NCBI RefSeq assembly: GCF_032444005.1
Contig: NC_091282.1
Coordinates: 892,180,001-892,244,000, forward strand
DNA length: 64,000 nucleotides
Reading direction: 5' to 3'
DNA from: Ranitomeya imitator
Taxonomy: Eukaryota
Below are positions 1 through 64,000 of the stretch, piece by piece. Position numbers and translations under genes: made by a program. Position 1 is the first letter of the stretch. Each line of letters starts with the position of its first letter. A model generated the notes under the pieces. The model was given only the letters and a program-made list of their open reading frames with translations, did not search any database and had not been told where the DNA came from.

Positions 1-55
1 CTCTGTTTCCTTTTTGGCAGCTTTAATTAGTTTTTTAGATAAAGTATTTTTCTCC

Positions 56-1021
56 CTATAGTTTTTTTAGAGCTTCAATGGTGCCATCCTGCTTTAGTAG
101 TGCAAATGCTTTCTTTTTACTGTTAATTGCCTGTCTTACTTCTTTGTTTAGCCACATTGGGTTTTTCCTATTTCTAGTCCTTTTATTCCCATAAGGTATA
201 AACCGCTTACACTGCCTATTTAGGATGTTCTTAAACATTTCCCATTTATTATCTGTATTCTCATTTCTGAGGATATTGTCCCAGTCTACCAGATTAAGGG
301 CATCTCTAAGCTGTTCAAACTTTGCCTTCCTAAAGTTCAATGTTTTTGTGACTCCCTGACAAGTCCCCCTAGTGAAAGACAGGTGAAACTGCACAATATT
401 GTGGTCGCTATTTCCTAAATGCCCAACCACCTGCAGATTTGTTATTCTGTCAGGTCTATTAGATAGTATTAGGTCTAAAAGTGCTGCTCCTCTGGTTGGA
501 TTCTGCACCAATTGTGAAAGATAATTTTTCTTGGTTATTAGCAGAAACCTGTTGCCTTTATGCGTTTCACAGGTTTCTGTTTCCCAGTTAATATCCGGGT
601 AGTTAAAGTCCCCCATAACCAGGACCTCATTATGGGTTGCAGCTTCATCTATCTGCTTTAGAAGTAGACTTTCCATGCTTTCTGTTATATTTGGGGGTTT
701 GTAACAGACCCCAATGAGAATTTTGTTACCATTTTTCCCTCCATGAATTTCAACCCATATGGACTCGACATCCTCATTCCCTTCGCTAATATCCTCCCTT
801 AAAGTGGACTTTAGACAAGACTTTACATAGAGACAAACCCCTCCTCCTCTCCGATTTTTACGATCCTTTCTAAACAGACTGTAACCCTGTAAGTTAACTG
901 CCCAGTCATAGCTTTCATCTAACCATGTCTCGGTTATTCCCACTATGTCAAAGTTACCTGTAGATATTTCTGCTTCTAGTTCTTCCATCTTGTTTGTCAG
1001 GCTTCTGGCGTTTGCGAGCAT
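56..1021 (-). pseudogene. CR1 ORF2 N-terminal AP-like endonuclease domain, frameshifted
   Basis: NARS, GITETW, GDFN, LDLILS and SDH motifs. An extra A in the A-run at ~62-68 creates the stop; the shifted frame continues NYREKNTLSKKLIKAAKKETE. Confidence 0.92.
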
Positions 1022-1158
1022 GCAGTTTAGAGGATTTTGTTTTGTTCCAATCTCCTCACTGTGGATTGTTTTAGAAATGTTCTTACCTCCCTTCTGAGTA
1101 TGTTTTCCTGGGTCGTCTTTGTTCGAGTCTAATGTTTTTCTTCCCGTCCCCTCTTCTT

Positions 1159-1712
1159 CTAGTTTAACGCCCTCCTGATGAGTGTAGCGAGTCTTCTGGC
1201 GAATGTGTGTTTCCCAGGTTTGTTGAGGTGTAGTCCGTCTCTGGCGAGGAGTCCATCATACCAGTAATTCACACCGTGGTCCAGGAATCCAAATCCTTGT
1301 TGTCTGCACCATCGTCTTAGCCAGTTGTTTGCATCAAGGATCCTGTTCCATCTCCTGGTGCCATGCCCGTCTACTGGAAGGATAGAAGAAAAAACTACCT
1401 GTGCATCCAGTTCCTTTACTTTCTTCCCCAACTCTTCAAAGTCCTTGCAGATTGTCGGTAGGTCCTTCCTTGCCGTGTCATTGGTGCCAACATGTATCAG
1501 AAGAAATGGGTGGACGTCCTTGGAGCTGAAGAGCTTTGGTATCCTATCGGTCACATCCTTGATCATCGCACCTGGAAGGCAGCATACTTCTCTTGCAGTT
1601 ATGTCCGGTCTGCAGATGGCTGCTTCTGTGCCTCTCAGTAGTGAGTCTCCCACCACCACCACTCTTCGTTGCTTCTTGGCTGTACTTTTTGCTGTCACTT
1701 GTTGCTCAGCAT
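1159..1712 (-). CDS. CR1 ORF1 C-terminal SGNH/GDSL esterase domain (partial)
   Basis: VVVVGDSLLR, HVGTND and RDGLHL blocks; lies directly upstream of ORF2. Confidence 0.9.
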
Positions 1713-1924
1713 AATGCTCATCATGTGTATACAGACCTCTTATAATGCATCCCATGATCCTGTTTGCCTTGGCAGCCGCTGTCTATATGTGTGTGTGGTT
1801 AGTTATAGCACCTCACTTCTCTTATTTTCCCATCACGCCTCTCATTTTCCCAATCACATCTTTCATTTTCTGATCACTCCACTATTTTTCCTCACACCTC
1901 ATTTTCACCTCAGTATATACATGT

Positions 1925-1966
1925 TTGTCATCTCTCTTGTATACTATATATATCTGTATGTCATCT

Positions 1967-1999
<33 letters not shown>

Positions 2000-2170
2000 G
2001 TATGTCATCTCCCCTGTATATAGTATATACCTGCTGTCATCTCCCCTATATATAGTGTATATACCTGTAGGTCATCTGATCCTATATATATATATCTGTC
2101 ATCTCCTGTATATAGTATATACCTGTGTGTCATCTCCCCTGTATATAGTATATACGTGTGTCATCTCCTC
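1925..2170. repeat. (TA)n microsatellite plus ~29-bp minisatellite (gtcatctcccctgtatatagtatatacct)
   Basis: Tandem units visible directly; pure TA run at ~1969-1997. Confidence 0.85.
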
Positions 2171-2834
2171 CTGTTTTAGACCTCGTTCACACGTTATTTG
2201 CTCAGTATTTTTACCTCAGCATTTGTAAGCTAAATTGGCAGCCTGATAAATCCCCAGCCAACAGGAAGCCCTCCCCCTGGCAGTATATATTAGCTCACAT
2301 ACACATAATAGACAGGTCATGTGACTGACAGCTGGCGTATTTCCTATATGGTACAGTTGTTGCTCTTGTAGTTTGTCTGCTTATTAATCAGATTTTTATT
2401 TTTGAAGGCTAATACCAGACGTGTGTGTGTTTTAGGGCGAGTTTCGTTTGTCAAGTTGTGTGTTGAGTTGCGTGTGGCGACATGCATGTAGCGACTTGTG
2501 AGATGAGTTCTGTGTGGCAACATGCGTGTAGCAACTTTTTGTGTGGCGAGTTGCATGTGACAGGTTAGTGTAGCAAGTTGTGTGCAGCAAGTTTTGCGCG
2601 TGGCGAGTTTTGTGTGGTGCCTTTTGAGTATGTGCAAGTTTTGTGTGAGGCAACTTTTGCATGTGTTGCAACTTTTGTGCATGTGGCAATTTTTCCGCGT
2701 GTGCAAGTTTTGCATGAGGTGAGTTTTGCGTGTGGCGAGTTTTCCATGAGGTGAGTTTTGCACTTGTGGTGAGTTCTGCGCGTGGCGAGTTTTGAGTGGC
2801 GACTTTTATGTGGCGAGGTTGGTGTGTGACTGGG

Positions 2835-3531
2835 TGTACGGCAGAGCAAGAAGGGACAACAGGCCAAGGGATGATTCCACAGATTTATTATCAAGAACGC
2901 TGGAACAACACATGCAGGTAGATCTACAGAGTCCACAATTAGTCCAACGGAACAGGTTCGGGGGCACCTCCCGATAATCCTTGTGCCAGGTAACAAAGCA
3001 ATAGGCCACACGAGTCCAAGGGATCCCAAAAAAATCTCACGAACGACGAGATATGTCCTCAGCTCAAGTCTCGCCCCGTTTGCTTCCGCAGTCCCAGATG
3101 GGCGTGGGGTCTTGCCTCAGCTAAGAATCCCCATTCCTTCTTCAAGGAACAACTCACATCTGATCTCAAAATAAGAATGGATTGTCTGAGCTCCTGGGAT
3201 CCGCCCATGAAGGGGGGTAGGGGTCACACCTATTCAATGGTTGGGTCCACCAGAAGATTCTAGACTGGTGGGCTCCAAGTAGTCTATGCAGTATGTACGT
3301 TTGACTAGCCACCTGCTGTGAGGAAGAATGGCTATTCCTCCACTAGTGATGTTGACAAAGCTTAATTACATTATAGCTTAGAGCTGCAAGTATTGGGGGA
3401 AGGAGACCTATTGTTACAGGTGAACTCCCAGCACAAGAAAATACATAAATTACAGCTAATAGAAACCAGAGAACAGTTACATCAAATGGCATATTATTCA
3501 AATACAGGACAGGGCAAAAGTACATATGACA
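2835..3531 (-). mobile_element. Ty3/Gypsy 3' LTR (TG...CA) with upstream polypurine tract
   Basis: Minus strand reads GGGAGGGGAAGGGA (3533-3546), then TGTCATATG...AATAAA (2885-2890)...CCGTACA. Confidence 0.7.
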
Positions 3532-3622
3532 ATCCCTTCCCCTCCCAATTTGTGTACGTACTAGGGACCTCTACAGGTCGCTGGTTAAGTACACACAGGC
3601 AGAGCGTAACTTACATGTGGCT

Positions 3623-3930
3623 TCATGCAGCCACGAATTGCCATCGTAGCTCTCCCACATCATTGCCCAGGAGAACATCTGCAGGCAGACCACCCATCAC
3701 CCCAACCACACATCGCCTGACCCCAAAACCAAAGTTCAGATCCACAGTGGCTGTGGGAATACTCCTCCATTGTCCACCAGCCAGTTCAATGACAATCCCA
3801 GGTCCTCGATGGATTGCCTCAGGCCGAACCACTGGGGAATCAGCCAGTGTGAGGAAAGCCCCTGAGTCACAAAATCCAATAAGTCTCTGTCCATCCAGCA
3901 CGACCTCCTGCAAGTGCTTACCTCGATGAG
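3623..3930 (-). pseudogene. Gypsy aspartic protease remnant
   Basis: GFCDSGAFLTL active-site motif and VLLGND. Confidence 0.8.
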
Positions 3931-4295
3931 CAGAAGTGGTGTATTTGTGGTGAAATGTGTGCTGAGGGTAATATGTGTTCAAGCACGTGGTAGTGTGTGG
4001 CGCATTTTGTGTGTGTTTATATACCCGTGTGTGGTGAGTATTCCATGTCGGGGCCCCACCTTAGCAACTGTACGGTATATACTCTTTGGCGCCATCGCTC
4101 TCATTCTTTAAGTCCCCCTTGTTCACATCTGGCAGCTGTCAATTTGCCTCCTACACTTTTCCTTTCATTTTTTCCCATTATGTAGATAGGGGCAAAATTG
4201 TTTGGTGAATTGGAAAGCGCGGGGTTAAAATTTCACCTCACAACATAGCCTATGACGCTCTGGGGGTCCAGACGTGTGACTGTGCAAAATTTTGT

Positions 4296-4687
4296 TAATG
4301 ATAAATCAACGTGTGCACAACCTACAGTGGTGCATGGGTAGGTTCCCAAACCGTAATACCAAGCAAGTAAGAAACCCAGCACTCAACTTTGCGGTGAGAA
4401 GAAAATTGGGTAGTTTATTGTATCCCAAACAAAACATTTCGGTCACATACAAGACCTTCGTCAGTAGCAAATGTCGGGATAGAAGATGAATGCTTATTGG
4501 CTATACACGCTGCCGATGAAATAAAGGTACAGCGCTAATTCCAAATAGAAGATGTATCCTAGATCAGCCTTACAGATGGCCGGAACCGCGGTGGTCTTGT
4601 ATGTGACCGAAACGTTTTGTTTGGGATACAATAAACTACCCAATTTTCTTCTCACCGCAAAGTTGAGTGCTGGGTTTCTTACTTGCT
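4296..4687 (-). mobile_element. Truncated Penelope-like element insertion with an inverted partial pseudo-LTR
   Basis: 97-bp inverted repeat (4360-4456 / 4593-4689, one mismatch) containing GACCGAAA and AATAAA; flanked by a 15-bp direct repeat tgtgcaaaattttgt (4281-4295, 4688-4702). Confidence 0.7.
4422..4480 (-). ncRNA. Type I minimal hammerhead ribozyme motif
   Basis: Minus strand: ATCCCGACA-tttgcta-CTGACGA-A-GGTC-ttgtatgt-GACC-GAAA-TGTT-T-TGTTTGGGAT, giving core boxes, stem II and distal stem I pairing. Confidence 0.65.
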
Positions 4688-4911
4688 TGTGCAAAATTTT
4701 GTGGCTGTAGCTGCGACGCCTCCAACACTTTTCCTTTCACTTTTTCCCCATTATGTAGATAGGGGCAAAATTGTTTGGTGAATTGGAAAGCACGGGGTTA
4801 AAATTTCACCTCACAACATAGCCTATGACGCTCTCGGGGTCCAGACGTGTGACTGTGCAAAATTTTGTGGCTGTAGCTGCGACGGTGCAGATGCCAATCC
4901 CGGACAAACAT

Positions 4912-4963
<52 letters not shown>

Positions 4964-5124
4964 ATGTATTTTACCCCTGCGGTACCCCACTGGTCACAGC
5001 GACCCAGTTAGAAAGCAGAGGGTGGTTATAAGTGGTATATTCTCTCACTAAGCCAGTTACTTACCCATTTACACACATTTTTGCCCCAGCATTCTTTTTG
5101 TGTACCAAACTGTTGTGTGGCACA

Positions 5125-5495
5125 GGAGCAATTCCTCATAGACCCATGCTGATATGGAGTTAGTCATTCCCATTGAGATAATCCAGAAAAACATCCCTCA
5201 GAAACCCTTCAAATATTTTACCAACAATATAGGTTAGACTTACTGGCCTATAATTTCTAGGTTCACTTTTAGAGCCACTTTTGAATATTGGTACCACACT
5301 TGCTATACGCCAGTACTGTGGAACACACCCCGTCGCTATTGTCCCTAAATAATTTTTTTGTCTATTACATTACCTGGTACTCGTGTGCCATCCGGACCCA
5401 GAGATATATCGATTTTAATCTTGGTTTTGCACCTCTTCTTGGGTTGATTGGGGACCCTTAATATAAGGTTTTCTTTGTTTCTCAGCATTTCACCT
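5125..5495 (-). pseudogene. CR1 ORF2 reverse-transcriptase N-terminal fragment
   Basis: Translates to WRIASVVPIFKSGSKSEPRNYRPVSLTYIVGKIFEGFLRD...PYQHG. Confidence 0.85.
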
Positions 5496-5889
5496 AGTGC
5501 TGTACTGGCACCTTTTAGGGGCTCTGCAAATGCTTTGGGAAAAATGTGCCCCAAAAGCCAAGTGTTGCTGGCTTTATCACAATAGTCTATGGTCATTTTT
5601 ACCATGGCTCAGGAGGGAAAACAAAAGTATGAGTCTTGAACTTTTGAGCACAACTGTATACAGTGAGCTGCTGCTGTAACCATGTCCTGGAAATGACTGA
5701 CAGCTCAGCAGTGCATCAGTACAGTACTGGCTGTCAGTCAGTGACTGGGTGTAGTGCGTGGTTGCTGTAACTATGTATTGTGCTGTGACTGAAGCACCAC
5801 GTTTGAAGGCCACACGCGGCCAGCAGGAATAGTTGATTTCCTCCGGACAACTGGGTCTTCATTGACCGCACAGCTTCTGAACGCTATTA

Positions 5890-6229
5890 GGCTACGTGCC
5901 CACGTTGCGGATTCATGTACTGATTTTTCCGCACCGTTTTTGAGAAATCCGAAGGTTAAACGCACTGCGGATTACTTGCGTTTTTTGTGCAGATTTCACC
6001 TGCGGTTTTATACCTGCGGATTCCTATTGAGGAGCAAGTGTAAAACGCTGCGGAATCTGCACAAAGAATGTACATGCTGCAGAAAATACAACGCAGCGTT
6101 TCTGCGCTGTATTTTCCGCAACATGTCACTGCGGATTTTGGTTTTCCATAGGTTTACATGGTACTATACAACAATGAAAAAACTGCTGCAAATCTGCAGC
6201 GGCCAAATCCGCAACGTGTGCACAGACCC
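5890..6229. mobile_element. PIF/Harbinger-type MITE
   Basis: Imperfect TIRs ggctacgtgcccacgttgcgg / cgcaacgtgtgcacagaccc with TTA on both flanks. Confidence 0.7.
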
Positions 6230-7471
6230 TTACCCTGCAGATTAACACCATGCCTGAAGGTTAATGGTGTTTTATCGGTCGTCCATGACAGTACTAAGGA
6301 GAGAAGGGATCTGCCCTTCAGGAACCGGAAACCTGATACATAAGGGCGGCACCTCTCCCACGCATCAGTTGGTTTCCTGTTCCTGGAGGACAGGATGCCC
6401 TACAGATCATATCCGTATTTCATCTGATACCCAGGCTGGCTGTCCGACTCAGGTAGCAAGGGGGTCTCCTACCTCGGGCAGTGCAGATCCTTGGAGGTGC
6501 CACTGTGGGTCCGGGTAGGACTCCACATCAGTGAGCAGGGGAGCGGAGTCCAGAAGATGTCCGTCTCCAAGTGCCGGCAACGGTGAGTATTTCCCCCCCC
6601 CCCGGGGGTCTGCGCAATCTTCCTGGAGCCTCTGCGGCTCCTGCGTCCTGTCGGTCATCCTGCCAGGGGGCGTGGTGGGGTCGGCCGGCGGCGCCATGCA
6701 CGGGCTTCCCTGCACGTCCCTGTGCGCTCTTTCCGATACTGGAAGTGATGTGGCAGGGGGTGGGGCCTAAACCGGAAGTCGGACGCCGGCTTCTGCTGCA
6801 GACGCCGCTGTGCTGCGGCCATGTGCAGTGATGCCGGGGGCTGTGGGGAGACTGGCGGCCACACGGGGAGGGGGCGGTACCACTGGCCACACACCTGCTG
6901 ACAATCCGGATTCGGGGGAAGGGCTATATATAGCCGCACAGAAGGCTGCTGAGCTGCTAATGAGCCCATCTGCAGCAATGGATGAGTCAGAAGCTCCCGT
7001 CGGTCTGCTGGAGCAGGACAGAGCCTCGGAAAGGTCCCATGCTAACCCCCAGCCGAAGACCAGCGGACGCAGTGATCAGCCCAGTCGCAAGACTTTGTCT
7101 AGACTGAAGGATCCGGTACCTACCGCTGCTGCCTGGGTAAGAGATCTTCGTGAACGTGCCCTGATGCAGTCTTTTCCTATGTTTTTTTCCTTAGGGGAAA
7201 AAATGCGCTGGTAAAGCAAAGAATAAGGAGTGTGCACTATGTAGTCGCCCTTTGCCAGACGCCTACCCTAAAGACTGTCAGTCATGTGTGCGACGGACGA
7301 TAGGGAGTAAGAAAAAAAAAAATATATATATATATATAATCGGTAGTACTGGTTAAATTACATAGGGTTTTTTTTCCGCTCCTATAGGTGGCGGAATAAT
7401 CTGATTTTACTTCAGACCTTAGAGAAATTATCAGGAGAGAAGTAAAAGATTCCTTAAAAGAAGGGAGCCTA

Positions 7472-8335
7472 CCCGTGTTTCCCCGAAAGTAAGACCCTGT
7501 CTTACATTAATTTTACCCCAAAAAGTCCCACCCTGTCTTACTTTCGGGGGAGGTCTTACATTAGCCGAAAAAAAAATGACAATTTCTTTTTAACCAATAA
7601 ATCAACATTTATTAACATGCTGAAGAGTCGGTCATCACCAAACAGTAGAATAAAACAAATGTAGCGTATCAAGAATATCTTGTTACTACCGTACACACTA
7701 CGGTACGGTACTGTACGGTAATTGCCGTATACCCTCTGCCTGCATACCATAACAGTGCCGTATCCCACTGCACACAGCCCCATACCCCATAACAGTGCCG
7801 TATCCCACTGCACACAGCCCCATACCCTATACAGTACATGTTTCCCTACTTGGTTTTTAAATGCTGGACGTTTTCCTCTGCGGTGCGGCTGTGGGTGCGG
7901 AAGGCCTGTGCTGCAGGGAACGCTGTGCCAATCAGCAGGGAAACAGCGGTGACGTGGGGCTGGGGCGGCCAATTACAGCTCGAGCTGCTGGGCCAATCAG
8001 CACTCGAGCTGATTGGCCAATCAGCGCTCGAGCCGGGGGCCGGCGGTGACGTGGGGAGCAGGGGCGGCCAATGAGCTGTTGAGCTGGGCGGATTGCGGGG
8101 TTAACACGGCGAGTTAACCCCATGAGCACTGGACCCGCCCAGCTGCACCTGAGGACACCTCTGGAGCCTGGGGACCCAATGGGGGACAGCGGCGGCCCAA
8201 AGGTAAGGGCCTTACATTTCACAGCGGCCCCCCCAACCCTGCCTTACATTCGGGGGAGGCCTTACATTGGAGGACCCCCCCGAAACCCCCACCCTGTCTT
8301 ACTTTCGGGGGGGTCCTACTTTCGGGGAAACAGGG
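7472..8335. mobile_element. Tc1/mariner (Tc2/pogo-like) non-autonomous element inserted in DIRS gag
   Basis: TIRs ccgtgtttccccgaaagtaagac / gtcctactttcggggaaacaggg with a TA duplication; the flanks rejoin as gagccTAgcatc. Confidence 0.8.
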
Positions 8336-8642
8336 TAGCATCTCAGATTCGTCTACTGCCCCTAGGAAAGAAAATGATTCGGAAGCCTCCGTCTCCTCTG
8401 CATCCTCTTCAGAGGAGGATGCTAATCGATTCTGTTTCCCGCTAGATCAAATAGACTGGTTAAATCAGTCAGATCCACCATTGGGGGTGGCTGATGGAAA
8501 AACCAGGACTTTCGGCGCAAGACCTAATGTTCGGAGGTCTAGACCCAAGAAAACGCAAATCATTTCCACTTAATGACAGGGTTCAGAACCTTGTCAAGAG
8601 TGGAAAAAGCCAGAAAAAAAGGGCTCCTTACCACCGGCCTTT

Positions 8643-9350
8643 ATGCGGAGATATCCCTTTGACGACCCCTTAGTGAACACGTGGGATAAGGCACCAAAAT
8701 TAGACGCAGCGGTGGCTAAAGCTTCTAAGAAATTCTCTATTCCCTTCGATGACATGGCTTCCTTAAAAGATACTCTTGATAAGAAAGCAGATTCGTTTCT
8801 TAAAGGGATTTGGGAGATGTCGGCTGGTGCTCTAAGACCTGCAGTGGCTGCGACATGCGCAGCCAGATCCATGATGGTCTGGCTGGACCAACTAGGGTCT
8901 AATCTACAAGATGGAGCCTCTAGGGAATCCATATTAAAATCCCTACCGACTATCCAGAATGCCGCTGCTTTTCTCGCAGATGCATCCGCAGATTCTGCAA
9001 GGATGGCTGTAGGGTTATTGATTGCGGCACGCAGGGCTCTATGGCTGAAGTGTTGGCCCAGCGACATTCAGGCCAGGTCCCGTCTTTGCTCTATCCCGTG
9101 CGAAGGAGAATACCTGTTTGGTCCGGTTCTAGACGAACTACTAGAGAAGGCCGGTGGCGAGAAAAAGAAATTTCCCAGTCTACCGACCACTTCTTACAGG
9201 CGTCACTTCACAGGGAAAAGATTCTTTCGCAGAAGGCCAGCCAGGGATCAGGGCAGATGGGACAAGAAAAAGAAAAGGGGTACTGGATTCATGTTTGGAG
9301 GTGGGGGACGTCAGGAGCCATCCCGTGAGATCAAAAGGCCACCCCAATGA
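8643..9350 (+). CDS. DIRS1 ORF1 (gag-like) C-terminal part
   Basis: 235-aa ORF with WDKAPKLDAAVA, LKDTLDKKAD, RRALWLK and LFGPVLD, typical of vertebrate DIRS ORF1. A CxxC...CxxC remnant of the same ORF lies at ~7230-7290. Confidence 0.8.
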   Translation: MRRYPFDDPLVNTWDKAPKLDAAVAKASKKFSIPFDDMASLKDTLDKKADSFLKGIWEMSAGALRPAVAATCAARSMMVWLDQLGSNLQDGASRESILKSLPTIQNAAAFLADASADSARMAVGLLIAARRALWLKCWPSDIQARSRLCSIPCEGEYLFGPVLDELLEKAGGEKKKFPSLPTTSYRRHFTGKRFFRRRPARDQGRWDKKKKRGTGFMFGGGGRQEPSREIKRPPQ

Positions 9351-9576
9351 CTAGTAGTCTACCTCCCACTGGGTCGATATGCCTTCTACCCAGCCTGGTC
9401 CAATATATCCAGTAGCAATTGGATTTTGGGAATAATAGCTACGGGTCTTGGGCTAGAGTTCTCCTCTATCCCTCATAATTTCTTCAGGGTTATCCCACTC
9501 AGGTCCTCTGCAGCAGAACAGGTGGCCCTGGAAGTGGAAATTCACGACCTGCTCAGTAAGACAGTCCTATCAGAGG

Positions 9577-10354
9577 TGTTATAACCTGGTGGTTAGGAGC
9601 ACCCGACCTGATAGTTAAACTCATACAGGACAAGCTCTGGGATGTGGGAGCTCTGCTGACCGCAAGCCCTAATCCTATCGCACACACTAAAAATAGCCGT
9701 GGAGCGCTCCTGAAGCTCTCTAGGCGCCTCGTCACAGCCTAAGGACTAGCTAGCCCTAGAGATAGAAAATAAAGCCTGCCTTGCCTCAGAGAAATTCCCC
9801 AAAGGAATAGGCAGCCCCCCACATATAATGACTGTGAGTAAAGATGAAAGTCACAAACGCAGAAATGAAACAGGTTTCAGCAAAGGGAGGCCAGACTTAC
9901 TAAATAGACAGAGGATAGGAAAGGTAACTTTGCGGTCAGCACAAAGACCACGCAGAGGGCGCAAAAAGACCCTCCGCACCGACTCACGGTGCGGAGGGGC
10001 CACTCTGCATCCCAGAGCTTCCAGCTAGCAAGACAAAATCATGATAACCAGCTGGACAAGAAAACAGTGAACAAATAATGACTATCAGGAACTTAGCTTC
10101 TGCAGGAGAAGGCAGGTCACCAGAGAGATCCAGGAGCGAACTGAACCAATGCAAAAACATTGACAGCTGGCATGGAGTAACGATCTGAGAGGAGTTAAAT
10201 AGAGCAGCCAACCAAAGGATAAACCACGTCACCTGTGTAAGGAACCTCAGAAGCAGCAGCTTCACTCATAGCCACCAGAGGGAGCCCATAGACAGAACTC
10301 GCCGAAGTACCATTCACGACCACAGGAGGGAGTTTGACAACAGAATTCACAACA
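9577..10354 (-). mobile_element. Solo LTR (same family as 34825 and 51215, opposite orientation) interrupting DIRS RT
   Basis: TG...CA termini; 6-bp TSD cagagg/cagagc; RT frame rejoins as VLSE-VPEGERGRGFYSPLFL. Strand is relative to the other two copies. Confidence 0.88.
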
Positions 10355-12040
10355 CAGAGCTTCCGGAAGGAGAACGGGGTAGAGGATTCTACTCTCCTCT
10401 ATTCCTGATACGTAAACCAGACTGCTCCTTCAGAACTATTATCAACCTTAGGGCTCTTAACAATTTTCTGACGATACAACTGTTTAAAATGGAGACTGTT
10501 AACACCGCAATAAAACTACTGTTTAAAAACTGTTTTATGGTGGTGTTGGATTTAAAGGACACCTATTACCATATTCCAATTTATGCAGGACACCAAAGAT
10601 TCCTGAGGGTAGCGCTCCGGTTTGATGGGGTGGTCAGACATTTCCAGTATAGGGCTCTCCCCTTTGGTATATCGGTCGCCCCCCATGTATTTACTAAGGT
10701 TATGGCTGAGGTAATGGCCCACCTACATGAGTCTGACATTCTGATAATCCCCTTCCTGGACGATCTCATAGTGGGTAAAACAGAGGGGCACTGTTTAGAA
10801 CAACTACAAAAAGTAATGTCAGCCCTGGAGCATCTGGGATGGTTACTAAATGTCAAAAAGTCCCGGCTACAGCCCATGAAGGTGCAGCAATTTTTAGGCC
10901 TGACCTTGGCTTCCCAGGATCAGGAATGTCGTTTGCCTCACGAGAAAATAGATCGCCTGCACCTTCAAGTTCTTAACGCCTCTAAAAACCCCATGTCCCT
11001 TTGGAAAGCGATGTCTCTGTTAGGGTCTCTCTCTTCCTGCATTCCAGCGGTCCGATGGGCCCAGTATCATACAAGAATACTTCAGAGGGAGGTGTTGTTA
11101 CAACAAAATTTTGGGGGGGTCCCCTAGAGAGCCAGCTGACCTTGTCCGGAAACACTATTATATCCCTCGAATGGTGGCTAGACCGAAATAACCTATCCAC
11201 GGGGGTTCCCTGGGAATACAACGTAACCCGTATAATCACCACAGATGCTAGCCCTTCTGGTTGGGGGGCTCACATGGGTGAGATTATAATCCAGGGATTT
11301 TGGGACCAGCTTCAAACGGAAATGTCCTCTAATTTGAAGGAGTTAATGGCAGTGGAGCAGGCAGTTAAAAAACTCCTTGTCGGTCTGCAGGGCCACCACG
11401 TGCGGATATTCTCTGACAATCGGGTCACCGTGGCATATATCAATCATCAAGGCGGAACCCGTTCCAAATCCCTAATGAACGTGGCAGATAGTCTATTCCA
11501 GCTAGCAGAGCAGCACTTCCTCTCATTGACAGCTCTTCACATAAGAGGAATAGAAAACACTACGGCTGATTTCTTAAGCCGCAACACCTTGAGGCAGGGA
11601 GAATGGTCACTGAACGTCGCTATCTTCAACCTCATTGTGGAAAGGTGGGGTCAACCGGAGGTAGATCTTTTTGCCACAAAAGGAAACAGAAAAGTGACAA
11701 AATTCTGCTCTCTGAACCCCAGAGAAAATCCTCTCAGTAGACTCCCTCCTCATAGACTGGAACTTCAGGCTAGCTTACGCCTTTCCTCCCCTCTCTACTT
11801 CCTCTGGTGGTGAGGAAAATCAGGAAGGACAAAGCAAGAGTTATAGTAATAGTAATTACTAATAGTAGTTATAGTAATTGCCCCCTTCTGGCCCAGAAGG
11901 ACGTGGTTTTCATGCCTCAGGACCATGTCGATATCCGACCCATGGGTCTTACCAGACATCCCAGATCTCCTATCGCAGGGCCCAGTCTACCATCCTCGGG
12001 TGGTAGGCCTTCATCTGACGGCGTGGATTTTGAGCGGGTG
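10355..12040 (+). pseudogene. DIRS1 RT / RNase H / methyltransferase-like region, frameshifted
   Basis: LDLKDTYYH, LPFG, FLDD, TDASPSGWG, SDNRVT, ADFLSR and VDLFAT motifs across ORFs 10489-11127 and 11001-11813. Confidence 0.9.
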
Positions 12041-13047
12041 CTGTTAAGATAGGGGGTTCTCTCCGGGCCTCATTAACACTCTGCTGAAGAGCAGAAAAAT
12101 AATCACCACAAAAATTTGTCAGGATTTGGAAGAGATTTCTTCAAAACTCAGGGGTAGTAGCTGGTCAGTCTACTCCAATAGACCAGATTTTGGAATTCTT
12201 GCAAAAGGGGTTGGATATGGGGTTATCCCCAAATATTCTTAAAGTACAGGTGTCAGCTTTAGGGGCCCTCTTTGGCTGCAATATTGCTGAAAATGACTGG
12301 GTCAGCAGATTCATCAGGGCAACAAAACGGTCTAGGCCAATGGTGAAGAATAGGGTCATGCCGTGGGACCTAAACCTAGTCCTCCCAGCCATGACAGAGG
12401 CCCCATTTGAGCCAATTTCTTCAGCCTCTATTGAAAATCTCTCTTAAAGTAGCCTTCCTGGTAGCCCTAATGTCTGCTTGTAGGATAGGCGACATCCAGG
12501 CGTTATCCAGGGTTCCCCCTTACATGCAACTTAGGGATGATAGTGATACTGTCCCCTGATCCAGCATATCTTCCTAAGGTAGTGTCCAGGTTCCACAGAA
12601 CACAGGAAATAGTTCTTCCATCTTTCCTCCCTAATCCTACTAATAAGGAAAGGAAACTACACACTTGTAGATGTAAAAAGATGTATCCTAGAGTATCTAG
12701 CAGTGACTGATCCTTGGAAAATAGATAGCGCCCTATTCGTGTCCTATTAGGGTAGCAGGAAAGGTCATAGAGCATCAAAATCTACATTAGCTAGATGGAT
12801 CAGGGAGGCTATCTCGCTGGCATACATCTCAAAGGGCAAGCCTGCGCCTGAAGGTCTAAAAGCGCATTCCACTAGAGCTATGGCGGCCTCGTGGGCGGAG
12901 AGGTTAGAGGTGTCGATTGACCAAATATGTAAGGCTGCTACTTGGTCTTCTCCAAACACTTTCTATAACCATTATAGATTTAACCTGGTTGCTTCCTCGG
13001 ACCTTTCTTTTGGTGTAAGGGTGCTGCAAGCTGTAGTCCCTCCCTAA
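12040..13047 (+). pseudogene. DIRS1 tyrosine recombinase, broken
   Basis: AHSTRAMAASWA...ICKAATWSSPNTFYNHYR, ending VLQAVVPP-stop at 13047; frameshifts upstream. Confidence 0.9.
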
Positions 13048-13066
13048 ATAGTTACTCTCTGTAATT

Positions 13067-13144
13067 CTCTCCGTGGTGCTGTCATGGACGACCGATAAAG
13101 TCTTAGTTACTCACCGGTTAACGGTGTTTTTCAGAGTCCATGAC
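13067..13144 (+). other. DIRS internal complementary region (ICR)
   Basis: 13067-13099 is complementary to the left terminus (tttatcggtcgtccatgacag); 13100-13144 is complementary to the right terminus (gtcatggactctgaaaaacactgttaaccggtgagtaactaagac). Confidence 0.9.
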
Positions 13145-13774
13145 CGCACCCGTACATACCCTCCCATCTTCTTAAGTTCTGAGTGTACACCTCTTCCATT
13201 TTTTTATATAGTCCACTTGGGATGGATAGTTAAGTTGTAATATTGTTATATATGTGTCATTAACCTAGGTGGTCCTCTTGTGTTCTGTAAACCAACTGAT
13301 GCGTGGGAGAGGTGCCGCCGTTATGTATCTGTAGGTTTCCTGTTCCTGAAGGGCGGATCCCCTCTCTCCGTGGTGCTGTCATGGACTCTGAAAAACACTG
13401 TTAACCGGTGAGTAACTAAGACTTTTCGCATTGCAGGTTGACTTAAAAAAGATGTTCAAACTTTCAGTCTTTTTGAGCAAGTACTTTTTCCATAGAACGG
13501 CATATGTTCATTCTTTTGAGTGTTTTGTTTGTTCAAAACGACATGTGCACATGCCCTAATAAAGGAATGTTCAGAGGCAAAAATCTCCATTTGGCTAAAT
13601 GAAAGTAGTTTTATTTCATTATAGTAAGCACATTTGATGTACATTAGCATTCATATTAATTTTGTGATTAACTTAAAAATGAAGTTAAAGGAGGGCTTGC
13701 TTGCACTTTAAGATGTTGCATAGAGCTTGCATTTGGCACTATTAGGTCTGCAAAGAGTGTCACATTAGGACTAA

Positions 13775-14687
13775 AGGTACCTTCACACATGATATCGTTA
13801 AGGATATCGTTGCAACGTCACGCTTTTTGTGACGTAGCAACGATACCGCTAACTATCTCGTTATGTATGACAGCGACCAATTATCAGGCCCCTGCTGGGA
13901 GATCGTTGGTCGCTGGGGAATGATCAGGACCTTTTTTTGGTCGCTGATCACCCGCTGTCATCGCTGGATCGGCGTGTGGGATGCCGATCCAGCGATGTGT
14001 TCACTTGTAACCAGGGTAAATATCTGGTTACTAAGCGCAGGGCCGCGCTTAGTAACCCGATATTTACCCTGGTTACCATTGTAAAAGTAAAAAAAAAAAA
14101 GTACATACTCACATTCTGATGTCTGTCACGTCCCCCGCCGGCATCCACAGGGTTAAAACTGCTTTCGGCAGGAGTGCTGCTAATGCACGCGCTCCGGCCG
14201 AGAGCTTCCCTGCACTGACTGTCAGTGCCGGCCGTAAAGCAGAGCACAGCGGTGACGTCACCGCTGTTACTGCCGGCGCTGACAGTCAGTGCAGGGAAGC
14301 TCTCGGCCGGAGCACGTGCATTAGCAGCGCTCCTGCCGAAAGCAGTTTTAACCCTGTGGATGCCGGCGGGGGACGTGACAGACATCAGAATGTGAGTATG
14401 TACTGTTTTTTTTTTTTTTTCTTTTACAATGGTAACCAGGGTAAATATCGGGTTACTAAGCGCAGCCCTGCACTTAGTAACCCGATGTTTACCCTGGTTA
14501 CCCAGGGACTTCGGCATCGTTGAAGACAGTTTCAACTATGCCGAAGTCGTTCCCCTGATCGTTGGTCGCTGGAGAGAGCGGTCTGTGTGACAGCTCCCCA
14601 GCGACCAAACAACGACTTACCAACTATTACGGCCAGGTCGTATTGCTGGTCGTGATCGTTGGTAAATCGTGTAGTGTAACGGCATCT
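13775..14687. mobile_element. Long palindromic Harbinger-type MITE
   Basis: TAA flanks, aggtaccttcacac start, and long internal inverted arms (the mirror ORFs 13948-14535 and 14119-14523 reflect this). Confidence 0.75.
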
Positions 14688-14760
14688 TAACCCTCATATC
14701 GGCTTATTTTGCAGACTTACCGGAGTTGCTGCAGGGGATTTCCAATGTTACTCATTTTAA

Positions 14761-15224
14761 GACCCCTTTCACACAATTTTTTTTTGCCGTCGGTCACAAT
14801 CCATTGGTTTGACGTCGTCGATTGTGAAAAACTGATGCAACTGATTTTGTTTTTTTTCGACTGATTCGAGTAGCGGATCTGGCTAATTGGATCGGAGCAT
14901 GCTTAGTTAAAAAAAAAAAAAAAAAGGAATCAGTCGCCAGATTCCATTATTTGATGGATCCGGCGCCATAGGCTTCCATTCTAGCAAACGACGGATGGCA
15001 ACGGATCCGTTGCTGTTTTTTCGATGGACATAGTAACTTTTTTTTTATGTCCGTTGTCTCCGGCTGCCGGACAAACAATTTGACAGATTCTGTGAACGAC
15101 TGATGAAATGTGAGACCATCCGTTGCTAATACAAGTCTATGAGAAAAAAAAATGATCCGGTGGCTTCAGTCGCCAGATCCGTGTTTTGTTGTTTTTTTTC
15201 AAAATTTTATGTGTGAAAGGGGCC
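14761..15224. mobile_element. Harbinger-type MITE
   Basis: gacccctttcacac / gtgtgaaaggggcc TIRs with TAA TSD. Confidence 0.75.
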
Positions 15225-15884
15225 TAAGGCTGACTCCATTTCGGTTCATTCACACACTGCATTTATTTTTGACACATGACCAAACTGTGACATGAGTAAA
15301 ACATGTGAATAAAACCTAACATTAGAGTGGTATCTTTATTAGGATATGTCCTAATAGATCATACAGAAACGGGTGATTAAAGCTTCTATAGGGCATTGCT
15401 GGGATTTTTCTTGGCTAAAAGTTAAAATGATCATTCCTTGTCTATTCAACTCCCAGTGATCCAACAGTGATGATGTCTCTTGCATCATGCACATGGCCAC
15501 TGCCTCTAATCACTAGCCTCAGCTTTGTCTTGCATGGAGGATAACTGTCCTTTAAAACTAGTGATTGGCTGAAGTGGTAAAAAAAAATGTTTGTTTTTTT
15601 TGTCATTGCAGGAATAGGGAAGTAAAAAAAAAAAAAAAATATTGGCAAAAAATAGATAAAGCGTTCAGGTCTGTAAGCCCTGTCTTTCTATACAACATGA
15701 AAGCGTACAGCTGTGGCAGAATGGCTTCCAAAGTCCACGCTCTTCTTTTACTCCACCTTTTGAAAAGGAGTAAAAATATATATATATAATTAATGCCTTT
15801 TGTAAATAGTTCTTATGTGATAGGTTAATACCCCTCCCTTCCCTGTCACTGTTACTCTAATTATGCTAAAAAGGTGCATACTGC

Positions 15885-16878
15885 TAAGAGCGGCAGACTA
15901 CGCAACTGGTATGGGGCCTGCGAGTTTGGGGGGCGCTCCATCACCAGGCCTCTCCCCCACCCGGCATCACACTTTCAACTGTATTGCCATCCTGAAAGGC
16001 GATGGTTGAAAGCAATTATGGAACGGGGACCGTCCCCATCTGTCATTCTCCATCTGCGTCTGAGCTCTGACGTCTGTGTAGTGGGCATGATGACATCACT
16101 ATATAATGTAGGGCTTCAGAACACATGCTGAAAAGAGCAGAAGAATGGTGAGATTTTTTTTTTTTTTAAATTGACTACATTGTGGGGAAGGCTGTGTGTG
16201 GGTGCATTACACTGTGAATGGGTGGGGAAAATTATGCTGTGTGGAGGACTTTGTGGGGGCATTATACTATGTAGGGCTGTGTGGGGGCATTATACTGTGT
16301 GGAGGGCTGTGTGTATTGGGGCATTATACTGTGGAGGGCTGTGTGGAGGCATACAGTGTGAAGGTATTATATTGTGTGGAGGACTGTGTGTGGGGGGGAT
16401 TATACTGTTGGGTGGCATACTGTGTGGGTGGGGTGGCATACAGTGTGGGGGCATTATACTGTGGTGGGTGGGGTGGAATTATTCTGTGTGGGGGGATTAC
16501 ACTGAGGCGGGCATTATACTATATACAATTATATAGTATGGAGGGCTGTGTTGGGGGGGTCACCATTGGGGCATCATGCTGTCCTGGGATTATCATACTT
16601 TGCGGTGTGGTGGTACATTAGTCATCATATTTTGGTTGTGGAGGAAGTCACTGTGACGGCTATCATACTGAGTTTGATGGACATTTTTGTTGACATCATA
16701 CTTTATGGGTGCAATGACAGGGAAATCTAAGGACTGCAATAGGAGAAATTTTTTACTTTTGTAAGAGCTGTAAAGTTGTTGGATATCTTCCTCTGTGACC
16801 CTGCCAAATTTGTTTTTTTGTGGGGAGGATCAATTAGGACTTATGCTATGGAGCCCCATGATTTGTGTACGCCCCTTG
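15885..16878. mobile_element. hAT-like non-autonomous element with a G-rich minisatellite (ggggcattatactgtgt)n at ~16170-16660
   Basis: Tandem units visible; ends resemble gggccccat...tgtacgccccttg. Boundaries approximate. Confidence 0.5.
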
Positions 16879-17070
16879 CTAAAAAAAAAAAAAAATTAGC
16901 AATTTCAGCTAAATCAAGTGGAGTTAAAATTTTGGGAATGGACAGAAGTTGTTCTCTCTACCATTCCCTTCCATTCCTTTCAATTCTCAATGTCTACATT
17001 TATACAGGCTCCTCTCACTGCTGAGAAATAAGTTTACTCCAAAATAATTAATTTTTTAAAATATATTTAA

Positions 17071-20000
17071 CCCCTTCACCCCCAAGGGTGGTTTGCACGT
17101 TAATGACCATGCCAATTTTTACAATTCTGACCACTGTCCCTTTATGAGGTTATACCTCTGGAACGCTTTAACGGATCCTGGTGATTCTGACATTGTTTTC
17201 TCATGACATATTGTACTTCATGAAAGTGGTAAAATTTCTTTGATATTACCTGCGTTTATTTGTGAAAAAAACGGAAATTTGGTGAAAATTTTGAAAATTT
17301 CGCAATTTTCCAACTTTGAATTTTTATGCAATTAAATCAGAGATATGTCACACAAAATACTTAAGTAACATTTCCCACATGTCTACTTTACATCAGCACA
17401 ATTTTGGAACCAATTTTTTTTTTGTTAGGGAGTTATAAGGGTTAAAAGTTGACCAGCAATTTCTAATTTTTACAACACAAATTTTTCTTTTTTTAGGGAC
17501 CACATCTTATTTGAAGTCATTTTGAGGGGTCTATATGTTAGAAAATACCCAAGTGTGACACCATTCTAAAAACTGCACCCGTCAAGGTGCTCAAAACCAT
17601 ATTCAAGAAGTTTATTAACCCTTCAGGTGTTTCACAGGAATTTTTGGAATGTTTAAATAAAAATGAACATTTAACTTTTTTTTTCACAAAAAATTTACTT
17701 CAGATCCAATTTGTTTTATTTTCCCAAGGGTAACAGGAGAAAATAGACCCCAAAAGTTGTTGTACAATTTGTCCTGAGTACACGATAAACCACTGTTTAG
17801 GCGCATGACAGAGCTCTGAAGCAAAGGAGCGCCATTTGACTTTTCAATACAAAATTGACAGGAATTGAGATGGGACGCCATGTTGCATTTGGAGAGCCAC
17901 TGATGTGCCTAAACATTGAAACCCCCCAAAAGTGACACCATTGTGGAAAGTAGACCCCCTAAGGAACTTATCTAGATGTGTGGTGAGCACTTTGACCCAC
18001 CAAGGGCTTCACAGAAGTTTATAATGCAGAGCCGTAAAAATAAAACAAAAATTTTTTCCCGCAAATTATTTTTAAACCCCCAGTTTTGTATTTTCCCGAG
18101 GGTAACAGGAGAAATTGGACCCCAAAAGTTGTTGTCCAATTTGTCCTGAGTGCGCTGATACCCCATATGTGGGGGGGAACCACCGTTTGGGCGCATGGGA
18201 GGGCACAGAAGGGAAGGAGCGCCATTTGGAATGCAGACTTAGATGGAATGGTCTGCAGGCGTCACATTGCGTTTGCAGAGCCCATAATGTACCTAAACAG
18301 TAGAAACCCCCCACAAGTGACACCATTTTGGAAAGTAGACCCCTAAGGAACTCATCTAGATGTGTTGTGAGAGCTTTGAACCCCCAAGTGTTTCACTTCA
18401 GTTTATAACGCAGAGCTGTGAAAATAAAAAAATAAAAAATTTCCCCCAAAAATTATTTTTTAGCCCCCAGTTTTGTATTTTCCCGAGGGTAACGAGAAAT
18501 TGGACCCCAAAAGTTGTTGTCCAATTTGTCCTGAGTATGCTGATACCCCATATGTTGGGGTAAACCCCTGTTTGGGCACACGGGAGAGCTCGAAAGGGAA
18601 GGAGCACTGTTTTACTTTTTCAACGCAGAATTGGCTGGAATTGAGATCGGACACCATGGCGCGTTTGGAGAGCCCCTGATGTGCCTAAACAGTGGAAACC
18701 CCCCAATTATAACTGAAACCCTAATCCAAACACACCCCTAACCCTAATCCCAACGATAACCCTAACCACACCTCTAACCCAGACACACCCCCAACCCTAA
18801 TCCCAACCCTATTCCCAACCATAAATGTAACCCTAACCCTAACTTTAGCCCCAACCCTAACTGTAGCCTTAACCCTAACCCTAGCCCTAACCCTAAAATG
18901 GAAATAAATACATTTTTTAAATTTTTCCCTAACTAAGGGGGTGATGAAGGGGGGTTTGATTTACTTTTATAGCGGGTTTTTTAGCGGATTTTTGATTGGC
19001 AGCCGTCACACACTGAAAGACGCTTTTTATTGCAAAAAATATTTTTTGCGTTACCACATTTTGAGAGCTATAATTTTTCCATGTTTGAGTCCACAGAGTC
19101 ATGTGAGGTCTTGTTTTTTGTGGGACGAGTTGACGTTTCTATTGGTAACATTTTCGGGCACGTGACATTTTTTGATCGCTTTTTATTCCGATTTTTGTGA
19201 GGCAGCATGACCAAAAACCAGCTATTCATGAATTTCTTTTGGGGGGAGGCGTTTATACCGTTCCGCGTTTGGTAAAATTGATGAAGCAGTTATATTCTTC
19301 GGGTCAGTACGATTACAGCGATACCTCATTTATATCATTTTTTTTATGTTTTGGCGCTTTTATATGATAAACTATTTTATAGAAAAAATAATTATTTTTG
19401 CATCGCTTTATTCTGAGGACTGTAACTTTTTTATTTTTTTGCTGATGATGCTGTATGTCTTTTTGATCGCGTGTTATTCCACTTTTTGTTCGGCGGTATG
19501 ATAATAAAGCATTGTTTTTTGCCTCGTTTTTTTTTTTCTTACGGTGTTTACTGAAGGGGTTAACTAGTTTTATAGGTTGGGTTGTGGGACAGTGGGACAG
19601 TTTTATAGGTTGGGTTGTTACGGACACGGCGATACTAAATACCTTTATTGTTTACATTTCTTTATCTAAATAAAAAAAACATTTATGGGAATAATATTTT
19701 TTTTCCCGATTTAGGAATTTTTTTTTTCTTTTTTTCTTTTACACATGTGGAAATTTTTTTTACAACTTTTTTACTTTGTCCCGGGGGAGGGGGACATCAC
19801 AGATCGTTGATCTGACAGATTGCACAGCAGTCTGTCAGATCAGCGATCTGAGTTAGAACACTGCAGTCTTACCAAGCGCCTGCTCTGAGCAGGCACTTGG
19901 TAAGCCACCTCCCTCCCTGCAGGACCCGGATGCCGCGGCCATCTTGGATCGGGGGCCTGCAGCGAGGAAGGAGGTAGGAGACCCTCAGAGCAACGCGATC

Positions 20001-20303
20001 ACATCGCCTTGCTCCGGGGGTCTCAGGGAAGCCCGCAGGGAGCCCCCTCCCTGCGCGATGCTTCCCTATACCGCCGGCACACCTCGATCATGTTTGATCG
20101 CGGTGTGCCGGGGGTTAATGTGTCGGGGGCGGTCCTCGACCGCTCCTGGCACATAGTGCCGGATGTCAGCTGCGATAGGCAGCTGACACTCGGCTGCGCT
20201 CCCCCCGTGAGCGCGACCGATCGCGCTGGACATACTATTCCGTCCTTGGGAAGCAAGGCCCACCCCACATGGACGGAATAGTACGTCCAACGGCAGAAAG
20301 GGG
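17071..20303 (+). mobile_element. piggyBac-like non-autonomous element A
   Basis: TTAA at 17067-70 and 20304-07; CCCCTT...AAGGGG termini; about three ~390-bp internal repeats; no transposase. Strand is relative. Confidence 0.8.
18717..18896 (-). repeat. Degenerate telomere-like (TAACCC)n array inside element A
   Basis: Runs of ccctaa with variant units. Confidence 0.85.
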
Positions 20304-21213
20304 TTAAAGAGAACCTGTCAGCAGGATTGTGCACAGTAACCTACAGGCAGTAACAGGTCGGCACAGTTATGCTGATTAAAATGATGCCTTGGTTGAGGAA
20401 ATCCATCTTGTGGTTGTTGTTGTTTAACTCAAAACTGAAAATAAAGATTAATGATATGCTCGTGATTTGGGGCGGGCCTGTGGGGGAATCTTCACGTGGT
20501 GTTGATTAGGTTTTCACCAGGATGGCTTCTGACAGGTCACTGATCCCTCAGCGATCTGCCCCCTAGTTTACATAATGAATGTTATATATATAAATATATC
20601 TTGGGGAGGGGGAGTGGTGCCTGCACTGCAGCATGATCACATATATCTGTCTGTATTGTGCCACCTGCGCAGTAGCAGCTGTCTGCGATTTGGCACATTA
20701 TATATGCGATCATGCTGCAGTGCGACTTTCTAATCAGTGGAGGGTTGACTGATAGAATGATCACTGATACTGAGAAAAAAAAATATCCACATTATTTAGA
20801 GGACCTTTTTACTTTCACAACTTTTTTTCCTAAGTTGAGCTGGACACATTCTGCAATAGTGGTTGCAGAACGGAATAAAACATTTTGTTAAATTCGGCCT
20901 CTCTGCAGAGAGATTAGCAATCAAAGTATTTGACACCTAATGAGTTAATTTTTTTTTTTTTAGTCCAAGTTGGTGTTATTGCAGTCTTCATTGGGGGCGT
21001 GTACTTGTTCTCCCTGTATAATGCTGACCAATCATAAAAGGGCAGCAACAAAAAGGCAAACAAGAACGTCCCCCCACACAAGCAGATTTATCCGTGTGTG
21101 GACTGTATAAAGACAGATGGCCCTGATCTCCTGTGTTAACCACTTACATGAGTCAGTGTGGTGTGAGAGCTAGCACAGCTGAGTTTAGCCATGTCTTATT
21201 ACAAACCCTTCGA

Positions 21214-21673
21214 AGGCAATGTTCACAAGATTAGTATTTTGTCTGTATTTAACATCCCCATTTGTAAGCCAAAACCAGGAGCGGAACAATCAGAGGAAAA
21301 GTAGAATAGAAACACGTCATCACTTAATAATAATAATAATCTTTTTTATATAGTGCTAACATATTTTGCAGCGCTTTACAGTTTTGCACACATTATCATT
21401 GCTGTCCCCGATGGGGTTCACAATCTAAATTCCCTATCAGTATGTCTTAGGAATGTGTGAGGAAACCGGAGTACCAGGAGGAAACCCATGCAAACACGGG
21501 GAGAAAATGCAAACTCCTTGCAGATGTTGTCCTTGGTGTGATTTGAACCCAGGACTCCAGTGCGGCAAGGCTGCAGTGCTATCCACCGTGCTTATGTGTT
21601 TTTCACCTACTCCTGGTTTTGGCTTACAGATAATGTAAAATGCTGACCAAATACTGAACATGTGAACGTGGCC
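21214..21673. mobile_element. Harbinger-type MITE interrupted by a SINE
   Basis: ggcaatgttcaca / tgtgaacgtggcc imperfect TIRs. Confidence 0.55.
21325..21591 (-). mobile_element. tRNA-derived V-SINE with L2-like 3' tail
   Basis: Box-B-like gggttcaaatc, V-domain ggagtttgcattttctccccgtgtttgcatgggtttcctcc, and tail tgtaaagcgctgc...(tta)n. Confidence 0.85.
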
Positions 21674-22429
21674 TAACAGCTCTCCTGATTATGAAGTGTC
21701 AGTAATCACACTTATATTTGCTGTGCTGATGTAACTTGTAATCGCACTGCAGTGAGATTGGGGCTGTCATTTACATACCATACAGGAACATCCTTCCTGT
21801 TCTGGACTACTTATGTGTGAGATATGAGGCTCTACTCTGATCTCACTGCAGAGCAATTACAAGTTGAGCACAACAGACCCAAGTGTGATACTGACACTTT
21901 GAGCTCACATAGAGACAGGCAGTATGTGGGGGTGAGGTAGTACAGCAGAGCTGACAAAGCTATCAGTGTAGAAGACGCAGCTAAACTCTGCTGCACAGTC
22001 CCTACCCCCACACAGACTCATGCAGGAGGTTAGATCAGGAGATGAGAGCCATATTACATATTATACACTAATAAACCTGCTTTAAGTTATGGTGGAAGCG
22101 TTTTCTTCTTTCCTATGAGCGTTTGTTTCTTCCTGTTTAATTGGTCAATGTCATATAGAGTAGTACATTCCCCCATTGAAAACTAGCTCTGACTAAGAAG
22201 AAAAATATAACTCCTTAGGTGCCAAATACATTAAGGGTATGTGCACACGTTCAGGTTTTTTTGCGTTTTTTCGCTATAAAAACACAGACATAACATCCTA
22301 TCATTTAGAATGCATTCTGCAATTTTTGTGCACATGATGCGTTCTTTTCCATGAAAAAAACGCATCGCGGTAAAAAAAGCAGCATGTTCATTAATTTTGT
22401 GGATTTTTCGCGTTTTTCCCGCTATTTAA

Positions 22430-25400
22430 CCCCTTAATCCCATATAACGTACTATCCCGTCAAGGTGACCTGGGACTCAATTCCCAGTGATGGGATAGTA
22501 CGTCATATGCGATCAGCATCACGGGAGCGCGGCCAGGTGTCAGCTGACTATCGCAGCTGACATCCGGCACTATGTGCCAGGAGCAGTCACGGACCACTCC
22601 CGACACATTAACCCGTGGCACACTGCGATCAAACATGATCGCAGTGTTCCGGCGGTATAGGGAAGCATTGCGCAGGGAGGGGGCTCCCTGAGACGATCAG
22701 TACAAGGCGATGTGCTCACCTTGTACCGAGTGTCTCCTCCCTGCAGGCCCCGATCCAAAATGGCCACGGGGCTACTTTCGGGTCCTGCAGGGAGGTGGCT
22801 TACCAGGTGCCTGCTCAGAGCAGGCGCTGGTAAGCCAGGAGCAGTGCATGTCAGATCGCTGATCTGACACAGTACTCTGCAAAGTGTCAGATCAGTGATC
22901 TGTCACTAGACAGTGATGTCCCCCCTGGGACACAGTAAAAAAGTTTAAAAAATTTTCTTTTTTAATGTTTAAAAAAAAATAAAAAATTTCCAAATAAAGA
23001 GAACAAAATATTGTTCCCAGAAGTACATTTCTTTATCTAAATAAAAAAAACAAAAGTACACATATTTAGCATCGCCGTGTCCGTAACGACCCGACCTATA
23101 AAACTAGCCCACTAGTTAACCCCTTCAGTGAACACCCTTAAAAAAAAAAAAATCGAGGCAAAAAACGCTTTATCATACCGCCGAACAAAAAGTGGACTAA
23201 CACGCGATCAAAAAGACGGATATAAATAACCAAGGTACCACTGAAAACGTCATCTTGTCCCGCAAAAAAAGAGCCACCATACAGCATAAGCAAAAAAAAT
23301 AAAAAAGATATACTCTTCAGAATATAGCGATGCAAAAATATTATTATTTTTTCTATAAAAGTTTTTATCGTATAAAAGCGCCAAAACATAAAAAAACTAA
23401 ATGAGGCATCGCTGTAAATCGTACTGACCCAGAGAATAAAACTGCTTTATCCATTCAAACGTGGACAGGTATAAACGAGCCTCTCCCCCCCTTCCACCCC
23501 CCCCCCCCAAAAAAAAAAAAAAGAAATTCATGAACAGCTGTTTTTTGGTCATCCTACCTCACAAAAATCATAATAAAAAGCGATCAAAAAATGTCACATG
23601 CCCAAAAATGGTAGCAATAAAAACGTCAACTCGTCCCTCAAAAAAACAAGACCTCACATGACTATGTGGACCAAAATATGGAAAAATTATATGTCTCAAA
23701 ATGTGGTAACGCAAAAAGTATTTCTTGCAATAAAAAGCGTCTTTTAGTGTGACGGCTGCCAATCCTAAAAATCCGCTAAAAAAACGCTATAAAAGTAAAT
23801 CAAACCCCCCTTCATCACCCCCTTAGTTAGGGAAACATAAAAAAAATTTAAAAAAATGTATTTATTTCCATTTTAGGGTTAGGGTTTGGGCTACGGTTAG
23901 GGCTGGGGCTAAAGTTAGGGTTCGGATTACATTTACGGTTGGGATTAGGGTTAGGGGTGTGGTTAGGGTTAGGGGTGTGGTTAGGGTTATGGTTGGGATT
24001 AGGGTTAAGGGTGTGTTTGGGATAGGGTTTCAGTTAGAATTGGGGGTTTCCACTGTTTAGGCACATCAGGGCTCTCCAAATGCGATATGGCGTCCGATTT
24101 CAATTCCAGCCAATTCTGCGCTGAAAAAGTAAAACGGTGCTCCTTCCCTTCCGAGCTCTATCAGCATACTCAGGACAAATTGGACAACAACTATTGGGGT
24201 CCAATTTCTCTTGTTACCCTTGGGAAAATAAAAATTTGAGGGGCTAAAAAAAAATTTTTGTGGGAAAAAATCTATTTTTATTTTCACGACTCTGCTTTAT
24301 AAACTGTAGTGAAACACTTGGGGGTTCAAAGTTCTCACAACACATCTAGATAAGTTCCTTGGGTAGTCTCGTTTCCAATATGGGGTCACTTGTGGGGGAT
24401 TTCTACTGTTTAGGTGCATCAGGGGCTCTGCAAATGCAACGTGACGCCTGCAGACCAATCCATCTAAGTCTGCATTCCAAATGGCGCTCCTTCCCTTCCG
24501 AGCTCTGCCATGCACCCAAACGGTGGTTCCCCCCCACATATGGAGTATCGGCATACTCAGAACAAATGGCACAACTACTTTTGTCGTCCAATTTCTTCTT
24601 ACCCTTGGGAAAATAAAAAATTGGGGGCGAAAAGATCATATTTGTGAAAAAATATGATTTTTTTTTTAATTTAGACAGCTCTCCATTATAAACTTCTGTG
24701 AAGCACTTGGTGGGTCAAAGTGCTCACCACACATCTAGATAAGTTCTTTAGGGGGTCTACTTTCCAAAATGGTGTCACTTGTGGGGGTTTCAATGTTTAG
24801 GCACATCAGGGGCTCTCCAAACGCAACATGGGGTCCCTTCTCAATTCCAGTCAATTTTGCATTGAAAAGTCAAACGGCGCTCCTTCCCTTCCGAGCTCTG
24901 CCATGCACCCAAACAGTGGTTTACCCCCACATATAAGGTATCGGTGTACTCAGAACAAATTGTACAACAACTTTTGGGGTCCATTTTCTCCTGTTACCCT
25001 TGGTAAAATAAAACAAATTGGAGCTGAAGTAAATTTTTTGTGAAAAAAAGTTAAATGTTCATTTTTATTTAAACATTCCAAAAATTCCTGTGAAACACCT
25101 GAAGGGTTAATAAACTTCTTGAATGTGGTTTTGAGCACTTTGAGGGGTGCAGTTTTTAGAATGGTGTCACACTTAGAAAATAACCATCATATAGACCCCT
25201 CTAAATGACTTCAAATGTGATGTGGTCCTTAAAAAAATATTGGTGTTGTAAAAATGAGAAATTGCTGGTCAACTTTTAACCTTTATAACTCCCTACGGTA
25301 ACAAAAAAAAATTTGGTTCCAAAATTGTGCTGATGTAAAGTAGACATGTGGGAAATGTTACTTATTGATTATTTTGTGTGACATATCTCTGTGATTTAAG

Positions 25401-25647
25401 GGCATAAAAGTTCAAAGTTGAAAAATTGCGAAATTTTTGCCAAATTTCCATTTTTTTTCACAAATAAACGCACGTTATATCTAAGAAATTTTACCACTAT
25501 CTCGTACAATGTCACGAGAAAACAATGTCAGAATCACCAGGATCCGTTGAAGCATTCCAGAGTTATAACCTCATAAAAGGACAGTAGTCAGAATTGTAAA
25601 AATTGGCCCGGTCAGTAACGTGCAAACCACCCTTGGGGCTTAAGGCG
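22430..25647 (-). mobile_element. piggyBac-like non-autonomous element B (related to A, inverted)
   Basis: TTAA at 22426-29 and 25648-51; its sequence is the reverse-complement counterpart of A along its length. Confidence 0.8.
23873..24030 (+). repeat. Degenerate (TTAGGG)n array inside element B
   Basis: ttagggttagggtttggg... units visible. Confidence 0.85.
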
Positions 25648-25777
25648 TTAATGCATTGTGGAAAAAACACGCCTAAAACGTGAAAAAAAAAAAACTCATT
25701 CGGATTTCTGGCAGAAATGTCCGGATTTTTTGTCAGGAAATTTCTGCAAGAAATCCTGACGTGTGCACATACCCTAA

Positions 25778-26082
25778 GGGTATGTGTCCACGTTCAGGAT
25801 TTGGTCAGGATTTTATGCAGGTAAAATCCTGACCAGATCTGCACCTGAGGTCACTGGCAGGTCACCTGCGTTGTTCTTGCGTCGTTTCTGCATTGTAAAC
25901 AGACATGCTGCGTTCTGAAAAGACGAGCCGCATGTCCGTTTCCGCGGGTCTGCCGCATGCGTCTTTTAATGCATTCATGAAATCCCCTCCACTATGCTGT
26001 AACATCTGGACGCTGCGTGTTTGACGCTGCGGCTCTACGCAGTGTCAAACACGCGGCGTTTCCTGAACATGGAAACATACCC
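25778..26082. mobile_element. Harbinger-type MITE sharing a TAA with the preceding MITE
   Basis: gggtatgtgtccacgttcagg / cctgaacatggaaacataccc with TAA flanks. Confidence 0.7.
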
Positions 26083-26877
26083 TAATAGCTCTGGAACAGA
26101 GAAGAAATTTAAAAATCGACAAAAACTATGTTTTACTGCGCTTTACAGCCATTATAACATGGAGTGAGCAGTTCAACATGAAAAATTTGGTTAAAGGTCC
26201 TTTTTAGGAATCGCAGCTTCTTCACTATTTACCCATTCCCTTGAGTGAAACTATATTGTTCCCAGTACTGTGGGTGTCTTTGCCACTATAAGAACTAATC
26301 AAAGCATAGGTTTTGATGATTGGAGGGCAACAAGGAGACCAGAATGCTCCAATATATTCTAGAAATGTGTCACAGCATTTAAAAAGTAAAATTGGTAGAG
26401 CTATTAGAATCTATGAGCAGGAATTTGGTCCATCAGCAAAATTGGTACTCTGGCCACTTTAGAGGAGGCCTGCAAATGGTGTAAGTCTAGTGTGTGTGTG
26501 TCTCGCCACAATGATGACTTGGCAGCCTAGATCATAAAAAGACGAGGTAGTTAGGAGACTCTTAGGGCTTCGGTCCAGCGGTCAGATTATTGACTTGGCA
26601 AATGGACTGGAGAGCTGCGAATCTCACCTGCCACCTTTTTTTTTACTATGCATTGTGCATTCCCCACTATTTTGGCGGTGCCCGCTTTTTGAAATGATCT
26701 TTGCTCTGTTCTCCCATGTCTAATAATTATATTTTTTAAATATTTACATTCTGATCTCCTTGTAACTGTCCAATCAGCAAAAACTGTTGTAGTAGTTCTA
26801 ATATTGCTAGTCTTCTCTATAAAAGCATTTGATGTGATATTTATTTTCATAAATGCTGTATTTGTGCGTAGCCTTAC

Positions 26878-26956
26878 CTTTTCATTTAAAATTTCCACTT
26901 TAACCCATTCAGCTTTCGGATTCACACATACAATATTGCTGTTTTTCAGAAAAATG
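26878..26956 (-). CDS. CXCL13: CXCL13-like CXC chemokine, third coding exon (fourth Cys)
   Basis: Acceptor ttttatttgtttcag, phase 2, then IFLKNSNIVCVNPKAEWVKVEILNEK, then AAG|GTAAGG. Matches human CXCL13 VWKKNKSIVCVDPQAEWI as recalled. Orthology is not proven, so treat as CXCL13-like. Confidence 0.85.
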
Positions 26957-26971
26957 CTGAAACAAATAAAA

Positions 26972-27500
26972 TTACAGAAGTTACATAGGTTGAAAAAAGA
27001 CCTAGGTTCATAAAGTTCAACCTTTTTCCACCAATTATGCATTTTTCACTAAATTAACTATAACCCACAATGTTGTATGTATCGAGCAAATCATCCAGTT
27101 TTTTTTGTGTTTTTTCTTTTAACCTGTCAGTGTCTGCCATTACTACCTCTTGTGGTAGGGCATTCCACATTCTGACTGCTCTAACTGTATAGAATATTTT
27201 TCTGTTTAGAAGCCAGAAACTCTTCCACCCATAATGAGTTCCCCCTGGTCCTTGGTATGGTCTTTTGGGAGGGATAAGTCATGTGCCAGTGTTTTGTACT
27301 GACCACACACATATTTATACATGAGAATGAGAACCCCTCCGAGGCGTCTTTTTTTCTAAACCAAACAAGGCCAACATTTACAACCTCTCCTCATATGAGA
27401 GGCCTTCCATTTCAGGTAATAATCTAGTCCCCTTTATACTGACTCTAACTTCTGAATATAATTTTTAAAATGTGGAGCCCAAAACCGGATCCCATATTCT
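26972..27500 (-). mobile_element. CR1 3' fragment
   Basis: Decayed ORF2 C-terminus and the 3' end gttgaactt...ctaggtcttttttcaacctatgtaac. Confidence 0.7.
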
Positions 27501-27742
27501 AGACAAATTAAACAAAGATAGCAAAAATTAATGCAATGATAAAGATTTTTCTCTTGCTTTACAGGTGTGACAGTCTACAAAAGGTTAGAAGTAATGGAAA
27601 ATTGTTGACTTGACACAAATATCTCAGTATTCAGGGACACACCTCTTCATATTTAATACCAGGACAGTTTTGACTAGTTTACTTCTTACAATTGCTTTAT
27701 TTTGCTGCACATTCAGCTGTACCCTAATGAACTTTTACTTAA

Positions 27743-28071
27743 AGGGACACTGTCACCTGAATTTGGAGGGAACAATCTTCAGCCATGGAGGCGGGGTTTT
27801 GGGGTTTTTGATTCACCCTTTCCTTACCCGCTGGCTGCATGCTGGCTGCAATATTGGATTGAAGTTCATTCTCTGTCCTCCGTAGTACATGCCTGCACAA
27901 GGTGCAATCTTGCCTTGCGCAGGCGTGTACTATGGAGGACAGAGAATGAACTTCAATCCAATATTGCAGCCAGCATGCAGCCAGCGGGTAAGGAAAGGGT
28001 GAATCAAAACCCCAAAACCCCGCCTCCATGGCTGAAGATTGTTCCCTCCAAATTCAGGTGACAGTGTCCCT
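27743..28071. mobile_element. T2/Kolobok-type palindromic MITE
   Basis: TTAA flanks, AGGGACACTGTCA termini, near-perfect self-complementarity. Confidence 0.88.
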
Positions 28072-29167
28072 TTAACTTCAAAAAGTTATTTATAATCTGC
28101 ATCAGTTTTTTTTACTGTTTCTTCAGTTGTATATCTAGGGGTGCAGGTGGGAGACGTTCCTCGAGCACAGCCAGCAGGGGGGTGCAGTCAGGCCACCTGA
28201 TGTGGCCCTCCAAGGTACCTCTCAGATGACTGAATTTTGTGGTATGAGTACAATTGAAGCCCTGACCGCTGGCAATTTTGAATGAGGAGATGTCAACAGC
28301 GTGATCAGATGATCTGATTCTGCTGCCGATGTCATTCTCCTGTGCCATATATATGTTGGTGGTATACGTTGGTATAGTAAGTATTTCAATAAAGCTGAAT
28401 AGCAGCTTTCTAAAGCTGCCCGTCCATCACAGCTATATGGATGAAGTTAATTTTACGCCTCCCAGCAGCCTCTGACTTTGTCATGGAGGAATATCAGTGT
28501 GTTTGTACAGTCACTGCTCAATACACAGTGGCAGCTGCAAGTATTCTCTGGCACTTTAACAGTCAATGCATCAGTACAGAGCCCTGTCAGTGCTGTGATG
28601 TGCTTACAGCCACAGCTCACTGGGTATTGAGCGTTGACTGAAAACGAATCGGCACTCCTCTAGGTTCATTTTCTCCCGGTAGCTGCGCTTTCTTTAGCCA
28701 TTAATTGCAGATTAACCATATATCTGAAGGTTAATAGCATTTGGAGATGTGACAGGTTCCCTTTTTAAATGTCCCCCTCCATGCTGCCCAATTTCCATAC
28801 TGAGTAGCCTCCTTCACGCTGTCCCCCACTCTGTTCCCCTTATACTGCCGAGTCTCTATATTGTGCAGCCACCTCACAACACCTCCTCTGCTTACGGTCA
28901 CCTTCTTGCTGCCCACTTTCTTTACTGCTCCTCACATCTATCCAATCTCTATACTGTCACCTCAAACTTTTTACCACCCATATTGTCCCCTTGCACATTC
29001 AAGCATTGTCCCCTCAAAAGTCCTTCCCTTTCCTCCACTCATGTAAAATGTATCCAAATCCTCGACTCCAATTTGGGCGCTAACCTTTTTCACAGCACAG
29101 GAAGACCATTTCTTTATGGCGTTGATGTGATGTCAGTAGCATGATGAGATTGTAGCTCATTAGGTAC

Positions 29168-29974
29168 TGTAGCGCGTTAGGTGGCAGGGAAGAGAGTGGA
29201 CCTTCTGGACCGTGGAAAAGACCTACCCCTGGGCGAGCTGACCTAATTACACCGACCCCTATACAGGGGCAAGCCCAGAGGAGCCAAAACCACAGTGGCC
29301 GTACCAAGTGGGGCAGCTCAAAAGAGAAGACAAGGACTGAGGGGAAAAAGCCGATGGAGGGTGGAGAACAAAAAGGATAACTAAGCGGGCAGGACCGATC
29401 CACTGGAACAGGAAGACGGATGTCAGACCGGAATGGCATGGATGCCGAGACAGGAGAAGGCTGCAGGGAAAGAGAGAGTAAATAATGGAAGGCTAAATAG
29501 GAACAGCGAAGAAGCTGGGAAAAAACGAACAAAACAAACAACACAGGGAAGAAGCAGGCAAGACGAAGGCAAAGAGCTCGGACTACGCAGTACACAAGAG
29601 AAAGACTGAGAGCAGCGGTAGAGCGAACAGGCCAGATGCACAAGCGGAGGCTATATGACAATCAGGCACCGCAAAGCAGGAAGGACAGCCTCTTATAGGA
29701 TAAGTCTTACTTGGATTGGCTGTCACTGGAGAGTTCTGGGGATGGAGGAATAGCAGAGGAGCGCATGCGTCCTTTGAAGATCCCAGAGCGCCTGCGCAAA
29801 CATCGGACACCCCTGACAGCGAGATACCGGAAGTGAAGAGAAGATCTGAGGACGAGCGCACAGTGGCCTGGAAGAGGAGCGGCGGGGATGCGCAGCGGCA
29901 GGAAGATGGGACACCGCAACGGGAGAGAAGCTGGGACCTGGACGAGGGGGCACGCAGCGACAGAAGCGGTAACA
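29168..29974. mobile_element. Probable solo LTR of another family
   Basis: TG...CA ends around an ~800-bp LTR-like block; no TSD found. Confidence 0.5.
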
Positions 29975-30113
29975 GATGACTTGATCACACTGCTAACGTC
30001 ACACTGATCCTGGAAGTGTCAGCGGTTAGAGATTCAATTGTAGCTGCAGATGAAAGACTCGAGTACAATTGAATGTACACCAAAACCTTATTATGAAATA
30101 GTAGGGTCTTGAT

Positions 30114-30430
30114 TAGTGATGAGCGAATATACTCGTTACTCGAGATTTCTCGAGCATGCTCGGGGAGCCTCCAAGTGTTTTTTTTTTTTTTTTTTTTTAG
30201 TGCTCGGAGATTGTTTTTCTTGCCACAGCTGAATGATTTACATCTGTTAGCCAGCATAAGTACATGTGGGGATTCCCTAGCAACCAGGCAACACCCACAT
30301 GTACTTATGCTGGCTAACAGATGTAAATTATTCAGCTGCGGCAAGAAAAACTAAATCTCCGAGCACTAAAAAATACTCGGAGGACCCCCGAGCATGCTCG
30401 GGAAATCTCGAGTATATTCGCTCATCACTA
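30114..30430. mobile_element. hAT-type palindromic MITE
   Basis: tagtgatgagcgaatatactcg / cgagtatattcgctcatcacta TIRs; 8-bp TSD gtcttgat/gtcttaat. Confidence 0.85.
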
Positions 30431-31479
30431 GTCTTAATCTTAACACACCAGAATATAGACCTCTAAAAAATTAACCTTTTATTAAAGATGATTAAAAAAG
30501 GAAAAATCAAACTATTTCTAGTTGTCAAAAAAGTGCACAAAATTAGAAATGGGGGGGGGGGAAAGGAGGGTATAATAACTTAACTTAATTTAACTAGGGC
30601 TAAACTCTCCCTAGGTTAGCCCTAGATTCACCCTTCCTACCAGCGGAGGTTGGCACCCTAATTTGTTGACGTATTGGCGCCCGCGCTCAATGTCGGTAGC
30701 CCTAAAGGCCCTGCTGCACCCTAAAAATCTTAACACTAAAATACACAAAAAATTGGACCGTATTATCCAAAAATTATCTCGTGGTATATCTCAGGAGAGA
30801 TACTGCAAAAATCATAGAATCACATAAGTACTCTGTTTAAATGTTGGGGTAAAAAAAATCTGTAGTCCACGTTAGTGATCTTTTTAGTCTACAGTTCAGA
30901 TAATGAAAAATATAGTTCAGATAATAGTCAAATAGATATTGGAGCCAAAAATATCAGTAGTCACATTTGTGATCTATTTATACTAAAGTTCGAATGATAG
31001 TATAGTTATTCAGATCAATATCCCTATTGCAATGCCCGTAAGGTCAACACAGTCCTGTGACATGCGTATCCATAGTTTTGTGACCTATATATCAATAATA
31101 GATTCATGACCCAAAAATATAACACACGGAGAAAACAACTCTATTACACTATGCCTATAAAATTCATGTAGTCCTATGTCATATACATCAATGATCATTA
31201 CATGACCCAAAATGACAAACAGGGTATTAACAAACTGAACATAGTTCAGAACTCCCACTAAAAAAATAAGCGGTCTTATTTCTCTCCTGATTAGACAATC
31301 CAGCACACCAGTGGCTATACAGTCAAATAGTTTCAATGAAAGTTTCCACATAATCGTCATACTTATCAGCCATTGTTCAGCTCACTCTATTGTCCAACCG
31401 CTTCCCCCTTAGATATAAGGGTTCATCAGGGGACTTGGGGTTGTGGGCTTCAATGTCCCCTCTGGCCGTGGTCAATGCT

Positions 31480-32400
31480 GTGTGTGGAGAATATTTGTAG
31501 GGATCAGAGATGCACGTGCGGATGGATAACAATCCCCTGGCTCACCTGGAAAATGCGAGGCTGGGTGCACTGGAACAGAGGTGGGTCACAAGAATGTCCA
31601 AATATCAGTAGATCTCCGACTGGTGTAACTCTCAGAACACAGAGGTGGATGTGGATGAAAAGCTCGAAGGTGATACGTTTCTGGACTTCAGTTTGCCACG
31701 ACTGTAATAACAGACCAAGAGTCAAGAGAAAAGTCCAGACCCACCCAGATTCTAGGTTGGTCCACAGATCAGTGGATACACCAGCAGTCGTCACCCTATG
31801 ACAAAAGTGTGACCAGGAGGCTAGGACTACTTTACGCGCGAGCACCCTGCAGACCTTGGCCAGTGGGAAAGGCTCTTTATGAAAAATAGTTTGCGGTGTC
31901 GAAGAATCCAGCTTCCTCAGGAGTTTGATGTCACCTGACAAGTGGTAGTTCCAGAAGTATTGGTGGTGCAGTTGGTTAGAGGCTCACTTTGGAGTGGAAA
32001 CCTGCTTTCGGTGGTTAAAACAAATTGTGTATTGATCCTGACTGCGACAAGTAGTCTGCGAGGTCTGCTGAAAATGTTGCCCCTACAAGCTGAAAAAACT
32101 CCAGAAACAGAGGACCCATATTATGGCCATCCGGACCTCCGCGCTCTTGAAGTGTTGATGATCGACTACTTGATGATCGGTGCATCTCACAATGGCTATG
32201 AATACCGATTTCTTCATGAAGTTCATGTAGCTTTATCACCGAATGCCTGATGTGGAAATAAATGGCGTTGTACATCATACAAGTTTAAAACAATGATGGT
32301 TGACTTTTCCGTTGAGATTACCAGAGGATCCATCAGTGGTCTTTACTTCTAACCATTATGGGCCTTAAAGATGCAGCAGCAACCAACCACATTTGGAGGT
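31480..32400 (+). pseudogene. Decayed Gypsy pol fragment (RNase H end and integrase start)
   Basis: DNNPLAHLENARLGALEQRWVTRMSKY, then HFGVETCF...CxxC and LEVLMIDYL in shifted frames. Confidence 0.8.
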
Positions 32401-32694
32401 GACAATGAGGTAAGTTACTTACCATTAGGGTCTATTTCCTTTGCATTGATTTACAAACCACCTATAAGTTCTTATTGATGATATACCCTTTGTGTGCAAT
32501 GATAACCACAAATCGGTTGTGAGCCAGCAGGATTAAAACGTCCAACACTGGGTAGGTCCACTGCAGTATATCCATTGTAATCTAAGCTGTTACCATTTAC
32601 AGTATACTGTACCATTGGTTGTAGTATTCTCCTCCTAACAAATTCAAAGGTCGGTCTGTGCTTCACAATAATATGTCCAACTATGTACTTGGTG

Positions 32695-33217
32695 AGAATA
32701 ATAATAATAATTATAATAATAATTTTTATTTATATAGCGCCAACATATTCCGCAGCGCTTTACAAATTATAGAGGGGACTTGTACAGACAATAGACATTA
32801 CAGCATAACAGAAATACAGTTCAAAATAGATACCAGGAGGAATGAGGGCCCTGCTCGCAAGCTTACAAACTATGAGGAAAAGGGGAGACATGAGAGGTGG
32901 ATGGTAACAATTGCTTTAGTTATTCGGACCGGCCATAGTGTAAGGCTCGGGTGTTCATGTAAAGCTGCATGAACCAGTTAACTGCCTAAGTATGTAGCAG
33001 TACAGACACAGAGGGCTAATAACTGCATAAAGTGAATTAGAACATGATGCGAGGAACCTGTTTTTTTTTTTTTTTTTTTTTATATAAATAGGCCACACAG
33101 GGATCGTTGGCCTATTTATATAAAAAAAAAAAAACAGGTTCCTCGCATCATGTTCTAATCCACTTTATGCAGTTATTAGCCCTCTGTGTCTGTACTGCTA
33201 CATACTTGGCAGTTAAC
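32695..33217 (-). mobile_element. L2-type LINE 3' end with fold-back at its 5' truncation
   Basis: Minus-strand tail tgtaaagcgctgcggaatatgttggcgctatataaataaaa(att)n; inverted arms at 32977-33094 / 33109-33217. Confidence 0.8.
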
Positions 33218-34280
33218 ATATTTCCTGGTAATATTTACTCCCAATACTAAGATGTGGCACCCCAGGAGTTCGTGTACCACCGTAGAGCTGCCTTCCTCTC
33301 GGGGAGGGTAGTGCTATGCCTGGAGACAAGAGAGATCCCCTTGGCAGGTAATCTCACACACAACACCTTCTGAATCCAGGCCAGGAGGGAGAGCTAAAAA
33401 CCTGGTTTTAAGGCAGCTTCCCTGAATAAAGATTCTGGTCTGGAGGAGGAGTTAAGTCAGTCGAGTTCAGTGTACTGTAGTCGGAGAGTGGACAGAGACA
33501 GGAGAGGAGCACAGTAAAAAGGCAGAAAGGCTCAGAGGGAAACTGCTACCGGGCACCCTCAGAGCTGGAGCACAGAGGCCGGGCACTGTGAGGTCGTGGG
33601 AGCCTGCAAGTCGCACGACAGAATCGGAATGCATAGGATTATACGTAAATTGCATGTTTTAAGCCTGTGGTACAGCAGCATTCTGGAGACTGGAGTCACC
33701 GTGCAGAGACCCCAGAAGGAACGGCTCAAGCTGCCTAACAATACAGGTACTGTCCCAGGACAGGAAAGAACGAGGACCTTGTTAGGATACTTCAGGCAAC
33801 AAGGGACTAATAGTGAGCACAAAGTGGTAGGCTCCCAACCTGACCTGCCAAGGGGACTTCTTGTTTCCAGGCTGCCTGGACTCCTTCTGTACCTGTTGCC
33901 GGTGTCCTGGACTGTGGCCTGCTACCAACAGTAAACCAGGTATAGACTGCAACCCTGAGTCCTCTGTTATTTACCGGAAACATATCATCCCTGCCATATA
34001 GGTTGGGAGCTCTGGGGACCCCGCTTCACCTGTGGGAAGCGTCACTATCCAGCCACCATACCATCACCCCAGAGGACCCCTTTAAGCGGCATCTGTCCCT
34101 ACTGACCAAGAACCACAGGTGGCATCACGAAAATAGACTTTCACAATACCCCAATTTTCACAATTCCCTTTTATTTGAGTCCCAGGGCCACGGACCGGGT
34201 CGCAGCCACCGTGACACCCCCTTTAAGAGCGACCACACCCGATACAGAGTACTCCACTGCCCTGGTGAGCACTCATTTCT

Positions 34281-34299
34281 TGGCATCATGAACAGGATT
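34281..34299 (+). promoter_or_regulatory. Primer-binding site, tRNA-Ser(CGA)-type
   Basis: tggcatcatgaacaggatt vs TGGCGTCACGAACAGGATT (complement of a vertebrate tRNA-Ser-CGA 3' end as recalled); two CpG-type transitions. Confidence 0.7.
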
Positions 34300-34654
34300 T
34301 CGTGCCCTGGCATCGCCAGGTACTGTGTGCCAGAGACCGTGACGGTTTGTTTGCAAATCACCTTTGCCGCGCCGCGTGGAGCGCGAGGGGAAGGAGGCGC
34401 ACCTTTGTGGGTGGAGCTGGCCAAAAAGAGCACGAAGAAGGAGACGGGTGCTGCTTTGCAAGAGGAACACCGCAAGTGAAGACACTGTACAGCAGAGCTG
34501 GAAGTGGAGACACTGTGCGGGGGCCCTGAATAGAGGACCGGGAAAAGTGCCCAACCGCATGAGAGGAATGGCTGCAGACTGCACACTGGAGGAACCACTA
34601 CAGACTCTAGAGGAGAGACACCGGCCTCTATCAGGTTAGCACGGTTGAGAAGCT

Positions 34655-36580
34655 ATGTCTGACCTGAGAGGAGAATTGGCAGCGGTCGCAGCCGCAGGAC
34701 CCATGGTACTCCCAGGCCCCGCAGTGGACCCAGCCGCAGGCCCTATACTACCACCAGGCCCCACAGTGCCCGCAACTCCAAGCCGGCCAGACCCCGATGC
34801 AGCGGACGCAGCCACAGGCCCTATTGTTGTGAATTCTGTTGTCAAGCTCCCTCCTGTGGTCATGAATGGTACTTCGGCTGGTTTTGTCCATGGGGCTGCA
34901 GCTTCTGAGTTTCCTTCCACAGGTGACGAGGTTAATTCGTTAGCTGGCTGCTCTATTTAACTCCACTTAGATCATTGCTCCATGCCACCTGTCAATGTTC
35001 CAGTATTGGTCTAGTTCACTCCTGGATCGTTCTTGTGACCTGTCTTCCCAGCAGAAGCTAAGTTCCTGCTTGTTTTTCTTTAGTTTGCTATTTTTCTGTC
35101 CAGCTTGCTATTTTGATTTTTGTCTTGCTTGCTGGAAGCTCTGGGACGCAGAGGGAGCGCCTCCGCACCGTGAGTCGGTGCGGAGGGTCTTTTGCGCCCT
35201 CTGCGTGGTCTTTTTGTAGTTTTTTGTGCTGACCGCAAAGTTACCTTTCCTATCCTCAGTCTGTTCAGTAAGTCGGGCCTCACTTTGCTAAATCTATTTC
35301 ATCTCTGTGTTTGTATTTTCATCTTTACTCACAGTCATTATATGTGGGGGGCTGCCTTTTCCTTTGGGGAATTTCTCTGAGGCAAGGTAGGCTTATTTTT
35401 CTATCTTCAGGGCTAGCTAGTTCCTTAGGCTGCGTCGAGTTGCATATTGAGCGTTAGGAGCAATCCACGGCTATTTCTAGTGTGTGTGATAGGATTAGGG
35501 ATTGCGGTCAGCAGAGTTCCCACGTCTCAGAGCTCGTCCTATATTATTTGTAACTATCAGGTCATTCCGTGTGCTCTTAACCACCAGGTCCATTATTGTC
35601 CTTACCACCAGGTCATAACACCCTATACTACCACCAGGCCCCACAGTGCCTGCAGCTCCAGCAGCTACAGCACCCATAATGCCGCTGTCCATGCCATATA
35701 TTCCTGGAGCGGCCTGGCTTCCACAGTGTTCCGGGGAGTCCCATACATAAAGTGACTTTAAGGAAAGGCTCTGCAGCCTATTTGAGGTATATCCCCGACC
35801 GAGTATCAAAAGGTCAGGATATTAACTGGCCAACTGATTGGCGCGGCCCTATGAGAGGTAAAATCCTGGTCAGATGTGGAAAAAGGAACTGTGCAGCAGA
35901 TATTTACCAAATTTAAAATCACCCTTGACACCCGCACTGCTGCAGAAATCAAAATAAAGTTTTTCGGATGCAAGCAAGGAACACAGGATAGCATACGGGA
36001 CTATGCCCTTAATTTGCAAGAGGCACTGCGGGCCATCAAACAGGTTGACCCTAACAGCGTACAGGATGGGGATAAGCTCTTAAAGGAACAGTTCATTGAG
36101 GGACTCCTGTCTAGCACCCACAGGACACAGCTGCGAATCCTGGCCTTGCAAAACCCTGACCTGGACTTTGTAAAATTTAAAGACAGGGCCATCCGGGTGC
36201 TGCATGAACCTCAGCCCAGCTGCACAGTGCCCTTTAGACGTCCAGCCCTCACGTACCACCAGGAGGTGGCATCATATCCTCAGGTCCCGGTTGAGGTTGA
36301 CGCACAGATCCTGGATGATGACCCCTCCACAGGACTGCGCCTCCAGGTCCAGGAACTGATTAAAAGTGTAGCTGCACTAGCCCGGACCGTGCAGTCCCTA
36401 CAGGAATCCCAAAAGAGAAGATCAAGCTGGCTTCCAGACTGGAGGACATCCCCTGGCGACGACAGAAGAGAATCCTGCTGACCAGAGGAAGAGACGATGA
36501 CTGCTATCATCCGGATGGATGACCCACCTGCCAGTGCTGCAACCAGGCAGGACACATTGCAAGGTACTGTCATTTAAACG
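34655..36580 (+). pseudogene. Gypsy gag, split by a solo LTR and carrying stops
   Basis: Pro-rich N-terminus; SIRDYALNLQ and LKEQFIEGL in ORF 35876-36481; CQCCNQAGHIARYC knuckle. Confidence 0.85.
34825..35620 (+). mobile_element. Solo LTR inserted in gag
   Basis: tgttgtgaattc...ggtcataaca; perfect 6-bp TSD ccctat. Confidence 0.92.
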
Positions 36581-36639
36581 AGCGACCCCTGGGGCAGAGG
36601 GCCAACCCCAGGAATAGGATGACCAGGCCCACAAAACTG

Positions 36640-39600
36640 GCGAGCCAAGTACGTCGGAGGACGAACAGTCCTCCCTATTGTGATCGACGGCATCCTGATG
36701 AATGCTTTGTTGGACACTGGTTCTCAGGTGACGACTATGCCTTAAGTTCTCTATAAACGTTATTGGCGTGACACAGACATTACCCGTGGCCCAGATAACG
36801 ATTTAACAATAGTTGCCAGTAATGGTCAGCCTTTGCCACAGGTGGGGTACAAGGAGGTCACCATTAAGGTGGGGCAGGTAGAATTGAATGCCCAAGGACT
36901 GGTGATTGTTGATATTGACCGACGTGAATGTAACCCCATGATGACCATTGGTACTAATGTCATTGAAAATTGTCTTGCCGAGGTTATTGTCTTGTTACAA
37001 CAGGTGGTCGAAACTGCTGGTTCCAGTGAGCACAGAGTCCTGCAAAAAGAAATCAGAACCCTGGTGCATAGACAACAGGTAGAACTATCTGGTGGAGAAA
37101 TTAGATGTCACAGTGAGTGATCCGATCCCCATTGCAATATCCCCAGGAGTGAAATGTTAATATGGTGTCGGGCCTCTGAGGAAAAGACTACCAGGCCCTG
37201 GTAGAACTCATATATTCAGATGATAGACCCACAATCCTGACAGCCAGAGGTGGTGATTGTAGTCCGCAAGGGGAGGGTACCAGTACAAGTAAAAAGGATG
37301 GTACAATGAGGATGTGTGTTGATTATAGGCAGATAAACTGCAATACACATAAGGATGCATACCCATTGCCTAGAATCGAAGAGTCATTAGCTGCTTTAAA
37401 ATCTGCTAAATACTTTTCCACCTTGGATCTCACCAGTGGGTACTGGTAGGTTCCCGTGGGAGAGGTGGATAAAGAAAAGACGGCCTTCACAACACCGATG
37501 GGTCTCTCTGAATTCAACTACATGCCGTTCAGACTGTGCAATGCACCAGGAACATTTCAGAGGATGGAGTGCTGTCTCTGGAACAAGAATTTCGAAACAG
37601 TCTTGTTGAACCAGGACGATGTTATTGTCTTCTCTAAGACATATGAAGACCACAGGAAGAACCTGGCCGAGGTGTTCGAAGCTCTGCCCAACTTTGGCCT
37701 AAAGGTAAAACCATCCAAATGCCACCTGTTAAAGCCCAAAGTGCAGTATTTGGGCCATGTGGTAAGCGCCGAATGAGTGGCACCAGGCCCTGACAAGGTG
37801 ATTGTGATCAGGGACTGGCCGAAAACCTACAATATCCATGAAATCCAGCAGTCCCTCTGGTTGGTAGGCTACTATCGAAGGTTTATCAAAGACTTCACTA
37901 AAATAGCCACACCACTGCAAGACCTGTTAGTGGGCCAATCCAAGAAAACCAAGGGTAAGAATACCCCATTTGACTGGAACAGGCTGGAGGGATCCTTCAC
38001 TCGGTTGAAGTTGGCTCTCACAGGAGATGAGGTACTGGCCTACCATGTGTATGACCATCCGTTTGTGCTGTACATGGATGCCAGCAACATGGGACTGGGA
38101 GCCGTGTTGTCTCAGGTGCAGAAAGGCAAAAAAAGAGTAATTGCCTATGCCAGCATGAAGCTTCGTCCCACTGAAAGGAACCTCGAAAACTATAGTTCCT
38201 TCAAGCTAGAGTTCCTCGCCATAGTCTGGGCGGTAACGGAGTGGTTCAAACACTACCTGACCTCAGCAAGATTCAGTTATCATGGACAACAACCCACTGA
38301 CACACTTGGAGACGGCAAAACTAGGTTCCTTGGAGCAGCGATAGATGGCCCGGTTGCCCAACTATGAGTTCACCATAAAGTACCGTGCAGAGCACAAGAA
38401 TGCAAATGCAGATGTGCGCTGTCCAGGATGCCCAAGTTACCAGAGGTGGAAGAAGATCCGGAAGCACTTGAAAAGATTGACTCAATATTCCCATTATGTG
38501 AGAAACAGGCGTAATGACAAGCAAGAAGCTACGCTAAACCCACTGCCTCACCATGGATGGGCGGAGACGCAGGATAGTGACCCAGCAGCAGGGGCGTAAC
38601 TACCACGGTCGCAGCAGTCGCCATTGCGACTGGGCCCGGGGTAGTCAGGGGCCCCAGCAGGTCAGATGCACGCCGACACCAGCAAAAAGATAAAAACTGT
38701 TGCCGTGCAGGTGATTCGTCCCGCACGGCAACAGACAGACCTGCCCTCCACTTGACCTGCCGGGCGCACACATCAGATCAGCAGCCGACGCCTGATCTGA
38801 AAGGAAGAGCTGAAGATCCTGTGGTGACGTCATCACTATCCTAGGTCTTTCACCATTTATCAGCTCCGCCACATGATCACATGACGATGACATCACCACA
38901 GGTCCTTCGGCTCTCAGCAGCTCCGTCCTGGTTGTGTGCAGCTCGTGTTCTCTGGTATCAACCAGCAGCAGATTTCCGGTTCCTGCTGTTCTGGTGAGAT
39001 GTGGAGATGGATGGGGTAGAATGCGGAGATGGATGGGGCAGAATGCGGAGTCGGATGGGGCAGAATGCGGAGTCGGATGGGGCAGAATGCGGAGTCGGAT
39101 GGGGCAGAATGCGGAGTCGGATGGGGCAGAATGCGGAGTCGGATGGGGCAGAATGCGGAGTCGGATGGGGCAGGAACATGGGCAGGATGTGGATTTGGGT
39201 GGAAAATGTTTTGGTGGGGGGGCCCCATTTGAAAGTTCGCACCGGGGGACATAACTTTGTAGTTACGCCACTGCCCAGCAGTCTGGTAAAAGAGCTGCTG
39301 ACGCAAGCAGATTCACACTCTGGTCCAGATGATCCACAAGAGACTCAACAGCTGTGGAAGGAGAAGGACAAATTGTTTATCTATGACGGTAAGCTGTGCC
39401 GGAGGAACATTGACCCACGCACTCACGAGTTGGTCTGCAGATAGTGGTCCCAAGACTAGATGCGCTAATGGTTCTGAAAGCGTACCATGATGGAGCAGGA
39501 CACTTTGGATGGAAGACGTTAGAGATCCTACTCCGCGGAAGGTTCTACTGGATGGGCATGAGAAAAGCCATTGAAAAGTGGTGCCGAGATTGAGGCCCAT

Positions 39601-40598
39601 GCAACCTGCGCAGAAAGGACCGTGACAGCCAGAGGGCTCCCCTACAGCCCATAATCACCAAACAGCCACTTGAACTGGTGGCCTTAGACCACGTGAAGCT
39701 AACTCCAAGCTGGTCAGGCTATGTCTATGCTCTCACCATTGTGGACCATTACTCCAGATTCCTAATAGTAGTAGTACCTGTCAAGGAGCAGACAGCAAAG
39801 ACGGCAGCCAAAGCCTTCCAACAACACTTTTGTTGACCACACAGATACCCTGATAAGGTACTCACCGATCAAGGCCCAGCCTTTGAAGCGTAAGTGTTCC
39901 AGGAGTTCTGCAACCTGTACGGATGCAAGAAGATAAGGACAACCCCATACCACCCACAAACAAATGGCATGTGTGAAAAGATGAATCAAATAGTAATTGG
40001 CTTACTAAAGACCTTGCCTTTACACGAAAGAAACTTATGGCCAGAGAAGGTGCCAGACTTGGTAGATCTGTACAATCACATCCCAGTGAATTCCACCAAC
40101 TGCACTCCAGCCTACCTGATGAGAGGAAGATCTAGCAAATTACCTGTTGATCTTGATATGGGAGTCCTCACACCAGAAACTACCTCACCAGATGAAGATT
40201 GGGATAATGAGCGAAAACAGAAATACCGCCAAGTACAAGAATGTGTGGAAAGAACCTTGTCCCAGGCGAGACAAAAACAAAAGAAAAACTACAATCAACG
40301 TGCCCCTGCAATTCCCTTGTCACCAGGTGAACAAGTTCTAAAGCGTAAAATGAGAATGCACAAACTCGATGACCAGTGGGAAGCAGAACCATATACCATC
40401 TTACCATCAAACTTTGACAACACTAAAGTCTGTCTAATAAGCAAAGATGGAGGAGAAACTTCAACTGCGGTATCCAGAGATCATCTTAAAGTATGCCCTG
40501 ATAAACTAAGAGACAAGGAAAAAGACCCCATTACTTCTCAACTTACAGAAGAAGAAAAGAAAATCCATACTGTTCTTGGAGATTTTCCCCAGTTTTAG
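36640..40598 (+). pseudogene. Gypsy pol (PR-RT-RH-IN) with stops and frameshifts
   Basis: LLDTGS; CVDYR, LPRI, TAFTTP, MPFRL, NQDD (decayed YLDD); MDASN; GHFG...CxxC, LDH, TDQG, PYHPQTNG. Confidence 0.93.
38589..39273. mobile_element. hAT non-autonomous element inside pol, with a 22-bp minisatellite (ggatggggcagaatgcggagtc)n at ~39010-39175
   Basis: TIRs caggggcgtaacta / tagttacgccactg; perfect 8-bp TSD cccagcag. Confidence 0.9.
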
Positions 40599-43519
40599 AC
40601 TACAGTACACCGAGCCATAGTAATACCTGTCTTGACTTTTCCCCAGTTGGAAATACCAGAAGAAGTGACTCAGAACCATCCTGAAACAGAAGAGACTTTA
40701 CACCAGCGGGCTCAAGCAGCAAACCTCACCCCAGGAGTCGAACCAGAGAATCCACCGTTTGCGATCGGTGAATGTCAGACCTATGGTGAATGTAAGAAGT
40801 CGCAGACAGTTACCTAGTTTACCTATACAGTGCAGGCCTACAAGTAGTACAGGAACTAGTGGGTACACGACAGCTACAGCAAACATATTAGACCAGGAAC
40901 TACGTAGGTCTATTCGTAGCACCAGGGGTCAAATCCAAGCCCGTTACAGGGACTAAAAATATCAATAATTGGTGTTACCTGTTTGAAGTGTTTGCATATA
41001 CTGCATTTGTTACAGGTTTAAAATGGACAAAGGGGTAATGGACAGTGAACTGCCCAAAAACTGTTTTTTGTACATAGTTGGCACCCTCAGGGTGCACCCT
41101 GGTACTACCCACTTTGCCGGTGTGGGTAGGGCCTTGTTTCTTCAGACCTGAAACTAAAACCATCTGGCGTGGCGAACACCGGGTCTGGATATGCCTTGTA
41201 GCCCGCCCAAGACCTACGTTGGGGGTTTATGATGGGTCCCTCACTTTGGTACTGTTTATATGAACAAGGACACCCTGGTATAAGACCAGTTGTACATTTA
41301 TAAAATGTTTATTTGCAACGTTCAAGCCAAAATTGCCCCCCGTAAGGGAAGAAAAAGTTATTAACCTGTTGAAATGTATCTGAAAATTTTTTTGCACCGT
41401 GTAACCTGTTGTTTGTTTCCTTTTCCCTGTCCAGGAGTACTGGATTTAACAGGGGGGAGGAACGTGGCATCCCAGGAGTTCGGGTATCACAGTAGTGCTG
41501 CTTTCCTCTTGGGGAGGGTAGTGCTATGCCTGGGGACAAGAGAGATCCCCTTGGCAGGTAATCTCACACACAACACCTTCTGAATACAGGCCAGGAGAGG
41601 GAGCTCAAAACCCGGTTGTAGGGCAGCTTCCCTGAATAAAGATTCTGGTCTGGAGGAGGAGTTAAGTCAGTCGAGTTCAGTGTACTGTAGTCGGAGAGTG
41701 GACAGACAGGAGAGGAGCACAGTAAAAAGGCAGAAAGGCTCAGAGGGAAACTGCTACCGGGCACCCTCAGAGCCGGAGCGCAGAGGCCGGGCACTGTGAG
41801 GTCGTGGGAGTCTATAAGTCGCACGACAGAACTGGAGTGCATAGGATTATACGTAAATTGCCCATTTTAAGCCTTTGGTACAGCAGCATTCTGGAGCCTG
41901 GAGTCACCGTGCAGAGACCTCAGAAGGAACGGCTCATGCTGCCTACCATACAGGTACTGTCCCAGGACAGGAAAGAACGAGGACCTTGTTAGGATACTTC
42001 AGGCAACAAGGGTCTAATAGTGAGCGCAAAGTGGAAGGCTCCCAACCTGACCTCCAAAGGGGACTTCTTGTTTCCAGGCTGCCCGGACTCCTTTTGTACC
42101 TGTTGCCGGTGCCCTGGACTGTGGCCTGCTACCAACAGTAAACCAGGTAAAGACTGCAACCTTGAGTCCTCTGTTATTTACCGGCAACACATCATCTCTG
42201 CCATATACCTTGGGAGCCCTGGGGACCCCGCTTCATCTGTGGGAAGCGTCACTATCCAGCTGCCATACCATCACCCCAGAGGACCCCTTTAACTGGCGTC
42301 TGTCCCTACTGACCGAGAATCACAAGTAGCGTCACGAAAATAGACTTTCACAATACCCCTTAAAAGACCGTTCCCTTTTATTTGAGTCCCAGGGCCACGG
42401 ACCGGGTCGCAGCCACCGTGGCATCCCCTTTAAGAGCGACCGGACCCGGTACCGAGTACCCCACTGCCCTGGTGGGCGACTCAGAGACCTACACCAAACT
42501 GACCGTCATAATACATAGAATACTAGATATTATTTTAGTTACCATATTTTTTGGACTATGCCACACCTTACCGATGCGTAGCTAGGGGTTCAGCTCCAGG
42601 GAAGGGGGGAGAAGCATCTGAGTGGGCCCCTAACAGGCGGACATATCATTGGTGCAACCTGTACGGCCTCACAAGGGTGCAACCTGTGCGGCCTCACAAG
42701 GGCGCAAGAGATAAGGGGACTCTTTTCACCTCCAAAAGAAGTGCAATTTTGCATTTTTAGGAGCTCTTGGGCTGCAAACTGCCCATATATTGTTTTTGCA
42801 CAGGGGCCCTTTTCCGTCTGTCCCCTGACCAGGTAACCATGATTATAACTACGGTGGGTATAGGGGAACCTTTAGGAGATGCCTGCACTGTTATTGAAAA
42901 TAAACCTCCTATACGAAGACCAGCACTGATATTACTACCCGATGGTGACATATAGTGGTAGATGCCAGTCCTACAGAACATATAGAGATTACATTACAGA
43001 TACAGATGGTGACTTACAGATGTTCTTTCTGGTGGAGTCGTTTTCACGTCTTTTCCATCTGTCTCAGACTGAGATGACAACTTCTCCAGCCTGGACTCAT
43101 CTGTAGACAAAGACATATTTGACTTCTAACATTTCCAGCACCATTCACATCTATTCCCAACTTGCACAAACCTCCTAATCCTGCTGATACCCCAATACTG
43201 AGCTAATGCTGCTGTATGTGTCCCTATTTTGCACTTGCTGTTTGGCACAATAACAGCGCCTCTTAGTGCCCCACATAGTGAGTCCACCACTGTGCCCCTT
43301 ACGTAGTAATAATGCCTCCTTTGTGTTCTGTAGATGTAAAAAGTGCCCCTTAGAAAATATTAATGTCCTGTGCATGTGCCCTCCACGTTTTGTCAGTAGA
43401 AAGTAAAAATACCCAATGTGCAACTTTGATGGTCACAATACCGAGTGGCCCTATACCAAAAATGCTTAAATGCCCAGTTAACATTTAGTAATCTTTCCTG
43501 AGTTCCCCACGTAGAGCAT

Positions 43520-43900
43520 AGCTCCACTATACCCAGTATAGTGGGCCCACAGCTACTCTATACACCATATGATGATCCCACAGCTCCCCTATACACAGCA
43601 TTATGGGCCTATAGCTCAACTATACACAATATAATGCCCCCAGAGCTACCCTATACACAGTATATTAAGCCAACGCCTCCCATATACACAGTGTAATGCC
43701 CCCACAGCTTCCTTATACACAGTATGATGGGCCCACAGCTCTACTATGCACAACATTATGGATCCACAGCTCCCCTATACACAGTGTAATTCCCCAATAG
43801 CTTCCTTATACACAGAATTATGGGCCCACAGCTCTCCTACATATAATGCGATGTCCCCCAGAGTTATCCTATACATTTAATGATGTCCCCACTGCTCCCC
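43520..43900. repeat. Degenerate ~36-bp minisatellite (cacagctcccctatacacagtatgatgggcc)
   Basis: Repeated units visible; probably internal to a MITE. Confidence 0.7.
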
Positions 43901-45720
43901 CAAATCACAAATAGCCAAAAAATGGAGTTCCATACATTATAGTAAAATCAATAGAAAAAATACTTTATTGCACATGAAAAAATATACAAAATAATTCAAA
44001 ATTGTATAAATAGAATACAACAAGGAAAAAAGACCCTAGTAAACCACACATAGGTCCGAGGCATAGAAAAATATATTCATCATAAATATCATCATGGTAC
44101 TAATGCTAAAGTACTACTGATTTGTGCAGTTAATTATGGTGTCAGCCCTATGTATTGGTAACAGGCTTTGAATTTAATCCCATAATATAAAGCACCACAT
44201 AAATCTGCACTCTTCATATTAAGTCTCCATAATGGCAAAGTGCCATCCCCGCAAGGAATAAATACATGAAAGAGACAAAGTGTCACCAGTTGCAAAGTTG
44301 CTTACCCATGATCAGAGTGACTTGATGCCCGGGACTCCAGTCCACCCCCTAACGTGCATTTCACGTAGGCTTTCTCAAAGAGGGAATGAATAGAGCTCCC
44401 CAGGTCTGGCGTTTTATAGCCACATTCATTTCACAGCGTGTCATTAGTGCGCACGCGCACCCCCATTACCGCCGGAAGTAGATTCCCGCTCCCCGGCATT
44501 CACCAGGAGTGCACGTCAAGGGGAAATCCCCTGTTGATGTCAAGATGACGTGCGCGCCTATAACTCTGAAGCTGGAGACACAAGGACTCTACAACAGGTG
44601 TGGGGCGCGTGCGCAAAACAGCCATGTGAATAGTAGAAACCCTAATGACCAAAAAGGATATGTAGATGGTAATTAAGGCATTTAAAGCCTGGAAAAACAA
44701 ATAAATAGAAGGAAAAATCAATGATTAATACCATGATGAGTTAGAATTATATCATATAAAGTGCAAAAGTGCTGATCAAAGTGCAAAAATAGTGCTGTGA
44801 AAAAACCTCTGTGATAATATAATAAACATATTACAACAGTGCATCAACAATTCTATATATATAAAAATGATTATGAGAACATACAATACGTGTATATTGA
44901 TGCTTACTAATACTGAAACAGTATTGTGCTAAATAAAATGGTGTAATAAACACTGAATATCATCATATCATCATGACATACTAAAATCACCATGTTTTTC
45001 ACAACGTTTTCTTGACAAAAACATAAATTCATATATTCCTCCTTCAAATGAATTTCCACCATCTTCAATTTATGGAAATGGAAAAACTCAATCTAGGGGT
45101 ATGAAAATAATGTAAATTAAAAAAAAAAAACACAAATCAAAAATGAAATTTATTAACATGAAAAAATTAAAATCGATAAAAATTGAGTTTACAAGAATTG
45201 TTACCACTGCTAGCACAAAAAGGAGGGCACGGGAGAACAAGGGCCCTCACAAGAAAGGGGCAAAACTTAATCTCTCATTTAATCCAACAGGGGACATAGT
45301 CCAGGGCCACAATCCATCTACATTCTACCTGTGCCAACAACCGTTTGACGTTCCCTCCTCTGTTACCACCATGTACCTGATCAATTCCAATAATCCGAAG
45401 ACCCCTGGGATCACATCCATGAAAAGTATGGAAATGTTTTGGGATGGTTTTAAGGGTGCTGACGTCCTCAACCTTACGTGAATTTATGATGTCCCTTATG
45501 TGTTCCCTGACACGAACGTGAAGCTGACACGACGTGAGCCCTACATAAATTTTGGAGCAAGGACATGTGGCCAGATATATTACAAATGTACTACTGCAAT
45601 ATATGTGATGTTGAATCTGAAATTTCATCTTTGCATTAGATGACATGAAATGATTAAATTCTTTTCTTTGCAAGCCAAGCAATCCCCACAGGGGTAACAC
45701 CCCCAAGTTGGTCCTCTATT
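43900..45720 (-). mobile_element. Penelope-like element 3' part: GIY-YIG endonuclease remnant plus pseudo-LTR region
   Basis: ORF 45275-45706 has CSSTFVIYLATCPCSKIYVGLT...VREH and ECRWI; hammerhead-like motif downstream. Left boundary approximate. Confidence 0.85.
44345..44384 (-). ncRNA. Degenerate hammerhead-like motif (U3-A8 variant core)
   Basis: ccctct-TTGAGAA-agcctacgt-GAAA-tgcacGTT-aggggg; stem I can pair, stems II and III are damaged. Confidence 0.4.
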
Positions 45721-48717
45721 AGTGGGATTAAGGGGATTCGTAGTCTTAGCCACATAGTGGCTTTTCACTAATAGGTCCTTAACCCCTTCATGACCCAGCC
45801 TATTTTGACCTTAAAGACCTTGCCATTTTTTGCAATTCTGACCAGTGTCCCTTCATGAGGTAATAACTCAGGAACGCTTCAATGGATCCTAGCGGTTCTG
45901 AGATTGTTTTTTCGTGACATATTGGGCTTCATGTTAGTGGTAAATTTAGGTCAATAAATTCTGTGTTTATTTGTGATAACGGAAATTTGGCAAAAATTTT
46001 GAAAATTTCGCAAGTTTCACATTTTGAATTTTTATTCTGTTAAACCAGAGAGTTATGTGACACAAAATAGTTAATAAATAACATTTCCCACACGTCTACT
46101 TTATATCAGCACAATTTTGGAAATAAAATTTTTTTTTGCTAGGAAGTTATAAGGGTTAAAATTTGACCAGCGATTTGTCATTTTTACAACGAAATTTACA
46201 AAACCATTTTTTTTAGGGACCACCTCACATTTGAAGTCAGTTTGAGGTGTCTATATGGCTGAAAATACCCAAAAGTGACACCATTCTAAAAACTGCACCC
46301 CTCAAGGTGCACAAAACCACATTCAAGAAGTTTATTAACCCTTCAGGTGCTTCACAGCAGCAGAAGCAACATGGAAGGTAAAAATGAACATTTAACTTTT
46401 TAGTCACAAAAATGATTTTTCAGCAACAATTTTTTTATTTTCCCAATGGTAAAAGGAAAAACTGAACCACGTAAGTTGTTGTCCAATTTGTCCTGAGTAC
46501 GCTGATACCTCATATGTGGGGGTAAACCACTGTTTGGGCACACGGCAGGGCTTGGAAGGGAAGGAGCGCCATTTGACTTTTTGAATGAAAAATTGGCTGC
46601 ACACCATGTCACATTTGGAGAGCCCCCATGTGCCTAAAAATTGGAGCTCCCCACAAGTGACCCCATTTTGGAAACTAGACGCCCCAAGGAACTTATCTAG
46701 ATGCATAGTGAACCCTTTAAACCCCCAGGTGCTTCACAAATTGATCCGTAAAAATGAAAAAGTACTTTTTTTTCACAAAAAATTTCTTTTCGCCTCAATT
46801 TTTTCATTTTCACATGGACAACAGGATAAAATGGATCCTAAAATTTGTTTGGCAATTTCTCCTGAGTACACCGATACCTCACATGTGGGGGTAAACCACT
46901 GTTTGGGCACATGGTAAGGCTCGGAAGGGAAGGAGCGCCATTTGACTTTTTGAATGAAAAATTATCTCCATCGTTAGCGGACACCATGTCGCGTTTGGAG
47001 AGACCCTGTGTGCTTAAACATTGGAGCTCCCCCACAAGTGACCCCATTTTGGAAACTGGACCCCCCAAGGAACTTATCTAGATGCCTAGTGAGCACTTTA
47101 AACCCTCAGGTGCTTCACAAATTGATCCGTAAAAATGAAAAAGTACTTTTTTTTCACAAAAAATTTCTTTTCGCCTCAATTTTTTCATTTTCACATGGGC
47201 AATAGGATAAAATGGATCCTAAAATTTGTTGAGCAATTTCTCCCGAGTACGCCGATACCTCATATGTGGGGGTAAACCACTGTTTGGGCACACGGCAGGG
47301 CTCGGAAGGGAAGGCGCGCCTTTTAACTTTTTGAATGGAAAATTCGCTCCAATTGTTAGCGGACACCATGTCGCATTTGGAGAGCCCCTGTGTGCCTATG
47401 CAATGGAGCTCCCCCACAAGTGACCCCATTTTGGAAACTAGACCCCCCAAGGAACTTATCTAGATGCATACTGAGCACTTTAAACCCCCAGGTGCTTCAC
47501 AGAAGGTTATAATGCAGAGCCATGAAAATAAAAAATAATTTTTCTTTTCTCAAAAAAGATTTTTTAGCCTGGAATTTCCTATTTTGCCAATGGTAATAGG
47601 AGAAATTGGACTACAAATGTTGTTGTCCAGTTTGTCCTGAGTATGCAGATACCCCATATGTGGGGGTAAACCACTGTTTGGGCGCACGGCAGGGCTCAGA
47701 AGGGAAGGCACGCCATTTGGCTTTTTAAATGGAAAATTATCTCCAATCATTAGCGGACACCATGTCGCGTTTGGAGAGCCCCTGTGTGCCTAAACATTGG
47801 AGATCCCCCACAAATTACCCCATTTTGGAAACTAGACCCCCAAAGGAACTAATCTAGATGTGTAGTGAGCACTTTGAACCCTCAAGTGCTTCACAGAAGT
47901 TTATAACGCAGAGCCATGAAAATAAAATAAAAAAATTATTTTCTCAAAAATGATTTTTTAGCCCGCAATTTTTTATTTTCCCAAGGGTAACAGGAGAAAT
48001 TTGACCCCAAAAGTTGTTGTCCAGTTTCTCCTGAGTACGCTGATACCCCATATGTGGGGGTAAACCACTGTTTAGGCACATGCTGGGGCTCGGAAGTGAA
48101 GTAGTGACGTTTTGAAATGCAGACTTTGATGGAATGCTCTGCGGGCGTCACGTTGCGTTTGCAGAGCCCCTGATGTGGCTAAACAGTAGAAACCCCCCAC
48201 AAGTGTCCCCATTTTGGAAACTAGACCCCGAAAGGAACTTATCTAGATGTGAGGTGAGCACTTTGAACCCCCAAGTGCTTCACAGAAGTTCATAACACAG
48301 AGCAGTGAAAATAATAAATACGTTTTCTTTCCTCAAAAATGATGTTTTAGCAAGCAATTTTTTATTTTCTCAAAATTAGCAGGAGAAATTGGACCCCAGC
48401 AATTGTTGCGCAGTTTGTCCTGAGTATGCTGGTACCCCATATGTGGGGGTAAACCACTGTTTGGGCACACGTCGGGGTTCGGAAGTGAGGGAGCACCATT
48501 TGAATTTTTGAATACAAGATTGGCTGGAATCAATGGTGGCGCCATGTTGCGTTTGGAGACCCCCTGAAGTGCCTAAACAGTGGAAACCCCTCAATTCTAA
48601 CTCCAACACACCCCTAACCCTTATCCCAACTGTAGCCGTAACCCTAATCACAACCCTAACCCCAACACACCCCTAACCCTAACCACAACCCTAATTCCAA
48701 CCCAACCCTAACCCTAA

Positions 48718-49061
48718 GGCTATGTGCCAACGTTGCGGATTCGTATGAGATTTTTCAGCATCATTTTTGAAAAATCCGCGGGTAAAAGGCACTGCGTTTT
48801 ACCTGTGGATTTACCGTGGATTTCCAGTGTTTTTTGTGCGGATTTCACCTGTGGATTCTTATTGAGGAACAGGTGTAAAACGCTGCGGAATCCGCACAAA
48901 GAATTGGCATGCTGCAGAAAATACAACGCAGCGTTCCCGCACGGTATTTTCCGCACCATGGGCACAGCGGATTTGGTTTTCCATATGTTTACATGGTACT
49001 GTAAAGCTGATGGAACACTGCTGCGGATCCGCAGCCAAATCCGCACCGTGTGCACATAGCC
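48718..49061. mobile_element. Harbinger-type MITE (family of 5890-6229)
   Basis: ggctatgtgcca / tgcacatagcc TIRs with TAA TSD. Confidence 0.8.
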
Positions 49062-49070
49062 TAATTCTAA

Positions 49071-49414
49071 AGGTATGTGCACACGCTGCGGAAAACGCTG
49101 CGGATCCGCAGCAGTTTCCCATGAGTTTACAGTTCAATGTGAACCTATGGGAACCAAAAATCGCTGTACACATGCTGCGGAAAAACTGCACGGAAACGCA
49201 GCGGTTTACATTCCGCAGCATGTCACTTCTTTCTGCGGATTCCGCAGCGGTTTTACAACTGCTCCAATAGAAAATCGCAGTTGTAAAACCGCAGTGAAAT
49301 GCGCAGAAAAACCGCGGTAAATCCACAATAAATCGGCAGCGGTTTAGCACTGCGGATTTATCAAATCCGCTGCGGAAAAATCCGCATAGGACCAGAATAT
49401 GTGTGCACATTCCT
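49071..49414. mobile_element. Harbinger-type MITE
   Basis: aggtatgtgcacac / gtgtgcacattcct TIRs, preceded by TAA. Confidence 0.75.
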
Positions 49415-51214
49415 ACCCCTAACCCTACCCCTAACCCTACCCCTAACCCTATCCCTAACCCTAACCCTACCCCTAACCCTACCCCTAACCCTAACCCTAA
49501 CCCTAGTTCTTACCCCAACCTTAGTGAAAAAAAACAATTCTTTATTTTTTTTTATTGTCCCTACCTATGGGGGTGACAAAGGGGGGGGGGTCATTTACTA
49601 TTTTTTTTATTTTGATCACTGAGATAGGTTATATCTCAGTGATCAAAATTCACTTTGGAACGAATCTGCCAGCCGGCAGATTCGGCGGGCGCACTGCACA
49701 TGCGCCCACCATTTTGGAAGATGGCGGCGCCCAGGAAAGAAGACGGACGGACCTCGGGCGGCTAGGTAAGTATAAGGGGGGGGAGATCAGGGCACGGGGG
49801 GGGGCGTTGGAGCACGGGGGGTTGGTTCGGAGCATGGGGGGGTGGATCAGAACACGGGGGGGAGGATTGGAGAACGGGGTGGGGGATCGCTGTGCGGGGG
49901 GGGTGGATCGGGGCACGGGGGGGGATCGCTGTGTGGGGGGGTGATCGGAGTGCGGTGGAGTGTGATTGGGGCACGGGGGGTGTGATTGGAGCACGGGGGA
50001 GCGGACAGGAGGACGGGGGAGCGGAGCACAGGACGGAGGGGGGCGGACCACAGATCGGGGGGCTGGGTGGGCGATCGGTGGGGTGGGTGCACATAAGTGT
50101 TTCCAGCCATGGCCGATGATATTGCAGCATCGGCCATGGCTGGATTGTAATATTTCACCAGTTTTTTAGGTGAAATATTACAAATCGCTCTGATTGGCAG
50201 TTTCACTTTCAACAGCCAATCAGAGCGATCGTAGCCACGGGGAGGTGAAGCCACCCCCCCCCCCCCCGGGCTAAAGTACCACTCCCCCTGTCCCTGCAGA
50301 TCGGGTGAAATGGGAGTTAACCCTTTCACCCGATCTGCAGGGACGTGATCTTTCCATGACGCATATGCTGCGTCATGGGTCGGAATGGCACCGACTTTCA
50401 TGACGCAGCGTATGCGTCAAAGGTCGGGAAGGGGTTAATGCTTTTTCCTAGTCTGGCTGTAAAACATGGTGTCTCAGGCATGTTTGATGCTAAAGAATCC
50501 GTAAGAAGTACAGGCCAGTGTGTATTAATTATCTCCTGCATACGCTTCCAATAACAATTGTACGTAGAGATGAATCTGATATTATTTTCAGATGTAGCTT
50601 TCTTCTCTTTTTTTATACAGTAGCTGATGTCTATCTTTTTTTTTAGCCCTAATGTACCCTTGTTTTATACAGCGGTTGCTGTATCCACTGCAGATGCTGG
50701 CTCATGGTCCCTGAGGTGTCCCATCTAGTCTGGGATACTTGGCTTTGTACCACATATACCTCTTGCACTTCCGTTTGGGGTAGTGGGATCCACTCTCCTC
50801 CAGCATTCAAGCCTCATTGCCGCAGAGTGTTCACCGGTTAGGAACGCAAATGATGTGGGTTAGAACATTCCCGGCATTCTCTTGCAAAGAGTCTCATGTG
50901 TCCATAGCTATTACAGTGTAACCACCCCCCCTTGCTCCGATGGGGGCGTACTTGGGAAACCTCCCCATCTTTGTGAAGTCCAAAATGCCCGCAGTTCCTC
51001 CTTTTGTCAGTCCATGAGTCTCACTGGCCTCCCTACAAGCCTCTGTTCCTGACTCTATGGGGCTGTCCTTTCACGTAGCCCAGATCGATTGGCAGACCAA
51101 TCTTCAGCCAATCTTGCAGTCTCATCCAGGCTGAGTATTTTTTTTTTTTTTATCCACCACCCATTCTTTTAAGCCACCTAGGAGCTTGGAAATAAATTGT
51201 TCCAGCATGAATAT

Positions 51215-52009
51215 TGTTGTGAATTCTGTTATCGAACTCCCTCCTGTGGTCATGAATGGTACTTCGGCGAGTTCTGTCTATGGACTCCCTCTGGTGGCTG
51301 TGAGTGGAGCTGCTGCTTCTGAGGTTCCTTCCACAGGTGACATAGTTTATTCTTTGGCTGGCTGTTCTATTTAACTCCACTCAGATCGTTACTCCATGCC
51401 AGCTGTCAATGTTCTTGTACTGGTTCAGTTCGCTCTTGGTTCTTTCTGGTGACCTGTCTACTCCAGCAGAAGCTAAGTCCCTGCTAGTTATTAATTTGTT
51501 CATGGTTTCCTTGTCCAGCTGGCTATCATGATCTTGCCCTGCTAGCTGGAAGCTCTGGGATGCTGAGTGGCACCTCCGCACCGTGAGTCGGTGCAGAGGT
51601 CTTTTTGCACACTCTGCGTGGTCTTTTTGTAGGGTTTTGTGCTGACCGCAAAGTTACCTTTCCTATCCTCTGTCTGTTTAGTAAGTCTGGCCTCCCTTTG
51701 CTAAAACCTGTTTCATTTCTGTGTTTGTGACTTTCGTCTTAACTCACAGTCAATATATGTGGGGGGCTGCCTTTTCCTTTGGGGAATTTCTCTGAGGCAA
51801 GGTAGGCTTTATTTTCTATCTTTAGGGCTAGTTCGCTCTTAGGCTGTGAAGAGGCGTCTAGGTTGTGTTAGGTACACTCCACGGCTATTTCTAGTTGTGT
51901 GATAGGATTAGGGGTTGCGGTCAGCAGAGCTCCCACTTCCCAGAGCTTGTCCTGTGTGAGTTTAACCATCAGGTCGTTCCGGGTGCTCTTAACCACCAGG
52001 TCCATAACA
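51215..52009 (+). mobile_element. Solo LTR (family of 9577 and 34825)
   Basis: tgttgtgaattc...ccataaca; perfect 6-bp TSD gaatat. Confidence 0.92.
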
Positions 52010-52760
52010 GAATATATCCAAGACGGGCTCTGCTTCTAGGAGTTACCGCATACCTCTTTCGTAATTTTCTGTGAATGGTATAGTAACAGCTCTGACCCCT
52101 AGGAGACAAGTTATTAAACACTCCTCTTGCTTTTCCGGTGAGGTCAACTCTTAAAAATCTTGACTAGTCATCTGCTGACACCTCATGCAGCAGGCAGAGG
52201 TTCTCAAATAACCAGAGATGTTTATCAATATCCGTTGTCAGTAAGCAAATATCCAATAAAACACAACAATCAGTTCAATATAATCGGCGCTCCATGCTGG
52301 AAAAAGTCTGCATCCCTTAGAGCCGTGGATTCCGTTCTATGTCCATTGGTCCAGTAGTCTTTAGAACAAGGCCAACTCCTCCCACACACACACTATAAAT
52401 TACTACATCTTGCAGTTCCTATTTGGGACCTGAATAGAGGGTGCAGCAGCTGAGCAACTGTAGGACCTTCCACACAATTAACTCAAGGACCTTTCAGGTC
52501 ATGTGACCAGAGCAGGAAGAGATAGTGCAGCTCTCTCTGTAATCAGGAAGGATAGTCTGTCATTATTCTCCTACATCACAGGAAGCTGCCTCCAGTCTAT
52601 AAGACTCACAGGCACGAGTTTTTCCTGTTAAAAAGTGCATCTTATAGTTTAAACAACTTAGTAATTTACTCTATTTTTCAGTTATCAGCCAGTTGCTCAG
52701 AATTTTGAAGACCTATTCCTTATCAGGAAAGACTATACACAATATATCTAATATACTTAC

Positions 52761-52893
52761 ATGATTTCTTTCTTTCTGCAATTTTGAGTTTCATACAAAA
52801 CTTTAACACGTTGAAAATGTTTCCGTTGAATGACCTCATTTGTCGTTTTTAAGCATTTACACCTTCTTCCGACATGTTTGCTTTCCCAAATGC
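52761..52893 (-). CDS. CXCL13: CXCL13-like CXC chemokine, second coding exon (C-K-C motif and third Cys)
   Basis: tttacag|GC (phase 1), IWESKHVGRRCKCLKTTNEVIQRKHFQRVKVLYETQNCRKKEI, AT|GTAAGT (phase 2); 133 bp; no ELR. Aligns without gaps to recalled human CXCL13. Orthology is not proven. Confidence 0.9.
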
Positions 52894-53475
52894 CTGTAAA
52901 GTGTAAAACACTTTGTATTCACATTTCTATTGAAAAGCTAATGTGGAGCAAAATATAAAATTTGCAATTTAACAAAACATCCAGCAAAAGTAAAGAAGAG
53001 AAAACCAAGATCCGATACATACTACCTCTAGATTCTCTAGAAGCCCGATTTTATCATTTACATTTCTTTAAGTTAACTTTTTTGTCTTAATCTCGTGGCA
53101 TTTCTACCTTTTTTGTGCAAATTCTTTAAAATGGTGTATGCGGATTATGATTTTTGTGCAACTTTAAAAATAATCTTTATTTTTGTTTTAAAATATGTTT
53201 TAGACTTTTTAGAACAAACAGTTGCGCTTTTCACAATCATACAAACAATTGCACCTAAGTTTTCTGGAGTACATAAAATCCCTGCGAGGGGTTGAACTGT
53301 AGTACATACAGTATGTGACAAATTTTGCACATTTTTGTAAAGTCACGAATGATGAATGAGTTGAAAACATCTGGAGAAACCTAATCTCTGTCAACAGTGG
53401 TGACCTAAAAAACAAAATGCATGTGAACACATATAAAATAAACTTCAAATACTACGCAAAACACTAAAAACTTAA

Positions 53476-53750
53476 AGGGAACCTGTCACCAGGTTTGGCC
53501 AGCAAGATATGCGGCCATCACCTTTCAGGGCTGATATACAGCATTCTATAATGCTGTATATCTGCTCCCAACCCGACCTGTAGCAGAAGAAAAATTAACT
53601 TTTATTATACTCCCCTGTAGGGTGGTCCGGTCTGATGGGTGTCACTCTTCTTGATCCGGCACCTCCCTTCTTCTTGCGATACTGCCCTCCTGCTTGCCTG
53701 AAAGGTGATGGCCGCATCTCTTATCAACCAAACCTGGTGACAGGTTCACT
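53476..53750. mobile_element. T2/Kolobok-type MITE
   Basis: TTAA-agggaacctgtcacc...ggtgacaggttcact-TTAA. Confidence 0.8.
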
Positions 53751-54799
53751 TTAATAAAACACTTGCACAAATGCAACAATTGGGCCTAACCCCATTTGTT
53801 TTATAAATTGCAAATTTTCAGTACATGATGGGCAATTTACTTCATCCTTAATCCCACATAGTTTGCTGCCTGTTGAGTATAGAAAATTGACATCTGTATG
53901 GCTCACTTTTCAAAGATGTCAAGATTAAATTTACAGTTTTTTATGTTGTGGTGGAGGGGGGTGGGACACTTATTTTGTATTTATTTAACCTCCACATTTT
54001 TATAACGCAATAAAAACATGTATTTAGTTTTGTAATTATAATTGTACGTATTTCCACTGACTGTAGCTGTATCTAGCATGGGAGTAGGCTATTGCCTATA
54101 TATGAGCTGTATGATATAAGTGTCAGAAAAATTTAGACTCAAAGAGCAATTAGATTTTAATGGATTCTGGTGACTAAAGATGAACAAACTCAGTGTCCGG
54201 TACCAATCCCATAGCAAGGACTTTCAAAGGATGTCCAGTTTACTGTTTGGGTTCGGATGCCTAATAAAGTTTGCTGCAAGGCTGCAATGCAGGCAATCAA
54301 CAAGCTTTTAGGCTGTGGGCACTTCTGGAGCCATCACAGCCATGCTAAGGATTGGCATGGCTGTGATTGGCCAGAACAGCACTTGACCCGGCCTGTATAA
54401 ATCCAATCATGAGTGCCACTGCTATTCTGCTCTGATTCGTGTAATGGCAAGACACAGCGGGTGTGAGAGACAGTGTTAGGTAGCACACTCTGCAAAAAGC
54501 CGCAGTGTGTACTCTGCACCTACTGTATGTCTGTGGGAGTACTGTGCCGAAGACAGCGATGTGTACTCTGCAACTCCACCTGTGGGAGAGTACTGTGCAC
54601 CCTCACCTGTTGGAGAATTGTACTTTTAAGCCTCTGTATGTACTCTGCACCCATATCTGTGGGAATACAGTACTAAAAAGCCTCAGTTTCTACTTTAACA
54701 AAAAGCCTCTGTGTGTACTGTGCCAAAAAGCCTCTGTTTGTACAGTAACAAAAAACATGTGTTTGTACTGTAACAAAATAGGGACCATATGATCTGGTG

Positions 54800-55190
54800 G
54801 TGCTGGATTTTGCAACTTGCTGACTAAGGTTTTCCACGTTTCTACCATGCTAACCATCCCTTACGAGGTGCTGCCAGTGCTCCAACTGTTTTGACGACTT
54901 CAGTGCCTTATGCTTCCACTAAGACCCCGTCAGGTGAGGACGCCGTCAGTAGTGTGTCTGCACTTATATTCCCGCATTTTATAATATCGCTATAGTGCTT
55001 TTAGCATGAATCCAGCAGAGTGGTCACCCAGTAATTGGCACTTGTAACAATTGGGGCAACACAGTGGTAGTTGCGAAGGCACAACAGTACGTATTTCCTC
55101 ATGTGTACCACGCTGCCCAGAGGCGACGACAGGCTGTCCTTGGTGGGAAGTGTATCATCTGTATCCTCGGTATCCTCCCAGCCAAGCTCA
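54800..55190 (-). pseudogene. hAT transposase remnant (C-terminal half)
   Basis: YVLLCLRN...IVTSANYWVTTLLD resembles the hAT YWxATLLDPR region. Confidence 0.55.
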
Positions 55191-55229
55191 AGTAAAGTAA
55201 CAGCCTGGACTGCATGCCCCCAGGAGTCT

Positions 55230-55700
55230 TAGGGGAAGGCGGCATGACTAGGGAGGTATGGTCATGGGGTTATGTGTTAAGGGATTTTGTGTTGGAAAAT
55301 CTGGAGGGAGGAGAATAGGTAGGGTTGTTTAGTGTAGGATAGTGGGGATTGGTTTAGTCATTGGGTTGTTATGAAGCGGTATATATGCTTGGGGTAATTA
55401 GTGGGTCCGTTATTATTGATGCTATTGTGGTCAGACATCGTCACGTGCTTGGCTTGGAACCATGCGTGATCTGTTGAAAGGATTGGCAAGGAGCCACAGT
55501 AAGGTGAATTGGGAGGTGTTTTGATTCATTGCCAGGAATGGGGGTTTAATGGTGCGGCATACAGATTTGGGAGTTCCTTCTCCCGAATTTTTGAGGCCAG
55601 ATGGTGTTCATCTGAACTCAATTGGGACAGATATTTGGGTGTTGGCATTGATGGAGGGTGTTGAGAAGGCCTTGAGTTTATGGTAGGGTTCGCAGGCATA
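55230..55700 (+). pseudogene. SGNH-hydrolase remnant, probably from an Ngaro-like YR retrotransposon
   Basis: LLLWSDI...FIARNGGLMVRH...FLRPDGVHLNSIGTDIW with the block V DxxH. Family assignment is inference. Confidence 0.55.
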
Positions 55701-56089
55701 AGGGGCCATGCGGGCTAGCTGTAGTGGAAAGAGGAGGGGGAATTTTAAAGGAGGCCCCCAGGTGGTGCTATGTCATAAAAAGGAAATGTGTGCAGGTTCC
55801 TACTGAGCTTAGGTCTAAGAGGGACATTTTTTATGGGCAACATTCAGCCAGATGCCATCGAGTCGGTGTGGTGTGGCTGAGGGTGGTGGGAGGAGCCAAT
55901 TGTTGGAAAATGTGGAACAGAGCCTTCGAATCCCAATATGACTAACCAGAATAATGAATGTTTTTGGTATAAATTATATTACCACATGTCAAACAATTTG
56001 ACAGTTGGTGCAGTAGATTTTAAGAAAACTGCCAGACAGCATCCATGATCTGCTTGTTTTTGAGTCTGTGTATTAGAATAATTAATTGA

Positions 56090-56518
56090 AAGGGGGTGTG
56101 TTCAAAATAGTAGCAGTATGGAGTTCAATTAGTGAGGTCTATCATTCTGTAAAGAAACAGGTGTGAATCAGGTGGCTCTTATTTAAGGGTGAAGCCAGGA
56201 CATGTTGTACACGTATTTCTCCTTGAACAAGTGAGGAATATAGGTCGTTTGAGACATTGTTCACAAGAACAGTGCACATTGATTAAAAAAGTTGATTGGA
56301 GAGAGTACAACTAATAAAGACAGACAATTATAGGCTGTTCAGCTAAAATGATCTCCAATCCTATAAAATGGAAAGCCAAACAAGAGAGACATGGAAGAAA
56401 ACTGAAGATTACCATTCAAATAGATGGAAGAATAGCCAGAATGGCAAAGGCTAAGCCAATGATCAGCTCCAGGATGATCAAAGAGAGTCTCAAGTTACCT
56501 CTGAGTACTGAGAGAGTT
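56090..56518 (+). mobile_element. Tc1-like element 5' fragment (transposase DNA-binding domain remnant)
   Basis: GRLRHCS...IIGCSAKMISNPIKW...GRK...DGRIARMAK. Confidence 0.75.
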
Positions 56519-56520
56519 AA

Positions 56521-56862
56521 GGTACCGTCACACATAACGATATCGTTGCTTTTTGTGACGTAGCAACGATATCGTTAAGAAAATCGTTATGTGTGACAGC
56601 GACCAACGATCAGGCCCCTGCTGGGAGATCGTTGGTCGCTGAGGAAAGTCCAGAACTTTATTTCGTCGCTGGATCTCCCGCTGACACTGCTGGATCGGCG
56701 TGTGTGACGCCGATCCAGCGATGTTTTCACTGGTAACCAGGGTAAACATCGGGTTACTAAGCGCAGGGCCGCTTACCTTCAGCTGTCTGTCCCCCGGCGC
56801 TGTGCTTCTCTGCACTCCTCCTGCATCCTGTGTCAGCGCCGGCCAGCCGGAAAGCACAGCGG
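56521..56862. mobile_element. Left half of a Harbinger-type MITE (family of 13775-14687)
   Basis: TAA-ggtaccgtcacac start and homology to 13775; right arm missing. Confidence 0.7.
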
Positions 56863-58317
56863 TGTTCTGGATCACTGCGTTGAGAAACACGTGATAGTGT
56901 CTCCGCGGTGTTGGATGTTTTCATCTCCCCAAGGTCATTCATCCTTATGTTTATAGGCTTGTGCACCAGGCAGCTGCCAGGTGCGACTCCAGGGTGGTGT
57001 CTGGCAGTGGCTGCTGATCTCACTTGGGAAACAGGAACACCAGGATTGGTGCAGGCATCAGGCTGGACTGGCAGATGAGCACAGCCGAAACTCTGATGGG
57101 CGGGCAGGCAGGCACGGCTGAGACGCAGGGCAGGCTGGCACGGCTGAGACGCAGGGCAGGCTGGCACGGCTGAGACGCAGGGCAGGCTGGCACGGCTGAG
57201 ACACAGGGCAGGCTGGCACGGCTGAGACACTGGGCAGGCTGACATGGCTGAGATGCAGGGCAGGCTGGTGTGCTGTATGAGGGAACAGGTAGAGACACAG
57301 GGCTGGCAGGAATGGCAGAGACACTGGGCAGGCTGGTGTGGTGTATGAAGGAACAGGTAGAGACCTGTTCACACAGCAAATGCAGGTACAGATACAAGCA
57401 GGAAGGAATGAAGTGTGAAGGAACAGGTTAGGACCTGTTCACACAGGAAGAGAACCGCAAGGCTGTGGATAGGAGCGTTAAAGCAGCAAGAGATAGTGCA
57501 ACAACAGAAGCTAAGCAGAGCGGAACCACAAGGAATGTCGAGAGGAGCTGCAGTTAGATTTCTGCAGAAACTAAGCAGAGCGGAACCGCAAGGAATGCGG
57601 AGAGGAGCTGCAGTAAGATTTCTGCAGAAGCGAAGCAGAGCGGAACCGCAAGGAATGCGGAGAGGAGCTGCAGCAAGAGATTTCTGCAGCAGCAGGAGAG
57701 GAGCAGAGTAGAGCGGAGCAGAACCGCAGGAGTGCGGAGCAGAGGTAAAGCTGCAAGAGGGCAGAGCACAGGCAAAGTCACAAGGTTACAGAGCAGGCAG
57801 ATCCGCAAGAGTGCGGAGCACAAGCAACCAGAGAGTACACAAGGAAAAACACAACAGGGAAAGAAGCCACAGACAAGGAGCCAAAGGTAGGACACAAGGA
57901 CCAGGATATTCTGCCTCCTGGAGGGCAGACAGACAGGTACAAGACAAAGCAAGGAGCAGCCTTCAAAGAAGGCAAGACACAAAGCAAGGCCTTGCAGCTC
58001 AGAAGCAAAACACAAACTGAGTTAACACATTGCACAGACCCAGTCCACAGGGCGGAGCTGCCCTGAATACTGGAGGCCTCTTGGTAATTGGTCAGGAACA
58101 GATTAGACAGGTGCGCCCTGATTCTATAAGAACCAGAGAGTTCTGGCGCAGCCCCCCTATGCACACAGCCAGGAAGCATGCAGAGAGCTGGCAGAAAGCA
58201 AGAGACACAGAGCATGGAGCCGGCAGTAGACAGAGACCACAACATGACCTGGAGCAGTGGGTAAGATGGTGTGTGAGAGATGGGAGGCCATGTAGTGATG
58301 CCGGCAGAGTTGTTACA
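56863..58317. mobile_element. LTR-like block with 22-bp and ~61-bp tandem repeats
   Basis: TG...CA ends; (ggcaggctggcacggctgagac) units at ~57105-57270 and gcagagcggaaccgcaagg units at ~57510-57690; no TSD. Confidence 0.5.
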
Positions 58318-58384
58318 TTTAGAAACAACAATACTAATGTTTTAACTCAGGAAGAGTTCAGAAATCAATATTTTGTGGGATAAT

Positions 58385-59030
58385 CATAATTTTTAATCAT
58401 AGCTTTCATGTGTCTTGGCATGCTTTCCACCACTCTTTCACACTGCTTTTGGGTGACCTAAGGCCACTCCTGCTACAAGATTTAAGCAGTTATTCTTTGT
58501 TTGATGGCTTGTGATCCATTTTCCTCTTGATTATATTCCAGAGGTTTCCAATGGGGTTCAGGTCTCGAGATTGGGCTGGCCATGACAGGGATTTGATGTG
58601 GTGGTTCTTCATCCACACCTTGATTGACCTAGCTGTGTGGCATGGCACATTGTCCTGCTGGAAAAACCAGTCCTCAGAGCTAGGGACCATTACCTGAGCA
58701 GAAGAATCAACTGGTTTTCCAGGATAACCTTGTATGCGACTTGTTTCATACGTCCTTCGCAAAGAACAACCTGTCCAATTCCAGCCTTTGCTGAAGCATG
58801 CCCAGATCATCACCGATCCTCAATCAAATTTCACAGTGGGTGCAAGACACTGTGGCTTCTACGCCTCTCCAGGTCTCTGTCTAACCATTAGATGACCAGG
58901 TGTAGAGCAAAGCTGAAAATTAGACTCATCAGAGAAGATTACTTGCTCCAGTCCTCTATGGTCCAATCCTTATGGTCTATGGCAAACTTCAGCCAGGCTC
59001 TCCTTTGCTTCTCATTGATGAAAGGCTTTT
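58385..59030 (-). pseudogene. Tc1 transposase DDE-domain remnant
   Basis: FSDES, MIWACFS, FQQDN and WPAQSRDLNPIGNLW. Confidence 0.85.
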
Positions 59031-59149
59031 TTCCAGGACGCCCCTCCTGACAGCACCCTGGACGTCCTCCTCCCCTTTGCTGGGACAGGAAAGACACGAG
59101 AGTTTAAAAGGTCATGTCCCTTTCAGCGGTGACAGCCAGGGTGCTTCGG

Positions 59150-59745
59150 AGGGGTGAGTATAGCCATATTTGTTATTTTTATTCTTTATTTTTTACATTA
59201 ATATGGATCCCAGGGCCTGAAGGAGAGTTTCCTCTCCTTCAGACCCTGGGAACCATCGAGGATACATTCCGATATTTCTGTCCCATTGACTTGTATTGGT
59301 ATCGGAACTCGGTATCGGCGAGATCCGATATTTTGCCGGTATCGGCCGATACCATCCGATACCGATACTTTCAAATATCGGAAAGTATCGCTCAACACTA
59401 GTGATGAGTGAATATACTCGTTACTCGAGATTTCTCGAGCATGCTTGGGAGTCCTCCGAGTATTTTTTAGTGCTCGGAGTTTTAGTTTTTCTTGCCGCGG
59501 CTGAATGATTTACATCTGTTAGCCAGCATAAGTACATGTGGGGATTCCCTAGCAACCAGGCTCGTGTAGAGTGTGCATGAAGTTTCCTCTCCTTCAGACC
59601 CTTGGAACCACACGCACCGCACACTCCGATACCGATTTCTGATATCACAAAAATATCGGAACTCTGTATCGGAATTCCGATACAGCAAGTATCGGCTGAT
59701 ACCCGATACTTGCAGTATCGGAATGCTCAACACTACTCATCACTA
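59150..59745. mobile_element. Cluster of nested or abutting hAT-type MITE halves
   Basis: Termini gtatcgctcaacacta (59400), tagtgatgagtgaata (59399; family of 30114) and gctcaacacta/ctcatcacta (59725-59745). Confidence 0.6.
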
Positions 59746-60129
59746 ATGGGTACCTGTACTTATATGTGTACAGTGATGCATAAGTGGGGATGCCCATGCA
59801 GTTTTGTGGATTTCCCAGGGGTTCTCTGTCTTGGTGCTTGCTTCTCTCATATTCCAGACGGATGATGTTTGAAAAGCTCCTTGGTGATGTTGTGAGTATA
59901 TGTACTTAATCTTTATATGCACTTAACCTTTGTATGTTAAAATATATAAAAGGGTACGCAATCATACTATTCCTTTAATTTCATACTTTGAAATAAAACT
60001 AAGCAAGTAGTAGCCTTCTTTAAAGCCATATCATGAACCTTAGTGTAAAAAACTTGGCAATACAGCCAGATGACAATACTCAACAAATCTGTAGATGCAA
60101 TATTGCTTCCCATAGCAATACCAGATTAC

Positions 60130-60330
60130 TGTTTATGAAAAGCTTCACTATCACCTTCTGCGGCTTGCACAGTCTCTCCAACATATGCAAGGTGGAGTTC
60201 CACCTTGTGTGTACACTGTATATGAGGCGGGGAGCAGGAAGGCTGAAGTGAGGCTACACCGCAGACAGTAGAGCAGCAGCAGGGTGAGAACGCTAAACAC
60301 TGCCCAAACTTTCTGACAGGATGAGGAGCT
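60130..60330 (-). pseudogene. hAT transposase remnant (RW motif region)
   Basis: RSHPAAALLSA...HFSLPAPRLIYSVHTRWNSTLHMLERLCK. Confidence 0.85.
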
Positions 60331-60559
60331 GGTGGAGAAAGCGGAGTAGGAGGAGGAGGCAACATGGACAGAGAAAAGACTAGGGACCGGTCGCAGTGCG
60401 CAGTAGCAGCTAACTTAATGGCTATGGGCCATTGGACCCTGCTCCCTCATTTGCTCTGCAGCTGGGGCAGTGTGTCCACCACCTCTTCCTTGGAACCGCT
60501 GACATCACTCGCATGGCCTTGATTCCATGTGAATCCATCCCCCATTGTATCATCACACC

Positions 60560-60745
60560 TCTTCAGTCTATCCGTAACTCTGCTACCCTACTAATCCACT
60601 TCTGTCCTCACCACTCCTCTGCAAGTCCCTTCATTGTCTCTCAATTTTACAACATATCCACTTCAAGCTAGTAACAATGACCTACAAAGCCTGTCTCCCC
60701 CATATATCTATGAACTAATCCCCCGATATCTCCCACTACTCATGC
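60560..60745 (+). pseudogene. L2 ORF2 C-terminal remnant
   Basis: LQSIRNSA...HFKLVTMTYKA...YLP in decayed frames. Confidence 0.6.
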
Positions 60746-61012
60746 TCACAGTGACATCATTGAGGTGAAAGGAGTTCACCATGAGGCACTGAGCTGAACA
60801 AGCATGCACAGTTTCGTGTCTCTGCTGGATGGCAGTATGGCTGTATAGTCGCATTATGCAACAATGCATCCTGCCAACTAGATGTAGTAGAGTTAGACGT
60901 GTATTGGGATAATTGGATTATTATCTTCTCAGTGTACAGGTGAGGAATATGGTTATTATTTTAATTATTTTACAGAAGCTCAATTTTACAGAAGCTTAAT
61001 TATTTTACAGAA

Positions 61013-61557
61013 TCCGAACCTCACACCTCCGTCTCCAAGACTTCTCTCATGCTGCGCCAGCTCTCTGGAATGCACTTCCCCAGACGATCAGACTGATACC
61101 TAGCCCTGACCTATTCAAGCGCGCTTTGAAAACCCATCTCTTCAAAAAAGCCTACCACATCAACTACTTAGTAAACTAACTTTGCCCTGTTCCCTCCTTC
61201 CAAATATTACTCTGAACCCTACTATTCATCTATCTCCACACCCTCCATACACACGATAACTGCACTTGATACTTGACTATTGCACTTAAACACACAGGCT
61301 GATGACCGGATCATGCAGCTTTGTATGAAAATCCCCATTTATTATAATTGCCAGACCTGAAATAATCACTTTTCACCTATTGTGTCCTCCATTTCCTTGT
61401 AGATTGTAAGCTTGCGAGCAGGGACCTCACTCCTAACGTCACTGTTTAAATTGTCTTAACTCATACCGAATTTATTGTTTGTGCATGTCCCTGCTTAATT
61501 GTAAAGTGCTGCGGAATATGTTGGCGCTATATAAATAAAAATTATTATTATTATTAT
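61013..61557 (+). mobile_element. L2 LINE 3' end
   Basis: RLQDFSHAAPALWNALP...FKRALKTHLFKKAY, followed by tgtaaagtgctgcggaatatgttggcgctatataaataaaa(att)n. Confidence 0.88.
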
Positions 61558-62699
61558 AGAAGACATTGCCTTCAGTGGATTGGGTGTAAGGTAAGTGTGT
61601 TTAGTTAATTAAGAATCAATAAAGAGTCTGTGTCTTTTTGTTCAAATAAAGGACTTTATTCTGGGTGTTATTTTTTTCATAATTTGACCATGGGATTACT
61701 AATGGGGTCTTCTTATAGACACCTCTCCTTTACTAACCTCTGAATTTTACGACACCTGACACAATACAAAGGTGACATCAATTCCAATGCTATCATCCCA
61801 CTTGCCAGCATACCAGGGCAAGTGGAAAGAATGAGGCTAAGTTCCAGAACTGGTACATCTTATGAAAGCGCCATTTGTAGGGCAGCTGAGGGCTTGTTTT
61901 TAGTCTGAAAGGAGGCCAATATCCATGCCTGCCTAGCCTTCCTGTCTGCCTAACCTTTGCTGGTTTCTACTTATAGGGAGACCGTATGTCTTTTTTGTGG
62001 GTTCCCCATTTTAATAACCACAATTGGCTAAGTATACATCTGTGAGCTGATGTTAATAACCTGGGAACCACAATGTGCATTACCCCCTTCGAAGGCTATA
62101 AACATCTGTCCCCAGATGTCCATTTCCCTCTGCTGGATAACAAAATTAATGGGGATCAACACAATTTTTTCAGAAATGTATTTATCTATTAATTAAATTC
62201 ATGTACAGTAAGCTACACAAGCACTGTGCTAATTATATGTCACTGACCTCTTTATATCTATCTATTCTATATATATCTCTCTTCTATCTATTCTATTTTG
62301 TCAGGTCACACTGTACGCGGCTGTTGAAATGTCAGGTTTCAATGACATGAGTGTGTAAAAATCGGACGGTAGCATCTGCCTCCTGTTTTCTGATTTCCCT
62401 CTACTGGGTAATAACATTTAGGGGGATCCAACACCATTTTTTTCAGAAATGTATTAATTAAATACATGTATAGTAAGCTATACAAGCACTGTATTAATTA
62501 TGTATATCACTGCCATTTTTATATTTATCTATTCTATGTGTATATATCTATCTATTCTACTTTGTCGGGTCACGCTGTATACTGCTAAAGATACGTCAGG
62601 TTTCAATTACATGGATGTGTAACAATCAGACGTCACTTTCATGATCCGAGTCCCGTGCGATTTTTTTTTTTTTTTCTCACACCCATTGTCTTACATTGG

Positions 62700-64000
62700 T
62701 CTTTGGGGACAAGCCAAGGTGGTGGCATCCCCTCATAGGGGCCTGGTACAGGTCTATTGATGACATCTTCATTATCTGGTCAGGGACAAAGGAAGAGTTT
62801 GAGGAGTTTGTTGGGAATCTTAGCATCAATTAACTCAACCTTCGTTTCACCTCAGAACTAGCTAAAGAACAAATACCTTTCTTAGTTGTGCTGATTAATA
62901 GAAAACAGGATGGCACTCTAGTTAAAGATATCTACTATAAACCGACCAGCACAAACCATTTCCTTAGATGGGATAGCCATCACTCGGCCCCCCTAAAGAG
63001 AGGAATACCTAAGGGCCAATTCCTTAGGTTAAGAAGGAACTGCTCAGTAACATCAGATTTCCAGAGGCAGGCCATTGAAATGCAGCAGAGATTCAGCGAA
63101 AAAGGGGAGCCCTAGTGTGTAATTGATTTGGCCTGAGTTTGCAGAGGGTAGAGAGAGACAAACCTTACTGGGGAATAAACCAGGAGAGCACAGCAGGAAC
63201 AAAGTGAAGTCATACGCATCATACGTACATATGGCAACCACCATAACCAGGAGACACTGGGATTTGCTGAGGACAGATACAGACCTAAGGGGCATGATCG
63301 GAATAAATTCAATAGTTACATTTTGGAAACAATGATCTCTTAAGGGCCGCCTAGTGCATAGTCACTTCAAAAGACCTACACCTGAGGGCACATGGTTAGA
63401 TCAGAAATCAAGTGGTGTCTTTAGATGCGCTGATTGTTGCAACTGCAAGTGGATGAGACCTTGTAAGAAAGTTACAAGTGCCTCCACAAGGAAAACATTC
63501 TTTCAAAGGGACCTCTCTAACTGCAAAACCACTGGTATATGTGGCCACCTGTACCTGTCCTCTGGACTATGTGGGTAAAATGGGTAGGAATGGGTAGGAG
63601 ATGTTCGCCATAAATGAGGCACTCCCCTCGCAAGACATATGAATGATGTACACTAAGGGGACTTGAATATTTCCTTTTGTATCTTAGAAGTGATAAGACC
63701 AAATGTGAGAGGAAGGAACCATGACAGGAGAATACTATAAAAAGAGAGTGAGTGGATCTTAGAGCTAGGAGAAGGAGTTTAAATGACTGTCCACTCAATT
63801 TGTAATGGAGTGTCCCACTATATCTCTATTCATTTTAGAGCTGGAGTATGAATGTAGGGGAAGTGGTATTATTATTGTTCCTTTTTCTCCCCTACCCCTG
63901 TTTGTGCATCGCCTTTTAGTAATGTGTTCATGTACCATGTGATACTGCTATATTATGTAAATGTATTATCGCTATATATATTGAGTACTGCTATGCATAA
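62700..64000 (+). mobile_element. Penelope-like element: RT C-terminus and decayed GIY-YIG region
   Basis: WYRSIDDIFIIWSG, IPFL, YYKPTSTNHFLRWDSHH, IPKGQFLRLRRNCS, then a Cys-rich linker and GIY-YIG remnants. Confidence 0.85.

Follow-up and report, generated by a model that had tools for sequence, protein, structure and literature searches.

Two short exon-like segments, separated by a long, transposon-filled interval, are found in the window (the whole analyzed stretch, 64,000 nt from Ranitomeya imitator); the question is whether they belong to a single intact gene, and to which one. The original prediction had joined them into a two-exon gene for a CXCL13-like chemokine. Its coordinates and AG/GT sites are confirmed for both segments, each preceded by AG and followed by GT, as are the four cysteines and the absence of stops in the joined frame. 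Both exons are real, but they are the second and third of four: the locus is an intact four-exon CXC chemokine gene, about 76,000 bases long through its transposon-filled introns. Its features are reported in Table 1.

Table 1. Exons, introns and intronic repeats of the chemokine gene, in window positions.
Feature	Position	Strand	Remarks
Exon 1	91629-91692 window-equivalent (G000:C1:892271629-892271692), outside window	-	64 coding nt
Intron 1	window part 52894..64000	-	full length 38,735 nt
Exon 2	52761..52893	-	133 nt, phase 1 to 2
Intron 2	26957..52760	-	25,804 nt, GT..AG
Exon 3	26878..26956	-	79 nt, phase 2 to 0
Intron 3 (putative)	15757..26877	-	11,121 nt, phase 0
Exon 4 (putative)	15245..15756	-	Val-Glu-stop, then 3' UTR; approximate 3' end
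LTR retrotransposon, broken, Gypsy order	33253..42483	+	LTR pair; RT, RNase H, integrase
Solo-LTR-like element, 0.8-kb	34825..35620	.	TG..CA, 6-bp target duplication; nested in LTR retrotransposon
Solo-LTR-like element, second copy	51215..52009	.	82% alike, 6-bp target duplication
TTAA-flanked element, 4.66-kb	45779..50437	.	11-bp inverted ends
GIY-YIG-like fragment, possibly Penelope-type (weak)	45278..45715	-	adjoins TTAA element
LINE-like 3' end (presumed)	26975..27500	-	about 20 nt short of exon 3 acceptor

Exons 2 and 3 are spliced to each other, as observed in one contig of depth 2.1. Read contigs were examined on the exon 3 side: in run X3, guessed to be RNA, a 261-nt contig lies on 26895-26960, and its loose end corresponds, for 30/30 letters, to window positions 52765-52794, at the end of exon 2. 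This is exactly the 52761-to-26956 join by which the two-exon prediction was to be checked. None of the listed runs is recorded as RNA; in run X4 no contig lies on exon 3, and all contigs presumed to be RNA stop short of 26878, blanks that count neither for nor against the model. In organism B, a contig from DNA run X5 continues unbroken through the exon 3 acceptor. Exon 3 of this organism carries two listed differences, both silent and in third position, and the donor GT is retained; the 386 nt that follow the exon carry 23 listed substitutions and 6 indels.

Exons 1 and 4 are probably spliced to this pair, as indicated by the match with orthologues. Exon 1, 38.7 kb upstream of exon 2, is hydrophobic and signal-peptide-like, with a GT donor in phase 1 and a 22-residue leader resembling that of the orthologues. 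Exon 2 encodes the C-x-C motif and the third cysteine, while exon 3 encodes the fourth cysteine and the C-terminal helix. The candidate exon 4 features a pyrimidine tract, an AAG acceptor and AATAAA signals at 15340 and 15267; its pattern occurs once in 928 kb, both strands considered (Markov null 0.015). AAG is an uncommon type of acceptor, and scans requiring a C/T-AG acceptor bypass the site at 15756. Another candidate, at -80.5 kb, was discarded because it lies beyond the CNOT6L exons. The four exons (64+133+79+9 nt) make up 94 codons and a stop, a 285-nt coding sequence spread over about 76 kb.

CXC chemokine genes feature four exons and intron phases 1, 2, 2, the third intron of mammalian CXCL13 being in phase 2. 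The neighboring copy described below follows this pattern. In the gene studied, it holds for the number of exons and for the first two phases (1, 2); the third intron, in contrast, is in phase 0. Since Hyperolius isoforms part at a codon boundary equal to the intron 3 position, the phase-0 intron looks old in the lineage.

The chemokine nature of the product is indicated by several comparisons. The Pfam IL8 model is tiled by the two exons, exon 2 covering positions 2-34 and exon 3 positions 35-54, adjacent and without overlap (E 0.0037 and 0.00081, each slightly below the 21.3-bit cut-off). CXCL13 is the top match of each exon taken separately among 177,635 PDB sequences (E 0.01 and 0.0014); the alignments are ungapped, as in the CXCL13 alignment proposed earlier, and stay in register over the exon joint. 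Cysteines C33, C35, C60 and C76 are invariant across 54 rows, and the first is preceded by G-R-R, so that the ELR motif is absent. The structural model of an orthologue with 93/94 identity (pLDDT 81.8) has the IL8-like fold of three strands and a C-terminal helix, and its best 10 fold matches are all CXCL13. The likeness to human and mouse CXCL13, the CXCR5 ligand, includes ungapped cysteine spacing, lack of ELR, flanking genes and the best sequence and fold match. Identity to human CXCL13 chains in the fold alignments is 35-40%, and the frog mature chain (16 K/R, 8 D/E) is less basic than the mammalian ones, with a shorter tail.

The genomic context agrees with this assignment. When 614 kb around the window were scanned as 21,462 six-frame pieces, two exon-2-like and two exon-3-like pieces scored (E <= 4e-5), the next best (E 0.47) being exon 1; within intron 2 the scan detected no chemokine exon piece. 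Exactly two CXC genes lie between CCNG2 and CNOT6L, and the gene studied is the CNOT6L-side copy of this tandem pair. The flanking genes were recognized from a CNOT6L exon (51/52 identity) and a cyclin G2 exon (91%), to which the ESM Atlas gives no closer name than Cyclin_N; a Ribosomal L1 search of the contig did not find MRPL1. In the proposed check of flanking synteny, the place between CCNG2 and CNOT6L marks the CXCL13 locus. Xenopus cxcl13a and cxcl13b form a similar tandem pair at the equivalent locus, between ccng2 and cnot6 (PMC8811506), while CXCL13 is listed as a single gene in mammals (PMC3568907, table). The X. laevis 'CXCL13' (P0018) is nearer to the CCNG2-side copy, weakly (85/62).

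The 94-residue protein is 93/94 identical to RefSeq 'CXCL13' XP_077116650.1 of Ranitomeya variabilis, the one difference falling in the signal region. For six other frogs identity ranges from 66 to 90 residues out of 94, as in Phyllobates terribilis (XP_073511308.1, 90/94), Anomaloglossus baeobatrachus (XP_075193768.1, 82/94) and Hyla sarda (XP_056407899.1, 72/94). These hyloid models, named 'C-X-C motif chemokine 13' or '13-like', have 94 residues and a matching ending, Val-Lys/Glu-stop in 7/7 orthologues, and represent the same gene. The gene had been described as hidden and easily missed by annotation: an exon-by-exon Pfam scan did miss it, neither exon being among its 24 matches, but orthologues are named by NCBI in seven hyloid frogs, and therefore the gene is not hidden in general. 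NCBI names of close homologues differ, including interleukin-8-like and permeability factor 2-like.

In a careful tree (64 hand-chosen rows, 72 columns; most outgroup rows are unnamed and were assigned to classes by recall), the CXCL13 set of 53 rows is supported at 95/94; deep forks are unsupported, and each tandem copy falls into a separate frog group. The protein falls in the CXCL13 set of this tree, but AU tests reject none of four alternative groupings, retaining the one with two CXCL9/10/11-like rows (p 0.24) and three others bearing on mammalian CXCL13 orthology (p 0.35, 0.25, 0.49). Taken with the junction contig, the 94-residue frame and the synteny, the tree upholds the earlier reading of an intact amphibian CXCL13-like gene.

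Two alternatives concern the gene model. Derivation of the two exons from separate genes, or from a dead gene, might be suggested by the large transposon load, the neighboring copy and the low contig depth; it is highly improbable, as the junction contig joins the exons, no chemokine exon lies in between, and the full frame is nearly identical to that of a named orthologue. It is also quite unlikely that exon 3 is the last one, or that intron 3 is retained, giving a protein 96 residues longer, past the GT at 26877. The frame does stay open for 96 codons (a local Markov model puts the chance of this at about 0.003, the test being picked post hoc), an annotated Engystomops isoform (P0158) is of this type, and a contig from a second run, X9 (depth 4.4), lies on 26492-26637. 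Yet organism B carries frame-breaking indels (+4 at 26846, +1, -4; one contig, depth 2.9), and all seven orthologues stop at residue 94, an ending supplied exactly by the exon at 15756. An explanation of the orthologues' Val-Lys-stop as read-through of the GT, with stop loss here, was dropped in view of the same indels and exon.

As to function, the intact CNOT6L-side copy of the tandem CXCL13-like pair most probably encodes a 94-residue, predicted secreted chemokine, likely to draw CXCR5-bearing B cells. The first 22 residues would be cleaved off, the 72-residue mature chain would adopt a chemokine fold with two disulfides, and the secreted protein would attract these cells; action through CXCR5 itself is the expectation to which we lean, with reserve. 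The same gene may instead have diverged towards another receptor or job, such as attraction of other leukocytes or antimicrobial activity, leaving the CXCR5/B-cell role to the CCNG2-side copy, a possibility to be taken seriously although we do not favor it. The two copies are far apart, each in its own frog group; the CCNG2-side one has the weak X. laevis grouping and phases 1/2/2, the CNOT6L-side tail is cut down, and chicken L3 is without B-cell binding (PMC5736565). However, the ELR motif is absent, and a B-cell line showed chemotaxis towards all three chicken CXCL13 copies, CXCR5 being the named receptor (PMC5736565).

A tentative, rather doubtful extension sees the CNOT6L-side copy as an ancient sister gene of CXCL13 in tetrapods, whose orthologues are the CXCL13-like genes of reptiles and birds; it would have been lost in mammals and selected across frogs, perhaps for a different cell type or tissue. 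Marek's disease virus vIL-8 would then, equally tentatively, derive from the reptile/bird genes. FastTree, run on the 149 of 171 proteins kept by cysteine pattern (Xenopus P0018 was left out), unites the CNOT6L-side frog group with sauropsid CXCL13-like copies at 0.88. The careful tree does not confirm the fork with turtle CXCL13-like, chicken CXCL13L1-3 and vIL-8, nor does the AU test reject it (p 0.49). Extra tandem CXCL13-type genes are a shared feature, and the start of the mature chain resembles sauropsid CXCL13-like and vIL-8 by eye; the frog gene has four exons, in contrast to three in two chicken CXCL13L copies and vIL-8 (PMC5736565). The literature searched, mostly open-access papers, yielded no functional work on this second copy in frogs.

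The gene, the tandem pair and the transposon-inflated introns are already known, and the gene is ordinary in that it is annotated in related frogs. A full four-exon model is provided here for a frog B-cell-type chemokine, whose exons escape ORF or exon-wise Pfam scans, and two copies permit a division of labor. Frog CXCL13 has a certain interest of its own: in Xenopus, where germinal centres are absent, it is expressed by the antigen-presenting XL cells (review PMC10450919).

Intron 2 is 12-35 times as long as intron 2 of four other sampled chemokine genes in the same 5.96 Gb genome (0.75-2.1 kb), and 3.6 times that of the neighboring copy (7,148 nt). Named repeats, with bounds set by hand, account for 17,948 nt (about 70%), in keeping with the earlier idea of a normally short intron that became inflated. 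As in other inflated poison-frog genes, LTR, LINE and DNA elements are heaped in the introns; in D. tinctorius, introns are filled with TEs and gene size tracks genome size (PMC11152451). The introns would have grown, as in large poison-frog genomes generally, by successive nested insertions, splice sites being left intact, and the insertions would need no role.

The elements named in the original prediction are recovered to different extents. The TTAA-flanked element, presumably piggyBac-like from its end motifs, has the target site and inverted ends, but its frames of at least 100 aa give no Pfam match to a piggyBac transposase, so that it is non-autonomous at best; its interior includes a 394-bp tandem array as well as telomere-like repeats. 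Of the Penelope-like element a GIY-YIG-like fragment is seen, below cut-off (E 0.026, 15.3 bits vs 22.6), and no RT was matched in the 69 short frames scanned by Pfam, out of 86 in the intron outside the LTR element. The segment next to the exon 3 acceptor, which we take by eye to be a LINE-like 3' end, has no Pfam match. The Gypsy provirus is well recognizable: its LTRs (33253-34275 and 41463-42483) are 92.3% alike over 1,023 nt, and PNMA-like gag, RT, RNase H and then integrase pieces are found in short, broken frames. The second LTR is imperfect at its left end, and so is the target duplication of the element. The solo LTRs, too, are found as described: there are two such elements of 0.8 kb, with TG..CA ends and each flanked by a 6-bp target duplication.

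The two exons of the original prediction, a CXCL13-like chemokine gene with a transposon-filled intron, were read directly from the sequence: strand, splice sites and frames are as claimed, and the frames contain four cysteines and no stops (window at 892180001-892244000 of the source contig, G000:C1; assembly size 5.96 Gb). Scanned alone, exon 2 matches positions 2-34 of the Pfam IL8 profile (E 0.0037) and exon 3 positions 35-54 (E 0.00081), both just below the curated cut-off. Among 177,635 PDB sequences CXCL13 is the top match of each exon separately, ungapped, with the register kept across the joint.

A search with exon 2 led to proteins named 'C-X-C motif chemokine 13-like' of Anomaloglossus and Hyla; cluster and further searches added orthologues from Phyllobates, Dendrobates, Ranitomeya variabilis, Bufo and Dendropsophus. 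All seven have 94 residues and end in Val-Lys/Glu-stop, and six bear the CXCL13 name. Exon 1, beyond the window edge, was placed by one frog orthologue, while a relaxed scan gave a candidate exon 4 at 15756 (pyrimidine tract, AAG acceptor, Val-Glu-stop). Over 928 kb, counting both strands, the latter pattern has a single instance; 1.5% of 200 Markov shuffles contain it, at a threshold picked after the site was known. The coding exons (64, 133, 79 and 9 nt), separated by introns of 38,735, 25,804 and 11,121 nt, encode 94 residues and a stop; the protein is identical at 93 of 94 positions to XP_077116650.1, the 'CXCL13' of R. variabilis. AATAAA motifs are found past the stop, at 15340 and 15267. 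The Engystomops homologue has a longer tail; by eye, the codons downstream of the stop look like it, suggesting a C-terminus shortened in several hyloids.

Features of the window and of its flank (window positions unless the contig is named)
Feature	Position	Strand	Remarks
CR1-type LINE	56-1782	minus	GDSL-esterase and endonuclease frames
Presumed DIRS-type element (from layout)	8577-11813	plus	LAP2alpha-like gag, RT, RNase H frames; between exon 4 and CNOT6L
Exon 4 (candidate)	15748-15760	minus	AAG acceptor, stop as third codon
Tandem-unit family, three copies	17000-19000; 23800-25700; 45779-50437		385-394-bp units, telomere-like CCCTAA arrays
Exon 3	26878-26956	minus	79 nt; AG before, GT after
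Presumed LINE-like tail	26975-27500	minus	
Older Gypsy-like pol fragment	31500-32700	plus	just outside first LTR (by eye)
LTR element	33253-42483		
Exon 2	52761-52893	minus	133 nt; AG before, GT after
DDE_3 transposase fragment	58493-58819	minus	Tc1/mariner type; in intron 1
Second CXCL13-like gene	G000:C1:892344273-892354116 (window-equivalent 164273-174116)	minus	CCNG2 side

The splice between exons 2 and 3 was sought by aligning the contigs of four sequencing runs to window 26110-26985; none of the 24 runs listed for exon 2 is recorded as RNA. Run X3, whose RNA status is a guess, gave one contig of 261 nt (depth 2.1) that maps to 26895-26960 and leaves 195 nt as a loose end. Thirty letters read from this end are those of 52765-52794, at the end of exon 2, and four letters beyond the exon 3 acceptor also agree with it; the joint is therefore 52761-to-26956, exactly as claimed. 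The size of the loose end would fit the remainder of exon 2 plus exon 1. A contig of X9 (organism B, separate study) departs at the same exon 3 position, its loose end being a candidate junction; the DNA run X5, also from organism B, is continuous across the acceptor, and X4 has no contig on exon 3. The genome yielded no further copy of exon 2, which makes it improbable that the joined contig came from a retrocopy. Read-through of the exon 3 donor at 26877, into 96 further open codons (26587-26877, minus strand; chance about 0.003) overlapped by an X9 contig on 26492-26637, is unlikely: organism B retains the GT, and the frame is broken there by indels.

At window-equivalent -39.7 kb lies a CNOT6L exon (plus strand, 51 of 52 identical), the last exon of that gene, located by motif, being presumably near -12 kb; a cyclin at 404-409 kb was identified as cyclin G2 (91%). 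Exactly two CXC genes emerged when 21,462 six-frame pieces, from 614 kb, were searched with a profile. The first three exons of the second copy measure 67, 136 and 81 nt (phases 1, 2 and 2), with introns of 2,412 and 7,148 nt. The pair between CCNG2 and CNOT6L matches the published Xenopus locus, where, according to PMC8811506, the cxcl13 paralogues are in tandem, flanked by ccng2 and cnot6. More than one CXCL13-group gene is listed for several non-mammals in a table of PMC3568907. In Hymenochirus and Ascaphus, proteins of the second copy's group have locus tags neighbouring those of cyclin G2 homologues. A cluster of CXCL8-like and CXCL9/10/11-like exons is located 13-15 Mb away, on the CCNG2 side (G000:C1:905.5-907.0 Mb), a position that agrees with mammalian chromosome order.

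The profile search for homologues retrieved 150 of 274 matches, 20 of them named; the tree comprises 64 rows and 72 columns. The gene groups with frogs including Hyperolius and Aquarana (support 99/93), and this group is nested in a 53-row CXCL13 set (95/94), with deeper forks left without resolution. None of four alternative placements is rejected by the AU test: the frog group joined to sauropsid CXCL13-like genes (p 0.49), to mammals (p 0.35), to the other frog copy (p 0.25) or to two CXCL9/10/11-like rows (p 0.24). The CXCL13 label is thus supported chiefly by synteny. A bolder reading, rather less likely than not, makes the frog copy a member of an ancient CXCL13 sister lineage that reptiles and birds share and mammals have lost. 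The R. variabilis orthologue was modelled (pLDDT 81.8) with three strands plus a C-terminal helix; the ten best PDB fold matches of the model are all CXCL13.

A real CXCL13-like gene, aptly named, had been recognized from raw sequence; the splice between exons 2 and 3, the locus and the conservation are shown directly. Models of this gene already exist for congeneric and related frogs. The protein would be secreted after removal of a 22-residue leader, giving a putative 72-residue non-ELR chemokine. By analogy with mammals and the chicken copies, this product may act via CXCR5 on B cells, a role given slightly better than even chances; a diverged role is possible, though less likely. According to PMC5736565, the chicken copies act through CXCR5 on B cells, and one shows no binding to primary B cells.

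The inflation of intron 2 by transposons is confirmed: repeats make up 17,948 of its 25,804 nt (hand-set bounds), 8,672 nt being covered by blastn against 550 kb, while the second introns of four other chemokine genes in the R. imitator genome span about 0.75-2.1 kb. Its predicted contents hold in part. The LTR element is bounded by a pair of 1.02-kb LTRs, 92.3% alike. Within it, short and broken frames carry gag-like, RT, RNase H and integrase pieces, arranged as in Gypsy. Two 0.8-kb TG..CA elements with 6-bp target duplications, one nested inside the LTR element, resemble solo LTRs. The piggyBac-like element is a 4.66-kb sequence with TTAA flanks and 11-bp inverted ends, the end motifs that give it its label; a transposase was not found in it. 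The Penelope-like element corresponds to an adjoining GIY-YIG piece, a weak match. In poison frogs transposable elements accumulate in introns, and gene size tracks genome size, as stated in PMC11152451. The likeliest account of the long introns is that the insertions were tolerated; both the locus and this kind of inflation have been published before.

The older pol fragment has no Pfam match in the frames scanned. Two of the three tandem-unit copies fall in intron 3. The presumed LINE-like tail, recognized by eye, stops some 20 nt short of the exon 3 acceptor and may thus either provide the branch point or displace it; the site is still spliced. Near-identical copies of the CR1-type LINE are present at other sites in the 614 kb.
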